A stretch of 64,000 nucleotides of DNA from Rhizophagus irregularis (taxonomy: Eukaryota), in the NCBI RefSeq assembly GCF_026210795.1, contig NC_089435.1, forward strand, positions 4,650,001 to 4,714,000, given 5' to 3'. A program made the translations under genes and the position numbers. The notes under the pieces are model-generated. The model had not been told where the DNA came from. It did no database searches and was given only the letters and a program-made list of their open reading frames with translations. How positions within the stretch are numbered: position 1 is the first letter of the stretch; the number at the start of each line of letters is the position of its first letter. This document shows positions 1 to 64,000 of the stretch, one piece after another.

Positions 1-300
1 TTTTTTAAACCCTTTAATTTTTACCCTGACTTTTTTTGTTATTACTCCTTTTATTTTGTTTTTAGCTTCAGGGTTCATGTTGCAGTTACAGTAAGTCACC
101 AGAAGGAGGGTTCCCCTTTAAGAAAGAATTGTTTCAAACAACACTTACTCCCCTAGCTAGAGTTTCCAACTGACAGTACACTTATGAGGTCTTTGTATAT
201 ATGATGGAAGGTTTAATGCTTAATGAATTAGAATAAATGTAATTTGTTCTTAATTTATTCGTTTTTCTATTCTAATAAAGTATTAAATGTGCTGCAGCCA

Positions 301-324
301 AAATAAATAAATAAATAAATAAAT
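301..324 (+). repeat. (AAAT)n tract, possibly the 3' tail of a non-LTR element truncated by the window edge
   Basis: Six AAAT units follow a T-rich, 3'UTR-like stretch (1-300). Confidence 0.4.
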
Positions 325-659
325 TATGAAATATTTCATTACACTAATATTATTATGTATATATATACAGTATATATAAAAAAAATATAAATATTGCTTA
401 TAAATCAGCTAACAATATTCTAAAATCATTTGATATAGACCGTAAACGTCAAGATCTGATTCTATGATCACCATATGATTGCATGATATTGACCGTAAAA
501 TATCAAATACTATTCACAAATCGGGCATCATAAAATCGCCCTTAAATATCCACAAATCAGACGAATATAACCAAAAATCACCCGGTATATTTGCAAACAG
601 GTTAAGACTATTTTTATTAATTTGACTTGTGTATTTAGCCAAAGGCATTGTTACATTCC

Positions 660-2100
660 TCAGTAAAGGTGTCCATATTCACGTTCAGATATAGCTTGGA
701 GCAAAGTATCATTTTTATATAAGAAGTAGAAGTGTTGGAGAAGGTGCTGAACATAAATTAAGTCGTTTGATGCAGTAGAGTAATTGATTAAAATTTCGCC
801 CAGGCATCTGCCTAAAGATTCCAAGTCTCTTATATGTTTAAACTTATCTAAAAACTGCATGACACCTTCCTCACAATTGACTAGAAACTTATCAATTGTT
901 CTTCCCTTGGTAAAATTTACTGCCTTTATCTCCTTGTCTTGAAGTTGATTTGCGATAAATATTTTATAATCAAGGGGCAAATATTTTGTACAAACTGTAT
1001 TATAAAAATTTATCACCCAATTGATATGGTGCCTCATCTCGTTTGTAGTCTAGCACGTCCATATAATCATAAATAAGCTTGTCACCTGGTAAAACACGCA
1101 TTTGATATGCTTTTAGAGCATCACTTGCAATATCTTGTCGTTTTTTGGTCGTTGGCTTTTTATTTTCAACTTCCTTTGTAGATGTGCTCGATTCGGTCGT
1201 TTTGTCCTTCGATTCATCAGTCAGAATATGAACACTCATCGGAAGTTTCGCGAAAAACATTTGTGAGCGAAACAGTCTTTTATTTTCAACTTCCTTTGTA
1301 GATGTGCTCGATTCGGTCGTTTTGTCCTTCAATTCATCAGAGTCAGAATATGAAACTCATCGGAAGTTTCGCGAAAACATTTGTGAGCGAAACAGGTACT
1401 ATTTCAGAATCGGAAGATGAACGCTCATCATCATCATATGATAAATAGCTCCTTTGTCTTTTTGGTAAAGATACTTTCACAGATGGGTCAATTGATTTTT
1501 TATTCTGCAGATATAATAATCGTCGTTAAAAAATACTCACATAAAATTCGAGACATTTAAATTATGTTTTTTTGTGGACAAAAATTTAAGATATATACCG
1601 ACCCTTTTTCTTTTTTCGTGATTCAAGTGGTTCTTCTTGAACTCGTTTGCGTTCATTCACACGGGTTTCAATTCTTTTTGTAACATCTCCCTGTAGTGCA
1701 CGATAGCTGATAAGGAACAGACAATAAGTAAATGGTGGTGCACTGGTACAGTCATCAAGAAGCAAGCAGCCTTTCCCGATGCAAGCAAGCAGCCTGCATG
1801 GTAATTGATGAGGCACATCATGGAATATAACGAGTATACTTGCCGTGAAATCTCGTCTCCACTTTAACAGCTTGACTACCGACATTTCGTCATATTGTTT
1901 GCCGATGGTGTCCAGTCTTTATTGTATCGATCATGCTCCGTTTCTTTTCTTCCAGACCACCTACCTACTCGTAAGCGGAAATCCAAGAACTTCATGAGAG
2001 AAGGCTCATCTGTATTCTTCCAAAACACTAAATATTTACAAACGACCCGGTTAAAGCATTGTCATAAGAAATCACTTCTATAGTTTGTCTTACCACTGTA
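660..2100 (-). pseudogene. Fragmented hypothetical coding region with a 120-bp internal tandem duplication
   Basis: Overlapping minus-strand ORFs at 660-1037, 1000-1332 and 1586-1885. Duplicated unit at ~1157-1275 and ~1277-1395. No family recognised. Confidence 0.35.
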
Positions 2101-2630
2101 TTTCAGAGCGTTTAAACATAGTGCATTGTACACGAAATAATCAATATACGGTATATGTAGAAGAGAAGGAATTATACATATGAACTCCGTGATAGATTTA
2201 CAGATCTATATAAAAATCATGATAATAAGTCACATGATTCTCATCGTTAAAATTTGATGGACGAAAATTTAGAGGAAGTATTTAATGCGAGTCCCAGCAT
2301 CAAGTTATTTCTTTCTCACATTTACGAAAAATATCTATAACTCCACACTCTTTTACTATACTAGATTTCCGAAATAAATTATCCCACTCATATTTACAAA
2401 TTTTTGTCTATCTATATCTCTTCCAAACACACAGACTATGTAATCTCGAAAGAGAACTTCTCTGGGATTAAGAAATTTCGAACCTATAGTATAATTACGG
2501 AAGTATTAGCAACCGAGGTAAAAAAATAATACCGATTTATACTTACCATCACGATTCATTTTCACATAATTCCATTCAGCCTCATACACGAGAAATTTAT
2601 TACTTAATTTTTTCTGTTATCGCCGGTACG

Positions 2631-5076
2631 TAGGGATGTTAACAGTTTATGATTGGATGGTTCGAACCGCAGTTTGATCATAGGACCGGTTTCAGTTCAG
2701 TTCAAACGTCAAACCAAACCGAGACCGAACCGATAGAAACCGGTTTAGTGAACCGGTTTTAGATCGGTTCAATTAACGGTTACGTGTATCTGCACGCGTA
2801 ACTTTTTACAATAAAAGAATAACGGATTTTACATTCTTACATTTTTTTATATCACCTTGCATTATTACAACTATGTCGGGAGTTTTTGAAAATGACGATA
2901 ATAATTTATCAGATGATTCCTTAGCATCTGATGATGAAAGAATTATAAATAAGAAATTGTCAGCAGATGTTTGGGAGTTTTTTCAAAAAATTCAAGATGA
3001 GGAAAGTTGGTTAATTACAAACTATAAGTGTATTTTGTGTGCAAAACTTTATTCACCTGGTAATCCAACATCTACACTTCGACGTCATTTAACTAAAAAA
3101 CATCCATCACATTATAAAAAACCTGAAACCCGCCAAACTACTTTACGTTTTAAACCTTACTCTCCATCAAAATCTAAACCTATCACAGATTCTTTGGTTG
3201 ATTTTGTTGCAACTGATTTGCAACCTTTTACCATTGTTGAAAATCCTGAATTCAAATTATTAATTAATAAATTGAATCCCCACTATATTTTACCTTGCAG
3301 ACAAACCTTAAAGGAAAAATTCATAGAAAATTATAAAATGAGAAAAAATGTGTTAATTAATGAAGTCTCACAAATTAACTCAAAAATCTCTCTTACTACT
3401 GATATTTGGACTTCAGAAATCTCAAAAGATTGTTATCTTGGAGTAACAATGCATTATATTAACAACAATTGGGAATTAAAAAATCTCTTACTTGATTTAA
3501 TTCCTGTAAATGGTTCTCATACAGCTGGGTTAATTACTAGCAAGCTTTTACAAATTCTTGAAGAGTTTAGTATCAGTAATAATATTCTTGCATTAACTAC
3601 AGACAATGGAAGCAACATGATAGCATGTGGTAATCAACTAGCAACTGAATTAGATCAGGAGTTTAATAATATGGCTTTTACTCATTACAGATGTGCTGCA
3701 CATATTATAAATTTAGCAGTAAAAGCAGGAATGAGTCATGTTGGAAATGAAATCAAAAAACTTCGTCAATTTGTTGTTAAAATCAAGAATTCACCATTAT
3801 TTTTGGATAAATTATCAGAAATTTGTACCCTTAAAAAAGTTAAATTTCTTAAACCAATTTTAGATATAGACATTCGCTGGAATTCCACATATTTTATGAT
3901 TAATAGACAAATCTTAATGCAGGGTGTTTCAGAATTACTTGCAACAACAAATGTTGAAGAACTTGGAGATTTATTTCCAACAATATCTGAATGGCGACAT
4001 ATTAAGGTATTTTTTATTTTATAAATTATTATTTATTTTATTTTATAATTATATATTTATTAATTATTATTTTTTTTTTTACAGGAATTAGCAAAGGTAT
4101 TAGAACCTATGTATGAAGCAACCAATTTATTATCATCATCAAAAAATCCTACACAAGGTGATATAAGATTGGTTTTTAATGGAATGTTTAAAAAATTGGA
4201 TCATTATCAAAGAGGAAATCACCATACACAAAAGGCAATAGCATCAGCAATTTGTAATAAATTGAAAGCCTATTGGGACAAATATTTGAATCAATCTTCC
4301 ATTACTTCTTCAATATTAGATCCACGCTACAAAACCACATTATTTAGTCATAATGATATAACTGAAATTATTAGTAAATTACAAGAATTATATTTGTCAT
4401 ATTTACCCTTAAATAATCAAACCATACCATCAGCACCAGCACGATCATCTCGTGATTATTTTCTTAATTTACTTAATCCAAATAATATTCGTCAAGAAGT
4501 ATCGCATGATGAATTAGATCGATACTTAAATTCTCCAGTAGATAGTAATACAGGTTCTTTAATTTGGTGGAAAACTTATGAAAAGGATTACCCAAGTACT
4601 ATCTCAAATAGCTAAGGATTATTTAACAATCCAAGCAACGTCGGTTCCATCAGAAAGGGCATTTTCAATTTCGGGATTAACTATTTCAAAAACTAGAAAT
4701 AGGTTAGATCCTGAAACGGCAAGGGCAATTATATGCATGAAAAATTGGATATCAGAAAAAGAAAGAATGGAAAATTGAATCAATACTTGCAATATGTCTT
4801 TTTTTTTTCCTTTTTTTTACATTATGTGAAATTTTGTTGGTAATTTTTTTTCTTATAATAAAAAATTTTTTGACGATATACGATATATTTAAATTCATGA
4901 TCTGCATTACACAATTTTGTATAAAATACTATAAATATCCGGTCTAAACTTCGGTCTAAACTTCAGTCCAAACTTCGGTTCAAACTCTGGTTCTAAACCT
5001 ATAACGGTTCGGTTTTGTACTCAAACCACCAGTTTTTGGACCGAAAACCGGATGGACCGAACCGTTAACATCCCTA
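2631..5076 (+). mobile_element. hAT (Ac-like) DNA transposon, full length
   Basis: 17-bp TIR TAGGGATGTTAAC(A/G)GTT. Perfect 8-bp TSD CCGGTACG (2623-2630, 5077-5084). Subterminal AACCG/CGGTT clusters. Internal transposase. Confidence 0.97.
2873..4778 (+). CDS. hAT transposase (BED zinc finger, DDE core, C-terminal dimerisation domain); two exons and one frameshift
   Basis: Motifs VWEFF..CxxC..TSTLRRH, LTTDIWT, TTDNGSN, RCAAH, RWNST and ATSVPSERAFS. Phase-0 intron 4007-4084 (GT..CAG). One extra base near 4595 shifts YP|VLSQIAKDYL. Confidence 0.93.
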
Positions 5077-6316
5077 CCGGTACGATACTGCGCAAAGTTC
5101 CAAGAATTCGGCACGTGATGCTTATATAAGATAAATTTTTTTGATGCACTGACGGCACTGCGCCAGACAGCAAGACTTTTGCTGTGCCGTTGCATGTGAC
5201 GACTGACGAGATTCATGTATTGCGTCTATTGTACGCGTGATGATGGTCAGTAATTTTCTCGGCGAAGATCAAAATGCCGATATATAACAAGAAGAGCAAT
5301 ATGTCCGTTTTATTTTGGAACAACTATAGCGGAAAGTTGATTAAGATTGTGGTGACATGTTTCAAGAAGCTAACTGAACAATAAACCAACCTACCAGTAA
5401 CCTACCTTTATTACTTTGCAGAATATACGAGTTTGTTTAACTGTAAATATTGATGATGCAAATAATGTTAAGTTTTGATTATTTTGCTTGATTTTTTCGT
5501 TTTACTTATACAAGGCTGTTAAAAGGGTTCACTAACTGGGACATTATCTTTTTATATAATTTGCAGGATCGATTTTGGAATACGCTTATTACGTTAATGA
5601 TCGCATCACGAAAATCTGATCAACGGACTCTCCTTAATTTAACAATAAAAGCTATCCATATGTAAAGATCATCAAGGGGCCTTTTAATAATAATATACGT
5701 AAGAATTTTAAGAATATGCGAGAAAGTTTGAGAATAAATTATTTTGCGCAGTTACTTGTTCCTGTGATACATCTATACTAAATGATACTGCGCATTTATC
5801 AAGTTCTGGATCATTTATTTCGTTACAATAAAACTTGACCGAAAAATATTAGCATACATGGTCCCACAACCCATAACTGGTAAATTTGGCCCTTATTGCG
5901 TCTTTGCTTTATTGATCGTACGAGAAAAAAATACATAATACAGGTTACATGATCAAACCAAAGTGATAAAAAATTTCATATGAACAAAGCATTATACTGC
6001 TAGCCCTTCCGTGATGCTAGTATGAGTTTTGAAATCCTAAATGAGAAAATTGTCTATTAACTTATTGCTTCCTTGCAAATATACTGTATAATACAACTGA
6101 AAGTAAATTCACCTTAACTGCATAAATGTCTTGACTGGAAATTTCCTCTCCAGTATTTTTTTTCGCTGGCACTTTTCCATACTGCTTATTCGGAAGATAT
6201 GTATTTGGAAAAAAAATCTTTCATTGCACAGCCCGATATCTAGGTAATCGATCTCGCATGGTGAACATCTTACGATTGCAAATTTGCTTGAACTGTTGCA
6301 GGTAAGACAAATATTC

Positions 6317-8549
6317 TATGAGGCGCCATGCTGTTCAAAAGTCTGGGGTTTAAACCCCAGATCAAATCCCAGATTTATCCAGGGTGAAAATGGATTAATC
6401 CATATTTCATCCCGGATTTTCCTATATTTCACCCCGGATTTGATCCATATTTTATCCCGCATATTTTATCCCAGATCTGATCCACATTTTACCCCGGATC
6501 TGATCCACATTTTACCCCAGATTAATTCCTTAAAATTCACCAAAAATTATATCACACCCAATTGTCAAACCCCGGATTAATCCATATTTCATCCCAGATT
6601 TGATCTATATTTTATCCCGGATTAATCCATATTTTATCCCAAATCTGATCTATATTTTATCCGGATTATATTTTATCCTTAGACTATATCATAGGTTTTA
6701 AGTCATGTGATCAGATTTTTTTGTTTATGAGATCATTTTAGAAACTTCTCTTATAACTTTAAAATAAAGTAAAATTTCTATTAAAGTTTACATGAGATGT
6801 TTTGAATAGAGATAAAGATGACCCTGAAATTAGATTTGCCAAAATTCTGAACTCATAATCCGTAATTCCAGCCAAATCCAAACTTCTGAAATCTGAAATT
6901 CCAGCCAAAATTGAAATTAAATATGTAAATTCAGCCGGAATTATGCACTTAATTCCAGCAGGAACTATTGAATTTCGATTTTGGCTGGAATTACAGGTTC
7001 ATTAATTTTAATTATGAATTAATTTTGGCAGAATTTCAGATTTCAGATTTTTGTTAAATTAATTTCAAATTTCAGGGCTATCCTTAAATATAGAGATTAC
7101 ATGATTTTAAATTATTACCAGATGTCATACCCTTTACGTTTAATTTCAGCCAAGTTGCCAAGTTTGTAATGCTGGTTCCATTCTCACGTTATATCATATG
7201 ACCGAAATCTTAGGTAAGTTTTCAAAAAATATTTTTCAAAAATAAAATAATTTTTTAATTATTTTTTTTTTCATTTTTATAGGAACTGACATTACACTTA
7301 TTGAAATTTTAGTTCCAATAAAATTGGAAAATTATACATAAAGTTATGACTTTTTAAAAGGAAAATTTTCATATCAATCATTTGGTATTATTTATTTTAT
7401 TTTTCTTATTTAACAATTTTATAATTAGAAGGCAAAAAAAACCAAGCCCTTTAGATAAATATAAACAATAAATATTTTTAAATTATATAGGAAAGAAAAT
7501 TTGTTGGTATTATTGAGAAAATATTTAGTATTATAATAATCATATATATAATTCATTTTCTAACTATTACTGGAGGTGATGATCACCAGGTGATTGAAAT
7601 TATGATAATCAACCAGCATTAAAAAATATAATGCCAGTAAAAATTGATAATTCTGGCTAATGAAAATAATTACCTGGTGATTTGAAGTAAAAAACTTATT
7701 TTTATACATTTTTTATAAATAAATATGTTGAAAAATATTTTGAGATTTTTTTAAAAATTTATTATTAACCTATTAACAGGCTGATTAAAATAAAATATTT
7801 TTATTATTTATTCAGTGCAATACCTCTATAATAGGTATCTCTTGTATTTTATATGATGATCTAATAATTAGAATTTTATAAAATTTCATTATTAAATAGT
7901 TTTTAATAAAATAAATTGATTAAGTAAATAAAAAATTTTCTCAATTTTTTTACTTATATAATATAAAAATTATGATAAATTTGATTGGTTAAAATTATAT
8001 AATATTGAAATTTATATATTTAGTAATCATAATTCTGGCTAAATTTATAATACTAACTAGAGTTAAGATTAATTATTAAAGTTTTTTTAAAAATTTTTTA
8101 AAAAGAGTAGCGTAAGGAGAATTTAATTTTATTGGTTGATCAGCAAGAATTTTAACTGGCTAAAATCAATAATTGACTTCGTAATATTGGATTTATATCA
8201 CCAGAATAAAATCAAATATAGATAAAATCAAATCTGGGATAAAATATAAATCAAATCCAAGATAAAATATGAATTAATCCGGGATAAAATATGGATTAAA
8301 TCTGGGATGAAATATGGATTCAGTTAATTCAGGGTTTGACAATTGGGTGTGATGTAATTTTTGGTGAAATTTAAGGAATTAATCTAGGGTAAAATGTGGA
8401 TCAGATCCGGGATAAAATATAGATCAAATCTGAGGTGAAATATAGGAAAATCTGGGATGAAATATGGATTAATCCATTTTCACCCCAGATAAATCTGGGA
8501 TTTGATCTGGAGTTTAAACTCAGACTTTAGATCAGTATGGCGCTTTATA
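6317..8549. mobile_element. Non-autonomous DNA element with long (~330 bp) internally repetitive TIRs
   Basis: 6317-~6660 is the reverse complement of ~8200-8549. Flanking direct repeat ATATTC (6311-6316, 8550-8555). No coding capacity. Confidence 0.8.
6813..7086. mobile_element. hAT-type MITE nested in the long-TIR element
   Basis: Imperfect TIR TAA(A/G)GAT..CCCTGAAATT. Near-perfect 8-bp TSD AATAGAGA/AATATAGA. Confidence 0.65.
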
Positions 8550-8624
8550 ATATTCCATTTTATTTTTATACCATTTACTATGTAATCCATAATTCCCATG
8601 CTTTTCATTGCAGATAGGGCATGA

Positions 8625-8820
8625 TGAATCCTATGATCAAATTATAATTATCAATCCTCTTAAAACTATTTTAAAAATATGTTATAATATATATTAGTCA
8701 TGACTCATAAATCAATGAGTCATGACTAATCGTATAATTTAGTTAATTATAGTAAATATACTCATACAATTTTGAAATGCTTTAAGATGGATTTGATAAT
8801 TAATTCTAGATAGGATTTGA
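8625..8820. repeat. Degenerate fold-back with a perfect central hairpin
   Basis: ATTAGTCATGACTCAT-N6-ATGAGTCATGACTAAT at 8693-8730, with weakly complementary outer arms. Confidence 0.5.
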
Positions 8821-9416
8821 CTTCAAAATAACAGGCTCTTTTTTTTACATTGCTCAGAAAAGATAAATAGAATACATTATTTTCTGATTTTGAATTTATG
8901 AGAAGGTGGTTTTAATAATTGTCATGGCTTATAACCAGTTCTTTTTTATGTTTTTTATTTATGTTGAAATCTTATCTGTCAAAATGGTAAGCCAGTTAAT
9001 TTAGCATGCAATCCAGATTTAAAAAATCAAATATGTAAATAAAATAATATTTATTTATTGTCTGAAGCATAGCGAAGGACTATATAATTTTATGAAGGTC
9101 GATGACAATTAGTGTCATGTAGTGATATCTGGTTATCTGCACACGTTATTTCTGATTGGTCCACACAAAATGTGTATTGGAAATTTCATGCTACATCAAA
9201 AATAAACAAGTAAAAAAGTTTATGATTACCTTTTTTTTAGATTTCAGCTAGTAAATATATTTTTCTTTTAAACGACTTTCTTATTTTTTTCCTAGGGTTT
9301 CTGGATTTCTTGTACATACCGGACTGGTGAGTTGTTTTTTATTTGTTTTGCTTTAAAAAAATGTTTTTAGCATTTCATTTTTATTTTCTTTTATCTAGAA
9401 ACACAGGTTTTTTGTA

Positions 9417-10991
9417 CAGTCCCCTCTCGATATAACGAACCCTAGGTTCCAGCTGATCAGGGCTTCGTTATAAGCAACTTCGTTAACATTATAACGAATT
9501 ATTCGGTATTGTATAATGAATTCTTCGGTATAGGAATATCGGTTATACAGATCATGTGACTTGTTGATCTGATTACCGATAATTTAACATTTTTTTTAAT
9601 CTTTTTTTATAGGGGTGCTTTCTAAACTTCAAAATAGATGCCTAGAATGAGAAGTAAGTGGGAACTGGGGGTTTTTTATATTAATTTTGTTTAAAAACAT
9701 TTACTAATGTTCTTTTTTTATTTTTTTTATTGTAGGAAACTTCCTGGACTTCGAAATGGACGCCTGAGACGAGAAGTAAGTGGGGAACTCAATTTTTTTT
9801 ATTTAAGAACATTTACTAATGTTCTTTTTTTATTTTTTTATTATAGGGAACTTCCTGGACTTGAAATGGACGCTTGAGACGAAGTAAGTAGGGAACTCGA
9901 TTTTTTATTAATTTCGTTTAAGAACATTTACTAATGTTCTTTTTTATTTTTTATTGTAGGGCTTGAAATGGAAGCTTGAGACGAAGTAAGTAGGGGAACT
10001 CGATTTTTTTTATTAATTTCGTTTAAGAACATTTATTACTAATGTTCTTTTTTATTTTTTTATTGTAGGGACTTCAAAATAGACGCTTAGGACGAAGTAA
10101 GTGGGACAACTCAATTTTTTCTTTTAATTTTGTTTAAGAACATTTACTAATGTTCTTTTTTATTTTTTTATTGTAGGGACTTGAAATGGACGGGCTTGAG
10201 ACGAAGTAAGTGGAACAACTCAATTTTTTCTTTTAATTTCGTTTAAGAACATTTACTAATATTCTTTTTTATTTTTTTTTATTGTAGGGACTTGAAATGA
10301 ACGCTTGAGACGAAGTAAGTGGGACAACTCAATTTTTTCTTTTAATTTCGTTTAAGAACATTTACTAATGTTCTTTTTTTTTTTTTTATTATAGGGAATG
10401 CTTCCTGAAGTGTTCTATATAAAAATGTTTATTATAATTCCTTTTTTTGTAGGAATGCTGTTTAACAATAACTGACTATATAATAAATAAATTATTAATG
10501 ATATATTAATTTAACTAGGAGAGTACCTTACCCCTGCGATAAATATAAATTAATAACAATTCACATCGAATCCTAATACAACCGAATTAATGTAAATTAA
10601 TGTAATTCTGCCTAAATATTAAATAAAATAGCCAGAATTATTAATCCCGATACGATCCTGATACAATCCCGATCCATAATTTAAATATAAAACACAGGGG
10701 TGATATTTAATGTCATAATGCATCAATATTTATTAATAATTACATTTAATTATAAAGAAATTCTTCGTTATAACTGAAAAAAATTCGTTATAAAAAAAAT
10801 CCGTTATATCGAGAGGCATTTTTATATAAGAAATTCACACACTTTACTTCGTACTATGTTATACGGTAAATAAATAGTAAACTTCGTTATATCAAGGTTT
10901 TTTTCATATTTAAAATCGGTACCAATAATCGTACGATCCGTTATATCACGTTATTCACATATCGGCGTTCGCTCGGTAGGAGAGCTGACCG
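9417..10991. mobile_element. Non-autonomous Tc1/mariner-pogo-type element carrying a tandem micro-exon array
   Basis: Left end TA|CAGTCCCCTCTCGATATAACG. Degenerate right end GAGAGCTGACCG|TA. Subterminal ATAACG/CGTTAT motifs. Removing it rejoins TTTGTACATGCCAGACT, which resembles 9309-9326. Confidence 0.7.
9611..10395 (+). repeat. Seven ~110-120-bp tandem units, each a 25-41-nt exon-like block plus a canonical intron
   Basis: Unit: TAG|GGACTTGAAATGGACGCTTGAGACGAA|GTAAGT...TTACTAAT...poly-T...T(G/A)TAG. Confidence 0.85.
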
Positions 10992-13351
10992 TACATGCCA
11001 GACTTTTTAAAGGTAAATTGTGAGGGCTTTTCTTACTTGTTTAACTTTAAAGAAACATTTTTAACGTTTCATTTTTTTTTAGGGATGCCAGATTTTTTGT
11101 ACAAATTGAATTTTTAAAGATATTTGGATTTTTGTACAAATCTTTCGCTATGAACTTACAACGGTTTCTGTTTCCTAGTTTATTAAATGATTTTTTTATT
11201 ATTTCTTTTGTTTTATTTTTTAATTTTATAATCAAGTTATATTTTACTTTTTTATTTTTATTTATTTAATATTTAATATTTTATTACTAAAAAAAATATA
11301 TTATTTTAATTAATAATCACTAATTATATATATTAAAATCAAATCAAAGTAAAAATTTAAATATGAATAATATAATATTAAATTTATTAAAATATAAATT
11401 TTGATGCAAATTGATTGGTCAGTTTTTAACTATATAATATTTTATTCCAAACTTCTATTAAATGCATTATTTATGTGATTTTTGATGTTTTTTAAAAAAA
11501 TTGCAATTTTTATAGCATTAATAATAATTAAGACATTAAGTGATAATTGGATAATAATAATTTAAATTAATAATTAAATTATAAAAAACAACAATATTGA
11601 TAGTTTGTCAATTAATTTATTTAAATAATATATTCAATAATAAAAATAAATCAATTAATTAAATAATTGTAAAATATATTAAAATACCAGAAATTTTCTT
11701 TTTTTTCTTTTTTATAAAATACTAAACTTAAATAAATTAAATAAAATATTAATTAAATATTTTAAATTTTTTTCTTAAGAGCTAATGTTATATTAAAATT
11801 ATTAATATTTGTTATTATTCAATACTTCAGTTATTTAGAAATATGCAGGATTTAATAACCAATATTTTTATTAGATATCCAAGATTAAAATCAGTATTAG
11901 TAACATTAATTCTTATTGGTTTTTACATTATTCCTAATAATCAAACTATAACTAAATTATTGGATAGAAAATATTGCCATATTGGTTTTCAGCTAATATT
12001 TCTATTTTCCCATCCAATAACTATTTATTATAATTAAACTATGTGCTAAAACTTATTTAGTATAAAATAAATTGAATTGTAATTTTAATTTTGCTAAACA
12101 ACTGTACAAATATAATTTCATTTTAATCAAAATGTTGAAATTATATTTTCACAAAAAAAAGTTTATTTATTTTTTTTTTTGCAATATTATAATTAATTTA
12201 AAAACTTTTTAATAGTATATAGTATATACTTTTAATTAGATGAAGTAAATGTAAAAATATACATTATAAATAAGAAAAATAAATAAATAACAATTTGCAG
12301 CTCAGATAGTATTTCAATACTTTTATTTAATAATTCAACTTTCTTAATTATTTACTTTTTAAATGGTTTATTTCTTAAAAAAGATTATTTAATAAGATGG
12401 CATTATATAAATAAACAACAAACAAAGGATGCAATGGATCACATTATATTTCAAATTTAGTTTTTTATAATTAAATATGTAATTAATGATAAAATAATTA
12501 CGAATTTTAAATACGTTTATATGATTAAGTTACACTGGAGTTCCATTACGTCATTTCTGGTCATCTCCTCAATAGGTGTTACTACAGAATGTTGGAAGAA
12601 AAATATTATTTAATTGGAACCTCATTCCGGATTTTTTTTAGAGCGCTCAAGTTATAAATTAATCAGAACAATCGTATTGTTGATATAGCGAGAATCCAGA
12701 AGATTTTGCCAGAATAGAATAACAAGAACTAAACTTTACATCATATAATATTAAATTAAATTGCTTCGCATCTTACAAATTGTTAGGCAAAAACAGAATT
12801 TTGATATATTTAGGTCATTTATTAGTCTTACCTTACCCGAAAAAATAAATGGATCGTTTTTAACATCATCGATTGAATTAACGCAAGTACATTAATTAAG
12901 AGAGGAAATTTCTAAATAAATTAGCACGACACTTAAATTTCTGGGTAGTATTATATACTGTATAACGATGACAAATTGGTATTTGTTGAAATAATTCATT
13001 CTGTCGGGAAACTCCATAAATTTATTTATAACGTGAATATTATGATATGATATTCACATGTAGGAATAAATTCACGTGTCATGATTCAAATATTCCGTTA
13101 TTGATTTCTTTTGTCGTACAAAATTATGTAATAGTATAATGGCGTAATTTTGATTAAATACCCGATATAGTCTTTTAAATTGTAGACGAAGATTCTTTAT
13201 AAAGGGCCAATTCTTTTATGTGCAATTTCAAGCCACAATACTTTACTTCTCCCATATTTTTCTGCTTTTGTAATTAGGGTTTTCTACTCCTAAAGGACAG
13301 ACGTTTAATTTAACGCCACTTTATATAAAATTTATCTCCCTTTGATTTGAA

Positions 13352-14058
13352 ATGAAATACAATACACTTCGGTTAAAATCAAATATATTATTACTTCCAA
13401 ATGAATTATTAGCGGAAATTTGTGAGAATTTATCGCCGCAAGATCTGTATTCACTTTCTTCAGTATGTAAAGAGTTAAGGCATTTTTTATGGTCAGATAA
13501 ATCAATTATTACACAGCAAGTTTGGCGTATTTCTCGTAATAAATTTTATCCCAATCTAAAATCTATTCCACTTGTTGGTATGAGCGAACAACAATATGTC
13601 TGGTTTACGGTTTTAGCTAAACAATGCCAATTTTGTAAAGAAAGTAATAAAAATTTATTGAAAAGATATTGGGAATTTCAAATTATTTGCTGTGATGAAT
13701 GTCTAAATAAGCGAATTGAAAGGTATGTGTCAATTAGTTTTTAGTTGTGATATTTTTTATAATTTACATTTACTTATTTTCCTCTCACATTTTTACATTT
13801 GTTAATTATAGTCGTCAAACACTTGTGACAAAATATAATGTACCTGAAGATGTATTATCAACTTGTTTAAGTTTAGGAAATAGAGGTTATTTATTATCAC
13901 ATATAAAATCTGCTCAAATGGAATATTCAAAGGCTATAGATAAAGATTCTTGGGTTACACATAAACAAATGGAAATTATAAATCAAAAATGTATAATAAT
14001 TTCCATATTATTTGATGAGTTTCGTTCCGATTATAAGCCAATGACAACCATTTCGTAA
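13352..14058 (+). CDS. F-box domain protein, two exons (13352-13722, 13812-14058), ~205 aa
   Basis: F-box motif LLPNELLAEICENLSPQDLYSLSSVCKELR, then CQFC..CCDEC. GT-AG intron 13723-13811 joins the two ORFs in frame. Confidence 0.88.
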
Positions 14059-15441
14059 TAGATTTGTATAATTAGATTGTAAAATATTTTACTTCATAGA
14101 CTTTTATTAGGAGACATTAATTCACATAGATAATAGAAACAATAATGATAAAAATGTAATATTATTATTTACACATTGTAATTGGAGTAATTGTAAGATA
14201 TAATTAAAGTAACTTTACAAGAAAATAGTTATATTTCTAAAAGTTTGGTAATTTCTTCTAGTTCTAACAAATCAATATCCATAATAATCTGGATCATAGC
14301 TTGACATGTGGAGTTACCTATATAATTTATTTAATTATAGACCAAATTTTTAAATAATATTAAAAATATTAATTTATAGTATATTAACATTATAATCATA
14401 TAATAAAAATAATAAAATTAATTAAAAAGGACAAGATTTTGGAAATTCTAGCTATAAAGTAGCATATGGAATTTAGAATTAAATTAAAATTAGAAAATTA
14501 TTAAATAATATCTAAAGCTTCTAATATAGTAAATATACAAATTTATATAATACAAATTAAAAAGAAAGTTAATTTAATGAAAATTTTTATTAATTTACAT
14601 ATTTTTAAAAGCTTTATATTTTAATGATAAAATACTAATTATTAAATAATATTATTTTTTTTTAATACAAAGAGTAACTATCCAAAATTATGCAAATCAT
14701 TATATAATACTAGTATAATAAATAATTTACAATCTTATTTTTATAATTATAATATAAAAGCAAATTTTTTATATTTTATATTTTTTTGGAATTTTTAAAA
14801 AATATGAAATTACTTATTAATTTTAATTTTTATTATACAATTTATAAAACTTAAAATAGCATAATTTAATTAAAAATAAATTTAAATCTTACTCCCAGAT
14901 GTGATGTTTAAATTTCACCTTTATTCCAAAAAAGGATATTTTGTATGCTGATTATTTAATTCTGACTAGAATTAATATATCATGTAATTTAACAAAAAAT
15001 CTAAAAAAAAAATTGTCAAATAAATTAAAAATGACATTCAAAACCATCTTTAATATTTTAAGTAAACTTACAGAATAGAAAAAATATATATAGTAAATAA
15101 TATCATACAGATGGTCTAATCTGTATCAAATTAAAGTTGATATTTTTGGCACAATTTAGGTGCTAATAATTCCAAATTCAGATTAATTATTTAACCAATA
15201 TTTAGACCTAAATTGACCAATATCAGATATTTAACATTAAAAATTAGTAAGCTGAATTATAATTTAGCAACCACTTATTTATTTTCAAATTTATTTAATT
15301 TTATTATCAAATTTATTAAGGGACAGATCGGCACTCAATGAGAGAAAATGATTGGCAAACTATAATTAATTTAACGGGTTTCGTAATTAATAAAAAAAAA
15401 ATTTTTGGAATTTTGCGTTCTTTACTATATAAACTGCCTCA

Positions 15442-18400
15442 ATGAGCAAAACAAAACAGTATGAAGTAACCCTTCTGGCCAAGGGAATTATTTCAGAAGA
15501 TTTACACTATGAAATACATGCACGAAATTGATGGAAACCACGCAAATTTGCTCAAACCAACTTTAATCCAATACCTTACCGACTATTTATGTCTGTTAAT
15601 TGTTGTCTTAACAGTAAAAATTTTGCAATAACAATTCTTAATGATGAGCAAACACAAAATCCATGTTTCCGTTGTGTTTGTGATGGTAAAGATTCTGGAA
15701 TTCAAGCGTCAGCGAGTGCAGCTATTAATAACATGTACATACAAATTTTTGGTAATAAAACAACAAAGTATTCAGGATTAATTGTTATGGGATTTGATAA
15801 TGAAGCAATTGTTCGTGAGTTAGTAGCTGATGTTTCATTTATTCCAATATTTATTTGTTTAGATAAAATAATAATTGTGGTTAGTAAAATTGGTGGTTCA
15901 TCTCGTGAAGGATATTATGGTGCCGGTCCAGGATATTTTTCTACACTTATAACAAAATATGCAGGCAAACAATCACTTTTTGTACAATCCATAGAAGATG
16001 AATGTAGTTTAGACATTTATAATGAAGGTGTTAAATTATACCATAATAAGAATACTACACCTAATAAAATTTGGGAAACTATTGATATTCACAAAAAATA
16101 TGATGGAGTGGCTTTATTCGGAATTACTGATCCATATGTTCAACAAAAATTGGAAGAACTGAATAAATTAGAAAAAAGTAAATTAGAAAAGAGTAAAAAT
16201 TTAATCACTTGTACAAGTGATAATTGGGAAAATATTGATATATTGAATCTTATATTTGAGCAAAATATAAAAAAACGTAAAATTGCTACTAGTACATTTT
16301 CAGATTGGTCAAACTTATTTACAAATTGGTATAAACAAACTAATACAATAATTCAATTTCCCACAATTTTATTTCAAATTTATCCAAATAATTACCAATT
16401 CTAAGAAAAAGAATTAAACGCGTGGTGAGCAATGTTTTGTGCCGCTGGTTGTACCAATATCACTCCACTTGTAAAAAAAAGCATATAATTGAATTTTGGA
16501 CAAAAGCATCAGATCCTTCGTCTGATAGGGATAATCTAGTAAAACTTTTTGAATCAGAAATGTTATTGGTAATGGAAAAGAAATCTCAACCTAATAGCGA
16601 AAGTGAAAAAATTTGGGAAAGTTTACAAAAAGCTTTAGAAGCAAATAAAAGAGGAGTTGATGGAAAAGTTAGGATTCTTTCAATAATTGCCAAAAATTTT
16701 ACATATAAAAAACTCAATGAGAAGTTTGGGGTAAAGTTAAAAATTATATTTATTGAATTTATTATAAATAAATCTTAAAAATAACTAAATACTTACATAT
16801 AGGTAGGAAATAATATAATTAATTCTGCACGAAAATATGCAAGACTTAATGGACCAGGAGCACCAAGCCTAATAAAACCCAAAAGAACTGTTAAACAAAT
16901 GTCTGAAATTAAAGAAAAGCAATTTTTAATGTTTTTTCAAGATCGAAGTATAGTTACGCAAAGTTCTTACCAGGTGGATAAGAATGGATCACCAATATTA
17001 TATATGCGTGATCAAAAAATCAAACTGTGGAAAAAATTTGAAGAAACTTTTCCTAATGGTATGAAAAAGACATCATTTTTGGGCCGATTAGCAAATTGTA
17101 ATAATATCAAATATCGGAATGATATAGGTGGACTTTGCCTTACCTGTAATGAATAAGGTTGCTTGTCTAAACCTCTTCAAAATCCTACGATTAGTTTCGT
17201 CAAAATTTTACTATAGATTTATTATAGTTTCGGCAGAGTTTCGGCAGTTTCAGCATTTATAATAAGTTTCGGCAGTTTCGCTATTCTCCAAAATTTCGCC
17301 AGTTTTTTAATATAACTTTAATATAGTTTCAGCAGAATTTCGCTTTTCGGTGAAACGCCATCTTGCCTAAACCCCTAGGTTTCGGCAAGCAACCTTAGTA
17401 ATGAATATGGCTATACTCCATTTGAGTCTTTAATAGCTATTGCACACAATATATTTTCATAAAAAGATCAGTTAGTAAGTAAAATTTTTAATAAACAAAT
17501 TATTTTAGTTTGAAAATATTATAATTTACCTTTTATTAATATTTTTAAAATAATGCATTGCGAAAAATTGACACTTTAAAGCGTCACTTGCATCGTGGTT
17601 ATGAAAGAGAATTGGCAGTTAATGCTGATGGTACAACACAACATAATCCCTGTATTTCTCATTGTTTACCATATGCCTTTGGAAAATGTTTGGAAAAACA
17701 TAAGTCACGATGCTCAGAGTGTGATAAATTTTTTGAATTTTTTGAATTTATGCACCCACATGTAAATGAAGATCAAGCAGCTTTTTTAGAAGAAATAAAA
17801 GAACATTTGCAGTATTTCTTAGCCCATACAACACGAAAAGTATACTTGAATGCTCAATTTAAAGCTACATTGGCCAATCTTGATGAGAATGGTGCATTAT
17901 TTATTGCTGATTACAAGATGAGAATTTTGCCAAGATCTGCTAGGGAAACTAAAGCAGAATTTTTTGGCAAACGTGGCTGGACTCTTCACACAATCCTAGT
18001 TTTTACAAAAAAAAATAATTGTGCAGAGTTAGATATACGAGCTTATGATCACTGGTCAACTGACACCAAGCAGGATGCTTGGTTTACTGCCTCCTCATTT
18101 GAAGCTGTTTTTGAAACAATAAAAAATAAACCAAAATGGATTAGAATAATTTCAGATAATGGGGCACATTACCATTCATCAGTACTTATGGCCATAGTTT
18201 CACATTGGAATGAATGGTATCAAATTGAGGTTTGTGATTGGCAATTTCTTGAACTGGGTGAAGCTAAAACAACCATTGATTTCCATCACGCTGCAGTAAG
18301 TACTATTGTTATAAAGCTATTGCAATAAATTTTACATTAAAATTACCTTTTTTTTAGATTTCTCATTCAATCAAACGATATATTCGGATTGGATATGATA

Positions 18401-19299
18401 TTCATGATGGAGAGGATATAGTGGAAGCAGCTAAACATTTATCTGGTACATCACTGGCAAATTTAGAACCAAATCGAAGTCAATTTGGACCTGAAGATGA
18501 AAATTCAAATAATGTTAGCAAAAAAGAACTAAATACAAAACCAAACGTCAAAACAATAAAAGGTATTTCAAATTTGTTTTACTGGAAATGGCCAATTTCT
18601 GGTGAAATGATAGGTTATATATGTGCGCGATCACTCCCACATTTTGGTCCATGGAATAATTTTTCTCCTTCTGCAATTGCCAATCTTTGCACCAAACCAA
18701 TTGTTCGTTCCCATCCAAAGATTTCTGAACAAACTGAACCCGAATCATCTTGGACAATTCTTCTGCTAGGTAATCAATTGAAATAAATGTCTTTTTTCAT
18801 AAACATATTTGACTAATAATGTATTTTATAGATATAAATTCAACCAGTATACCGGAATTTATGGATAATAATAATAGTAGTGATGAATTAGAAGATGTAA
18901 GGTAAATAAACGTGTAGCTTAAACAAACATAACAAACATAATTGAAAATTATAATCTTACATTTTTTTGCGTTGAATTAGTTCTGTTGATGCGAATTTTC
19001 AATTTTCCATGGGATGGGCATTAAAAAGCAATCAAAAACTAGGAGGAAAAGGAAAAGGAAAAAGAATGAAAAAGAAAGTAAAAGAGTTGTTGAAAAGTTT
19101 TTTTTTGAACGGAAACCTCAATCAAAAGGATAAAATGTCAGCAAAGGAGATGTATAATGAACTACTGATATTTGTTGAATCTGGAGAGTTAGAAGCTGAT
19201 GATATTCCTAAGATAGCAACAATACAAAACTGGATTTCAACTTACACACGAACATTCAAAGAACAAGCTACAGAAAATATGGTAAACAACGCACCATAA
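15442..19299 (+). pseudogene. Sola3-like DDD transposase, intron-containing and disrupted
   Basis: Motifs IADYKMRILP..RE..EFFGKRGWTLH, SDNGAHYH and GEAKTTID. Introns include 16731-16802 and 18296-18357. Stops at 15529 and 16402, frameshift near 16478, MITE insertion at 17154. Confidence 0.8.
17154..17397 (+). mobile_element. 244-bp hAT-type MITE, family copy 1
   Basis: TIR TAAGGTTGCTTG.C.AAACCT. 8-bp TSD GTAATGAA. Confidence 0.95.
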
Positions 19300-19997
19300 T
19301 ATAGTATAATAAGCAGAACTTTGTAAATAATATAAAATATTAGTGATTAAGAACAATATTCAGTATATAAAAGATAAAAAAAAATAAAAAAACGAAGCTA
19401 AATTAAAACTAAATAAAGGGTTAAAAACTAAATAAGAAGCAAAATTAGCTCATTTTTGATCGAAATTGTTCAAAAATAAATCATCTAAAATTTGAATCAA
19501 CTGGAAATTTATAGCCAGAATCTCGCGTTCCTCCATAGTAAAGTCAAAGATGTGGAACTTTAGCGACGTCAAATTTTGCAAGTGGCTTAGCTAGGATTGA
19601 TACTATTAATTACCATTTTTAAAATTTGTATAACATATCATGTGGTGAGCCGATGACCCGGTAAAAAAGGAGTATTAGCCATTTTTAGCAATGATCTGCA
19701 TAAATCGGAATTAGTAAATTTCTCTTATTGAGTGATGATCTGTCCCTTAAATATATTTATTAAATACAATCAACTCTCTTTATAGTCACACATTTGGGAC
19801 AGTCCATATTTGGTGATTATAAAGTGACTATATAAAAAATTTCTTATATTAGTATATCATAATTCCAGCCAAAAATTAACATAATTTTGGCCAAAATTAT
19901 ACTTAAAATTTTATTATATCATAATTCTGCCAATATTACTAATTGTAGAGAGATGATCTTACCACCATTTGATTCGTCTCAATGAGACGGTTCTAAT

Positions 19998-20242
19998 CAG
20001 TATTTATTTTTCACTGTGCGGCATGTGCGTAGCGCACACTGATCAGAATTTTGCGCACACCTTTTTTAGAAAGGATGTATGGCGTACGCGCACAAAAAAT
20101 TTTGAAATATCCTTATATGATTGGGCGCATATGTATTACAGTGCCTATTATAGTAGTATAGCCATACCACTTTGCCGCACAGTAAGACTCAATAAATTGT
20201 GCGCAATCCACACAGTAACTTTTTATCGAAAAATTAACACTG
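19998..20242. mobile_element. hAT-type MITE (245 bp)
   Basis: TIR CAGT(A/G)TT(T/A)ATTTTT. 8-bp TSD GTTCTAAT (19990-19997, 20243-20250). Internal GCGCAC motifs. Confidence 0.9.
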
Positions 20243-20711
20243 GTTCTAATGGTATAAAATATATTAAAATCCAGAAATCCAATCACTAGATTAATTTCCA
20301 AAATTAAAAAAATATTAATGGTTTTTGTGTAATAACTCTGCCAATATTGATCCTAGGGAGACGATCTTACTACCATTCGATTCATCTTAATGTAACTAAT
20401 CTAATGGTATAAAATACATCAAAATCCAATCACTAGATCAATTTTCAAAATTAAAAAATATTAAATGGTTTTTAAGTAGTAACTCTGTTAATATTGATTA
20501 TAGAGAGATGAGCTTACCACCATTCGATTCGTCTTGATGGGCGATTCCAACGAGCTATTAATCATCTTTTTACAATCACTAAGTACTGAGAAATTTAGCA
20601 AAATGTTAAATGGCGCAGTAAACGTAAATCAAGAAATATAATAATGCCGATACTTAACATTTTGTTGAATAATTCATCAGCCAGTGATTGTAAAAGGATA
20701 AAACTCCCTTT

Positions 20712-21113
20712 TTTGGCAACAGTTTCTCAGGATTTCTGGATTTCTTGGATATCCTCTTCTATAATTCAGGATGGATCTTGGATCTCGCACTTGGATTTTC
20801 TGCGCCGCTTAACAGTTCAACTTCTTAGGATTTCTTTCTGATAACAGACTGGATTTTTGGATGTTAGATAATTGATTTATACTGGCCTTCAGGTAAAGTT
20901 GGAGTATGCGATTCTGTAATAGTCTAGTTTTCTTTGCTTTAATTTTATTTTAGTTTAGATTTCTTTACTTGTATGAGTTGTGAAGCTATTCTTTTTATTT
21001 TTTATTAGTTTATTTTCTTATTTTGTAATATTGTTCGATTTTTTGATTTTTGAAGTTAAAATATAAATAAAAGATAAAGTCATAAGACTGTTTGCACAGT
21101 AAAAGGATAAAAC
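20712..21113 (+). repeat. ~400-bp direct repeat, copy 1 (partner at 41186-41588)
   Basis: Colinear, highly similar sequence from TTTGGC.ACAGTTT to GACTGTTTGCACAGTAAAAGGATAAAAC. Confidence 0.92.
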
Positions 21114-21282
21114 TAAAAACTAAACTTTCTCCTATTGCCCTTACGACAGTATTTTGTTGGAAAAAATATTTTTATTTTTCTGGGGTTTTCTTTTCTTTTT
21201 TTATTTTTCCTTAGGCCTTTGGCCTTTGAAACTTGCCTAGAACTATTTTAATATTACTTTTACTTTATTTTTCTTTTTTTTT

Positions 21283-22200
21283 TTGAGAGCTTTCTCTTAT
21301 ATTATTTACTATTTTCTTTGGTCCATTTTCTTTATGGGACATCAGAAAGAAAAATTCTCTCGTTCCTGTTCCAAACAAAAAACTAGTAATCTAACCTCAC
21401 CTTCCTTTTTCCCTTCTATTGCCCATGATGAAAAATGGTGCAAACTTGCTGACAAGTTAATGGACTCTCAACTTGCTTATATCAAATTGCCCCTAGTTAA
21501 TAGGTGGCAAAGTGTTATTACTTATGAAAAAAATTTGAAGGATTATGAATCCTCATATATTCCCTTGTATCTTCCTGATAATAAAGTCCTCACTACTTAT
21601 CGTCTTGCGTTAGCAGACTCTTCTCGTTATCTTAAATTTTTTCATTTACGTGACCAAAAATATTTGAAATTTGTGGATTTTTGGCGTACCCCCTCTGAAA
21701 GATCAACATTGAAAGATTTCAGAAATTCTTTATTTTCAGAATTTATGCCTCCTACAGTTGTTCCTGCATTTATGCCTGATGATCATCAAGATGACTTTTC
21801 TGATATGACGCTAGATCCTGTCCTTCAATCTGTAATACAAAACCCTGCTTTTCAACAGATTTGGCCTATAGGACCAGATCCATATACTTTTGACTCTGAT
21901 GGTGAAATGGACGAATTTCTTCTCCCTGACTATCCTATTCAACTTATTCCAATTGATTATAAAAATAATGCTACTCAGTGTCACTCTTCTCGTCCATTGA
22001 ATTATGATGATGATGATAGTGATCTCTCTACTTATGTCCCTTCCACTTCAATTAGCGTTGCTCAACTAATGTCAGATACTGGGCTTTCTATTGCTACAGC
22101 TACTCGTCTTGTTGCTAAACTTCCTGCTTTACATGCTGCTGCTAAAGCTATATTTGCTCTACCCATTGTACCCCTTCTAGACAGATCAATTCTTTTATAG
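21283..22200 (+). CDS. Hypothetical protein in the repeat-delimited segment (likely start ATG 21334)
   Basis: 305-codon ORF in AT-rich DNA with a pyrimidine-rich coding strand. No recognisable domain. Confidence 0.5.
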   Translation: MRAFSYIIYYFLWSIFFMGHQKEKFSRSCSKQKTSNLTSPSFFPSIAHDEKWCKLADKLMDSQLAYIKLPLVNRWQSVITYEKNLKDYESSYIPLYLPDNKVLTTYRLALADSSRYLKFFHLRDQKYLKFVDFWRTPSERSTLKDFRNSLFSEFMPPTVVPAFMPDDHQDDFSDMTLDPVLQSVIQNPAFQQIWPIGPDPYTFDSDGEMDEFLLPDYPIQLIPIDYKNNATQCHSSRPLNYDDDDSDLSTYVPSTSISVAQLMSDTGLSIATATRLVAKLPALHAAAKAIFALPIVPLLDRSILL

Positions 22201-22524
22201 ATTTTGACAAACTTCTCTCAGTTTACGATGTTCCTCTTTTGCCATGTACTTTTGACGCATCTACGTTGAATGATGATTCTGAGTACGAACCGTATGATTC
22301 TGATGATGACTTGCTTTTCTCCTTTTCATCTTTCGATGACTCTTCTTTTATGAGTCCTCTCTTAAAATCTATAATCTATTGTTTCTTTTTCGATCACCTT
22401 TCCTCTATTTTGCTTTGATCTTGGTCCTTTGGTAGCAGTTTCTACTATAATGTTTTCAAATGATATTCCTGAATATAAACCCTTTTTTATCAGCTTCTTT
22501 TTTGATTTTTCAAAATTTGAACGT

Positions 22525-24159
22525 TGTAGCCATAGATACTGAAGTAATCGCATAATATGGAGGAATAATATGGAATAAAAGATCAAACGATAGAAAGTCA
22601 CATGATTGGATAAAATTAACTGGAAAGGATAAACTTTTAGGAGAAGGAATGATCTACATGATGTAATGTTTATTAAATGATTAACGGAGAACCAATAGAT
22701 CAAGTAGGAAGTTGATCGATGTGGCTTAGCAACCAGTTTATCAAGTTCAACAATAGGAACAATTAGGAGGAGTAATCATAAGCCACAAATGATAAATCAT
22801 ATAAAAAGGAAGGATAGCGAATTAAAGGAACAAAAAAATAGGAACATGTAAAATATTGATGAACTGCAGCCGCAGTAGAAGAATAGCTGACGAGACGCAG
22901 TAGAAAAGATAGCACAGCCACAAAAGATGGATTTTTACGATATAATATTTGAAAGATTATTTTATTTTAAAGAAAAGATAGCACAGCCACAAAAGATGGA
23001 TCTTTACGATATAATATTTGAAAGATTATTTTATTTTAAAGAAAAGATAGCACAGCCACAAAAGATGGATCTTTACGATATAATTAAGGTTGCTTGTCTA
23101 AACCTCTTCAAAATCCTACGATTAGTTTCGTCAAAATTTTACTATAGATTTATTATAGTTTCGGCAGAGTTTCGGCAGTTTCGGCATTTATAATAAGTTT
23201 TGGCAGTTTCGCCTTTCTCCAAAGTTTCGCCAGTTTTTTAATATAACTTTAATATAGTTTCGGCAGAATTTCGCTTTTCGGCAAAACGCCATCTTGCCTA
23301 AACCCCTAGGTTTCGGCAAGCAACCTTAGATATAATATTTGAAAGATTATCTTATTTTAAAGAAAAGATAGCACAGCCACAAAAGATGGATCTTTACGAT
23401 ATAATATTTGAAAGATTATTTTATTTTAAAGAAAAGATAGCACAGCCACAAAAGATGGATTATATCTTTACGACATAATATTTGAAAGATTATTTTGAAG
23501 AAAAGATAGCGTATTAAAATAGTATAATATATTAGAAAAGATAATATATAAATAGCATATAAGATAGCGCATAAAAGGGAACACATAACATAAAATATTA
23601 GAAAGAAATAAGAAGTAAGAAAAGAAAGAATAAGAAAGTTAGTTTAAATAGGAGCGGAATGGGAGGTGAATTCCACAGTCGTCAGATACGATGTAAAACT
23701 TTAAGTAAATTAGTTAGTTGTGAATTTTATGAAGAATAAATAAAATACCTTTTATATGAAAATTAATTGTTTCGATTGTTTTTGTTACTATTTTCTTATG
23801 ATGAAAAAGTAATTTTGTTCAATTAACTGTTAGTAAAGCGTAATGTTATTTTAAAGGTAATAGGTTCGCCCTAAACTTTATTGTAATGTTCGCTTAATTA
23901 ATTTTAATTGGATAAATTCATGGTGAATTTAATGTCATAGCAAGAATTATGAAATAAATAAAATATAAACTTTCATAAAGAGAACTATCGTAAATTTGAA
24001 AGAAGAGAAAGGATGAAATATCGCGGCGAGAGCTATCGCAATTTGAAAGTTAAGTAGTAATAAAACTAAACCAAGCAAGAATATTAATATTTCGTGGAGA
24101 ACGAATATACGTTAAAGCAGGGAAGCTTGTTTACCGCCGGGTGGCAGACGGGGATGACA
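22525..24159 (+). repeat. 5' LTR (1383 bp plus a 252-bp MITE insertion)
   Basis: TGTAGCC...TGACA, near-identical to 34508-35890. Contains 69-bp tandem repeats. Confidence 0.97.
23085..23328 (+). mobile_element. 244-bp hAT-type MITE, copy 2, present in the 5' LTR only
   Basis: Same TIR as copy 1. TSD GATATAAT. Confidence 0.95.
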
Positions 24160-24162
24160 ATT

Positions 24163-24178
24163 TGGTGCATGCTCCGAG
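24163..24178 (+). promoter_or_regulatory. Primer-binding site, probably for tRNA-Gly
   Basis: TGGTGCATGCTCCGAG lies 3 nt after the LTR. Its complement ...GCATGCACCA resembles a tRNA-Gly 3' end. Confidence 0.75.
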
Positions 24179-24729
24179 AAAGGAAATGTTGACTTTGCGT
24201 CGACATTTTGACTATCTTCTTATAGTCAAGTACCTATGCGGTATTAAGAAGGAATCGGTCAACAACTAAGTGAATTGATCACTCGCGAAGGAAAAGATCG
24301 TTCTGATCATGGTACCGACGTGGTATTCCGAAGAATCTGAACTCAGAAAAAGAGGTGTTAGAATTAAAATATAATATTGGGAAAAAAGGTTGTAAGTACC
24401 TGAAAAACTTTAAAATGGGAACGGGCGAAATAGCGATATTGTACACCTACCTTAGGAATTATAAAAAGAAGGATGCGGTGATATGATGGAATATAATGAA
24501 CTCGTTTCAAAGTAATAGATTTGTTACAAGAATATCCGGAAAAGTATTGTAGTAAGTCACAAAAGTTGTCGTCTTTAAAGTTTTTGCGCTAATAATTGTA
24601 AAACCAAGAAATTAAGGAAGCCCTCGTAAGATGTTGTATTCTGGGAGGGGCACCATTGTATTTTGCAGATGCCAGAAGTTCCTGGGGATACAATGTTGTA
24701 ACGAAAAGCTGACGAGTAAACTATAAACT

Positions 24730-24824
24730 CAAGGGTTACGTGGGAACCTGTTACCAAAACACAAGGGTTGCATGGGAACCTATTTAAAACACAAGGGTTA
24801 CGTGGGAACCTATTACAAAAACAC
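24730..24824 (+). repeat. Three ~30-bp tandem repeats in the retroelement leader
   Basis: Unit CAAGGGTTACGTGGGAACCT.TT..AAAACA. Confidence 0.85.
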
Positions 24825-25190
24825 CGGCTGTGAATATAACTTCTTCAGATGGGAATCGAAATAATTGGACTCAGACGTGAGTGGAACATCTCCCTACTGA
24901 AAGCATTTTGAAAATGCGTAATTGAATTCACAAGGCAAAAAGAGAAACTATCATCGTGAGTATAACTTCTTCAGATAAAACTGAAAGCATTTAGGAAAAT
25001 GCGCAATTGAACTCACGAAAAGACGATGAACGTTATGGAATAATGCGAAATTTAGGAATATTTGCTGGTCAAATGATGAAATGTGAGTAACAAACCTTGA
25101 AACTACTATACTTCATTGGGAAGGTAAAGGCAAGCCAAGTATAGGTTATTAAATTGTAAAAGATAATAAATAAGAAGAAACACCGTTAAA

Positions 25191-25310
25191 TAAGTATAAA
25201 TGCGTGTGTCGCATAAGTATAAATGCGTGTGTCGCATAAGTATAGATGCGTGTGTCGCATAAGTGAAGATGCGTGTGTCGCATAAAGTATAATATGTTGT
25301 GTGTCGACAT
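25191..25310 (+). repeat. 23-bp tandem repeat, four copies plus one degenerate
   Basis: Unit TAAGTATAAATGCGTGTGTCGCA. Confidence 0.9.
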
Positions 25311-25957
25311 AATGGTTATAATAAGAGTTAGTACAAGATTAAACAAAGAAGATATTTTGCGTAATATTAAATATATAGATGTAAAGATTACATATATAAT
25401 GAAAAAGAACTAAAAATTCACGAACTTTAGAAGTTATGAGAATTTTGAAGTTCGTGAAATGCGAAAATTATAAATTTTGATGATAAAAGAAAATTTTGAG
25501 GCGCAGTAAAAACTTAGAAAATTTTTGAAATTTTTAGAATGCGCAGTAAAAACCTCCGCAGTCTGAGGAGATTGTGGACTTAGAATAATTTTTGAAATTT
25601 TAGGGCGCAGCAAAAATTAATGGTGAAATATGGCGCAGTAAATATATATATGAAGTTATGAAAGATAAAAATAGCAGAAGAAACTTGTGAAAATCAAAAA
25701 AAAAAAAGAGGATTTAAAGATTGAAAGATTAACATAAGAATATTATGAATAAGTAAAAGATTTAGAAAAAATAAGTTGTTAAATGAATATTCATAATGAA
25801 AGAAAGATTATACATTCAATATAGGTAATAGGAAAGGACAATATAGTAAAGGATGGTTAGAAGATCAAAATAGAAGCGATAAAAATGATATATAAGAGAG
25901 CGAAATTTCAATTTGAATTCTGGATGAATATTTATAATAATTTAATTAGAGTATACG

Positions 25958-28378
25958 ATGGAATGGTATTATCAATGGGAAAGTGAATATAGGACACATA
26001 AAGAAGAACATGAGTTAAGAACAGGAGAATTAGATGAATGTTTAAATTGTGAATTATGTCATCCAATAGTAGATGAACCAATAGTATTCAAGAAATTTTG
26101 GGACGCATTATTTAAGTTCGAAGATACAATAATAATATATAATAATGTAACGATCAAGGGAGTAATAGATTTATTAAGTATGAATAATTAGGAAAGAGAA
26201 GATACAATACATAAAGGAAAATGTAGGGACATAATGGATAGAATAACAGAATCAATAAGATATAGAATACAACCAAAAATGAAAGAAAAAGGATTACGAA
26301 CAATTATATTAGTAATTGTAAGAGATTGTATTGAAGGAGATTTAGAGAATGAAGTATTTGATAGATTAATTGGAAATCCTGAATTAATAGAACACAAATA
26401 TATTTTGGAAGATTGGGATGTTGAAAGAAGGTTTAAAAAATTTTGGCAATGGTACAAGATCACATCGAAAGAAGTTAAACCATTACGAGTAAAGATGGGA
26501 GCAATAAAGACATTCAGGGAATTACTTTATGAAGAAGAAGGAATAGCTACGAATGAGGAGAAAGTAAAAGAATTAATGTCCAATATGGAATATGGGAATA
26601 TAGACATAGAAAATGTTCACGAATATCACAGGAATATGGTACAAAAGATAATAAGAATATTTATAGATACTAGGGGCTTTACAAAAGAACCAGAAGATTC
26701 AGAAAGTGAAGATAGCTTAGAAAGTTATGAAATGAAAAAGAATTTTAATGGGAGTTTATATCTTAGATTTGAAAGATTCAGGTACTGGTGGAATGACAAA
26801 TATGAAGGTAAACGAATACATACATATCATGAAAATGATTCATTAGGATGGTTCGAGAAGATGTTATCTGAAGGAGAGAATTTGCAAAAAGATACTGTAA
26901 AGAAACTGACAGATAGTATGACATTTAAGGATAGCGAAGATATGTATGAAAAAGATCCTATTATAACAAGAATAGATGATGGAGTAATAGAATGGATTGT
27001 AACGGATTTAAAAGTAGTGATGGAAAGAACACAAAAATTTAAGTTAGTGGAGATAGAGCAAGGGGAAGATAATGAAATATATGATTCTGAAGAAGAAATA
27101 GAAATAATAGTAAAAGACAAAACGTGGGAGTTAAATGAAATAAGAATAGGATTAAGACAACTGATAGTGGATCCGAAAGAAAAACTCATCAGGGAAATGA
27201 TGAAATTTGGAATAAAAGAAAAGATAGAAACGGGAGTACTGTTAACATATGATTTTATAAGATATTATATTTTTCAGGAAAGGAGATTCGATAAGATTGA
27301 GGACATAAAGGAATGGATAGATTTGAGTACAAAAATATGTGGTAGATGCAATAAACAGAAATTAGATTATGTGATATCAGAAGAAGATGGCAGATGTGAA
27401 GAATGTAACCAGGAAATACAGGAAGATGAACAAGATGAATTAACAGAATTAAAAAACAACTTAGAAAAGTTAGGATACAAAATAGATGTATCGGAAATTC
27501 AAAGAATAAAGAATTTTGGAGTTAATAATCGAATAATAGTAACAGAAGAATTCATAGAAAGGTATATAAGAATGATAGAATTAGAAGATAGAGAGTTAAG
27601 AAAAGAGGTGCACAAATGGTTAAATGAGAACACAACTTGGTGCGAAAGATGTGAAATAAGATGGATGAATGATATGTTTAGATTAGGAGGAACTGTATGC
27701 AAAGATTGTGAAGAAGAAGATATTGATGAAATTGATGATCGGGTAAAAAGATTACAGAAGATTTTTGAAGATATTGGAGTAATGATGATTGAAGAGGAAT
27801 TGTTAAGATTAACTAGTATGGGATATACAGATGGAGAAATTTTAGATAAAGAATTTATCGAAATCTTTCAAGAAAATAAAAATGAGTCAGAAAAAGAACT
27901 AAAGAAAAAGTTAGATAAGTTGTTGAAAGAACAAGCAGGAGTAATAGAAAGTGAAGAAAGTGGTGAAAAGAGTGATAATGAAGAATCAGAAGAAGATAAT
28001 ACGGATAATTCAGAAAAGATTGGAGAAATATTAAGTCCAGAAGAATATGAAATATGGGATGGAAGTGATGAAGATTTTGAAGAAGAAGAGTCTGAAAATG
28101 AAATCGAAAATGTTATAAATACAGGAGGTTTTGGTCTGAATCAAAATTCAGATTCGAATAGTTCATTAAATTTTAAAAATTCTGACACAGAAAGTGAAAT
28201 ATCTGATTACAATTTACAAGAATTATTTCAAGAGAATATAGTAAATATGGCAAATGAAGCACAAATAAGAAGAATAATGGAGAATGCTATGGAATTGGCA
28301 CCAAATGCATTAGATAATGCGTTAGGAGCAGGACAGACTTTGGCGGATAGGATTCAGACTGCAGGAATGGGGGAATAG
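25958..28378 (+). CDS. Acidic CxxC-containing N-terminal extension (ORF0) running into the start of Gag; one in-frame stop
   Basis: ORFs 25958-26191 and 26234-28378 share a frame, split by TAG at 26189. Motifs CLNCELC, CGRC..CEEC and CERC..CKDC. Ends at a G-run frameshift just before the Gag core. Confidence 0.75.
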
Positions 28379-28383
28379 TAGGT

Positions 28384-29871
28384 ATGCCAACTTTTAGTGG
28401 AAAAGAGGATGAAGATATTAATGATTGGATTAGACAATTTGAGATAGCATTTACAGTAAGTGGACGACCAGAAGGAAATGTTGGAGGAGGTGTATGTAGA
28501 CAAAATAAGGCAAACATAGCTATAACTTGTTTAAGAGGAATTGCATTACAATGGTATAATGAGGAAAAAGAAAGGGTAGCAGCTAATTTAGTGAATTGGT
28601 GTGATCATAATGAGGACAGGAATTTAAAAGGAAGATTAATCGACAGATTTACTAGGAATGATGTTCAAAGAAGAAAGATGTCAGAATTAACAAGAATTAA
28701 ACAGGGAACAAATGAAAGTGTCGAAGAATATACTAGAAGATTTAGGTCAATATTAAGAGTTGCAACTAGAGGTCATGCGTTAGAGGATTTATATCAAGTG
28801 AATTATTTTATTCAAGGGTTAGACGCCATGATAGGTTATCATGTTAGGAAAAGTAATCCGACGAATCTGAATGATGCAGTTAACGAAGCAAAAAGTGAAG
28901 AGAAAGCGAGAGATGAGTTGATGATGAAAACAACAGGGTTGGATATGAAACGAGTAGGACAGGAGAAAAACATGGAAGAAATTTTGAAAGAAGAGACAAA
29001 TAAGTATAAAGGAATGAATCCAATTGCGAAAGAGTTACAAAATAAAGAAGTTAAAAGTGATGAATGGGATGAGTTAATTAATGGAATGAAAAGGTTGGAA
29101 GCACATGTAATGCAGAGAAATGAAGCATATGTAATCCAAAGGAATGGGAATGATAGGAGACCGATCGGAAATAATAATGTCCAAAGAAATAATATGAACT
29201 GGGATAGAATGACTTGTTATACATGTGGAAGAAAAGGACATACTTCTAGAGTTTGTAGGGAAGGTCAAAGAAGATCATATGGAGGAAATAATAAAGGGTC
29301 ATATAGCCAAAATAATCAAGTTAATTACTTTGATGAAGAATATTATGGTGGAGGATATAATGTGTATAATATGGAATATAATGATGAATATGATGGATAT
29401 AATGAGGGTGATGGATATGATAACTATAATAATAATGGATTTGATGGATACGAAGTGAATAACTATGAAGATGAGGAAAGATACGATATGTTTCCAGTAC
29501 CACCTAGAAAGAGTGAAAGAAATAAAGACAAGGTTATGAACGATGAAAGAGATAGAAGAAGAAATGCACAATGGCAAGGACAACAACAAAAAGCACAGGG
29601 GAATAATAAGAGAGGTTTTACGAAAGAACAATTACAGAAAGGATATGAAACTAGAAAGAATAATAATAGGTGTCACAATTGTGGACAACAAGGACATTTT
29701 GCTAGAGAATGTACAAACGAGAAAGTGAAGTTAAATCGAGATATACCAAACGTTGGAGATTTTGATCCATTCGAACAATTTGTAAATTCAAGTGTACCAA
29801 TTAATTGGGGACAAATGATGAATGAAAGACCAGAAGTAAGGAAGAAATTATTAAATGGTTTGAGATATTGA
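28384..29871 (+). CDS. gag: Gag (capsid-like domain plus two CCHC zinc knuckles)
   Basis: PTFSG..EDINDWI, IKQG.NESVEEY..RF, CYTCGRKGHTSRVC and CHNCGQQGHFAREC. Confidence 0.93.
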   Translation: MPTFSGKEDEDINDWIRQFEIAFTVSGRPEGNVGGGVCRQNKANIAITCLRGIALQWYNEEKERVAANLVNWCDHNEDRNLKGRLIDRFTRNDVQRRKMSELTRIKQGTNESVEEYTRRFRSILRVATRGHALEDLYQVNYFIQGLDAMIGYHVRKSNPTNLNDAVNEAKSEEKARDELMMKTTGLDMKRVGQEKNMEEILKEETNKYKGMNPIAKELQNKEVKSDEWDELINGMKRLEAHVMQRNEAYVIQRNGNDRRPIGNNNVQRNNMNWDRMTCYTCGRKGHTSRVCREGQRRSYGGNNKGSYSQNNQVNYFDEEYYGGGYNVYNMEYNDEYDGYNEGDGYDNYNNNGFDGYEVNNYEDEERYDMFPVPPRKSERNKDKVMNDERDRRRNAQWQGQQQKAQGNNKRGFTKEQLQKGYETRKNNNRCHNCGQQGHFARECTNEKVKLNRDIPNVGDFDPFEQFVNSSVPINWGQMMNERPEVRKKLLNGLRY

Positions 29872-29900
29872 CTACACTCGGGGGAATTGAAGAATATTAA

Positions 29901-30476
29901 TCAGAAAGAAGAAAATCACAAGCAACAAGATGTAATATAATAATTGAAGGAAAAATGATTAGAGCATCAGTTGATACAGGAGCAGGACCTTCAGTAATAA
30001 CGAATGAACTGAGAAAAGAATTAAATATACCAATAACGAGGAAAAGTAATGTCGTATTAACAATAGCAGATGGAAATAACATAGCTTCATTAGGAAGAGT
30101 GGAAATTAGAATAGAAATTGATGAAAATTTAGAAATACCTTTAGAGTTCGAAGTAATTGACTCGAGAAGAAAAGATTTGATATTAGGAACTGATTTATTA
30201 AGATATGGGATAATAAATATGAAAGAAGGTCTGTTAACAATAGAATGGGATAATGGAATATATGAAATACCAATTGATTTTAGAGGAAAGAAAAATGTTG
30301 AATTTGAGGAGTCAGAGAATAGGGGTGAATTTAATGAAGATCCAAAGAATATAGATGATATAGATGGCAATTCTAGTGAAGAGTCAGAGGGTGAAGATGA
30401 ATATGAGGAGATGGAAAAAGAAGAGTTGTTGTCGATTGTAAAAACTGATAGAGAAAAGAGAGATGAGGAAAAATGA
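29901..30476 (+). CDS. Retroviral-type aspartic protease
   Basis: Active site ASVDTGA, flap IADG, and LILGTD. Confidence 0.92.
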   Translation, partial: SERRKSQATRCNIIIEGKMIRASVDTGAGPSVITNELRKELNIPITRKSNVVLTIADGNNIASLGRVEIRIEIDENLEIPLEFEVIDSRRKDLILGTDLLRYGIINMKEGLLTIEWDNGIYEIPIDFRGKKNVEFEESENRGEFNEDPKNIDDIDGNSSEESEGEDEYEEMEKEELLSIVKTDREKRDEEK

Positions 30477-32806
30477 ATGGTCTTGGCTTTCTGAATGAAG
30501 GAGAGACGGTAAAGATGCTAAATGAGAGCAAAGAAGAAAAATTTGAAAAGAAAACACATCTGGGAGAAATGAGCGATGAGGAGAGAATAGCATTTAAAAA
30601 ATTGATAAGGGAATATGAAGATATATTTGAATATGACGAAGAGAAACTGGGAAGGATAAATACAGTTAAACATGAGATAATAATTGAAGAAAATCAAGGA
30701 CCAATAGCACAAAAGAGATATAAAGAAACTGATGAAAAAGGAAAGTTTATAAAGAAAGAAATTGAACAATTGTTAAAGATGGGGAAGATAAGAGAATCAT
30801 GGAGTAATTGGGCATCTCCAGTAACATTAGCAGGAAAGAAAACTGGAAATTATAGATTTTGTATAGATTATAGAAAGCTAAATAATGTGACAAAGTCAGA
30901 TGAATATCCTTTACCCCGGATAGACGAATTGTTAGAAAAATTTAGAAAGGGAAGTTGGTTCACAAGTTTGGACTTAGTAGCGGGATATCATCAAGTGGAA
31001 ATGGCAGAAGAAGATAAAGAGAAAACAGCATTCATTTGTTCACAAGGATTATATGAATACAATGTTATGCCATTTGGATTGAAGAATGCACCAGGAACAT
31101 TTCAGAGATTAATGGATAAAATATTAAAGGAATATATAGGAGAATTTGTTACAGTGTATTTAGATGATATAATGATTTATTCAGAAGATTTTGAGGGACA
31201 TATAGAACATGTAGATAAAGTACTGAGTAAATTGAGAGAGAATAATATGATTGTAAAGTTGAAGAAATGTCAGTTTGGATTGAGAAATATAAATTTCTTA
31301 GGGCATATAGTAGGAAGAGATGGATTGCGACCGGATAAAGAGAAAGTTGAGAAGATAGAAAATATGAGGAGGCCGAAAACTGTTACAGAAGTAAGATCAT
31401 TTTTAGGATTATATTCATATTATAGGAGATTTATAAAAGGTTTTTCGAAAATAGCAAAACCTTTGCTTAACTTAACGAGAAAGAATGAAAAGTTTGAATG
31501 GAAAGAAGAACAACAAAAAGCATTTGACGTATTGAGGACAAAATTGACAGAAAATCCAATTTTAGTATATCCGGACTTCAGTAGAGAATTTATATTAATA
31601 ACTGATGGATCTAAGATAGGATTAGGAGCAGTGTTAGCTCAAATGAATGAAGAAAATAAAGAGGTTGTAATAGCTTACGCAAGTAGGAGTACAGTTGGGG
31701 CAGAAAAGAATTATCCACCAACAGAATTGGAATGCTTAGCAGTATTTTGGGGAATACAACATTTTCAGAAATATTTGGTAGGAAGGAAATTTATAGTGAT
31801 AACAGATCACGCAGCATTAAAAGGATTAACAGATGGAAAGGAACAAACGGGAAGGAGAGCAAGATGGGTAATGAAATTACAACAATTTGACTTTAAAATA
31901 GTACATAGAAGTGGAAAGAAAATTAAAAATGCAGATGGATTATCAAGACTGAGATTTAAAGAAAAAGAAACAGAAAGGAACGAGAATCAAGAAATAACAA
32001 AAATAGAAAGTAATAAGGGGAAATTGAGATATATCAAATTTAGGAATAAATGGTATAATGCTAAAAGATTTAAAGGAAGATGGGATGATGAAAAATATTT
32101 TACCGATAAAGAAGCAATACTTTTGAATTTGGAGGAAAAGACAGAAAAAGAATTATTAGAGAAATTGGGAAGAGAAAATAAGCCACAAGTTATTATAATC
32201 GACGGAGTGGATGGATTAGGAAAAACAAGTATAGTACAAAATTTAATTAAAGAGTGGGAAAAACAAGGATTAAAAGTAAGATTTAATACATTCAAAAGGA
32301 GAAGAAAAGACAAAGGTGAATTTTATGAATCAAAGTTAGAAACAGAATGGAAATTTAGAAAGGAAGTAGTAGAACAAATAAACAGAAGAATGTTAGAATA
32401 TGATGGAGATACAGATATAATAATTCTAGACAAATCGCCATATTGCGAATATTATTATCAGAAGACGAAAAGTTTCAACAGAGGATTAATTATTCCACAT
32501 GGGAACTATGAGATGGAAAAAGAAATATTCAGATTAAAAGAAACAATAGATGAATCAATAGTGATATTTTTGGAAAAAGATGGCAATGTATGTTGAAAAA
32601 ATTATATTGGAAGAGAAACGAAGAAAATGGAGAAATCGTCATACCCAACATTAAAGAAAAACGAATATTTGGACATGGTTAAAATGTTTAAGGAAAACCA
32701 GGATGTATACAAAGATACCAAAAGATACAGTCAAATTGAAGTTAGGAACGACGATAGTAGTTGGAGAAAAGTATATAAGGAGTTAGAAAAACACCAAAGA
32801 GCTTAG
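30473..32806 (+). CDS. pol: Reverse transcriptase-RNase H fused to a P-loop nucleoside/nucleotide kinase-like domain; premature TGA at 32594
   Basis: RT: RFCIDYRKLN, MPFGLKNAP, YLDD. RNaseH: TDGS..GLGAVL, ELE, TDH, NADGLSR. Then IIIDGVDGLGKTS and LDKSPYCE. The frame stays open from 32597 to 32806. Confidence 0.93.
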
Positions 32807-32821
32807 AATTATATTTTCAAA

Positions 32822-33163
32822 ATGGTATTAGTAAATCGTTATGAGAATTGGTTTCTTACATATCGAGTAAAGGTCGACAAGATATGGAAAGTAACTATAA
32901 AAGAAGAAGGGAACAAAACAATTATCCGTTTAAGGATTGAAGAGGGAGAAAACTTCATACTAGTAGATGTACACATTATAATAAGACTAAAAGAGAAAAA
33001 GGTGAAATTAATTATGGAAGATAAAGACAATATGATAATAGAAGAAAGATTAATGGAAAAAGGATTAGGATGGGTACGATCTAAATTGATTATAGGAAAT
33101 GAAAAATATATAAGAAGGATAGAAATACCAAGGATCAAAAATAAATCGAGAGATAAAAATTAA
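32822..33163 (+). CDS. Hypothetical 113-aa protein between pol and the integrase
   Basis: ATG-started ORF 15 nt after the kinase stop, with the same purine-rich bias as pol. Confidence 0.55.
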   Translation: MVLVNRYENWFLTYRVKVDKIWKVTIKEEGNKTIIRLRIEEGENFILVDVHIIIRLKEKKVKLIMEDKDNMIIEERLMEKGLGWVRSKLIIGNEKYIRRIEIPRIKNKSRDKN

Positions 33164-33289
33164 AAAATATATATGGAACAGTTATCACGACGCTTTATTT
33201 TTACAATACCTTAATTTTTACAACACTTCAACCCTTTACAACATTTCAACCTTTTACAACACTTTAGCTTTTAGAATTACAACATAGAC

Positions 33290-34477
33290 ATGGAAGAGGA
33301 AGAATATAATAAGATAGCGAGAAATATCAACAATGAACGGGAATATGAAATTATAGGAGGATTAATTTACAAAATAAAAGATGGGAAAAGACTAAGAGTG
33401 ATAAGAAAATACGAATTTGAAGGATTAATGTACATAGCTCACGATCATGAATTATCAGGACATTTTGGAATAGATGCAACGTATAATAGGATCAAAGATA
33501 AATATTATTGGAAAGGAATGAGAAAAGATGTGGAAGCTTATGTCAAATCATGTAATAATTGTCAGAGAAGAGGGAAACCAATAGGAAAACATGAACTGAA
33601 TGTAATCAAAGTTATAGAACCATTTTATCAAATTGGGATTGATGTAGTGGGACCATTACCAGTAACAAAGAGAAATAATAGATATATAGTTACAGCGATG
33701 GATTATTTTACAAAATGGCCTGAAGCAAAGGCATTGGAAACAGCAGATGCTAAGGAAATTGCAAGATTTATTTATGAAGATATAATATGTAGGCATGGAT
33801 GTCCAAAGAAGATATTGAGTGATAGAGGAAGTCATTTCAATAATAAATTAGTGAAATCATTAATGGAGGAATTTCAGATAAAACATAACTTTTCGACGCC
33901 TTATCATCCAAAAACTAATGGGTTAATAGAAAGATTTAATAAGACATTATGTGAATCATTAGCAAAGCTAAGTAATATCGAAGATTGGGATTTGAAAGTA
34001 CCAGGAGTATTGTTCGCGTATCGAACTAAAAGGAATGATTCAACGAAAATGGAACCAGGATATTTAATATATGGGAGACAAATGAAGACATTATTAGATT
34101 TAGAAGATAAGGAAATTACCATGGCAGAGAGAGTTAATGAGTTGATCGAAGGATTACCAAACATTAGGAATCAAGCTAAAGAAAATGTCAGGAAATCTCA
34201 GGAAAAACAAAAATCGTACCATGATAAAAAGAATAGAATAAAGCAGAAATTACAAATCAAAGATAAAGTACTATATTATGACGTAGCAAAAGAGAAACAA
34301 TGGTCTGAAAAGTTAGAAGAAAAATGGAAAGGACCTTATTATGTACATGAGATAATTTCTAAAGGATCATACAGAATTAAAACTATGGAAGGGAAGATAT
34401 TGAAAACACCAGTAAATGGTGAATTACTGAAAGAATATATTGATAGGACAAATTTTGAAGTAATAGTTCGAATTTGA
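33290..34477 (+). CDS. Integrase (HHCC, DDE, GPY/F) in a stand-alone ORF
   Basis: H..GHFG..CNNCQR, IGIDVVGP, SDRGSHF, YHPKTNGLIERFN and WKGPY. No chromodomain. Confidence 0.95.
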   Translation: MEEEEYNKIARNINNEREYEIIGGLIYKIKDGKRLRVIRKYEFEGLMYIAHDHELSGHFGIDATYNRIKDKYYWKGMRKDVEAYVKSCNNCQRRGKPIGKHELNVIKVIEPFYQIGIDVVGPLPVTKRNNRYIVTAMDYFTKWPEAKALETADAKEIARFIYEDIICRHGCPKKILSDRGSHFNNKLVKSLMEEFQIKHNFSTPYHPKTNGLIERFNKTLCESLAKLSNIEDWDLKVPGVLFAYRTKRNDSTKMEPGYLIYGRQMKTLLDLEDKEITMAERVNELIEGLPNIRNQAKENVRKSQEKQKSYHDKKNRIKQKLQIKDKVLYYDVAKEKQWSEKLEEKWKGPYYVHEIISKGSYRIKTMEGKILKTPVNGELLKEYIDRTNFEVIVRI

Positions 34478-34493
34478 TGGGACTCAAATTTTA

Positions 34494-34506
34494 GGTGGGG
34501 GGCAAA
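34494..34506 (+). promoter_or_regulatory. Polypurine tract
   Basis: AGGTGGGGGCAAA immediately before the 3' LTR. Confidence 0.65.
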
Positions 34507-34507
34507 C

Positions 34508-35890
34508 TGTAGCCATAGATACTGAAGTAATCGCATAATATGGAGGAATAATATGGAATAAAAGATCAAACGATAGAAAGTCACATGATTGGATAAAATT
34601 AACCGGAAAGGATAAACTTTTAGGAGAAGGAATGATCTACATGATGTAATGTTTATTAAATGATTAACGGAGAACCAATAGATCAAGTAGGGAGTTGATC
34701 GATGTGGTTTAGCAACCAGTTTATCAAGTTCAACAATAGGAACAATTAGGAGGAGTAATCATAAGCCACAAATGATAAATCATATAAAAAGGAAGGATAG
34801 CAAATTAAAGGAACAAAAAAATAGGAACATGTAAAATATTGATGAACTGCAGCCGCAGTAGAAGAATAGCTAACGAGACGCAGTAGAAAAGATAGCACAG
34901 CCACAAAAGATGGATCTTTACGATATAATATTTGAAAGATTATTTTATTTTAAAGAAAAGATAGCACAGCCACAAAAGATGGATCTTTACGATATAATAT
35001 TTGAAAGATTATTTTATTTTAAAGAAAAGATAGCACAGCCACAAAAGATGGATCTTTACGATATAATATTTGAAAGATTATCTTATTTTAAAGAAAAGAT
35101 AGCACAGCCACAAAAGATGGATCTTTACGATATAATATTTGAAAGATTATTTTATTTTAAAGAAAAGATAGCACAGCCACAAAAGATGGATTATATCTTT
35201 ACGACATAATATTTGAAAGATTATTTTGAAGAAAAGATAGCGTATTAAAATAGTATAACATATTAGAAAAGATAATATATAAATAGCATATAAGATAGCG
35301 CATAAAAGGGAACACATAACATAAAATATTAGAAAGAAATAAGAAGTAAGAAAAGAAAGAATAAGAAAGTTGGTTTAAATAGGAGCGGAATGGGAGGTGA
35401 ATTCCACAGTCGTCAGATACGATGTAAAACTTTAAGTAAATTAGTTAGTTGTGAATTTTATGAAGAATAAATAAAATACCTTTTATATGAAAATTAATTG
35501 TTTCGATTGTTTTTGTTACTATTTTCTTATGATGAAAAAGTAATTTTGTTCAATTAACTGTTAGTAAAGCGTAATGTTATTTTAAAGGTAATAGGTTCGC
35601 CCTAAACTTTATTGTAATGTTCGCTTAATTAATTTTAATTGGATAAATTCATGGTGAATTTAATGTCATAGCAAGAATTATGAAATGAATAAAATATAAA
35701 CTTTCGTAAAGAGAACTATCGTAAATTTGAAAGAAGAGAAAGGATGAAATATCGTGGCGAGAGCTATCGCAATTTGAAAGTTAAGTAGTAATAAAACTAA
35801 ACCAAGCAAGAATATTAATGTTTCGTGGAGAACGAATATACGTTAAAGCAGGGAAGCTTGTTTACCGCCGGGTGGCAGACGGGGGTGACA
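34508..35890 (+). repeat. 3' LTR (1383 bp)
   Basis: TGTAGCC...TGACA, with just over four copies of a 69-bp unit at ~34885-35240. Confidence 0.97.
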
Positions 35891-37320
35891 ACGTCATTAT
35901 AAATGGAAAATTTATCGTTCCTCTCTTCTTCCTGTCATGATATTTATCAGTTGGATATTTCTCACCTGTTTTCTTTGGTTTCGGCTTCACTTAAGAATTA
36001 TGGATAGTCTTCTTAAACTGACCTTTTTTTGTTCGATTAATAGGTTTATTAACCTATTTCCTTCTTGGCCTGGTTAGATTACTTTTTTTTTTTAATTTTG
36101 TTTGTTTGGGTCATTTGTTTGATTTGTAGTTGTGTAATTATTTAAGGCGTGTGGTATTTCTTAGTTTGCCATCCCCTTCTATATGATCTATAGTTTTATT
36201 TTATAATTCTCCCTTCTTTATTATTTTGCTTTATTTACAACTATTTTATTTTCTTTTTGCTTTTCTTCGTTAAGAATTTTCTGTAGGTAATATTTTTCTG
36301 GTTTTTCTAACCTTTTTGTAGCTTTTGCTTTTATTACCTTTTATTGGTTTTGTTAGTTTCAGTTTCTTTTTATAAGAAACTATTTAGTCACCTCACAGTG
36401 ATTTTATATTAATCTGGAGGATGTAGTGCCTTTATTAATGATTGTTTATAGTTTTTTTTAGAGCTTTAACCTTCGTTTTGTTTTGTACTATGAGATTATT
36501 CTTTATTTCTTTATTTGTTTTTTTTTTTGAATTTATATTTCTTTTTGATTTGTATATTTCTATAAAAATAAATAAAAAACGTCATAAAGACCATTTGCAT
36601 AACAGTAAAAGGATAAAATTAAAAACTAAAACAACTCTCTCCCGTTACTCTTATAACAATATTGTTACAAAAGAAATTTTGATATATCCATATATTGTTT
36701 ATACCTATAATTATTTCTTCTCTTTTTTTTCTCTTGCTCAGGCCGATGACCTCTTCCTACGACTTCTCAACCTTGAGTTGGGAAGAAGTTTTTTTTAAAC
36801 TTCACGAGGTTGAGGACCTCTGCGCTAAGTGTATTCTCAAACAAAAAACTTTATTAGCCCATTTCAACTCTCTTTCTGATAGCTCTTCCGCTAAATCATG
36901 TGTTTACTTGGCTTTTGGCCCTCTCCACCAACTAGACGACTCTCTTTTTGAACAAAAATGCCTTCTATACTTACGTTTAGACTTTCTTTCGTTTACTGCA
37001 AATTCAAAAAATGATATCACAATTCTCTCTGCTAACGATCATCCATCATATGATGATTCAGTAAATAATGATCCATCTCCTCTTCCATTAACTGTTTGGA
37101 CTTCTAACCATGAGGCTAATCCTAATGTTATCTTAGATTTATGCATCCCTTCTTTACAACGTACCAATCATTTTTCAGTTGCTATATTTGGCGCACTCCT
37201 AAATTTCTTTGTAAATACTGACGTCTTTTCTATGATTTCCCTGCATCTTTCAAATGTGCACAGAAATTTAAAAAGAATTTATTTTTTACACGTTTGGTCT
37301 TGTCCTCTTCTACAATACGT

Positions 37321-38629
37321 TGTCACCCCCGTCTGCCACCCGGCGGTAAACAAGGTTCCCTGCTTCTGTTATATGTGCTCTCAGCGAAACATTAACATTC
37401 TTGCTTGGTTTAGTTTTATTACTACTTAACTTTCAAATTGCGATAGCTCTCGCCACGATATTTCATCCATTATCTTCTTTCAAAATACGATAGTTCTCTT
37501 TACAAAAGTTTATATTTTATTCATTTCATAATTCTTGTTATGACATTAAATTCACCATGAATTTGTCCAATTAAAATTAATTAAGCGAACATTACAGTAA
37601 AGTTTAGGGCGAACCTATTACCTTTAAAATAACATTACGCTTTACTAACAATTAATTAAACAAAATTACTTTTTCATCATAAGAAAATAGTAACAAAAAC
37701 AATCGAAACAATTAATTTTCATATAAAGGGTATTTTATTTATTCTTCATAAAATTCACAATTAACTAATTTACTTAAAGTTTTACATCGTATCTGACGAC
37801 TGTGGAATTCACCTCCCATCCCGCTCCTATTTAAACCAACTTTCTTATTCTTTCTTTTCCTACTTCTTATTTCTTTCTAATATTTTATATGTTATCTTTT
37901 ATGCGCTATCTTATATGCTATTTTATATGTTATCTTTTCTAATATGTTATACTATTTTAATATGCTATCTTTTCTTTAAAATAATCTTTCGCATATTATG
38001 TCGTAAAGATATAATCCATCTTTTGTGGCTGTGCTATCTTTTCTTTAAAATGAAATAATCTTTCAAATATTATATCGTAAAGATCCATCTTTTGTGGCTG
38101 TGCTATCTTTTCTTTAAAATAAAATAATCTTTCAAATATTATATCGTAAAGATCCATCTTTTGTGGCTGTGCTATCTTTTCTTTAAAATAAAATAATCTT
38201 TCAAATATTATATCATAAAGATCCATCTTTTGTGGCTGTGCTATCTTTTCTACTGCGTCTCGTCAGCTATTCTTCTACTGCGGCTGCAGTTCATCAATAT
38301 TTTACATGTTCCTATTTTTTTTGTTCCTTTAATTCGCTATCCTTCCTTTTTATATGATTTATCATTTGTGGCTTATGATTACTCCTCCTAATTGTTCCTA
38401 TTGTTGAACTTGATAAACTTGTTGCTAAGCCACATCGATCAACTCCCCACTTGATCTATTGGTTCTCCGTTAATCATTTAATAAACATTACATCATGTAG
38501 ATCATTCCTTCTCCTAAAAGTTTATCCTTTCCGGTTAATTTCATCCAATCATGTGACTTTCTATCGTTTGATCTTTTATTCCATATTATTCCTCCATATT
38601 ATACGATTACTTCAGTATCTATGGCTACA
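37321..38629 (-). mobile_element. Solo LTR of the same Gypsy family, inverted
   Basis: Reverse complement of the LTR, 1309 bp, with one fewer 69-bp unit. TSD ACGT (37317-37320, 38630-38633). Confidence 0.96.
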
Positions 38630-38766
38630 ACGTACATCAGTTTGACTCTTGTCACGTCCTCTCCGATCTGTTGATTTATTTCAAAAAATTTTTTCTGATT
38701 CTTCTATAATTACTCCTCATATTTCAGTGACGTTTGACACTGCTGATAGTGATATTAGCGCTCTTC

Positions 38767-39210
38767 CAGGACCGGGAAAACCTATAATGGAGGTCACTGT
38801 AGTACCCGGCACACTAGTAAAATCCATTGAATTTTTTATATATACAATTTTTAATGAAGCCAAAATGTGTGGATTAAACTTATCTGTTTAAGTTTAGAGT
38901 TAAATGCATGATTTATACACTCAATTTAGATTTTTATATATTCTGTGTAACACAAAAAGGTGGTTCGCATAATTAGTAAATTTTTTAAAAAGTGGTTCGC
39001 GTTATTATAAAATTTTTTTCGGAAAATTTAATGATCTCAGTTAATATTGATATTAAAAGAATAATTTATGATTCATTTTATTTTTCAGACATTTCTGTAT
39101 GATTTGTTAGATTTTTAGTTTAATTACTTAAGAAAAATTTTTATTAATTTGGGCAAAACCATCATTTTACTATTGTCCGGTGACCTTTATTATAAGTTTT
39201 CCCAGTCCTG
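38767..39210. mobile_element. MITE with a 6-bp TSD
   Basis: 31-bp TIR CAGGAC.GGGAAAAC.TATAAT..AGGTCAC. TSD CTCTTC (38761-38766, 39211-39216). Confidence 0.9.
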
Positions 39211-41185
39211 CTCTTCCTCCAGTCTCTTCTCTGAATTATATACCTGTAGCTTCCTTACCTCCAGCTTCTGCTTCAGCCCTCTGTTATGATAATGTATAGT
39301 GATCTTCTTACACTTTCACGTTGCATACTGTTCTGAATGGATAGATACAACCTACTCAAAATGTTAGATCTAATCGCTTATATTTTATTCAACGAGGCAA
39401 TTGTTACTTCCTTTTAGATCCTACTTCTGATTTGAATAATTGTTATACAATTCATACCAATTCTCCTCTTCTTTCAACTGTTGATCCGTTTTAATTTATA
39501 TTAGACTGACCTTCACCTAATTTTAAATTTATTTTATCAAAATTTTTAACCTTTTTCTTTTACCGTTAGAATCGTATTTCTTTTCGTACTCAGCACAAAT
39601 ATTTTAATAGGTTACGTCAACTTTTGCTTATACAACGAGTAACTTCTCTTGCTCATTGATCGTCCTCTCATCAAAATAATAGACGAACTCATACTTTTAT
39701 TTAATTTCAATATCAGCAATCTTACTTTTACCTTAGCTTTTATTTTAGTTGCCCACATTGCAAGACTCCAGCTACTTATATTATGTTCCGTTTTTGTCAT
39801 GCTTGTCATATTTATGACAAGAAACTTATCTAAACTCCACCTTTCCCATCTTCTTCTCCTTTCACCTTACCTTGTAAGTGTATATCTGAAAGACAAAATG
39901 ATGGTTTTTATAAAACTGTGACTTTTCAACGCCTAGAAACTTTTTACCACAAATCTTATGCTTTCTATGATGTTCTTAAATACGATAATGGCTTGCTTAC
40001 AACTTGAACTCTTATCACATATTCTGCTCATGAATCCATATCTCATCCTACGAAGAAACAACTTGTCTGTCAACATTGTCATGAAGTTCTCCTCTCGGGC
40101 TGATTCAAATTTTACAGCATGTTGTTCATCCTGATTTCTTAAACTCTTCAATGTGGATGGCTACTAAGGAACGTGCTGTTGTCATTTCACCTTCCTTCTA
40201 CAATTTGACTATATCTACTACTGATTACTCAATTATCCTGAGTATACATAATTTAATCTTCTCGCACCTTGATATTTCCTTCTGTTTGGAAGAACGCTCC
40301 GCTCCCACCACTTCTCTATTGCGTCTGTATCCTCTCGCTTCATAAGTTTTATCTAAAAAGTGGTTTTAAATCCCTCCTCTATAGTTATATGCCACTTTAT
40401 AACTGACAAACCCAATTCTGGTTCCTTTATCAGTTTGAACTGCCCTATTATTATCAATCATAAAGATTTTAAAGCTTTTGGCTTTAATTGTTTCATTGTT
40501 GATATAGTCTGAAGAATACTTTCGAATAGTGCTTCCTTTTATGTACTTTCTTATAATTTCCTTTGGTTAATAATTTTCAAGCACAACACCTCTTCAGTAT
40601 CATGGAAACATCTCTGTAAAGCTATCTAATCTGTTATTATCAGATCAACCTTCTCTTCGACTTTTTTACATCTTTGAAATAGTAATACATGCTTTTCCTT
40701 CAAACTTGGCCGTGTCAAACTTTATGATACTTTATTGTTAATAGATATTTGCGCATCTTGGTTTGATTCACATATTTATCCTGCTCCTTCTGATTTTTAA
40801 ACACCGTGAAAATTACCTGCTAATTTTGTCTATTCTGCATTTTTATTGTGCTAATTGCACTGGCTTCTTATTAATTACTTTTACCCAATTTTCTTCCTTA
40901 TTACCTTTCTTTATGCTTATTTTAAAGCTCCTCTAATTCTCTTCTTTTGTATTTTATGAATATTAATTTTATCATTCATTCATTCTGTATCAGAAATTTA
41001 CATACAGCGCTATGATGATTGATGAATTTATCCTATTGAATTACAAAATTTTACATTTTATGTCAAACAGAATTTACACATAAAACTTTGGTTAAAAATA
41101 AATTTGGCTAACTCTGCTAGTGAACATCACGTAACTCTTTTACCGTTTCCTTTTCTACCATTTCTTCTCATCATCATAATTCTTC

Positions 41186-41588
41186 TTTGGCGACAGTTTT
41201 TCAGAATTCCTGGATTTCTTGGATATCCTCTTCTATAATCTGGGGTGAATCTTAGATCTTGCACTTGGATTTTCTACGCCGCTTAACAGTTTAAGCTCTT
41301 AGAGTCTCTTTCTAGTAACAGACTGGATTTTTGGATGTTGGATAGTTGACTCACACTGGCCTTCAGGTAAAGTTAGGATATGCGACTTTGTAATAGTTTA
41401 GTTTTTCTTTCTTTAATTTTATTTTAGTTTAGATTTCTTTACTTGTGTGAGTCGTGAAGCTATTCTTTTTATTTTTTTATTAGTTTATTTTCTTATTTTT
41501 GTAATATTGTTCGATCTTTAAATTTTTGAAGTTAAATATGAATAAAAGATAAAGTCATAAGACTGTTTGCACAGTAAAAGGATAAAAC
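41186..41588 (+). repeat. ~400-bp direct repeat, copy 2
   Basis: Matches 20712-21113. Confidence 0.92.
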
Positions 41589-42577
41589 CAAGGGCTGATA
41601 ACCTTAGTGCAGTCGTTAAAGTGGTACTTCCTCATATAGCCTAAGTAAAATAAGGTCACAGGTTCAATTCTGCCGATCACAAAAATAAAACGAATTTTAC
41701 TGCAAACGCTACAACTAATAGCGTGAAGGTACAGGGATTAGTGTAATTGGATTGTTTTATGGTGAATTAGTATGTATGGTTAGGCTGCACATTTCAACTA
41801 AGGTTATGGTGTTCTTCTAATGTTCTCTATGAGGCCATTAACATGTACGCAGTCCTGTCCTTGAGGTCACTACTATACCTTAGGGGGACTTCCTGTTCAG
41901 GTAGTCACTCCACGATACCACTTAAGGTCAGTAATAGCTAGATGGTCATCCACTCATCCTAGATGGTAAAGTTGAAATGCAATGTCTTGGTGGTAGTTTG
42001 ACCTTCTGTTAGGTCTTAGACTAACCAAGATATTTGTGCACAGAACAGGTAGCATGATTATAAGGTTCGATTTCCCATTTTTTGAGTCCTGGTTGGTAAT
42101 CCCTGATGATTGATACCCACTATAAGGCGTGATCCTGGACAGATGCCTGCTACTTCCTGTTTGAGTAGTCACTACAAAATATATCACTTGGGGTAAACAA
42201 CTGTACTATTGGTGCTGGATAATCGCAGGTTGTAATGACCTTTGAGTGAGACCTCGTACCTAAAATTGTGGTATGGAAGGGTACTAGATGGTTGATGTTA
42301 CCTGTCAAAAGTCCTCCATTAAAGTAAGTACTCTCCAAAGGTAGTAAAATAAATTGAGTACCAGTATCATGCAATGGGTATAGAATGAGTAGGTAGTGTA
42401 TTCCTAACTTCAGATCAGCTTTAAAAGTGGCACAATGGGGATATCTTCAAAAAGTGGTGCTGTTAACCTGAGAAATTAAGTACTCAGTATAATGTTACTC
42501 ATGAAGATGATAGGATACTAGTCTAAGGATACCTCAAAAAGAGGTAGAGAGAGGCTTGGCCATAAACACTAGTAAAA
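41589..42577 (+). mobile_element. Putative tRNA-headed SINE-like insertion (~1 kb)
   Basis: A-box-like TAGTGCAGTCG (41605), CTCATA loop (41631), B-box-like GGTTCAATTC (41661). Higher GC and non-coding. Flanked by the 14-bp direct repeat TAAAAGGATAAAAC. Confidence 0.6.
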
Positions 42578-43249
42578 TAAAAGGATAAAACTACCACCAT
42601 TCGATTCGCCTTAGTGAGACAATTCTAACAAGCTATGGTACATCATTGTACGATTATTAGATGTCAAGTTATTTAATATATTCTTTATATAACTGTGATT
42701 ATAAACGGTTTTTTTTAATATAAGATTTTTGAGGATAGGTGTGATAGTGACTATAGATAGATTATGACTATATAGGATAGATTTTAATAATAAAGTATTT
42801 TGAACATTCAACTGGTGTAACTATATAGTAGAATGTAACTATAACGGAAGTGACTATAGAGGGAGTTGACTGTACTTAAATACTTTATAATTATACAGTA
42901 TTATTATTAGTATTTATTTAAATTATAAATAAATATTACTAATTTGAAATTAAATTACACATAATAATCCACAATTTCATTATATCTAAAAGGAATCTGT
43001 AAAATATCATTATTTACCCAAAAAATATACCTGCTCGAAACTCATTTAACAATAAAATTCAAAAATTTGAAACTCAAAAACTTTAATTTTAATGAAAAAA
43101 TTGGTAAATCTGAAACTTTTCTAAACTATAATTAGTTTTGAAAAAACATAAAAACAGTTTAGGCAATTAAGTTTATTATAAAAAATAGTTTTAGATTGAA
43201 TTTTGATTAAACTAAAATTTTGAAAAAATAGTTTTGGCAAGGCTTCCTT

Positions 43250-43710
43250 AATACCTGCAAAAAAAAAGAAAAGAAATTAAAAAAAAATTTTGAAGTAAAA
43301 TGAAATTTTGAAACTTACTAATCTATTTCAAATATTAAAATTTATATATATTTATAAATCTTGATCTTCTTTTTTTATTCTTCAGAAATTCACCTATAAA
43401 AAAAAAGAAAAAAAAGTTAGTAAAAACTGCTTATTAATATTAAAAAATAAAAACTAAAACTAAAATTTGTATTTACTTATGAATTTTAGTTTTTCTATTT
43501 TTTGAAATTCAGAAGTCTACTCAAACCTAAAAAAATAAAAAAAAGAATAGTTATTAGTAATCATTTATTAACATTAAAAAAAGTAAAAAAAATAAAATTA
43601 AGATTTGTATTTACTTAAAAATTTTAGTTTTTCTGTTTTTCAGAATTCAGAAATCTACTTGAACTTATAAAAAAAAAAAGAATAGTTATTAGTAACCATT
43701 TATTAACAAT
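43250..43710 (-). repeat. Degenerate micro-exon/intron tandem units on the minus strand
   Basis: Repeated (plus-strand) TTACTTA..exon..CCTA(A)n..TTAGTAA, i.e. donor, acceptor and branch-site-like motifs on the minus strand. Period ~140 bp. Confidence 0.5.
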
Positions 43711-44169
43711 CATTAGATAAATTCACGTTACATGAATTTATTAGTAAAAAAATTTTGTATAACATAAAAGAGAAGACTTTGATTTTATTACAAGTTGATA
43801 AACAATTACATTAGTATAATAATTTAATAAATAAAATTAATTCTCTAATCATGTGCTATATCATGTAATTTTTTTTTAATATGTTCATCATTTAAAAAAA
43901 ATGTATAAGTCATAAAATTTTGAATTTTTAAGTTATTTTTTTTAAGATCCTTCTAAGTTTGAAACTTTAGAAGCCTATTCTTTACATTATTAAATAAAGC
44001 AAAATGTATTTTTTTTGAACTTAAAATATAAAAAGTGGTTTATACAAGAACTTTTGTGTAAAGTCAAATTTTTAAATTTATATTACAAGAGAAGAGTCAA
44101 TTTTAGTAAATTTATTTTTAAAAATATTTGATTTTTTTTTTGTTATTTAAATAATAGCATTTAACTCTT

Positions 44170-45300
44170 TGAATATCCTATGTATGTAGAAGGTAAATTA
44201 ACTAAAATATTGCTAAATTCTTCTTTGGTTGGCATTGTTTCTTTAAGCAATAAAGTTTTAATATTTTTTTTTCTTCATTTATTATAACTATTATTTTACG
44301 TTTAGGAGCAAGATCTATATCATTTAATTGTTGAAAATTTTCATTAATTGGTACTGAACCAGATGCTGTGCTTTCATTATTTCCCTCAAGTACTTTTCTT
44401 TTTTGTAAAGATACTATTGATTTATTTATCAATTTTATATCTGTTTTAACTACTTTTAAATGTTATCTTTCTTTTGTATTTATTTGTTCAGTTTAATAAC
44501 TTCTTGACAATAAACTTCCTTTATTCTTTTTAATCCTTTATTATAAGCATTATTTAACTTTTCCAATTTTTTTTGAATTAATCATGATTAAGGTTGCTTG
44601 TCTAAACCTCTTCAAAATCCTACGATTAGTTTCATCAAAATTTTACTATAGATTTATTATAGTTTTGGCAGAGTTTTGGCAGTTTTGGCATTTATAATAA
44701 GTTTCGGCAGTTTCGCCTTTCTCCAAAGTTTCGCCAGTTTTTTAATATAACTTTAATATAGTTTCGGCAGAATTTCACTTTTCGGCGAAACGCCATCTTG
44801 CCTAAACTCCTAGGTTTCAGCAAGCAACCTTAATCATGATGGTGAATTATTTTTAAAAACCTTGTATTCTATATAATTACTTATTTCAAATATTTTTATT
44901 AGGTTTTCTACCAATTTATATAGAGAGTCAATTCTATTATCAACTTTACGATTTTTTCTATTATAATTATTAGAATCTAAAATTCATTTAATAATACATC
45001 AATTCTCTCCTTTTCTTCCTAAGTTGCCCTAATTTGAAGATTTAGATTTTCTTGATTAATGACATTTTCAATTATATTTTTTTTAACATACCTAACTCCA
45101 TATATTTCTAAAGTTTTATCAAATTCTGAATAGTGACCTTTTTTTGTTAAATTAATAGAAGCATAATATTGAAGTTTTTTTTCAAGTTGAGGTACTTTTT
45201 AAGGATTAACAAAAATGAGCCACAGATGTCATATAGTTATTTTTGCTAATAGCTGGAAAAAGAGGAGCGAAAGCTGTTAGACTATCTTTAGAATCATCAT
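44170..45300 (-). pseudogene. Decayed coding remnant, possibly the C-terminus of an Academ-like transposase
   Basis: Manual translation gives SLTAFAPLFPAISKNNYMTSVAHF/..YYASINLTKKGHYSEFDKTLEIYGVRYVKKNI, with stops, frameshifts and a MITE insertion. The family call is tentative. Confidence 0.45.
44589..44832 (+). mobile_element. 244-bp hAT-type MITE, copy 3
   Basis: Same TIR. TSD ATCATGAT. Confidence 0.95.
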
Positions 45301-45435
45301 CTTGGTTTACAACTTTTTTGTGTGAGTTGACTAATTGTAGTTGAATGGATTTGCCAGATGTGTGATTGTTTTTGTCAAGTTGTAACTTTTTTAATTAACT
45401 TATGGCATGGTCCCATTGTGGCCAATTATAACCTA

Positions 45436-45952
45436 CATCAGGAAATTTGTTTAAGCGTAATTTAGTGTAATATTATAAAATTTCAAAATATTACACTAAA
45501 AACGTAATATTACAAAAGTTTACGCTTTTAAATTTGAATAATTATAGTAATTTAAGAATATCTCGCTATCTACTGATCTAATCAAGATGATCTATAGGCT
45601 ATAGCTTATTGGAATCAGCTCATCAAACTGAATCGAATGGTAATAAAATCATATCTCTACGTTCGATAGATGACTTCCTATTAATTTAAAACTTTATTGT
45701 ATACTATAGAGCGTTCTATTAACTGTAGAAATGCAATTTTACTACTATTCGATTCGTCTTGATAAGCTGATTCCAATGAGCTATAGATCATCTTGATTGG
45801 ATCAGTAGATAGCAAGATATTCTTAAATTACTATAATTATTCAAATTTAAAAGCGTAAACTTTGTAATATTACGTTTTTAGTGTAATATTTCGAAATTTT
45901 ACACCACCTCTGAAATATTACACTAAATTACGCCTAAACAAATTTTCTGATG
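45436..45952. mobile_element. Fold-back MITE with ~220-bp arms and a TA TSD
   Basis: TA|CATCAGGAAATTTGTTTA...TAAACAAATTTTCTGATG|TA. The arms are complementary almost to the centre. Confidence 0.9.
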
Positions 45953-48900
45953 TATATAACGTAATAATAAATAGAGGCTAATATAAAAATTTATTTTTAA
46001 AAACATCATATAAATTTATTTACCATATAGGCCGATTTTCAGAATTAATAAAATTAGGATATTTTACAAAATTTACGAGTTACTACAACTCAAAATATAA
46101 AATTATGTTTCACAAATCAAATCAAGGTTGTGTAATATAAATTTAATTTATTTATAATGATAAAAATATTTTTCTTTCACAAACTCTCTATTAGTTTTTT
46201 CATTAGTTTTTAATCAGTTTTTTAAATTAAATAAGCTGAATAGCTTTAAAAGTATATAGAGTAGTTTTTCTACTTTATATACAAGTAATAGCTTTCTTTT
46301 TTATTATTTGAAAGTTTTTTTAACATTTTATAGCAAAAAAAATACATTACTCAATAGAAATCTTTAAAAAATCATAATTAATAGTTTTAATAAATTGTAA
46401 CAAATTAAATTATGAATTAATAAAATATTTAGTTAAAATTTATTTGTATTTATTTTTAAATAATTTATTATTTTTTAGTTTTTTTTTTTATTAAATATTA
46501 TGATTTTTTTTTCTTTTTTTTTAATAAACTAACTATAATATTTTTTCTTTATTTTTTTAGGGTGTATTCATTATTTTCAGGTTGAAAAAGCAAATATTAT
46601 AATAGAAATTTTGAAAGAATTATTATTTTTAATATAATATTTGATTTTTTTTTATTTGGAAACAGTTTGAAACGTCACACTCAGCTAATTAAACATCATG
46701 TGATCCAAATTCTTAATTCTACCATTAGTAGATATGTTTAGTACTATTTGATAAATATTGAATTTTCATTATTAAATACTGCATATTATGATAAAAATTT
46801 CATTGATGATGCTCATTAATGTTAAATATTACATGTTTATTTAAAATAATGAATATTATAATATAAATTTATGATATAAAAATTTTTTTTTAATATGTTA
46901 TAAGTTTAAAAAAGTAGATTTTATCATAATTTAAAATATATTTATATAATAAAAACTTGTAAATTTCAGAAAATATATATATTACTTAAATAAAATAGTA
47001 GTTCTTTCATTTTTGTCAATTACTTAAAATTGTATATAATAATAATACTATAATAATACTTAAAATTTTAATATATGATAATTGTATTGTTATAGTTTTA
47101 ATGGTTAAATAAACTGGAAAGATATTCTTTCAGATTAAAAATTAATATTAAATTTATTTATAATTGAAGTTTTTTCTTTAGCCGGTCTAAGCAAAAAACA
47201 AAAGTGAAGGTTACATAAGATGATAAATGAAGTTACACATGTAGTAATAATGGAAGGAAGGGAAAAATGCCAAGCTCTGGACAATTTTCACAAGAGTAAT
47301 CAAGACAACAACGCGTCCTCAACACAGCACGCAAGTGACGAATGGTCACAACAATAACAAAAAGGATACAAAGCAGGTGGTGAAGCAGAAAAAAAAAATA
47401 TACATCTAGAAACAAATGAACTAATGGTTGAAAGGAGGGATTTTTAAAAGAATCAAGACAACATAGAAGAAGTAGTTAATTCATTGACAAGTGAAGAAAG
47501 TATTAATGTATTCTTAGCAAGACAAAAACTAAGATTTGTTAAGGAGAATTTGAATAAACAAGAAATGAAAGATTCAATGTTTTTAGAGTTGAACATTGCA
47601 GCACACAATATAGATGAGATTACTAGTGTCCTGTCTATACAGAAACTTCATAACTTATTGGAATTCATTAATGAAAATAGCATCGATATTATTGCTATAT
47701 CAGAAACTAATATAGACTATTAACAGGAATATTATATAAACCAGGACATTAAGTCAAAAGTCTATTCGATAATCTTCAGTGAACATGATCAAAAAACTAA
47801 AGAATCAGGAACAGCACTTGTGATCCATAACAGATGGATGAAGCATTATTACTCAGTAGTGTGCATATCTTTATATATCATAATAGCTAAATTCTTGTTT
47901 GTACAGAGAGAAATATGGGTATGGTCAATATACGCTGCTCCTAACGATCAAGACATGAGAAAAAGTTTGATCGATGAATTGAAAATGGCTATGAAGGGAC
48001 ATAACCGATCAGTTCATAACACCATAGTACTGCATGTTGTATTAGGCGATTTCAATGACACAATTAATAATAAAATAGATCGATCGCCAGCACTGAACAA
48101 CCAGGATCTCAATTTTTAATACAATTATCGCAGTTAGGTCTCTATGATGTGTGCCGAGTTCTCTATCCAGATGCAGAGTTATTCACACATGAGAAATGGA
48201 ATAAAAACAAAAATAGATCAGCTCCTATCTCAAAATCAAGGATTGATTAAATCTGGATCATACATGAACCCAATGTGATTTCAGTAGAATTTTTGGTGCA
48301 CTCATTACAGATGGTCACAAACAGTCACCATAGTATTATATCAACAACGCTAAATATATCAGGATTTATTAGGAATAATTTCTGGCATTGTATCCCAGAT
48401 CAATTACAGGATCCAGATTTACATCAAGATAAACGTATAGTGGATATCAGTAAAATAACCAATATGCAATGAGAAAATTTTATTGAAACATTAGATAGGA
48501 AAATAGAAGCATAGGACTTTCAACAACTAATAGAGGAAGTTAATTATGAAATACAATTAGGTGACGAAAAGAACGCTGATGGAGAAAAAATAAAATGTAG
48601 ATTTAATGAACTTTGGGATAATATTATAAGTGCTATATCTATAGCGATAAATATAGAACTTTCCATAAAAATAGTTAAATATCCAGGAAGCCGCAATACA
48701 AGACATAAGTTAACATTTGCAGATAAAACTATGCGACATACTACTAAATTGGGAAGTTTAATTAGAAAAATCTGTAAAGATCAGGATTTTATTGCCGCCA
48801 AAGATGCCTATTGAATAGATTATTGGCTGAACAGATTTAATAAATATAATGATGATTATAAAAGGAAAAAATACAATAAATTCATAGATAAGTATAAGGA

Positions 48901-49387
48901 AATTATTATTCCTACACACAGCCTTTTTAGTGACACATGGATTAATATTGTTAAAGATGTAGTTAAAAAAAGAGTTAAAATAGACAAAAATTATTTACAA
49001 GTACAACGTTTAAGCAAGATCCAAAATAGCATAGAAAAACGTTGCAACATTATATACTCAGATATTCCTAAATGGCTACTTTCCACACAAGATGTTGTTA
49101 AGGAGCACATTATTATTGATTGAGCAGTAATATCCAACGAGAATGAAAGTGTTAAACTAGCGCTTGATCCTAATACAATTAGAACCTATACAAAAGATAC
49201 TTTTGCAGGAATTTTACAAAAACACAATACTAAATCGATAGAGCAAGACATTTTCTGGAACAATATATATAGGCCAAAAGGTAAATTTACTGAATGTATA
49301 GCTAATTTAATGGATGAGATAATGTTAGAAGAATGGCAGCAAACACTTGAACAGGTGAACATAAACTCAGTGCCAGGTCCTTCAGGC

Positions 49388-49631
49388 TAAGGTTGCTTGC
49401 CGAAACCTAGGGGTTTAGGCAAGATGGCATTTCGCCGAAAAGCGAAATTCTGCCAAAACTATATTAAAGTTATATTAAAAAACTGGCGAAACTTTGGAGA
49501 AAGGCGAAACTGCCGAAACTTATTATAAATGCCGAAACTGCCAAAACTCTGCCAAAACTATAATAAATCTATAGTAAAATTTTGACGAAACTAATCGTAG
49601 GATTTTGAAGAGGTTTAGACAAGCAACCTTA
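49388..49631 (-). mobile_element. 244-bp hAT-type MITE, copy 4 (inverted), inside the LINE RT region
   Basis: Same TIR. TSD CTTCAGG(C/T). Confidence 0.95.
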
Positions 49632-51136
49632 CTTCAGGTATTAGATATACTATAATCAAATACATTTCAAACAAATTCAACTCCATCATATTAAAGATCA
49701 TTAATTTGTCCTTGAAAATAGAAGTTGTACCAGACCAGTGGAAACAGTCACTTATTTATCCGATTCCAAACCCGCAAAAATTTGATTATATTTTGGCCAA
49801 CATGCGTCCCATAGTATTACTAGATAATATCAGGAAATCTGTTACTAAATTATTGACAAACCGATTAAGTACAATTTTGATATATAATAAAGTTTTACGC
49901 AGATTGAATTTTTGCAGTTTTAAGGGAGAAGACATAGCAATACTGTTACATTTAATGAATGATATAATTGAAGATGCAAGGGAAAATGGAAAAGAACTCT
50001 AGGTGGTAAACCAAGATATGATGAAAGCATACGATTTAGTTAGCCTAAAGAGTTTACAGCTTGCATTAAAAAGGCTAGACATACCAGAAAAATTTATTTT
50101 ATAGATTACAGGATTATTCAAAAATAGACAAATGAGTGTAATTACAGCATTTGGCCCTAGTCCAACCTTTATAGAGGGAGACGGTATTGACCAGAGTGAT
50201 GCGATTTCACCTTTACCCTGGAGAATTTTTTACGATTCTTTGCTTGTAACTATTCAACAAGCATGCAATCAACAACAAGGATATGAAATGGTAAATACTT
50301 GGCCATTGGATATTCAGGATCGATCAACATAGCAACAATATAGACTAAGGGTACCAGTTATAGCCTATATAAATGATACGAGTTATTTGGATAGTTTGGG
50401 GGATAAAATTCAGGCATCAATTAATATAGCCACACAATTCTATTATTTCCATGATGTAGATATAAATGGGAAAAAGTCTGAGCTGATGGTAATAAATCCT
50501 AAAGTACCTAAAGATGAATTATATATCACTATTGGATATGACAACTCAAAGGTCTAAGCCACAGATAAAGAGATACGGTATTTAGGATACTATTTCTCTT
50601 CTTCCAATTTAAGGAAAAGATCAATCAAAAGAATCAAGGATATAATTGAAAAATTTTTGAATCCTATTAGAAGAAAACGTATTACAGTAGAACATATTGC
50701 ATATCTTATTAATCACGTTCTTATCCCAAGAGTGGTATATGTGGCCCAATTAATGACATTATCAGAAAATGAATGGAATCTTTTGTTTACTCCAGTGATC
50801 AAGTTAGTTAGGCAGATATGTAGGTTGTCTAGAAGTTATCCAACATCAGCAATATATCATCAATACATCTTAGGAATTAGTAATTCATGAAATCAAATAT
50901 GTGCAAATCAGATCGCTGCTTTTTTATATCTAATAAATAGTAATTCACCAACATCTAGATCTATAATGATAAGATGTAGGACTGCACAGTTGCAATTGGC
51001 CATATATGACAATATTTTTGAACATGAATCAGGATCATTATTTCTAGGACATCAAGAAGCAAAATCTAACCTAAGTCTATATAATATTATTATAGCCCAG
51101 AAATTAAATATTATCATACAACAAGATTACATAAAT

Positions 51137-51475
51137 CAGTGATGGCAAATGACTAGGTCATTTGCCCATTTTGAGATGACCTCCGAATGACCTTTGAATG
51201 ACCTAGTCATTTAGGTCATTTGTCATTTGAGTCATTTAAAATTAATGCTTTATAATTCAGGCCAAGTTAATGATGCCGGCCAGAATTATGAACTTCTAAT
51301 ATCATGTGAAAATTTTATCCATGAAATAGTGAAATTGTATGAATAGTTCTGGCCAGAATTATGATGTAATTTTTAAATGACTAGGTCATTTGTCATTTAA
51401 TGTTGAAATGACCCAAATGACACGTGACCAGTCATTTGAGTCATTTGAGGTCATTTGGGTCACTGGCCAACACTG
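51137..51475. mobile_element. hAT-type MITE (339 bp) inside the LINE
   Basis: TIR CAGTG.TGGC.A.TGAC. TSD ACATAAAT. Many GTCATTT subterminal motifs. Confidence 0.92.
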
Positions 51476-54400
51476 ACATAAATAGGTCAACATGAACTAT
51501 TAATGATGGAAACATGGCTATTAGAGAAATATTTATAACACATAGATGCCTTAATTTATTACAAAAAATTGGAACTTCAAATTCATACCCACTTATATAT
51601 GCTAGCCAATTAATGTTACCTTCTGGACATACTATGAGTTGGGTATATTATCGTTTCATTGTAGGACTATCAGCAAAAGGACGCATAGCCAAATGGTTTC
51701 AATTATTAACCCGATGGATTAAAGGATATCAGCACCAGAAATGCCTAGACATTCCTTATTTAACTTTTTGAATAATATATTACAACCAGTATCAGAAGAC
51801 AAGCGAAAATACCCATATGTTATAATAAAAGATAAAAACAATGAAGTCTCAGTAGGATTTGTTAAGAAAAGAACATAAATAAAGAAAAATGATGAAAAAA
51901 TTGAATGTTTAATTATAGAAGTTTGTAATATTGAAATATATTCAGATAATTCTCAAAAAGCAATTATTCAGAAACAGAAATGTTCCAAGATAATTACAAT
52001 AACCCAACATAATGCATTAGTATTACCAATTTTTATTCGTTTATCAACAGGTGCAATTACACATATCAACTGGTATTATATAGTGGAATCGTTAAATAGA
52101 ACTAAAAATATTTTAGCAAATAGTGATATACAACAATTAGAAAAAACACCTACAATTAATTTGAATGGAGATAATTTAGGTCTATAGATCAATCAATGGA
52201 TCGAGCAAGATACACTTAAACAAGAACTTACAAATATAAGACATCAATTAAAGTTATTGAAAAATATTGAATATTATACAGATGGATCACTGGCTAATCG
52301 GACTATAAATAATAATGACCTTTTACATAAAGCAGATAATACTACTGTGGATTTAGGGGCAGCATTCTATACAAGTAATGAATTAGGAGAATTTTCGGTA
52401 TATTCATATTTATCTTTATGGCCGTTATCAACCAGGGGAGAAATAGTAGCTATTTTTTTAGTATTGTTAACAGCATCAGAAAATTCTAATGTAACTATTT
52501 ATACAAACAGCTTAGGTGCTATTAATTCAATTAATTCAGCTTTTAATTCAACAACTAGAATATGGCTTAAAAAGACCAATAATCTAATCATTATTAAAAT
52601 AATTATGCTGATCAGAGAAGCACCTATAAATTTAAAGTTGGTTAAAATAAAGGATCATAGTGGCATAATAGGCAATGATATAGTTGATGAATTAGCAAAG
52701 AAAGGACAATATGGAAACAATTTATTCAGGAATAATGTAGATTTTATTAATAATATATTAACTTATTTTCCTGTTTTTATAGATAAACCTATTGAAGTTA
52801 ATATTAGAAGATTTATTTTGAAAATATTAGCTACAAGTGAAGCTACTGAATGGTCATTGTTAAAAAATAATCAAAAATTATGTTATGGAGATGTTAATCA
52901 GATAGACTGGAAAATTACTTGGCTTATTTTCCATTATTGCAAGGGGTTTCACTGCAATAGTATGAGAATCAACTATTTATGGACTTTTATAGCAAAATTA
53001 TTTCATAAAATCCTTCTATTAGGATCCATTTTAGCAATAAGAAAACTAAAACTCTACAAGGAAATGAAATGTATTATGAAATGTAATAAGAAGGAAAATT
53101 GGAATCATTTATGAGTTTGAATGTCAGGCATATGAGGTAGCTTGGCAAAAAATATTGGAAATTACAACAAAAGAATCTATAATTATATGTTTGAAACAAA
53201 AACAAATTAGATGCTAAGGTGAAGATTTTATTAGAAAAGTATTACAAAACATATTAGGAATTATAGCAAAATCAGAAAAATTTCAAAAGTTCCAACATTT
53301 GGCATTAGAAGTAAATGTTGAAACTTGCCTAACAATAAGATTACAAAAAGACTTCAAGATATTTTTTGCTGAAGCACAGACATTTATGGCCAACATTTAA
53401 TTTGATTCATTCTAGCATTTAAAGAATTAATATGGAAACCAAGATGTGAACAAGTTATTTTATAGGAAAAAAGAAGAGGTATTTCTCAAACAGATAAAAT
53501 TACTTTAGAATCCAAAGCAAAGGACAATTCAAATCAACTTTCAGAATTCAAAGTAAAGGACAATTCAAATCAACTTACAAATAAAGTTAAAGATTTACAA
53601 ATAGGAAAAGTAGATCGATTACAAAAATCAGTCTCTTTAGTAAAGAAATCTATGGACACCTTTGTAAGGAAATACATATGTAAGGATTGGATTCTGATAA
53701 AAAAGAAAGTTAATAATGAAGATTACGTTATATATGAGCAAAAAATTAATAGATACAAAAATAATATTTTTATTCTTTTCTCATTTATATTTATTTTTAT
53801 TTATAATTTTAGACATATAATTTATTAATTATTGTTAATTTTAATTTTATTTTTAATTTTTTTTTTGTTTTTCTTTTAATGTTTTATTTTTGTTTATACT
53901 TTTAGATTATGGTATATTATTTTGCTATGCTTTTTGATTACTTTTATTCTTAATTTTAATTTTATTGGTAATATAATATCTAATGTTTGATTGGACTGGC
54001 CTGGAGCTGGAAGTATCATTCATAGAATATTTGTGATTATTATGTAGTCCAAATATATTCTAATAAAATGGTACATAATTCAACATTTTAAAAAAAAAAA
54101 AAAAATTTTTAATATATAATAACATAAATTTCAAAGAATATACATTTGAAATTTCACAATTCTAACTTTTACACAGCTATATTCATTAAAAAAGGAAGCT
54201 TTGTAATTATCAAATTACTTAAATAAAAATAGTGAATACTCTATTTTTATTAATTACTTAAAAATTATATAATGCTTAAAATTTTAATATATAATAATAT
54301 AGACTTTAAAGAATACAAAGTCAAATTTTTATGCTTTTAACTATATAGCTATAATTATTTATTTAAAAAATAAAAATATTAATATTTATTTTTTAAACCT

Positions 54401-55011
54401 GTAATTTTCAAATAATATATAAATTAAAGTATTTTATTATGTAAAATTTTAAAAATGTGAAAATACAGTATTATTGTTTTAAAAATTAAAATTCTTTCAA
54501 TTTTTTATATAATTCATATAAAAATAAAAACAAGGATAAAGAAATTTAATGCATATATTTTAATCAGAATTCTATATTATTATATATATATTAAAATTTC
54601 TGTTATTTTATTTTTTTTTTATGATTTATAATTTATATACCATTTAAAATTTCTGTTATTATTATTATATACAATTCTTAAATAAATAGATAATAACAGA
54701 TTATTTATTTAATTTTATAACTAATTATCAATATTTTTCTTTTTAAATTTCTATAATTAATATAGTTGCATAAAAACTAAGACTATAAAATTTTTAATAT
54801 AGAGTCTATATTATCATATATTTTAATTTTAAGTATTATTTTTATGTATAATTTTGAATAATTAACATAAATAGAAGATCCACTACTTTTATCTAAGTAG
54901 TGTATATTTTATAGAAATTGAATAAATTTATAATAAATTTTTTGCAATATACATTTTAATTGGTATATCAGCTAATCAGAAAAGTTTCCTATAATTTAAT
55001 ATATTAATGAC

Positions 55012-55188
55012 TATACATGCCACCCAAATTATTTTGGATTGCCGTAATTATAAGTAAAATCCCAAATTCAATTATGACATCCCAAATTATTTTGGCACTT
55101 TACATAGTAAATTATATATAGACTGAATGAATTATGGCATCCCAAATTATAATTATGGCATCCCAAAATAATTTGGGCAGTATGTATA
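55012..55188. mobile_element. Small MITE (177 bp)
   Basis: TIR TATACAT...CCCAAATTATTTTGG. Flanking repeat TTAATGAC (55004-55011, 55189-55196). Confidence 0.7.
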
Positions 55189-55809
55189 TTAATGACAATA
55201 AGTAATCTAGTATCAGTTAAATAATGAATCCATCAATTGAGCTTAAATATTAATTGGTTTAATTTTTTCAATCAGCCAATATGGATTTAATTAAAATTAC
55301 TGGTAAATCAATATGAATATAAGATTTCTTTAATATAAATATATAGCATATTTCCACTTTAACTAGTGAGAAAGAAATTTATGAAAAGCTTTTACTGCCA
55401 TTTATTGATTATAAATCAGAAAAAATTGGCCAAAATATATGAAGAAATGAAGGATGATTCTGCTTAACTTTGCTAAGAACTAATATGCAATTTTTTAAAA
55501 GTAAATAAAATTTATGATCCAAACATTATTTTAAAAAATAGATTCAAATTACTTTGAAACATTTATGAAACCTTTATAAAAATCCATCTGACTTTTTATA
55601 TTAAAATCAGTATGAAAATTGGTTTACAATTTATAATCTGTTTAAAAATTACTTTAATTTCTTAATAAAATATTCAAAAATATCTAAAAAACAAATGCAT
55701 TATCAATTACTTTAGCAAATAGGAAAAACTAAGTTAAAAAATCAAAATAAAGAAAATTAACTAGCAGAAAAATTAATGAAATTATTCATTATTTAACTTA
55801 TAATATAGA

Positions 55810-57541
55810 ATTGGATGTATTTGAAGTTGCAAGATCCTTATAAATGATGGAGATAATAAAAACTTTTTATTGGATTTTTTAAAATACTGCTGAAGACTTT
55901 AAAAGATATTTTGATTGATATAATAAGATCAAAATGATATAATGATAAGAAAATGAATAAGTTGGTGACTATTAGTATCTTGCATTTTACTATAATATTT
56001 AGTTTGTAAAGTTATAGTTAATTAAAGAATTTATATATATTTTTCCAAAAAATGATATTTATTTTATCTCCATTACTTTTTTAAAACAAGCCTTTTAGAT
56101 TAGATTTTTTAAATTTCTAATTTCTTTTTTTAAAGTTAAAAATAATTTAAAATACTTGAATTCATTAAACAGAAATTTTTAAAGAAAAATGATTTTAAGG
56201 ATAAGAATCTTAATTATTCAGAAATCTTAGACAATGACTAAAAGTTCAGGATTTTTCTTAATCTGTAACAATTCTTAAAAACAAAATTTCTATTGTATAT
56301 TACTTTGAAATATTATATAAAAAGAAAAATAAACCAAATAAAAAACTCTGGAGAAAATAACAAATATAAAGAAAAGAGCCAAATAAAATGATACAGGTTT
56401 AATAATAGAATAGAGGTATTGCCAAAAATTAGCTGATTTGAAAAAGGATAAAAGGAGCTAAGCTTTAAATTAAAACTATATATATTATATGATATTTATA
56501 TATTTAAAAAAAAATATAAATAATTTAATTGTCTAAAGTGTAGTAAAGGATTATTTATTATATAGAATTAGTAGTATTAAGATTCTGCTTACTTATAATA
56601 AAGATTATTATAAAAAATTGGCCCTTTACTAATAGTTTTTTCTTTACTTTATCCTTAAATTTTATTAGTTATTGGATGCATTTGAAATTGCAAGATCCTT
56701 TATAAATGATGGAGATAAAAACTTTTTATTGGATTTTTTAAAATACTGCTGAAGACTTTAAAAAATATTTTGGTTGATATAATAAAATCAAAATGATGTA
56801 ATGATAAGAAAATGAATAAGTTGGTGACTATTGGTATTTTGCATTTTCACTATAATATTTAGTTTGTAAGGTTATAGTTAATTAAAGAATTTATATATAT
56901 CTTTTCAAAAAATAATATTTATTTTATCTCCATTACTTTTTTAAAACAAGCCTTTTAGATTAAATTTTTTTAAATTTCTAATTTCTTTTTTTAAAGTTAT
57001 AAAAAATAATTTAAAATACTTGAATTCATTAAACAGAAAATTTTAAAGAAAAATGATTTTAAGGATAAGAATCTTAATTATTCAGAAATCTTAGATAATG
57101 GCTAGAAGTTTAGGATTTTTCTTAACCTGTAACAATTCTTAAAAACAAAATTTTTATTATATATTACTTTGAAATATTATATAAAAAGAAAAATAAATCA
57201 AATAAGAAACTCTGGAGAAAATAACAAATATAAAAAAAAGAGCCAAATAAAATGATACAAGTTTAATAATAGAATAAAGGCATTGCCAAAAATTAGCTGA
57301 TTTGAAAAAGGATAAAAGGAGCCAAGCTTCAAATCAAGTTTATATATATTATATGATATTTATATATTTAAAAAAAAATATAAATAATTCAATTGTTTAA
57401 AGTATAGCAAAGGATTATTTATTATATAGAATTAGATAAATTTGTAGTATTAAGATTTTGCTTACTTATAATAAAGATTATTATAAAAAATTGGCCTTTA
57501 CTATAGTTTTTACTTTACTTTTTTCTTAAATTTTATTAGTT
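55810..57541 (+). repeat. ~861-bp tandem duplication
   Basis: 55810-56670 and 56671-57541 are colinear, both starting ATTGGATG.ATTTGAA.TTGCAAGATCC. Confidence 0.92.
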
Positions 57542-58936
57542 AATTAGTTAAAAAAAAAAAAATCATAACAATGTAACATAAAATTTCCTTTTATAGTAAG
57601 ATCTGCAAAAAAATTTATACATGATTTTTACTATACTTTTCGTCAAAATGACAAAATACTAATTAAATTTATTTTGACAGACGTAATGTATTTTGACAGA
57701 CGTAATTAATTCATAGTAATTTTATAATAAATAGTGAATTGGTCCGTTCACCAAAATACGACATAATTAATTAGCGGAGAAGTATAATTTTTACCTGTAC
57801 TGCGGGCGACCTATTTTATAAATAAGCAAGATTCTGTAATATTAGTTTAATCCATGTATTTTTTCTTTCTTCTATTTACATTATTATAATTTACCTCTAT
57901 TTGTTTTATATCACATTTTTTTAACATTTTATTTTTAGCAACATATTTTATAATACTTTATCACATTTTTGTAACCATTTATATATATATGTAAATTATT
58001 GTTAGTATTAAATGTATTAAGTGATAAACTTCTGTTTTTTTAGTTATTTTTATATACAATTATTATAATGCAATTATTTTAACTTCTAGTAATCTAATTT
58101 TAATGAATTTTTTTTTAATTTATAGTTATTTAATTCTGCAAAGTTAGCTTTACAAATATATATATATATATATATATAATGTTTGTTTAAAATTGAATTA
58201 CTAGAGGTCAATTTAATATTTAATAATAAAAATTTTTTTTAGTTATTCAGATTTCAATCAAATAGAGATGAAGTATCATCTAATAGATAAATTAAATTTT
58301 TATTTATAAAGAAATTTAGGGTGATCTAACATAATTAGGTTTATTTTAAACTTTTATCTTTAATTATTTCCAAAAGAATAATATATTAATTGTTTATATT
58401 TTAAAACTTCATATAAATTGGTGAATCATCTAGATGGTTAAAACTTTTGCTGACACTATTATAATTAAAGTTTTACAATTTAATTTGATATTTTAAATTT
58501 GATTTGATTTGATTTAAAAATTCTTTAATTTAATTAATCAGTTTAATAAATATTTAATATTTGATTTGAATTTAATTTAAAGAATATATTTTTTTCACAT
58601 CTATAATATATTGCATTTTCCTTTTTTGGTAATTTTTATAAATTATTTTGATTACATGACTTTATTAAGATTGCGCATTTTTTAAAAAATCCTAATATAA
58701 GATTTTATGCACTTACTATATACTATAAAAAACTTTATACTATGCATATTTTTGACTGCTTTATAAGTAGTTTTCTTAATATATCAAAAAGGATTTAAAA
58801 TGTCATTTTTAATTTTTATATGTAATACATTATAAGGATACAACATAATGCAGGTGTAATAAAAATAAAATCCTTAATTTAAATTAATTTTGATTCGGCA
58901 AATTCAAATTAGTTTTATATTTAGGATAAATCTAAT

Positions 58937-59247
58937 TGTAACAGCCTGTTACGCGTCTTATTTGTAACAACCCAATTTTATCCAATTAAAATTTAAGATC
59001 AGGCGTAATGTAAACAAAAACAAAAGATCAGTTGTGTAACCAAGACAAAAGAATTTTTTAAAAAATTTCAAAAAACTGCTTATAACTTGAAATTTTGTCT
59101 ATAAAACTGTCTTAAGTACATTAAGTAAAAGTTTTCCAAATTAAATTTTGTTTATAAAAATTTTATTTGTAAACCATATACTAAATTTATTATTAAAAAA
59201 AAATAAAAAAAGGATGTTACAAATAAGATATGTAACAGGCTGTTACA
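58937..59247. mobile_element. MITE with TGT..ACA termini (Ginger-like ends)
   Basis: 33-bp TIR TGTAACAGCCTGTTAC...TCTTATTTGTAACA. TSD is unclear (only AAT). Confidence 0.7.
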
Positions 59248-62200
59248 AATATTATATTTAATTTAATTTGATTTTAAGGAACTCTAATTATAATCCATTT
59301 GGATTTTTAACAGATATTAAAATGTATTGTACAAGATCTTTTAAATCATTTAAAAATATTTTAATATAAATTCTGAATTTAAATATTAAGCAACTTAAAC
59401 TTTTATGTGATTGGCCAATAGATTTTGCTATATGAAGTATTTTTAACGATTTTTTTAGTTTTATAACAGAATTATATGAAACATTGGACATATATATTTC
59501 AGTGGAAAATAACTTTAACTTAATTTACATGGAACTAATAGTTTTAATTCAAAATCAGAAAGATTATGATATTTTAATGGATTGCAAAATGAATAATGAA
59601 TTGAAAAAAAAAATCATTTTTAAAGAAAAATAATATTTCTATGGCTATTAATATAATTTCAAAATAAATTGATTCTTTTTTTTCATTAGATAATAATATT
59701 CCTAAATTAAATATTGAAGAGCTTGCTAAACAAGTTGATTTAGTGAAAATTATTTAATGTACTTTATTATTTTTAACTCCAATAACTACAGATTAATTTT
59801 ATTTTATTTAAATAATCTAGTATTCATTTATTAATAAAAATTGATTTTAACTTCTAAATCATTATTTTTTTTAAATATTCAATATATTCTTCTAGATGGC
59901 TAATTAAATTTTACTTAAATGATAGAAATTTATGCTAAATATGAACCTTACAATTTAAAAGTATTGGAATACAAATATTGTGACAAATAGATTGCAAAAA
60001 ATAGTAATTCTAAAATAAAGCAAATCATATTGTTGCATATTCTATTAACTAGGTAACGGGATTTGTTGTAATATCTGAAGCACTTATTTAAAATCATGCA
60101 TCAGGTGTGTCACCAAAAATCTGATCACGTGATAATAATCAATAATAACATCTTATTGGTTAATCATGGATAGACATACCTTGCATTACAATGTGTCTAA
60201 CCGTTAATATCTTCTGCTACGCTTTGGATAATAATAATAAAATTTAGAAATGTGATTTATTATATAATACTATGAAAAGCATTGGATAAAAAGCAGAAAA
60301 TTATAGCAGTGAATTTTATGCAGAATCTAAAAATAAGAAAAAATGAAATGTTAATTCATTTATTTATAAAAGTAAGTTTTTGTATATATATTTATCATAT
60401 CTTTATATATTTTTTTGTTATATTTTTAATAATTAATTTATTTTTTTCAGTTCTGAATATTAATGTTAATACTGGTAACAGTAAAAACAAAAAAATGAAG
60501 TTGAGTAGTATAAAATGAAACAAAGAAAATGCTGAAATAGTAAGCTTCAGGAAAAGCTTTTGGAATAAATGGAATGATTTTGCATTTCATTGGGATGGAT
60601 ATTGGGCAAATTTTTAGACCACCTAGAGATTTTGGTTGTATCACTATTTGTAATAGTAATATAACTGCATTTTAGTTTTTTCTTATTTGTATAAGTTTAA
60701 TATGTAAGTAAGCATAGTTATAATATGACAAGACTGCATTTATAATTTAAAAAAAAAAAAATTATTAACTTTATAATAAAAATATTTTTTATATAAATAT
60801 TAAGTATAAATAAAATATAAAATTTATATTATTAATTGTATTAATTTTATATTTATAATAAAAAATTAATTTTTATATACACATTAATTATATCAAAATT
60901 ATTATATAAATTGAATTATAAATAATTACAAAGAATTTAAAGTACATATCTATAACTTAGTATACAAACTAAGATGCGTATTGCCTGTAATTCAAACTAA
61001 AGCAGTCTAAGTCACGTGATGTGAAAGAAATCACGTGAATTTGCTATTAGTAATCAAACTATATAAATTATATAATAGTAAATTTTGAACAATCCAACTT
61101 TTTTTTACAGATTCAGGACCGGAGGAATCCGGCCGGAAAAATTTCAAACCTATAAATAATGTATATAAAAAATAATTTTACCATAAATAAATAATTATAT
61201 ACAAAATAGAAATTTCGTAGATGGCTAGATGCCCGAAAAAAAAAACTTTAAAAAATCATGTGTTCATATACGCCAATTTTCGATTTTTTTTTTTGCTCGG
61301 ACCACTTCTAAAACTTAAATTATGACACAACAATAGTCGCGTGATTGACACTTGTGACTCATTTTTAATATTGATTTCTTTGACAAAAGATTAATACGTA
61401 GTTTCCTATATATAGGTTTATTTAATGTTGCAAATCAAAATCAAAATAAACATTATTCCGTTCATTCCGTTGTATTTATTATATATTTCATTGTAAAACG
61501 GATAATCATAAATTAACATCAAAACAAAGTGATTTTTTTTTAAAAAAGGACCTTGGCATAATGATGAAAGGACAACTTTGTAAACGCGAACTATTTCATA
61601 ATGAACATGCGGAACATGCGTACAAATTATACACGATAACACGATAATGCAATTGCTATAAGTTATCTTTCCACGTAATATATGTGTCATTTGTGTCATA
61701 TGTAACGTATCGATTTGGGCAAAATAAATGACGGAACAAGTGTTACACAAAAGTTGTTCATTATGAGTTATAGTGATATATATCTTCATTTATGTAAATT
61801 GAGTCATATTACTTTTTTAAAAAATATTTATGTTTGTTAATTTTAATAAATTATGAACTGTTAATCGTTACGGTTGCGATAATTGCGGCAGATACGGTAA
61901 ATACGAGACCCTTTTTTTTTTATATCGGTGTAAACCATTATCCTTTTGAAGAATTTTAATAAAGTTTAAAAAAATTATTGTTATTATGATTCGCTCATAG
62001 TATGAAGGTTATTACGTAAACCATTTTTTATACGGAGTAATTTTTATTTAAGATTCCGTAAAATTGATTTATGGTGAAGATTTACTACAATACTGCGGTA
62101 ATATTAATTAATGATGTGTAACAAATTTTGAGAAAAAAAATTTTTAATTAAATAATTCGTCAAACTTTAACCAAATTGAGATAAATGTAATACTATTATA

Positions 62201-62707
62201 CTATTCCCGATTAAGGGATAACTCCATTACATATACCAAATAAGAGAAAAAAAAGCACAATTACAATAACCATTTTTTTACATTACAAAAAAAGTTATAA
62301 ATTTGACGTTCGATCAAATATTTGTCAAGTTAAAAATAATTTCCGCAGTACGGAAATTTTTTATTCCCAGCTTACCGTATGAGCCATTCTTTCCATTCTT
62401 TGCAATAAATAAAATAATAAAAAGGCGCAGTCGTACAACAATAGTAAGAAAAAAAAATAAAAATTTTTTTTTTTCGTATATTTTCGGTTCTATCCGTTAT
62501 ATATTATTTTAATACAAAAAAAAATTTATTTTGAAGATCCCTTTTTTTATGAAACACACAAGATTTGTATCACCTGACAAATACTTAATTGTGTATTATA
62601 TATATAAATTACCCAACTTGAGTTAAATAATCAACTCTCCCTTTTTTTTTCCTTTCCGTCGAAATTTTTTTTTTTTTTTCGTTAACAGAAACACGGTATT
62701 AAAAAAA

Positions 62708-63350
62708 ATGAACGTGAACGAAAAATCTTGTCGAAATTGTGTTGTTCTTAAAGCACAACTTGAACAACAAGAAGCTATCGTGGCCAAATATCTAAAGATA
62801 GTACAATCTCAATCGGAACTAATACAAGATTTACAGAACAAATCATCAACGGTTGGAACATCCCCAAAACCTTCACCTCGTAGGCAATATTCAACAAACT
62901 ATACGAACTATAACGGATGGGATACGACTTCCAATGATCCAAATAATAAAAAAACTCGTGGAGGTAATTTTTTTTTTTTTTACTTTACTGCGGTTATATT
63001 TAATTTTCTGATTTTACTTAATAAAGCATTTTAACAAAAAGGTTACCGCGCTTTTATCGGCTCTATTACAAGTGAAATCGACAAAGATTCATTAAAGAGA
63101 TGTCTTGAAGATTCATTTGGCAAAGTAGATAGTATTGATATTATAACTTCAAAGGTAATGTTATATTTCAATAATATTTATGTCTAATTTATTTATTATT
63201 AAACTAATTAAATATATATAATAGGCCTGTGCGTTTGCGGATTTTGCTTCACCAACCGCATATCATAATGCTGTTAGCGAAGGTGCCGTGTTAGTTAATG
63301 GAATAGCATTAAGCGTCGAAAGAGTGAGAAGACCTAAACCACGAAAATGA
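62708..63350 (+). CDS. Coiled-coil plus RRM RNA-binding protein, three exons (62708-62963, 63042-63154, 63225-63350), 164 aa
   Basis: GT-AG introns join the exons in frame. RNP2-like AFIGSI and RNP1-like KACAFADF. N-terminal CRNC followed by a heptad stretch. Confidence 0.85.
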
Positions 63351-64000
63351 ATTTACGCAAACGAAAAACACACACAACATTATCTATCATTCTTTATTTA
63401 AACGCGGGCGATTAAAAAAAAAAAAGAAATGGTTCGAGTTTTATCATTTAAATCATTTATTTTTTTTTTTTGCGATTTTGAATTTGCGACGGAAATATAT
63501 ATTATATCCTTTCCTTTAATCTATTATTTTGAATTATTATCTTACTCATTGAATGTCTATACTTTTTTTTTCATATGAAAAAAATTTCCCCCGTAGACAT
63601 TTATCTTTTTTTTTCTTTTCTTGCGATTAAAAATTAGCGTTAAAAAAATGATAATCGAAATTTTATTATTCTGTTACATCGGTTTTTGCGTTGTTTTTAT
63701 TTGCGTTGAATTCTATCATTTACTGTATGTATTACATATTTTTTTCTTTATTGCGTATATTTTTTAGTTTATTATCATTTTTTTTAAGCTAGTTTTTCTC
63801 TAAATCATTTTATTAACGAAAAAATACCCTGTAAAAAATTCCAACAAAAAAAATTGAAAAAATTTAAAAAATAACAAAATTTAAATATTATTCATAGTTT
63901 TAAAAGAAGAAAAACTATTAATAATAAAGATCTTATTCTTATCTTTTTACTTGTATCAAAAAGTAAAATAAAGATAAATTAATTATTTATTATTCGAACA

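What the first reader, a model, noticed from the sequence alone, without database searches (positions are those of the whole stretch)
20691..42592. Head-to-tail stack of segments all delimited by TAAAAGGATAAAAC(T)
Seen: the motif occurs at 20691, 21100, 36606 (one mismatch), 41575 and 42578. The outer two 15-mers are identical. Deleting everything between them restores the host repeat AGTGATTGTAAAAGGATAAAACTACCACCATTCGATTCG. Three segments end alike (GTCATAA(A)GAC..TTTGCA..CAG) and two begin alike (TAAAAACTAAA...CTCC). Segment 1 is a 400-bp copy of the 3' end of segment 3, and segment 4 has a tRNA-like head. Inference: serial target-primed insertions at one regenerated site by a sequence-specific non-LTR system that mobilises several non-autonomous passengers. 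An alternative is a composite element with non-canonical 400-bp terminal repeats.
Basis: partly seen in the sequence, partly recalled or inferred. Interest (0 to 1): 0.75.

Follow-up and report, generated by a model that had tools for sequence, protein, structure and literature searches.

The report
Fungal LINE stacks at repeat target
In a mycorrhizal fungus, four retroelement pieces sit head to tail at one spot of a common genomic repeat, each followed by the same short duplicated site, which likely marks a site-preferring LINE retrotransposon that also carries non-coding and enzyme-less passengers, a strategy described before in animals.

Summary
The five motifs are real. About 15 of the 22 kb are later insertions (a Gypsy element, its solo LTR, a MITE); the true stack is about 6.7 kb. 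The host is Rhizophagus irregularis or a close relative. Segment 1 encodes the last 42 residues of a multi-copy, apparently intact endonuclease-RT-RNase H LINE protein (90% identity), so it is a 5'-truncated LINE. Segment 3 joins an unrelated ORF to the same LINE end. Segment 2 is a sister non-autonomous element. Segment 4 is a high-copy non-coding family. The motif fills a 14-base slot of an interspersed palindromic host repeat. Contigs of other runs show nine further junction forms at this motif, with 5'-truncated copies and duplications of about 14-25 bases, as target-primed reverse transcription predicts. The shared LINE tail also abuts a second, unrelated repeat. The on-target fraction and an empty allele were not measured. 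Closest known: crocodilian Tx1-Mar/SINEU-3 and Xenopus Tx1L. My ten paper searches found no fungal report; the scan's index held no note on this DNA.

The parts
20562..20620 (.). Other arm of a host palindrome whose partner arm (20635-20704) contains the first motif
   Evidence: Local alignment score 58.5, reached by 0 of 1000 shuffles
20660..20690 (+). Left half of the host repeat (upstream of the insertion site)
   Evidence: Fits four other repeat copies in register at a 14-base distance from the core
20691..20705 (+). Target-site copy 1 (15 bases, TAAAAGGATAAAACT)
20706..21099 (+). Segment 1: 5'-truncated LINE end (last 42 codons of ORF2 at 20713-20838, T-rich 3' UTR, AATAAA 28 bases before the junction, no poly(A))
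   Evidence: 90% identity to the C-terminus of P0049
21100..21115 (+). Target-site copy 2 (16 bases if the following TA is counted)
21116..36605 (+). Segment 2: non-autonomous element of about 2.1 kb net, with a decayed ORF of no known family (from 21334), head like segment 3, tail like segment 1, no ORF2 remnant found
   Evidence: relatives read straight across the Gypsy site (P0007, P0022)
22525..35890 (+). Later insertion: full-length Ty3/Gypsy element, LTRs 22525-24159 and 34508-35890 (99% identical), ACGT duplicated
36606..36621 (+). Target-site copy 3 (one mismatch)
36622..41574 (+). Segment 3: non-autonomous element of about 3.2 kb net; decayed ORF of roughly 750 codons (36746-40848, no Pfam family), then the last ~60 codons of LINE ORF2 (41124-41312) and the LINE 3' UTR
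37321..38629 (-). Later insertion: solo LTR of the same Gypsy family, ACGT duplicated
38767..39210 (.). Later insertion: MITE with terminal inverted repeats, CTCTTC duplicated
41575..41588 (+). Target-site copy 4 (14 bases; 16 with one mismatch if the following CA is a changed TA)
   Evidence: tandem segment-4 joint with TA
41589..42577 (+). Segment 4: 989-base non-coding, high-copy SINE-like element; box-B-like words near 41662 and 42064; 3' word GCCATAAACAC (42559) 9 of 11 like the segment-2 tail word
   Evidence: tRNA head not detected
42578..42592 (+). Target-site copy 5
42592..42660 (+). Right half of the host repeat (TACCACCATTCGATTCG core), multi-copy
   Evidence: 15-17 of 17 identical to four other copies in the window; high summed contig depth in 3 of 3 contig runs
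19793..19822 (-). Window copy of a second repeat that follows the shared LINE tail in other loci
   Evidence: 29 of 30 identical to the RNA loose-end consensus

Best explanation
The stack was likely built by repeated target-primed reverse transcription at one site of an interspersed host repeat, driven in trans by an L1-like LINE whose ORF2 C-terminus and 3' UTR are present in segments 1 and 3. Shown: the motif is part of the host repeat; segments 1 and 3 end in the LINE's coding C-terminus; intact-looking endonuclease-RT-RNase H-CCHC proteins with that C-terminus exist in many copies in R. irregularis assemblies; the 3' junction is fixed while 5' ends and duplication lengths vary at other loci. 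Inferred: the AP-type endonuclease nicks the bottom strand at about G/T/AAAAGG (a TTTT/A-like junction), the RT grips a shared 3' word (GTCATAA(A)GAC, with a 9/11 look-alike in segment 4), second-strand cleavage falls 14-25 bases downstream, and every insertion leaves two copies of the site, so later LINE, ORF-only and SINE-like RNAs stack head to tail. Segment 3 is probably an internally deleted LINE that kept its 5' ORF, and segment 2 a sister family of the same build.
For: Motif counts and register in the host repeat. ORF2 match of segment 1 at 90% and of segment 3 at 76%. Domains PF03372, PF00078, PF00075; best PDB match human L1 ORF2p, E 7.5e-21; catalytic words present in 6 of 6 proteins checked for GDFN, TDH, FMDD, YTDGS and the CCHC motif. 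Cluster of 143 members, 40 read, 15 listed., three contig runs: 9 of at most 21 joints begin at a motif copy. They are LINE tail straight onto the host core (41573 to 42579), LINE tail onto segment 4 truncated at four places (41828, 42134, 42276, 42359), segment 4 onto full (41590) or truncated (41723, 41981) segment 4, and a short return of the LINE tail (41587 to 41533). Ten RNA reads run from the LINE tail through the motif, with a consensus resembling the host core (agreement 0.56). Gene models with segment 2 followed by segment 3 exist in isolates A1, A5 and B3. Consecutive accessions on one 161-kb contig alternate segment-3-type ORFs and a full ORF2.
Against: No DNA around an intact ORF2 was available, so the autonomous copies are tied to this target only through the shared 3' end. 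The tail also continues into a second repeat (43 RNA reads, 3 and 2 contigs in two runs) against 10 RNA reads and 20 contigs at the motif end; 401 loose ends were not shown, so the on-target share is unknown. Joint sides are short (25-55 bases where shown) and were laid at 85% likeness, where the tool warns of joints from other repeats. Joints shared by runs may be the same old locus. No empty allele of this locus was seen. Segment 4 shares only one 11-base word with the LINE tail (70 of 20000 shuffles, motif and place chosen after looking; a plain alignment of the last 40 bases was not significant, 941 of 2000). Segment 2 has no ORF2 remnant. The endonuclease has D where L1 has its catalytic E (L1 residue recalled).
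Confidence: 0.8

Rival explanations
1. Flank-guided homing: the endonuclease is only loosely specific, and read-through RNA carrying the downstream repeat base-pairs with the nicked DNA, so each donor copy homes to the repeat it already sits in.
For: One shared tail meets two unrelated repeats, and RNA reads run into both. The four bases ACAG between tail and motif are not in this locus's left flank, so they may be carried from a donor site. By motif reading the endonuclease hairpin has 7 residues between its anchors, against 9 for L1 and 11 for Tx1L/TRAS1 (passages of PMC1950540).
Against: Two ORF2 subfamilies exist with endonucleases only 76% identical, and the RNA reads show different sequences upstream of the shared tail, so one target per family explains the two flanks more simply. 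AATAAA lies 28-29 bases before the junction in three segments, which fits processing at the junction.
Confidence: 0.12
2. Weak preference only: an ordinary L1-type endonuclease cuts TTTT/A sites, and the repeat is hit often because it is abundant; arrays then grow by re-use or by unequal recombination between motif copies.
For: The site reads as TTTT/A on the bottom strand, close to the L1 consensus given in PMC1950540. The repeat is very abundant. The hidden loose ends may hold many other flanks.
Against: TTTT/A sites are everywhere in this AT-rich DNA, yet all four segments and nine joint forms use this one context. Truncations at many different points right after the motif need independent insertions, not recombination.
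Confidence: 0.06
3. One composite element with 400-bp terminal or split direct repeats (Ngaro/DIRS- or Crypton-like), or site-specific recombination at a 14-base core.
For: Segment 1 repeats the end of segment 3. Crypton and Ngaro elements with direct repeats occur in these fungi (passages of PMC13465315).
Against: The 400 bp are LINE coding and UTR sequence. No recombinase ORF was seen in the stack. Duplication lengths and 5' ends vary, and Crypton repeats are 4-6 bases.
Confidence: 0.02

Closest known systems
Tx1-Mar LINEs with SINEU-3 in crocodilian Mariner-N4_AMi (PMC4494074; passages and one section read)
   Same: An APE-type LINE and a dependent SINE prefer one site in an abundant non-autonomous repeat; tandem insertions sandwich a 16-base duplication; truncated copies show independent insertion.
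   Different: Here a fungus, an RNase H-bearing ORF2, no poly(A) tail, ORF-bearing passengers beside a 1-kb SINE-like one, and an unclassified palindromic repeat as target. The 90% on-target figure of SINEU-3 has no counterpart measured here.
Tx1L in Tx1D of Xenopus laevis (passages of PMC4494074, PMC1950540, PMC6719617)
   Same: Sequence-specific APE-type non-LTR element that inserts into another mobile repeat.
   Different: The paper describes the Tx1 clade as animal; clade placement here was not tested. The endonuclease hairpin looks shorter, not longer, than L1's by motif reading.
ORF1-bearing bipartite non-autonomous LINEs: HAL1, HeT-A, Ag-Sponge (passages of PMC5786205)
   Same: Segments 2 and 3 keep a 5' end, one ORF and a LINE-type 3' end but lack RT.
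   Different: Their ORFs match no Pfam family and not each other; that they are ORF1 of the LINE is inferred from gene order only.
LINE/L1-Tx1 and SINE families listed for R. irregularis (PMC11075540; one section, passages and the text-held supplement)
   Same: Same species; the LINE and segment 4 may be among the curated families.
   Different: No target preference or tandem stacking is mentioned in what I read ('tandem' 0 occurrences); the library sequences were not in the held supplement.

Membership tests
APE-type non-LTR retrotransposon (L1 group) | ORF2 with AP endonuclease and RT | tested here: met
   P0049 and P0067: PF03372 and PF00078 above cut-off; nearest solved relative human L1 ORF2p. 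Met for the partner, not for the window's own copies.
APE-type non-LTR retrotransposon (L1 group) | Fixed 3' end, variable 5' truncation, target duplication of variable length | tested here: met
   Segment 1 truncation; nine joint forms with duplications read as about 14-25 bases
APE-type non-LTR retrotransposon (L1 group) | Poly(A) or simple-repeat 3' tail | tested here: not met
   No tail at any of the four 3' junctions
Tx1 clade | RT phylogeny inside Tx1 | not testable with these tools
   No reference Tx1 sequences were returned by any search; the tree holds only 20 Rhizophagus proteins
Target-specific LINE (criterion in PMC4494074: one flank type in over 20% of copies) | Share of copies at the target | tested here: inconclusive
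   Repeated use shown, but 401 loose ends hidden and no genome held
tRNA-derived SINE (segment 4) | tRNA-derived head with A and B boxes | tested here: inconclusive
   Box-like words by eye; no ARAGORN or Rfam match. Resemblance to tRNA-Met is recalled, not tested.
tRNA-derived SINE (segment 4) | Non-coding, multi-copy, LINE-type insertions | tested here: met
   No ORF of 100 codons; thousands of contig pieces laid; truncated and tandem copies after the motif
tRNA-derived SINE (segment 4) | 3' tail shared with the partner LINE | tested here: inconclusive
   One 9-of-11 word only; 40-base alignment not significant
ORF1-bearing bipartite LINE (HAL1-like; segments 2, 3) | LINE 3' end without RT | tested here: met
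   Segment 3: ORF2 C-terminus plus UTR. Segment 2: only the last ~80 bases resemble it.
ORF1-bearing bipartite LINE (HAL1-like; segments 2, 3) | Retained ORF is the LINE's ORF1 | tested here: inconclusive
   A segment-3-type ORF has the accession just before a full ORF2 on one contig; no DNA seen; fold job did not finish
Tyrosine-recombinase elements (Ngaro, DIRS, Crypton) | YR gene and split or 4-6-base direct repeats | tested here: not met
   No YR hit among the ORFs scanned; repeats are 14-16 bases and variable

The most novel reading that the evidence does not exclude
A tail-less fungal L1-group LINE picks its target by RNA: the co-transcribed downstream repeat anneals to nicked DNA, so one protein scaffold serves several 'addresses', and any RNA bearing the short 3' word plus the address (LINE, ORF-only element, 1-kb SINE) is pasted into the same site. 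That would be a natural, reprogrammable site-specific retrotransposon with intact copies at hand.
Probability: 0.12. Interest if true: 0.85.

Novelty: new variant of a known kind. Interest (0 to 1): 0.52.

Why it matters
The target-specific APE-type LINEs in the papers I read are from animals, and the fungal review I read names Tad, L1 and CRE clades with only a poly(A) preference for Zorro3 (passages). A fungal L1-group family that stacks itself and three kinds of passenger into an interspersed repeat would explain part of the unclassified repeat fraction of R. irregularis (two-thirds of TEs unclassified, PMC11075540 abstract). It supplies intact-looking ORF2 copies in two subfamilies for testing how an AP endonuclease or its RNA sets target choice, which is of use for RNA-based gene insertion. 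It also shows that many 'hypothetical proteins' in these assemblies are passenger ORFs or gene models spliced across neighbouring elements (P0011).

Tried and rejected
No genome was held for the window. Pattern scans: viral contigs 0 and 0, prokaryote genomes 0, metagenome contigs 2 matches, both dropped as chance hits in unrelated coding DNA. ORF2 as query found no locus in viral or prokaryote contigs. Reads were laid only on 41528-42700; the left junction and the segment 1/2 and 2/3 junctions were not examined in other runs, which leaves the empty allele open. Of 24 runs listed I laid 4; no RNA holder was listed by index. ARAGORN and Rfam found nothing in segment 4; its head folds no better than shuffles (z -0.79). 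Segment 2 and 3 ORFs: no Pfam family above cut-off, no Atlas hit of 0.9 or more, no similarity to each other (probability 0.2%); of the 40 representative hits I scanned 11 against Pfam, none with a family. The fold job for the segment-3 ORF never finished. An ORF2 remnant in segment 2 was not found (DNA alignment 37 of 1000 shuffles, low complexity). The endonuclease domain alone found no retrotransposon structure. Helitron, hammerhead retrozyme and Penelope readings were dropped by eye and by the ORF2 match. The eight earlier findings listed concern Penelope-type elements in other genomes and were not used; searches returned nothing. Ten paper searches showed no description of this system; subscription papers, Repbase and the authors' TE library were not visible and may hold it.
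Full report
Observation. TAAAAGGATAAAAC occurs exactly at 20691, 21100, 41575 and 42578 and with one mismatch at 36606, all on the plus strand; base composition predicts about 0.006 exact matches. The outer copies share a fifteenth base. Segment 1 is 89.5% identical to the end of segment 3, almost all differences being transitions. The heads of segments 2 and 3 and the tails of segments 1 and 2 are alike beyond chance with the motif excluded (0 of 2000 shuffles each). In segments 1-3 an AATAAA ends 28, 29 and 28 bases before the junction and no poly(A) follows.

Segment 2 holds a full Gypsy element (22525-35890, LTRs 99% identical, ACGT duplicated). Segment 3 holds a reversed solo LTR of the same family, again in ACGT, and a MITE in CTCTTC. 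Relatives of the segment-2 protein read straight across the Gypsy site. Net lengths are 395, about 2120, about 3190 and 989 bases. The LTR pair is 99% identical while segments 1 and 3 are 89.5% identical, so the stack is probably much older than the Gypsy insertion.

Host and target. Eight of the nine relatives of the segment-2 protein are from Rhizophagus irregularis or unnamed metagenome sources, seven of them named R. irregularis. The flanks belong to an interspersed repeat with the core TACCACCATTCGATTCG, present in six look-alike copies in the window. In four plus-strand copies the left flank of the stack fits best at 14 bases before the core (alone in three, tied in one), the gap that the motif fills, and the motif matches those slots at 5-7 of 14 positions. 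The first motif also lies in one arm of a local palindrome (0 of 1000 shuffles). The motif is therefore a variant of the host repeat and not something the elements brought. The repeat family itself I could not name.

The autonomous partner. One frame of segment 1 gives 44 stop-free residues. Searching longer proteins gave 53 hits among 58 candidates, 52 of them named R. irregularis, including eight of 1585-1794 residues with an RT domain. P0049 has AP endonuclease, RT and RNase H domains and a CCHC motif; its nearest solved relative is human L1 ORF2p, ahead of R2. Segment 1 matches its last 42 residues at 90%, segment 3 its last 50 at 76%. The cluster has 143 members. Twenty near-full-length proteins fall into two subfamilies with endonucleases about 76%, RT about 90% and RNase H about 55% identical; by the C-terminal residues segments 1 and 3 resemble the P0082 type. 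I saw no DNA around these ORF2s, so their own flanks are untested.

Passengers. The rest of segment 3 encodes a decayed ORF of about 750 codons with relatives at about 55-65% identity. Gene models elsewhere join this ORF to the ORF2 C-terminus at different points (P0040, P0047), and a R. diaphanus protein does so with a diverged end (P0130). On one 161-kb contig the accessions ending 415, 417, 418, 420 and 421 alternate pieces of this ORF with a full ORF2. That suggests another array and hints that the ORF is the LINE's upstream ORF; both readings rest on accession order only. Segment 2 has its own ORF family at several loci, unrelated to that of segment 3, with no ORF2 remnant. Gene models spliced from segment 2 into segment 3 exist in isolates A1, A5 and B3, so that order is shared. 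Segment 4 is non-coding and abundant: 4114, 1011 and 384 contig pieces were laid on the stretch that holds it (the stretch also includes the LINE tail and the host repeat). Its tRNA-like head was not confirmed by tools. Its 3' end carries GCCATAAACAC, 9 of 11 like the segment-2 tail word (70 of 20000 shuffles, chosen after looking).

Other loci. Laying three contig runs and one RNA run on 41528-42700 listed 15 joints with 6 more hidden; nine forms start at a motif copy, five in the joint table and four seen only in the table of letters between. The LINE tail sits directly on the host core, on segment 4 truncated at four different places, or returns on itself. Segment 4 sits on full-length or truncated segment 4. 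Reading the letters between against the target gives duplications of about 14, 15, 16, 17, 19 and up to 25 bases, some blurred by microhomology. The other ten shown joints lie inside segment 4 and reflect diverged copies. This pattern, a fixed 3' end with ragged 5' ends, is what target-primed reverse transcription gives. Limits: sides are 25-55 bases where shown, likeness was set at 85%, shared joints may be one old locus, and 401 loose ends were hidden.

A second flank. Forty-three RNA reads, and a few contigs in two runs, leave the tail four bases earlier and continue into a sequence 29 of 30 identical to another repeat at 19793-19822 of this window. Forty-nine RNA reads differ upstream of 41541, so these may be a sister family that shares only the last 30 bases; the table does not link the two ends. 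This is the main reason I call the specificity a strong preference per family and not proven exclusivity, and it keeps the flank-guided reading alive.

Mechanism. Most likely (0.8): the LINE's endonuclease nicks at the start of the motif, the RT copies an RNA held by its 3' word, second-strand cleavage 14-25 bases on duplicates the site, and the regenerated site takes the next insertion. The nick position is uncertain by one or two bases, since two joints show GG in place of GT there. The order of the four insertions cannot be read from the junctions. Nicking, trans-mobilisation of segments 2 and 4, and the role of the 3' word are inferred.

Known relatives. Crocodilian Tx1-Mar with SINEU-3 is the same strategy, down to tandem copies sandwiching a duplication (PMC4494074, section and passages); Tx1L in Tx1D is the classic case (passages). 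HAL1, HeT-A and Ag-Sponge are the precedent for ORF-bearing passengers (PMC5786205, passages). It works like these systems; membership of the Tx1 clade was not testable. The R. irregularis TE papers list L1-Tx1 and SINE families, without target preference in the parts I read (PMC11075540: section, passages, supplement text; PMC11952901: passages). Other papers were seen as search listings only. Supplements and libraries I could not see may already contain these consensus sequences.

Verdict. A real, well-supported feature and a new variant of a known kind: target-preferring L1-group retrotransposition with several passengers, in a fungus, without a poly(A) tail. Interest 0.52. The RNA-guided reading is unlikely (0.12) but would be of high interest.

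Noticed in passing
window 31970-32593 (+): The Gypsy pol carries a P-loop domain between RNase H and integrase, with weak thymidylate-kinase and NTPase matches below Pfam cut-offs.
   Followed up: partly
window 22521-22524, 35891-35894, 37317-37320, 38630-38633: Both insertions of this Gypsy family duplicate the same four bases, ACGT, and both lie inside the stack, in opposite orientations; this hints at a target preference of the Gypsy itself.
   Followed up: partly
window 41988-41999 versus 42588-42599: Segment 4 holds a 12-of-12 antisense match to the target around the end of the duplication, but nearly all other copies have A at 41989, which shortens it to 10; probably chance.
   Followed up: partly
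window 17149-17398, 23080-23329, 44584-44833, 49387-49634: A 250-base MITE family in four copies at 94-97% identity, one inside the 5' LTR and one inside a decayed LINE.
   Followed up: no
window about 47500-54105 (+): A decayed endonuclease-RT-RNase H LINE of another family (29% identity to P0049 in RT) that ends in an A-run and has no motif at its end.
   Followed up: partly
window 45515-45863: A palindrome with 83-base arms encloses two outward-facing copies of the host repeat core, suggesting the target repeat is a module of fold-back or MITE-like elements.
   Followed up: no
window 41875: Eighteen RNA reads leave segment 4 here into one other sequence; possibly a shorter family or a third flank.
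   Followed up: no
window 41644, 42343, 42571: AGTAAAATAA occurs three times in segment 4, including at its 3' end, with other short internal repeats; it may be a composite of modules.
   Followed up: no
window 2777-4615 (+) and 15532-19299 (+): ORFs that by eye resemble a hAT transposase and another DNA-transposon protein; the one piece scanned (17549-18325) had no Pfam match.
   Followed up: no
window 26192-28378 (+): The Gypsy element has an extra 728-codon acidic ORF upstream of gag with no Pfam match.
   Followed up: no

Follow-up and report, generated by a model that had tools for sequence, protein, structure and literature searches.

A conserved accessory gene for a predicted kinase between RNase H and integrase in a Ty3/Gypsy retrotransposon lineage of Glomeraceae

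The 64-kb stretch of Rhizophagus irregularis DNA analysed here (the window) encloses a complete 13.4-kb Ty3/Gypsy LTR element whose pol region contains, downstream of RNase H, a domain with the predicted P-loop kinase fold of the deoxynucleoside kinases (dNK) and thymidylate kinases (TMPK). A Ty3/Gypsy lineage of the Glomeraceae retains this kinase as a conserved accessory gene; it is real and apparently undescribed, and falls within the known theme of retroelements with captured nucleotide-metabolism enzymes. From sequence profiles and the modelled structure we consider it probable, with moderate confidence, that the domain is a type II (bacterial/phage-like) dNMP kinase, most likely for dTMP, which would raise the supply of dTTP for reverse transcription.

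The element has two LTRs with TG...CA ends, a target-site duplication and a polypurine tract (Table 1), and a Pfam scan returns the Ty3/Gypsy domain order of gag, protease (PR), reverse transcriptase (RT), RNase H (RH) and integrase (IN). RT, RH and IN usually share one Pol frame in this group; the window element departs from that arrangement in its integrase. The LTRs differ at 13 of 1383 aligned bases, every mismatch being a transition, and the insertion in the 5' LTR belongs to a dispersed repeat family of about 250 bp, with other copies in the window at 17149-17398, 44584-44833 and 49387-49634. A 69-bp tandem repeat in four to five copies lies inside the LTRs (22833-23543, 34816-35274, 37945-38251), and a TGG motif resembling a primer-binding site directly follows the 5' LTR (24160-24184). 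A solo LTR of the family to which the full element belongs occupies 37321-38629 on the minus strand with ACGT on both flanks; the same four-base target in both insertions suggests sequence-specific integration. An Rfam scan of 22000-39000 gave no match.

Table 1. Parts of the kinase-bearing element, in window coordinates
Feature	Position	Strand	Evidence or remark
Target-site duplication ACGT, left	22521..22524	+	
5' LTR, TG...CA ends	22525..24159	+	252-bp insertion at 23077-23328
ORF1	25958..28378	+	Pfam: no family; in-frame TAG 26189-26191
gag (Retrotrans_gag, zf-CCHC)	28351..29871	+	Pfam
Aspartic protease ORF	29901..30476	+	Stop overlaps following ATG (ATGA)
Reverse transcriptase + RNase H	30473..31948	+	RVT_1 E 1.5e-40, RT_RNaseH E 3e-36
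Linker, about 77 codons	31949..32179	+	Second half = N-terminal extension of relatives' free-standing kinase ORFs
dNK/TMPK-fold kinase domain	32180..32806	+	Sequence profiles, predicted fold
Small ORF, 114 codons, between kinase and integrase	32822..33163	+	
Integrase (Integrase_H2C2, rve), separate ORF, own ATG	33290..34477	+	Pfam
Polypurine tract-like run, upstream of 3' LTR	34493..34502	+	Read from sequence
3' LTR	34508..35890	+	LTR comparison
Target-site duplication ACGT, right	35891..35894	+	

ORF1, long and acidic with CxxC pairs, is found upstream of gag in relatives as well. It is likely the long N-terminal portion of Gag, separated by a frameshift in the window copy; its equivalent runs contiguously with gag in the predicted protein P0038. 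The small ORF after the kinase matches no Pfam family, its predicted model is useless (pLDDT 42), and it is different or absent in related loci. The same gap holds small ORFs that differ by family (L002, L003, L004, L005, L009, L013, L014), the start of the one in L013 and L014 resembling an F-box as judged by eye.

In the window copy the frame 30467-32806 stays open past the end of RNase H (NADGLSR from 31928) and through the linker. It then passes the P-loop GVDGLGKT (32204-32227), the basic run KRRR (32294-32305), DKSPYxExxYQ (from 32429), a single premature TGA (32594-32596, read as X in our translation) and the lid Arg (32612-32614) before a terminal TAG at 32806. The features named in a preliminary description of this DNA, among them the Walker A motif at 32204-32227 and the frame end at 32806, lie where it placed them; it had also taken the TGA for a probable mutated TGG. 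The comparison bears this out: the codon is Trp in 89 of the 90 homologs covering it, and base 32596 is G in all mapped contigs of the three sequencing runs, out of four, that cover the position. The TGA is private to the window copy. Because the product stops before the lid, the kinase of this copy is likely inactive, and with the stop in ORF1 and the likely frameshift before gag as further damage, the copy is young yet broken.

The kinase recurs across other copies and species. Among 41 longer homologs, many of them automatic gene models, 40 also match the RT-RNase H or integrase of the window and the remaining one matches its gag; 60 further homologs of near-domain length were found. RT-RNase H upstream and/or integrase downstream accompanies the kinase in 21 of 23 metagenome loci, the other two being short, with the linker only. 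The closest proteins (94-95% over the kinase domain) are annotated in R. irregularis itself, and other named relatives come from R. clarus, R. diaphanus and Glomus cerebriforme. In element-linked homologs the kinase always sits between RT-RNase H and integrase. Its fusion to RNase H, a central claim of the preliminary description, holds in the window and in 5 of the 11 loci with both domains but fails as a general rule, since in the other 6 the kinase has an ORF and an ATG of its own; packaging of the kinase as part of a polyprotein therefore cannot be assumed. Integrase, never in frame with RT, forms a separate ORF in the window and in all 15 loci tested, and in nine of these (L001, L007, L008, L011, L012, L016, L018, L019, L021) its ATG lies -11 to +3 bases from the kinase stop. 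The protease/RT junction of the window element, where ATGA spans 30473-30476, is of the same type. We infer from these overlapping and adjacent stops and starts that the pol ORFs may be translated by a stop-restart mechanism. Two predicted kinase-integrase proteins (P0028, P0033) leave out residues where the two parts meet; as possible gene-model artefacts, they were not counted as fusions. In L008 a coiled-coil-like ORF (L008:3-386), not RNase H, precedes the kinase-integrase pair.

Across copies the domain does not evolve neutrally. Nei-Gojobori estimates from 22 of 24 sequences (two loci were too short) gave a median kinase dN/dS of 0.21, with 227 of 231 pairs yielding a value and none of the 227 at or above 1, figures to be read with synonymous sites near saturation and pairs that are not independent. 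The neighbouring domains gave 0.16 (RT, 6 pairs), 0.18 (RNase H, 35) and 0.17 (integrase, 27), and differences between kinases by codon position were 0.26, 0.18 and 0.44, highest at the third. The kinase is thus under purifying selection, like the domains beside it. These values bear directly on the notion that the kinase is passenger DNA, retained without function for the element. Stops within the domain in 3 of the 22 sequences, namely the window copy and 2 of 21 other loci, are what such DNA might show; a dN/dS like that of RT, RH and IN, the excess of third- over second-position differences, motifs that persist down to about 50% identity and a recombination event (below) that put a kinase in place of a kinase all speak against it. 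The dN/dS values largely refute this reading, and we regard it as highly improbable.

The identities of neighbouring domains do not run in parallel. Compared with L004, the window element shows 94% identity in RNase H but only 64% in the kinase; compared with L005, L007 and L017, it shows 86-90% in integrase and 60-63% in the kinase. Conversely, L001 and L002 match it at 83-84% in the kinase and at 66-69% in RNase H. Loose contig ends from three sequencing runs accumulate at 32195. Taken together, the mismatched identities and this pile-up show that the window family exchanged its kinase for that of another family through recombination, the breakpoint lying immediately upstream of the P-loop.

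An AlphaFold model built from 34 sequences (pLDDT 90, pTM 0.86) places the domain in the dNK/TMPK group, as the preliminary description had proposed. Foldseek returned 197 PDB matches at E<=1e-3, and nearly all of those listed are dNKs, TMPKs or other NMP kinases; the top matches are Giardia and Mycoplasma dAK, human dGK and TMPKs (E 8e-7 to 2e-5), and the viral structures matched are likewise TMPKs and dNKs. A VIA comparison covering Foldseek's 1000 best chains gave Z 15.2 and rmsd 3.0 over 179 aligned residues for S. aureus TMK, and Z 15.3 and rmsd 3.5-3.6 over 196-208 residues for dCK (196) and the cytidine kinase AbmG. Type II TMKs (S. aureus 4f4i, Aquifex 2pbr) and dNKs (human dCK/dGK, Giardia dAK 8puu) thus resemble the modelled kinase along its entire length (Z 15.1-15.3, rmsd 3.0-3.5). 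They differ from it in sequence (11-16% identity, also for AbmG), in the Arg of their DRx/ERS motif, which is Lys in the element kinase, and in the acidic residue after strand 2, which the element kinase lacks. The predicted fold leaves the choice between a dNK and a TMPK substrate unsettled. FtsY, which headed a PDB sequence search, matched over the P-loop region only and was ruled out by the fold search.

Sequence families lean towards TMPK. The window domain matches Pfam Thymidylate_kin at E 7.9e-5 over residues 12-179, with 22.9 bits against a curated cut-off of 27, and PHROG 761 at E 4e-13 over residues 5-199, the name of this family, thymidylate kinase, being an annotation and not a tested function. 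PHROG 761 is matched by 30 of the 34 aligned members; at E<=0.01, Pfam Thymidylate_kin is matched by 27 and Pfam dNK by 6 of the 34. TIGR00041 (dTMP kinase) is matched by 10 of 14, at a score of 29.8 against the NCBIfam cut-off of 83 bits, and three fragments (P0105, P0123, P0127) pass the PF02223 cut-off. The nearest ESM Atlas clusters are phage TMK-like (0.94), and an hhalign comparison reached 98.3% over 133 columns with DKSPYxE falling on DRxxxxE.

Conserved residues add further clues to the substrate. The P-loop follows GxDxxGK[TS] with Asp then Gly (D16 in 79, G17 in 77 and K20 in 80 of 86 homologs); according to PMC3169407, TMPKs are the only NMP kinases with this Asp, and type II TMPKs have their catalytic Arg in the lid. 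The model has a lid helix at 146-153 after strand 4, and R150 and K154 are kept in 88 and 87 of 90 homologs. E95, conserved in 91 of 97, would correspond by motif register to the base-binding Asp133 in the ERS helix of dCK. dCK requires Glu53 as its general base (PMC1802566). We take the place of this residue to be after strand 2, at domain residues 38-47; no Asp or Glu occurs there in the 34 aligned rows, and the general base expected of a dNK would thus be missing. Both the P-loop Asp and the missing acidic residue point to a kinase of dNMPs (dTMP) more than to one of nucleosides.

A salvage kinase acting on free deoxynucleosides would instead give the element a route that, to our knowledge, many fungi lack. 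The leading Foldseek matches, the VIA alignment of dCK over more residues than TMK, and a Pfam dNK match spanning 1-202 of 203 positions in P0063 (E 0.003) fit such an enzyme, whereas the TMPK-type P-loop Asp, the fact that no Asp or Glu follows strand 2 and the higher scores of TMPK families over dNK in sequence scans do not, and we hold it to be unlikely.

A dTMP kinase is itself not free of difficulties. The preliminary description had the order of motifs right, but its D/E-R-S motif lacks the Arg: it reads D-K-S, with Lys in 93 of 98 homologs, at a position where Arg is invariant in the aligned TMPKs and phage kinases. This change, the unexplained KRRR patch and the curated cut-offs, which are mostly missed, count against the assignment, as do the deoxynucleoside kinases in the top Foldseek rows and the VIA tie of dCK and AbmG with TMK. 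The patch itself (K44-R47, after strand 2) is kept in 82-89 of 92 homologs, and nothing corresponds to it in the aligned TMPKs. Its conservation would suit a P-loop kinase with a polyanionic partner seated on KRRR, be it RNA or DNA ends, a tRNA primer or, as in PPK2, a polyphosphate donor, and AM fungi store much polyphosphate. Matches to KTI12, PPK2 and polynucleotide kinase profiles point the same way but are weak and mostly confined to the P-loop, and PPK2 and polynucleotide kinase are absent among the Foldseek and VIA matches listed, which by itself does not exclude them. We consider a polyanionic partner improbable.

A search of 1.84 billion representatives returned 48 matches, the most distant of which (29-38%) include metagenome Nudix-kinase fusions. 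These undescribed proteins (P0116, P0122, P0144, P0146, P0155-P0157) share DK[ST]PYxE; one cluster has 71 members, those listed lying mostly on short contigs, and the Nudix portion best matches MutT/NUDT15. We built a tree from 35 sequences and 181 columns, comprising 15 of about 100 element kinases and no dNK rows (a PF01712 search in five genomes gave three TMPK loci) and rooted on one TMPK; in it the element kinases group with support of 88, the Nudix fusions and P0114 join at 92, and P0133 and one phage kinase at 97, with deeper nodes below 60.

As closest non-element relatives, the Nudix-kinase fusions also raise the possibility that the target is not bulk dTMP but nucleotides that are damaged, modified or part of host defence (dUTP, oxidised or chain-terminating forms), so that the kinase and an ancestral Nudix partner would clean or re-route the pool, perhaps in counter-defence. 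The change from DR to DK and the KRRR patch suggest a shifted substrate, and a lentiviral dUTPase in the same slot serves fidelity, according to the part of PMC4531489 considered. Set against this, a Nudix domain is listed in none of the 41 element-linked longer proteins, a Pfam scan of the window ORF gave no NUDIX match, and a candidate Nudix remnant in the linker, though in the right register, had an hhalign probability of 0.3% and a score reached by 4 of 60 shuffles, and so is not significant. We judge this reading unlikely.

The kinase likely derives from a phage- or bacteria-type gene. Of the sequence families, the PHROG 761 phage kinases match it best, across almost all of the domain, and they share its P-loop type and DxxxxxE register; they differ in being only about 25% identical, in having DR and not DK, in lacking KRRR, in being shorter and in belonging to dsDNA phages. 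L051, a phage gene of PHROG 761, belongs to a dTTP-pathway cluster with genes for dUTPase, thymidylate synthase and dCMP deaminase. Of the capture from a virus or bacterium envisaged in the preliminary description, a prokaryote/phage-type and not host-type sequence family is what we find, but the donor did not emerge: GTDB and IMG/VR scans gave no close relative. In IMG/VR, neither the element alignment nor two Nudix-kinase proteins found a relative, and a Nudix-kinase alignment gave weak matches only; in the 30 of its 44 loci that were translated, five of them in a frame that missed the gene, these proved to be ordinary TMPKs, phage kinases and one PPK2; tblastn of phage genomes reached E 2e-3 at best.

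Returning to the dTMP kinase that we prefer, we hypothesize that ATP would bind the GxDGxGK[TS] loop, and that phosphates would be held by the Lys of DKS, R65 and the lid residues R150 and K154. The element kinase would convert dTMP to dTDP and a host NDP kinase would complete dTTP, on which minus-strand synthesis would draw most because the element RNA is 44% A, an argument that would fit any such element. The enzyme may act in the particle where it is fused and in the cytoplasm where it is a free ORF. It would have been captured once, likely from a phage- or bacteria-type gene and possibly as a Nudix-kinase fusion. Since fungi possess their own TMPK, the benefit of an element kinase is not self-evident. 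In R. irregularis spores, Gypsy elements rank among the TEs with the highest transcript representation (PMC8647823). By analogy with the lentiviral case, dNTPs could be scarce there.

The combined picture, which we advance tentatively and with some doubt, is of an LTR lineage of AM fungi with a dTMP kinase that came from a phage, belonged at one time to a nucleotide-pool module of Nudix and kinase, is essential to the elements and is traded between families; protease, RT, kinase and integrase would be separate stop-restart cistrons, and these would be the first retrotransposons to build, and not just clean, their own DNA precursors. Retroviruses and retrotransposons carry dUTPase, which removes a wrong nucleotide, and genes for precursor-making kinases are otherwise typical of large DNA viruses. 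If our reading is true, the contrast is between cleaning the pool and making DNA precursors, and a dTMP kinase would imply that nucleotide supply limits retrotransposition in these fungi, a question that can be tested on one soluble domain of 210 residues. The kinase further suggests that genes have passed from phages or bacteria into the mobile DNA of a major plant symbiont. It also identifies a lineage whose pol is split in an unusual way, with a reading frame of its own for integrase.

Non-primate lentiviruses (FIV, EIAV, CAEV, visna) carry dUTPase between RT and IN and need it mainly in non-dividing cells (PMC4531489, in part); like the element kinase, it is a nucleotide-metabolism enzyme in the RT-IN slot of a reverse-transcribing element. 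The lentiviral enzyme is a hydrolase of another fold and is processed from Gag-Pol (same portion of PMC4531489), whereas the Rhizophagus-type element has a P-loop kinase, sometimes as a free ORF, and an integrase that is always a separate ORF. The dUTPase-bearing LTR retrotransposons of fungi, rotifers and planarians (PMC2864245, PMC5408684, PMC6431247, each in part) are likewise Ty3/Gypsy-type elements with a captured nucleotide-pool enzyme, but there dUTPase occupies the ends of Pol or lies between PR and RT; "kinase" is absent from the main text of these three sources. DAM-LTR retrotransposons are also eukaryotic LTR elements with a co-opted prokaryote-type enzyme, in their case a methyltransferase (bioRxiv 10.64898/2026.05.21.726589), and the main text contains none of the terms kinase, Nudix, Rhizophagus or Glomer-. 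Term look-up in PMC11075540, PMC8647823, PMC3248453 and PMC13465315 found no such kinase domain. In line with the preliminary description, which knew of no such element, full-text searches listed no paper on a nucleotide kinase in an LTR retrotransposon, with supplements, subscription journals, Repbase and GyDB outside their scope. Some JGI and UniRef records do bear the automatic label "thymidylate kinase".

Follow-up and report, generated by a model that had tools for sequence, protein, structure and literature searches.

How is an integrase made, and how is it matched with the cDNA, when Pol does not carry it? In Ty3/Gypsy elements and retroviruses, integrase enters the particle within Pol, and a clade without Pol-borne integrase raises this question directly. 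The locus considered here lies in a window of 64,000 nucleotides (the whole stretch of DNA that was analysed) from the arbuscular mycorrhizal fungus Rhizophagus irregularis. A preliminary description had noted a pol stop at 32806, an extra ORF, a pyrimidine-rich repeat and an intact integrase (IN) ORF in succession, and had proposed that IN is made from a spliced or subgenomic RNA or by re-initiation.

The window holds a full-length Ty3/Gypsy LTR retrotransposon, spanning 22525-35890, with two LTRs that are ~99% identical (98.9% over 560 nt and 99.2% over 832 nt). Its ends are marked by the following features:

22521..22524 (left) and 35891-35894 (right): target-site duplication ACGT, 4 bp, taken from the sequence
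22525..24159, + strand: 5′ LTR with TG...CA ends, split by an insert of ~245 bp at 23085-23328
24163..24178, + strand: primer-binding-site (PBS)-like stretch starting TGG, 3 nt past the LTR, its role judged from position
34493..34507, + strand: polypurine tract, clear from the letters themselves
34508..35890, + strand: 3′ LTR

The element thus has the two LTRs, the TG...CA ends and the target-site duplication that characterise Metaviridae. Pfam recovered the Ty3/Gypsy domain order (gag, PR, RT, RH, IN), and the reverse transcriptase is of the Ty3/Gypsy type, with the Ty3 RT as its top solved match (E 4e-101) and the next kinds far below. At the IN C-terminus, Pfam gave no chromodomain match up to E 0.1, so that the element does not display this chromovirus trait, and an Rfam scan of the element returned nothing credible. 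The closest named proteins are those of Rhizophagus irregularis itself, with up to 95% identity for the kinase-like domain and up to 99% for ORF X, both described below. The window copy carries private stops at 32594-32596 and 26189-26191, plus likely frameshifts; it is damaged and probably inactive.

No second internal copy of the element was found within the window, which otherwise holds only a solo LTR of the same family (37317-38629, - strand). Within the LTRs of the element, a 69-bp unit is tandemly repeated, in varying numbers of copies. The ~245 bp insert of the 5′ LTR has three further copies in the window (17149-17408, 44584-44832 and 49387-49634); these repeats are 96-97% identical and MITE-like. 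Also present are hAT-type transposase remnants (zf-BED, hAT RNase-H fold) at 2777-4615 and an ORF with an RNase H domain at 52188-53114, possibly of non-LTR element origin.

The part of the element behind RNase H, where its layout departs from that of Ty3, comprises:

32012..32806, + strand: deoxynucleoside/thymidylate-kinase-like domain, fused to RNase H, with a P-loop at 32204-32227
32822..33163, + strand: passenger ORF X, 113 aa, from ATG 32822 to TAA 33161-33163, following TAG 32804-32806
33173..33214, + strand: mini-ORF of 13 codons, starting 9 nt past the ORF X stop
33193..33266, + strand: G-free, C/A/U-rich unstructured spacer with four TTTACAAYA units
33290..34477, + strand: free-standing integrase with H2C2 and rve, starting at its own conserved Met; 395 aa, intact

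The first of these, a domain of ~260 aa between RNase H and the 32806 stop, had been overlooked. Its scores against the thymidylate-kinase and deoxynucleoside kinase (dNK) families of Pfam are weak and below the cut-offs. A relative, P0025, matches the PHROG thymidylate kinase at E 2e-13, and its structure model (pLDDT 90) matches Giardia deoxyadenosine kinase (dAK; best E 9e-7), thymidylate kinases and dCK, with an identity to the solved kinase members of at most 18%. From the model, we predict an NMP-kinase fold with an N-terminal P-loop, belonging to the dNK/thymidylate kinase superfamily. The domain contains a DKSPY motif where D/E-R-S is usual in dNK and thymidylate kinases, and within the same loci it is conserved about as well as RT and IN.

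A profile search of this domain against 1.84 billion representatives gave 79 matches, and four of the 16 that were scanned (P0152, P0154, P0177 and P0195), all more distant relatives, are fusions with a NUDIX hydrolase. No relative appeared among the viral contigs scanned with the kinase profile and for IN, or among the prokaryote genomes scanned. The domain occurs in more than one arrangement: as a stand-alone ORF of ~263 aa in L016, L017, L021 and L022, and joined to IN in a family of 593-aa gene models (the P0051 cluster, 47 members), with RT still separate. Identity between L011 and the window is 65% for RT and 61% for IN, but 88% for the N-terminal part of the kinase, which suggests module exchange between lineages. 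Another locus has a 39-nt G-free, C/A-rich stretch (L001:411-449) before a stand-alone kinase ORF; the ORF upstream of it is not RT/RNase H.

Is the separation of IN from Pol a property of the family or of this copy? In the window, the RT frame first halts at TGA 32594-32596. This stop is missing in all four contig sets from sister copies, which have another base there at full depth; since it is private to the window copy, the stop at 32804-32806 is that of the family. The preliminary description's pol stop at 32806 is therefore right for the family, but not for the window copy, whose frame ends earlier. Of 22 metagenome loci that we examined, 17 reach IN, the contigs of the other five ending short of it. 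All 17 encode IN as a separate ORF with the same starting Met and have a stop between kinase and IN; the canonical Ty3/Gypsy arrangement, with IN inside the Pol polyprotein frame, is found neither in the window nor in any of them. Where IN could be aligned (15 of the 17), it is 52-84% identical to that of the window.

Protein collections agree with this picture. Among 58 longer kinase-bearing proteins, RT/RH is present in 37 and IN in five, and none has both; in all 29 RT-bearing kinase proteins that have the terminal motif, the chain ends no more than 30 residues from it. In a search of 61 longer IN relatives, which is by itself weak evidence of absence, the best joined RT-RH-IN chain was P0069 (55% identity), a gene model patched together without part of RT and with pieces of the kinase and of a passenger ORF in it. 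The remaining joined RT-RH-IN proteins reach no more than 46% identity. In an IN tree of 43 rows, rooted at the midpoint only, 15 split INs and four gene models form one clade (branch 99/98) against 24 long relatives chosen from the 61; L004, L007 and L012 were omitted because their IN is too short. On this tree, the split INs share a single origin.

Sister copies have the same layout. In them, the 32806 stop is swapped from TAG to TAA, and the variants listed with a share of at least 15% leave the IN ATG and both ends of ORF X (start and stop) untouched. Contigs of the X20 set bridge ORF X to the spacer and the spacer to IN. The 113-aa ORF and the spacer are kept, and three of four runs with coverage of ORF X show the split; none of the sister copies showed a continuous RT-RH-IN frame. 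The split layout is thus strongly supported as real and clade-wide rather than a product of decay. The uncoupling of IN from pol and the multi-cistronic layout, both claimed at the outset, are borne out by these data, as are the 113-aa ORF behind the 32806 stop, from ATG 32822 to TAA 33161-33163, and the intact 395-aa IN ORF from ATG 33290 to 34477. Nevertheless, IN does not always stand alone, as the P0051 cluster joins it to the kinase in one gene model.

The junction between kinase and IN takes two forms. In nine of the 17 relatives, the kinase stop lies almost on the IN ATG, with gaps of -11, -8, +3, -4, -1, -4, -4, 0 and +1 nt; three of these nine loci are near-identical (92-99%). In the other eight, a passenger ORF of 33-139 aa occupies the junction, close to both neighbours. 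One kind of passenger is an F-box protein (L015:670-1089, with a Pfam score above the cut-off, and L014:945-1128), and at least three more small kinds occur in the slot, with lengths of 47-52 aa (L003, L004, L005, L007 and L013), 81 aa (L002 and L012) and 33 aa (L009). Of these small passengers of 33-81 aa, none of those scanned had a convincing family match.

ORF X is the passenger of the window lineage, with relatives down to 62% identity, and is annotated in R. irregularis as many hypothetical proteins. Among the cluster members listed, in two main clusters, 17 of 20 share the same end residue. ORF X gave no convincing match in Pfam, PHROG, PDB sequences or Atlas; a low-confidence model (pLDDT 59) predicts it to be beta-rich and found no Foldseek match up to E 0.001. 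Only seven of 22 differences among sister copies are synonymous, so ORF X may be under weak constraint.

Between ORF X and IN, the window copy has a gap of 126 nt, the longest seen. It opens with the 13-codon mini-ORF, which had also escaped notice; no ATG follows between 33176 and the IN start. The TTTACAAYA units of the spacer begin at 33200, 33217, 33235 and 33253. Four pyrimidine-rich repeats had been described here with a period of ~20 bp; there are indeed four, but their period is 17-18 nt. The accompanying switch from purine to pyrimidine proved correct (the purine fraction falls from ~0.7 to 0.34 in 33226-33275), and so did the TTTTAG that ends at 33274, ahead of IN ATG 33290; the TAG in it is a stop codon in phase with IN. 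The G-free run measures 74 nt, compared with a maximum of 49 and a mean of 32.8 in 500 shuffles of the element interior, and the spacer folds worse than all of 200 shuffles (z +2.85). The TTTACAAYA 9-mer is not over-represented across the window (five found, six expected), and it is the clustering that stands out. Outside the window copy, the repeat spacer was seen only in L002, where the passenger before it is a different one and a mini-ORF, here of 20 codons, again stands at its head. We consider it a lineage-specific add-on of the window copy and L002, not the defining feature of the clade.

On the explanation that we favour, and whose probability we put at about even, termination-reinitiation on the long genomic RNA yields IN as a free-standing protein, encoded behind an RT-RNase H-kinase ORF and optional passengers. 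After the kinase ORF, ribosomes would resume at whichever ATG comes next close by, one ORF at a time. In the window sub-lineage, they would relay through the 13-codon mini-ORF and then scan the unstructured G-free leader to the IN ATG. IN would reach the cDNA without being a Gag-Pol passenger, through RNA tethering or in trans, and the kinase, if the modelled fold is right, may boost the deoxynucleotide supply for reverse transcription.

Reinitiation is favoured by the tight packing of stops and starts, which often leaves no room between ORFs, and by the several kinds of passenger that all stay tightly packed. Of 29 stop-to-ATG junctions scored, 23 fall within -30 to +10 nt. With near-identical loci collapsed, five of seven kinase-to-IN gaps lie within -4 to +3, where 30% would be expected (p=0.03). 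The exact -4/-1 overlaps are a different matter: they account for eight of the 29 junctions (28%), which does not clearly exceed the background of 20% for all stop triplets in the loci, and given this background we rejected exact AUGA/UAAUG overlaps as proof of coupling. Such an overlap is absent from the ORF X-to-IN junction of the window. Five IN starts were folded, with a tool that cannot predict pseudoknots, and none showed a SART1-type hairpin downstream. Fungal ribosomes are described as performing stop/restart on victorivirus RNA (PMC6631646). In its length, its CAA content and the absence of stems, the window spacer is like the TMV omega leader; that leader, ~70 nt long, CAA-rich and free of stable stem-loops, is reported to support internal initiation and scanning in vitro (PMC3963034).

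The main rival, which we judge unlikely, places an internal promoter inside the upstream ORF, giving a subgenomic IN mRNA with the G-free repeat as its 5′ leader. A TATATA at about 33168-33173, ~25 nt upstream of the G-free tract, would fit such a promoter equally well, and the leader is unstructured. The fungal element Tca2 provides a precedent, with a minor internal promoter at its gag-pol junction, although its pol protein is described as still following the LTR promoter (PMC2194720). However, nine of the 17 relatives have no intergenic space, and new passengers inserted at the site stay tightly packed on both sides. RNA-seq showed no cluster of starts at 33200, at a depth of ~1x that is too low for a test.

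It is improbable that IN is instead made from a spliced RNA, in the manner of foamy viruses, with an acceptor at TTTTAG 33274 (or TAG 33268). Here, a pyrimidine tract and a YAG do lie 15 nt upstream of the IN ATG, an NCBI gene model, P0064, uses an acceptor in the spacer (as a prediction), and foamy-virus Pol is known to arise from a spliced RNA (PMC7828637). Yet none of the 17 relatives has a pyrimidine tract and YAG within 60 nt of the IN ATG, and no joint or loose end at 33268-33290 appeared in four raw RNA-type runs of low depth or among those listed in the four contig sets. Across 11 kb, four RNA-seq runs yielded 137, 127, 130 and 5 reads, which came from both strands and showed no joints; this depth, ~1x, cannot decide the matter. 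The missing acceptors in the relatives, together with the lack of a junction at this depth, make splicing unlikely as the mechanism of the family. Among the routes initially proposed, splicing at 33274 as a family mechanism thus finds no support, while re-initiation gains from the packing. One X15 contig joins 32689 to 33343, skipping 653 nt with ends AA..GA, and is not a canonical intron.

A direct entry of ribosomes on the genomic RNA, with the G-free repeat acting as an omega-like cap-independent entry site, is in our view just as improbable as splicing. The 74-nt tract is G-free, unstructured and CAA-rich, L002 has a homologue of it after another passenger ORF, and the in vitro internal initiation on the TMV omega leader (PMC3963034) would offer a model. 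Nevertheless, none of the 17 relatives that extend into IN has this tract ahead of the integrase, and so it cannot be the basic mechanism of the family. Finally, the element could be an ordinary one with a single pol, of which the window copy alone has decayed or taken up an insertion, giving the stops, ORF X and the spacer. This reading is hardly credible and largely refuted. The window copy does have private stops (32594-32596 and 26189) and likely frameshifts, but the split is common to 17 of 17 relatives and, in three of four runs with coverage of ORF X, to sister copies; the 32806 stop is replaced by another stop and the IN Met is conserved.

Termination-reinitiation at IN may not be the only recoding event in the element. 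The region upstream of RNase H comprises:

25958..28378, + strand: long acidic ORF1, its frame broken by a stop at 26189-26191
28351..29871, + strand: gag, with Retrotrans_gag and CCHC zinc knuckles, ending TGA-CTA
29901..30476, + strand: aspartic protease ORF, in a frame different from that of RT
30480..30507, + strand: predicted hairpin at the PR/RT boundary, z -2.28, also in L011 and L017
30515..31960, + strand: reverse transcriptase and RNase H

UGA-CUA is a readthrough context. The bases TGA CTA CAC TCG G, from the gag stop onwards, are identical in the window (29869-29881) and L011 (L011:372-384), and in L011 gag and protease share one frame, parted only by the TGA. This suggests that the gag stop is a readthrough site; the window protease, which is out of frame shortly past the gag stop, is likely damaged. 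At the protease/RT boundary, a GTCT...AGAC hairpin is conserved in the window (30480-30507), L011:894-918 and L017 (about 63-90), with one compensatory pair among these three sequences only. RT lies in the -1 frame at this hairpin, and its frame has no usual Met in L017 or in the gene model P0057, hinting at a programmed frameshift rather than re-initiation at this boundary. From the TGA-CTA gag stop and the PR/RT hairpin, with signals in two and three sequences respectively, the element may use readthrough, frameshifting and reinitiation in turn. ORF1, of ~800 aa with CxxC pairs, had no Pfam or PHROG match; it is out of frame with gag in the window and joined to gag in P0057, and is a candidate trans-acting factor.

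Taken together, the architecture is well supported, and a split IN on a Ty3/Gypsy element departs from the rule that IN resides in Pol. The broader proposal, that a retrotransposon clade of arbuscular mycorrhizal (AM) fungi is operon-like, with coupled termination-reinitiation, a freed IN, a mobile kinase and a slot for the capture of small genes, we advance tentatively, as somewhat short of an even chance. According to a review, retroviruses and LTR elements use frameshifting, and stop-start coupling belongs to non-LTR elements; if the coupling is true, the clade would be a counter-example to this rule (PMC5902531). With the kinase, as predicted from the model, the known cargo of retrotransposons would come to include an enzyme of nucleotide supply, and the passenger slot gives orphan genes a way to multiply in the genomes of these fungi. 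Gene predictors join these ORFs through predicted introns (P0069 and P0057), which hides the architecture.

In a search of the openly accessible literature, we found no description of a separate IN ORF or of such a kinase in these elements, and no paper pairing a deoxynucleoside/thymidylate-kinase-like fold with a retrotransposon. In the accessible portion of PMC3248453, which surveys LTR elements of fungi, the word 'kinase' does not occur. Work on the transposons of R. irregularis notes a recent Gypsy expansion, and its accessible text does not describe a separate-IN layout (bioRxiv 10.1101/2021.03.30.436303). Repeat libraries and supplements of AM-fungal genomes could already list the family. 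A three-ORF layout in Dictyostelium Skipper, considered as a parallel, was set aside, as the accessible portions of the literature examined did not bear it out.

Among known systems, Ty3 is the obvious point of reference. The element shares with it the LTRs, target-site duplication, PBS-like site, polypurine tract, CCHC gag and PR-RT-RH-IN order, and its RT is nearest to that of Ty3. In Ty3, IN arises within Pol, following a single gag-pol frameshift (PMC5911963), whereas the window IN has its own ORF and Met, with a kinase-like domain after RNase H and passengers before IN. Foamy viruses also make an enzyme protein apart from Gag, which then needs its own packaging route; there, however, splicing yields the RNA for the whole of Pol, from which IN is then cleaved (PMC7828637). 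In the clade described here, IN alone is separate, and there is no conserved acceptor.

Caulimoviruses rely on the viral TAV protein and are not known to have LTRs or an integrase. Like the clade, caulimoviruses such as CaMV have a polyprotein split into consecutive ORFs on one RNA, with accessory ORFs gained, and the split is made with the help of TAV, as reviewed in PMC5902531. No TAV-like protein was identified in the window element, whose ORF1 and ORF X have no family match. Captured enzymes offer a second parallel. Some retroviral pol genes carry a dUTPase. Methyltransferases have been captured by retrotransposons (PMC5890265), and the element resembles such retroelements in bearing an accessory enzyme in or next to pol, its cargo being a deoxynucleoside/thymidylate-kinase-like fold.

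The closest likenesses in translation are to the victorivirus HvV190S, in which the start of the downstream enzyme ORF coincides with or adjoins the stop of the ORF before it (AUGA/UAAUG), also in fungi (PMC6631646), and to the non-LTR element SART1, whose downstream ORF is described as reached by stop/restart (PMC5902531). Both use a fixed overlap together with an upstream pseudoknot or a downstream hairpin. In contrast, the gaps of the present clade range between -28 and +126 nt, and as many as three ORFs follow one another in a chain.
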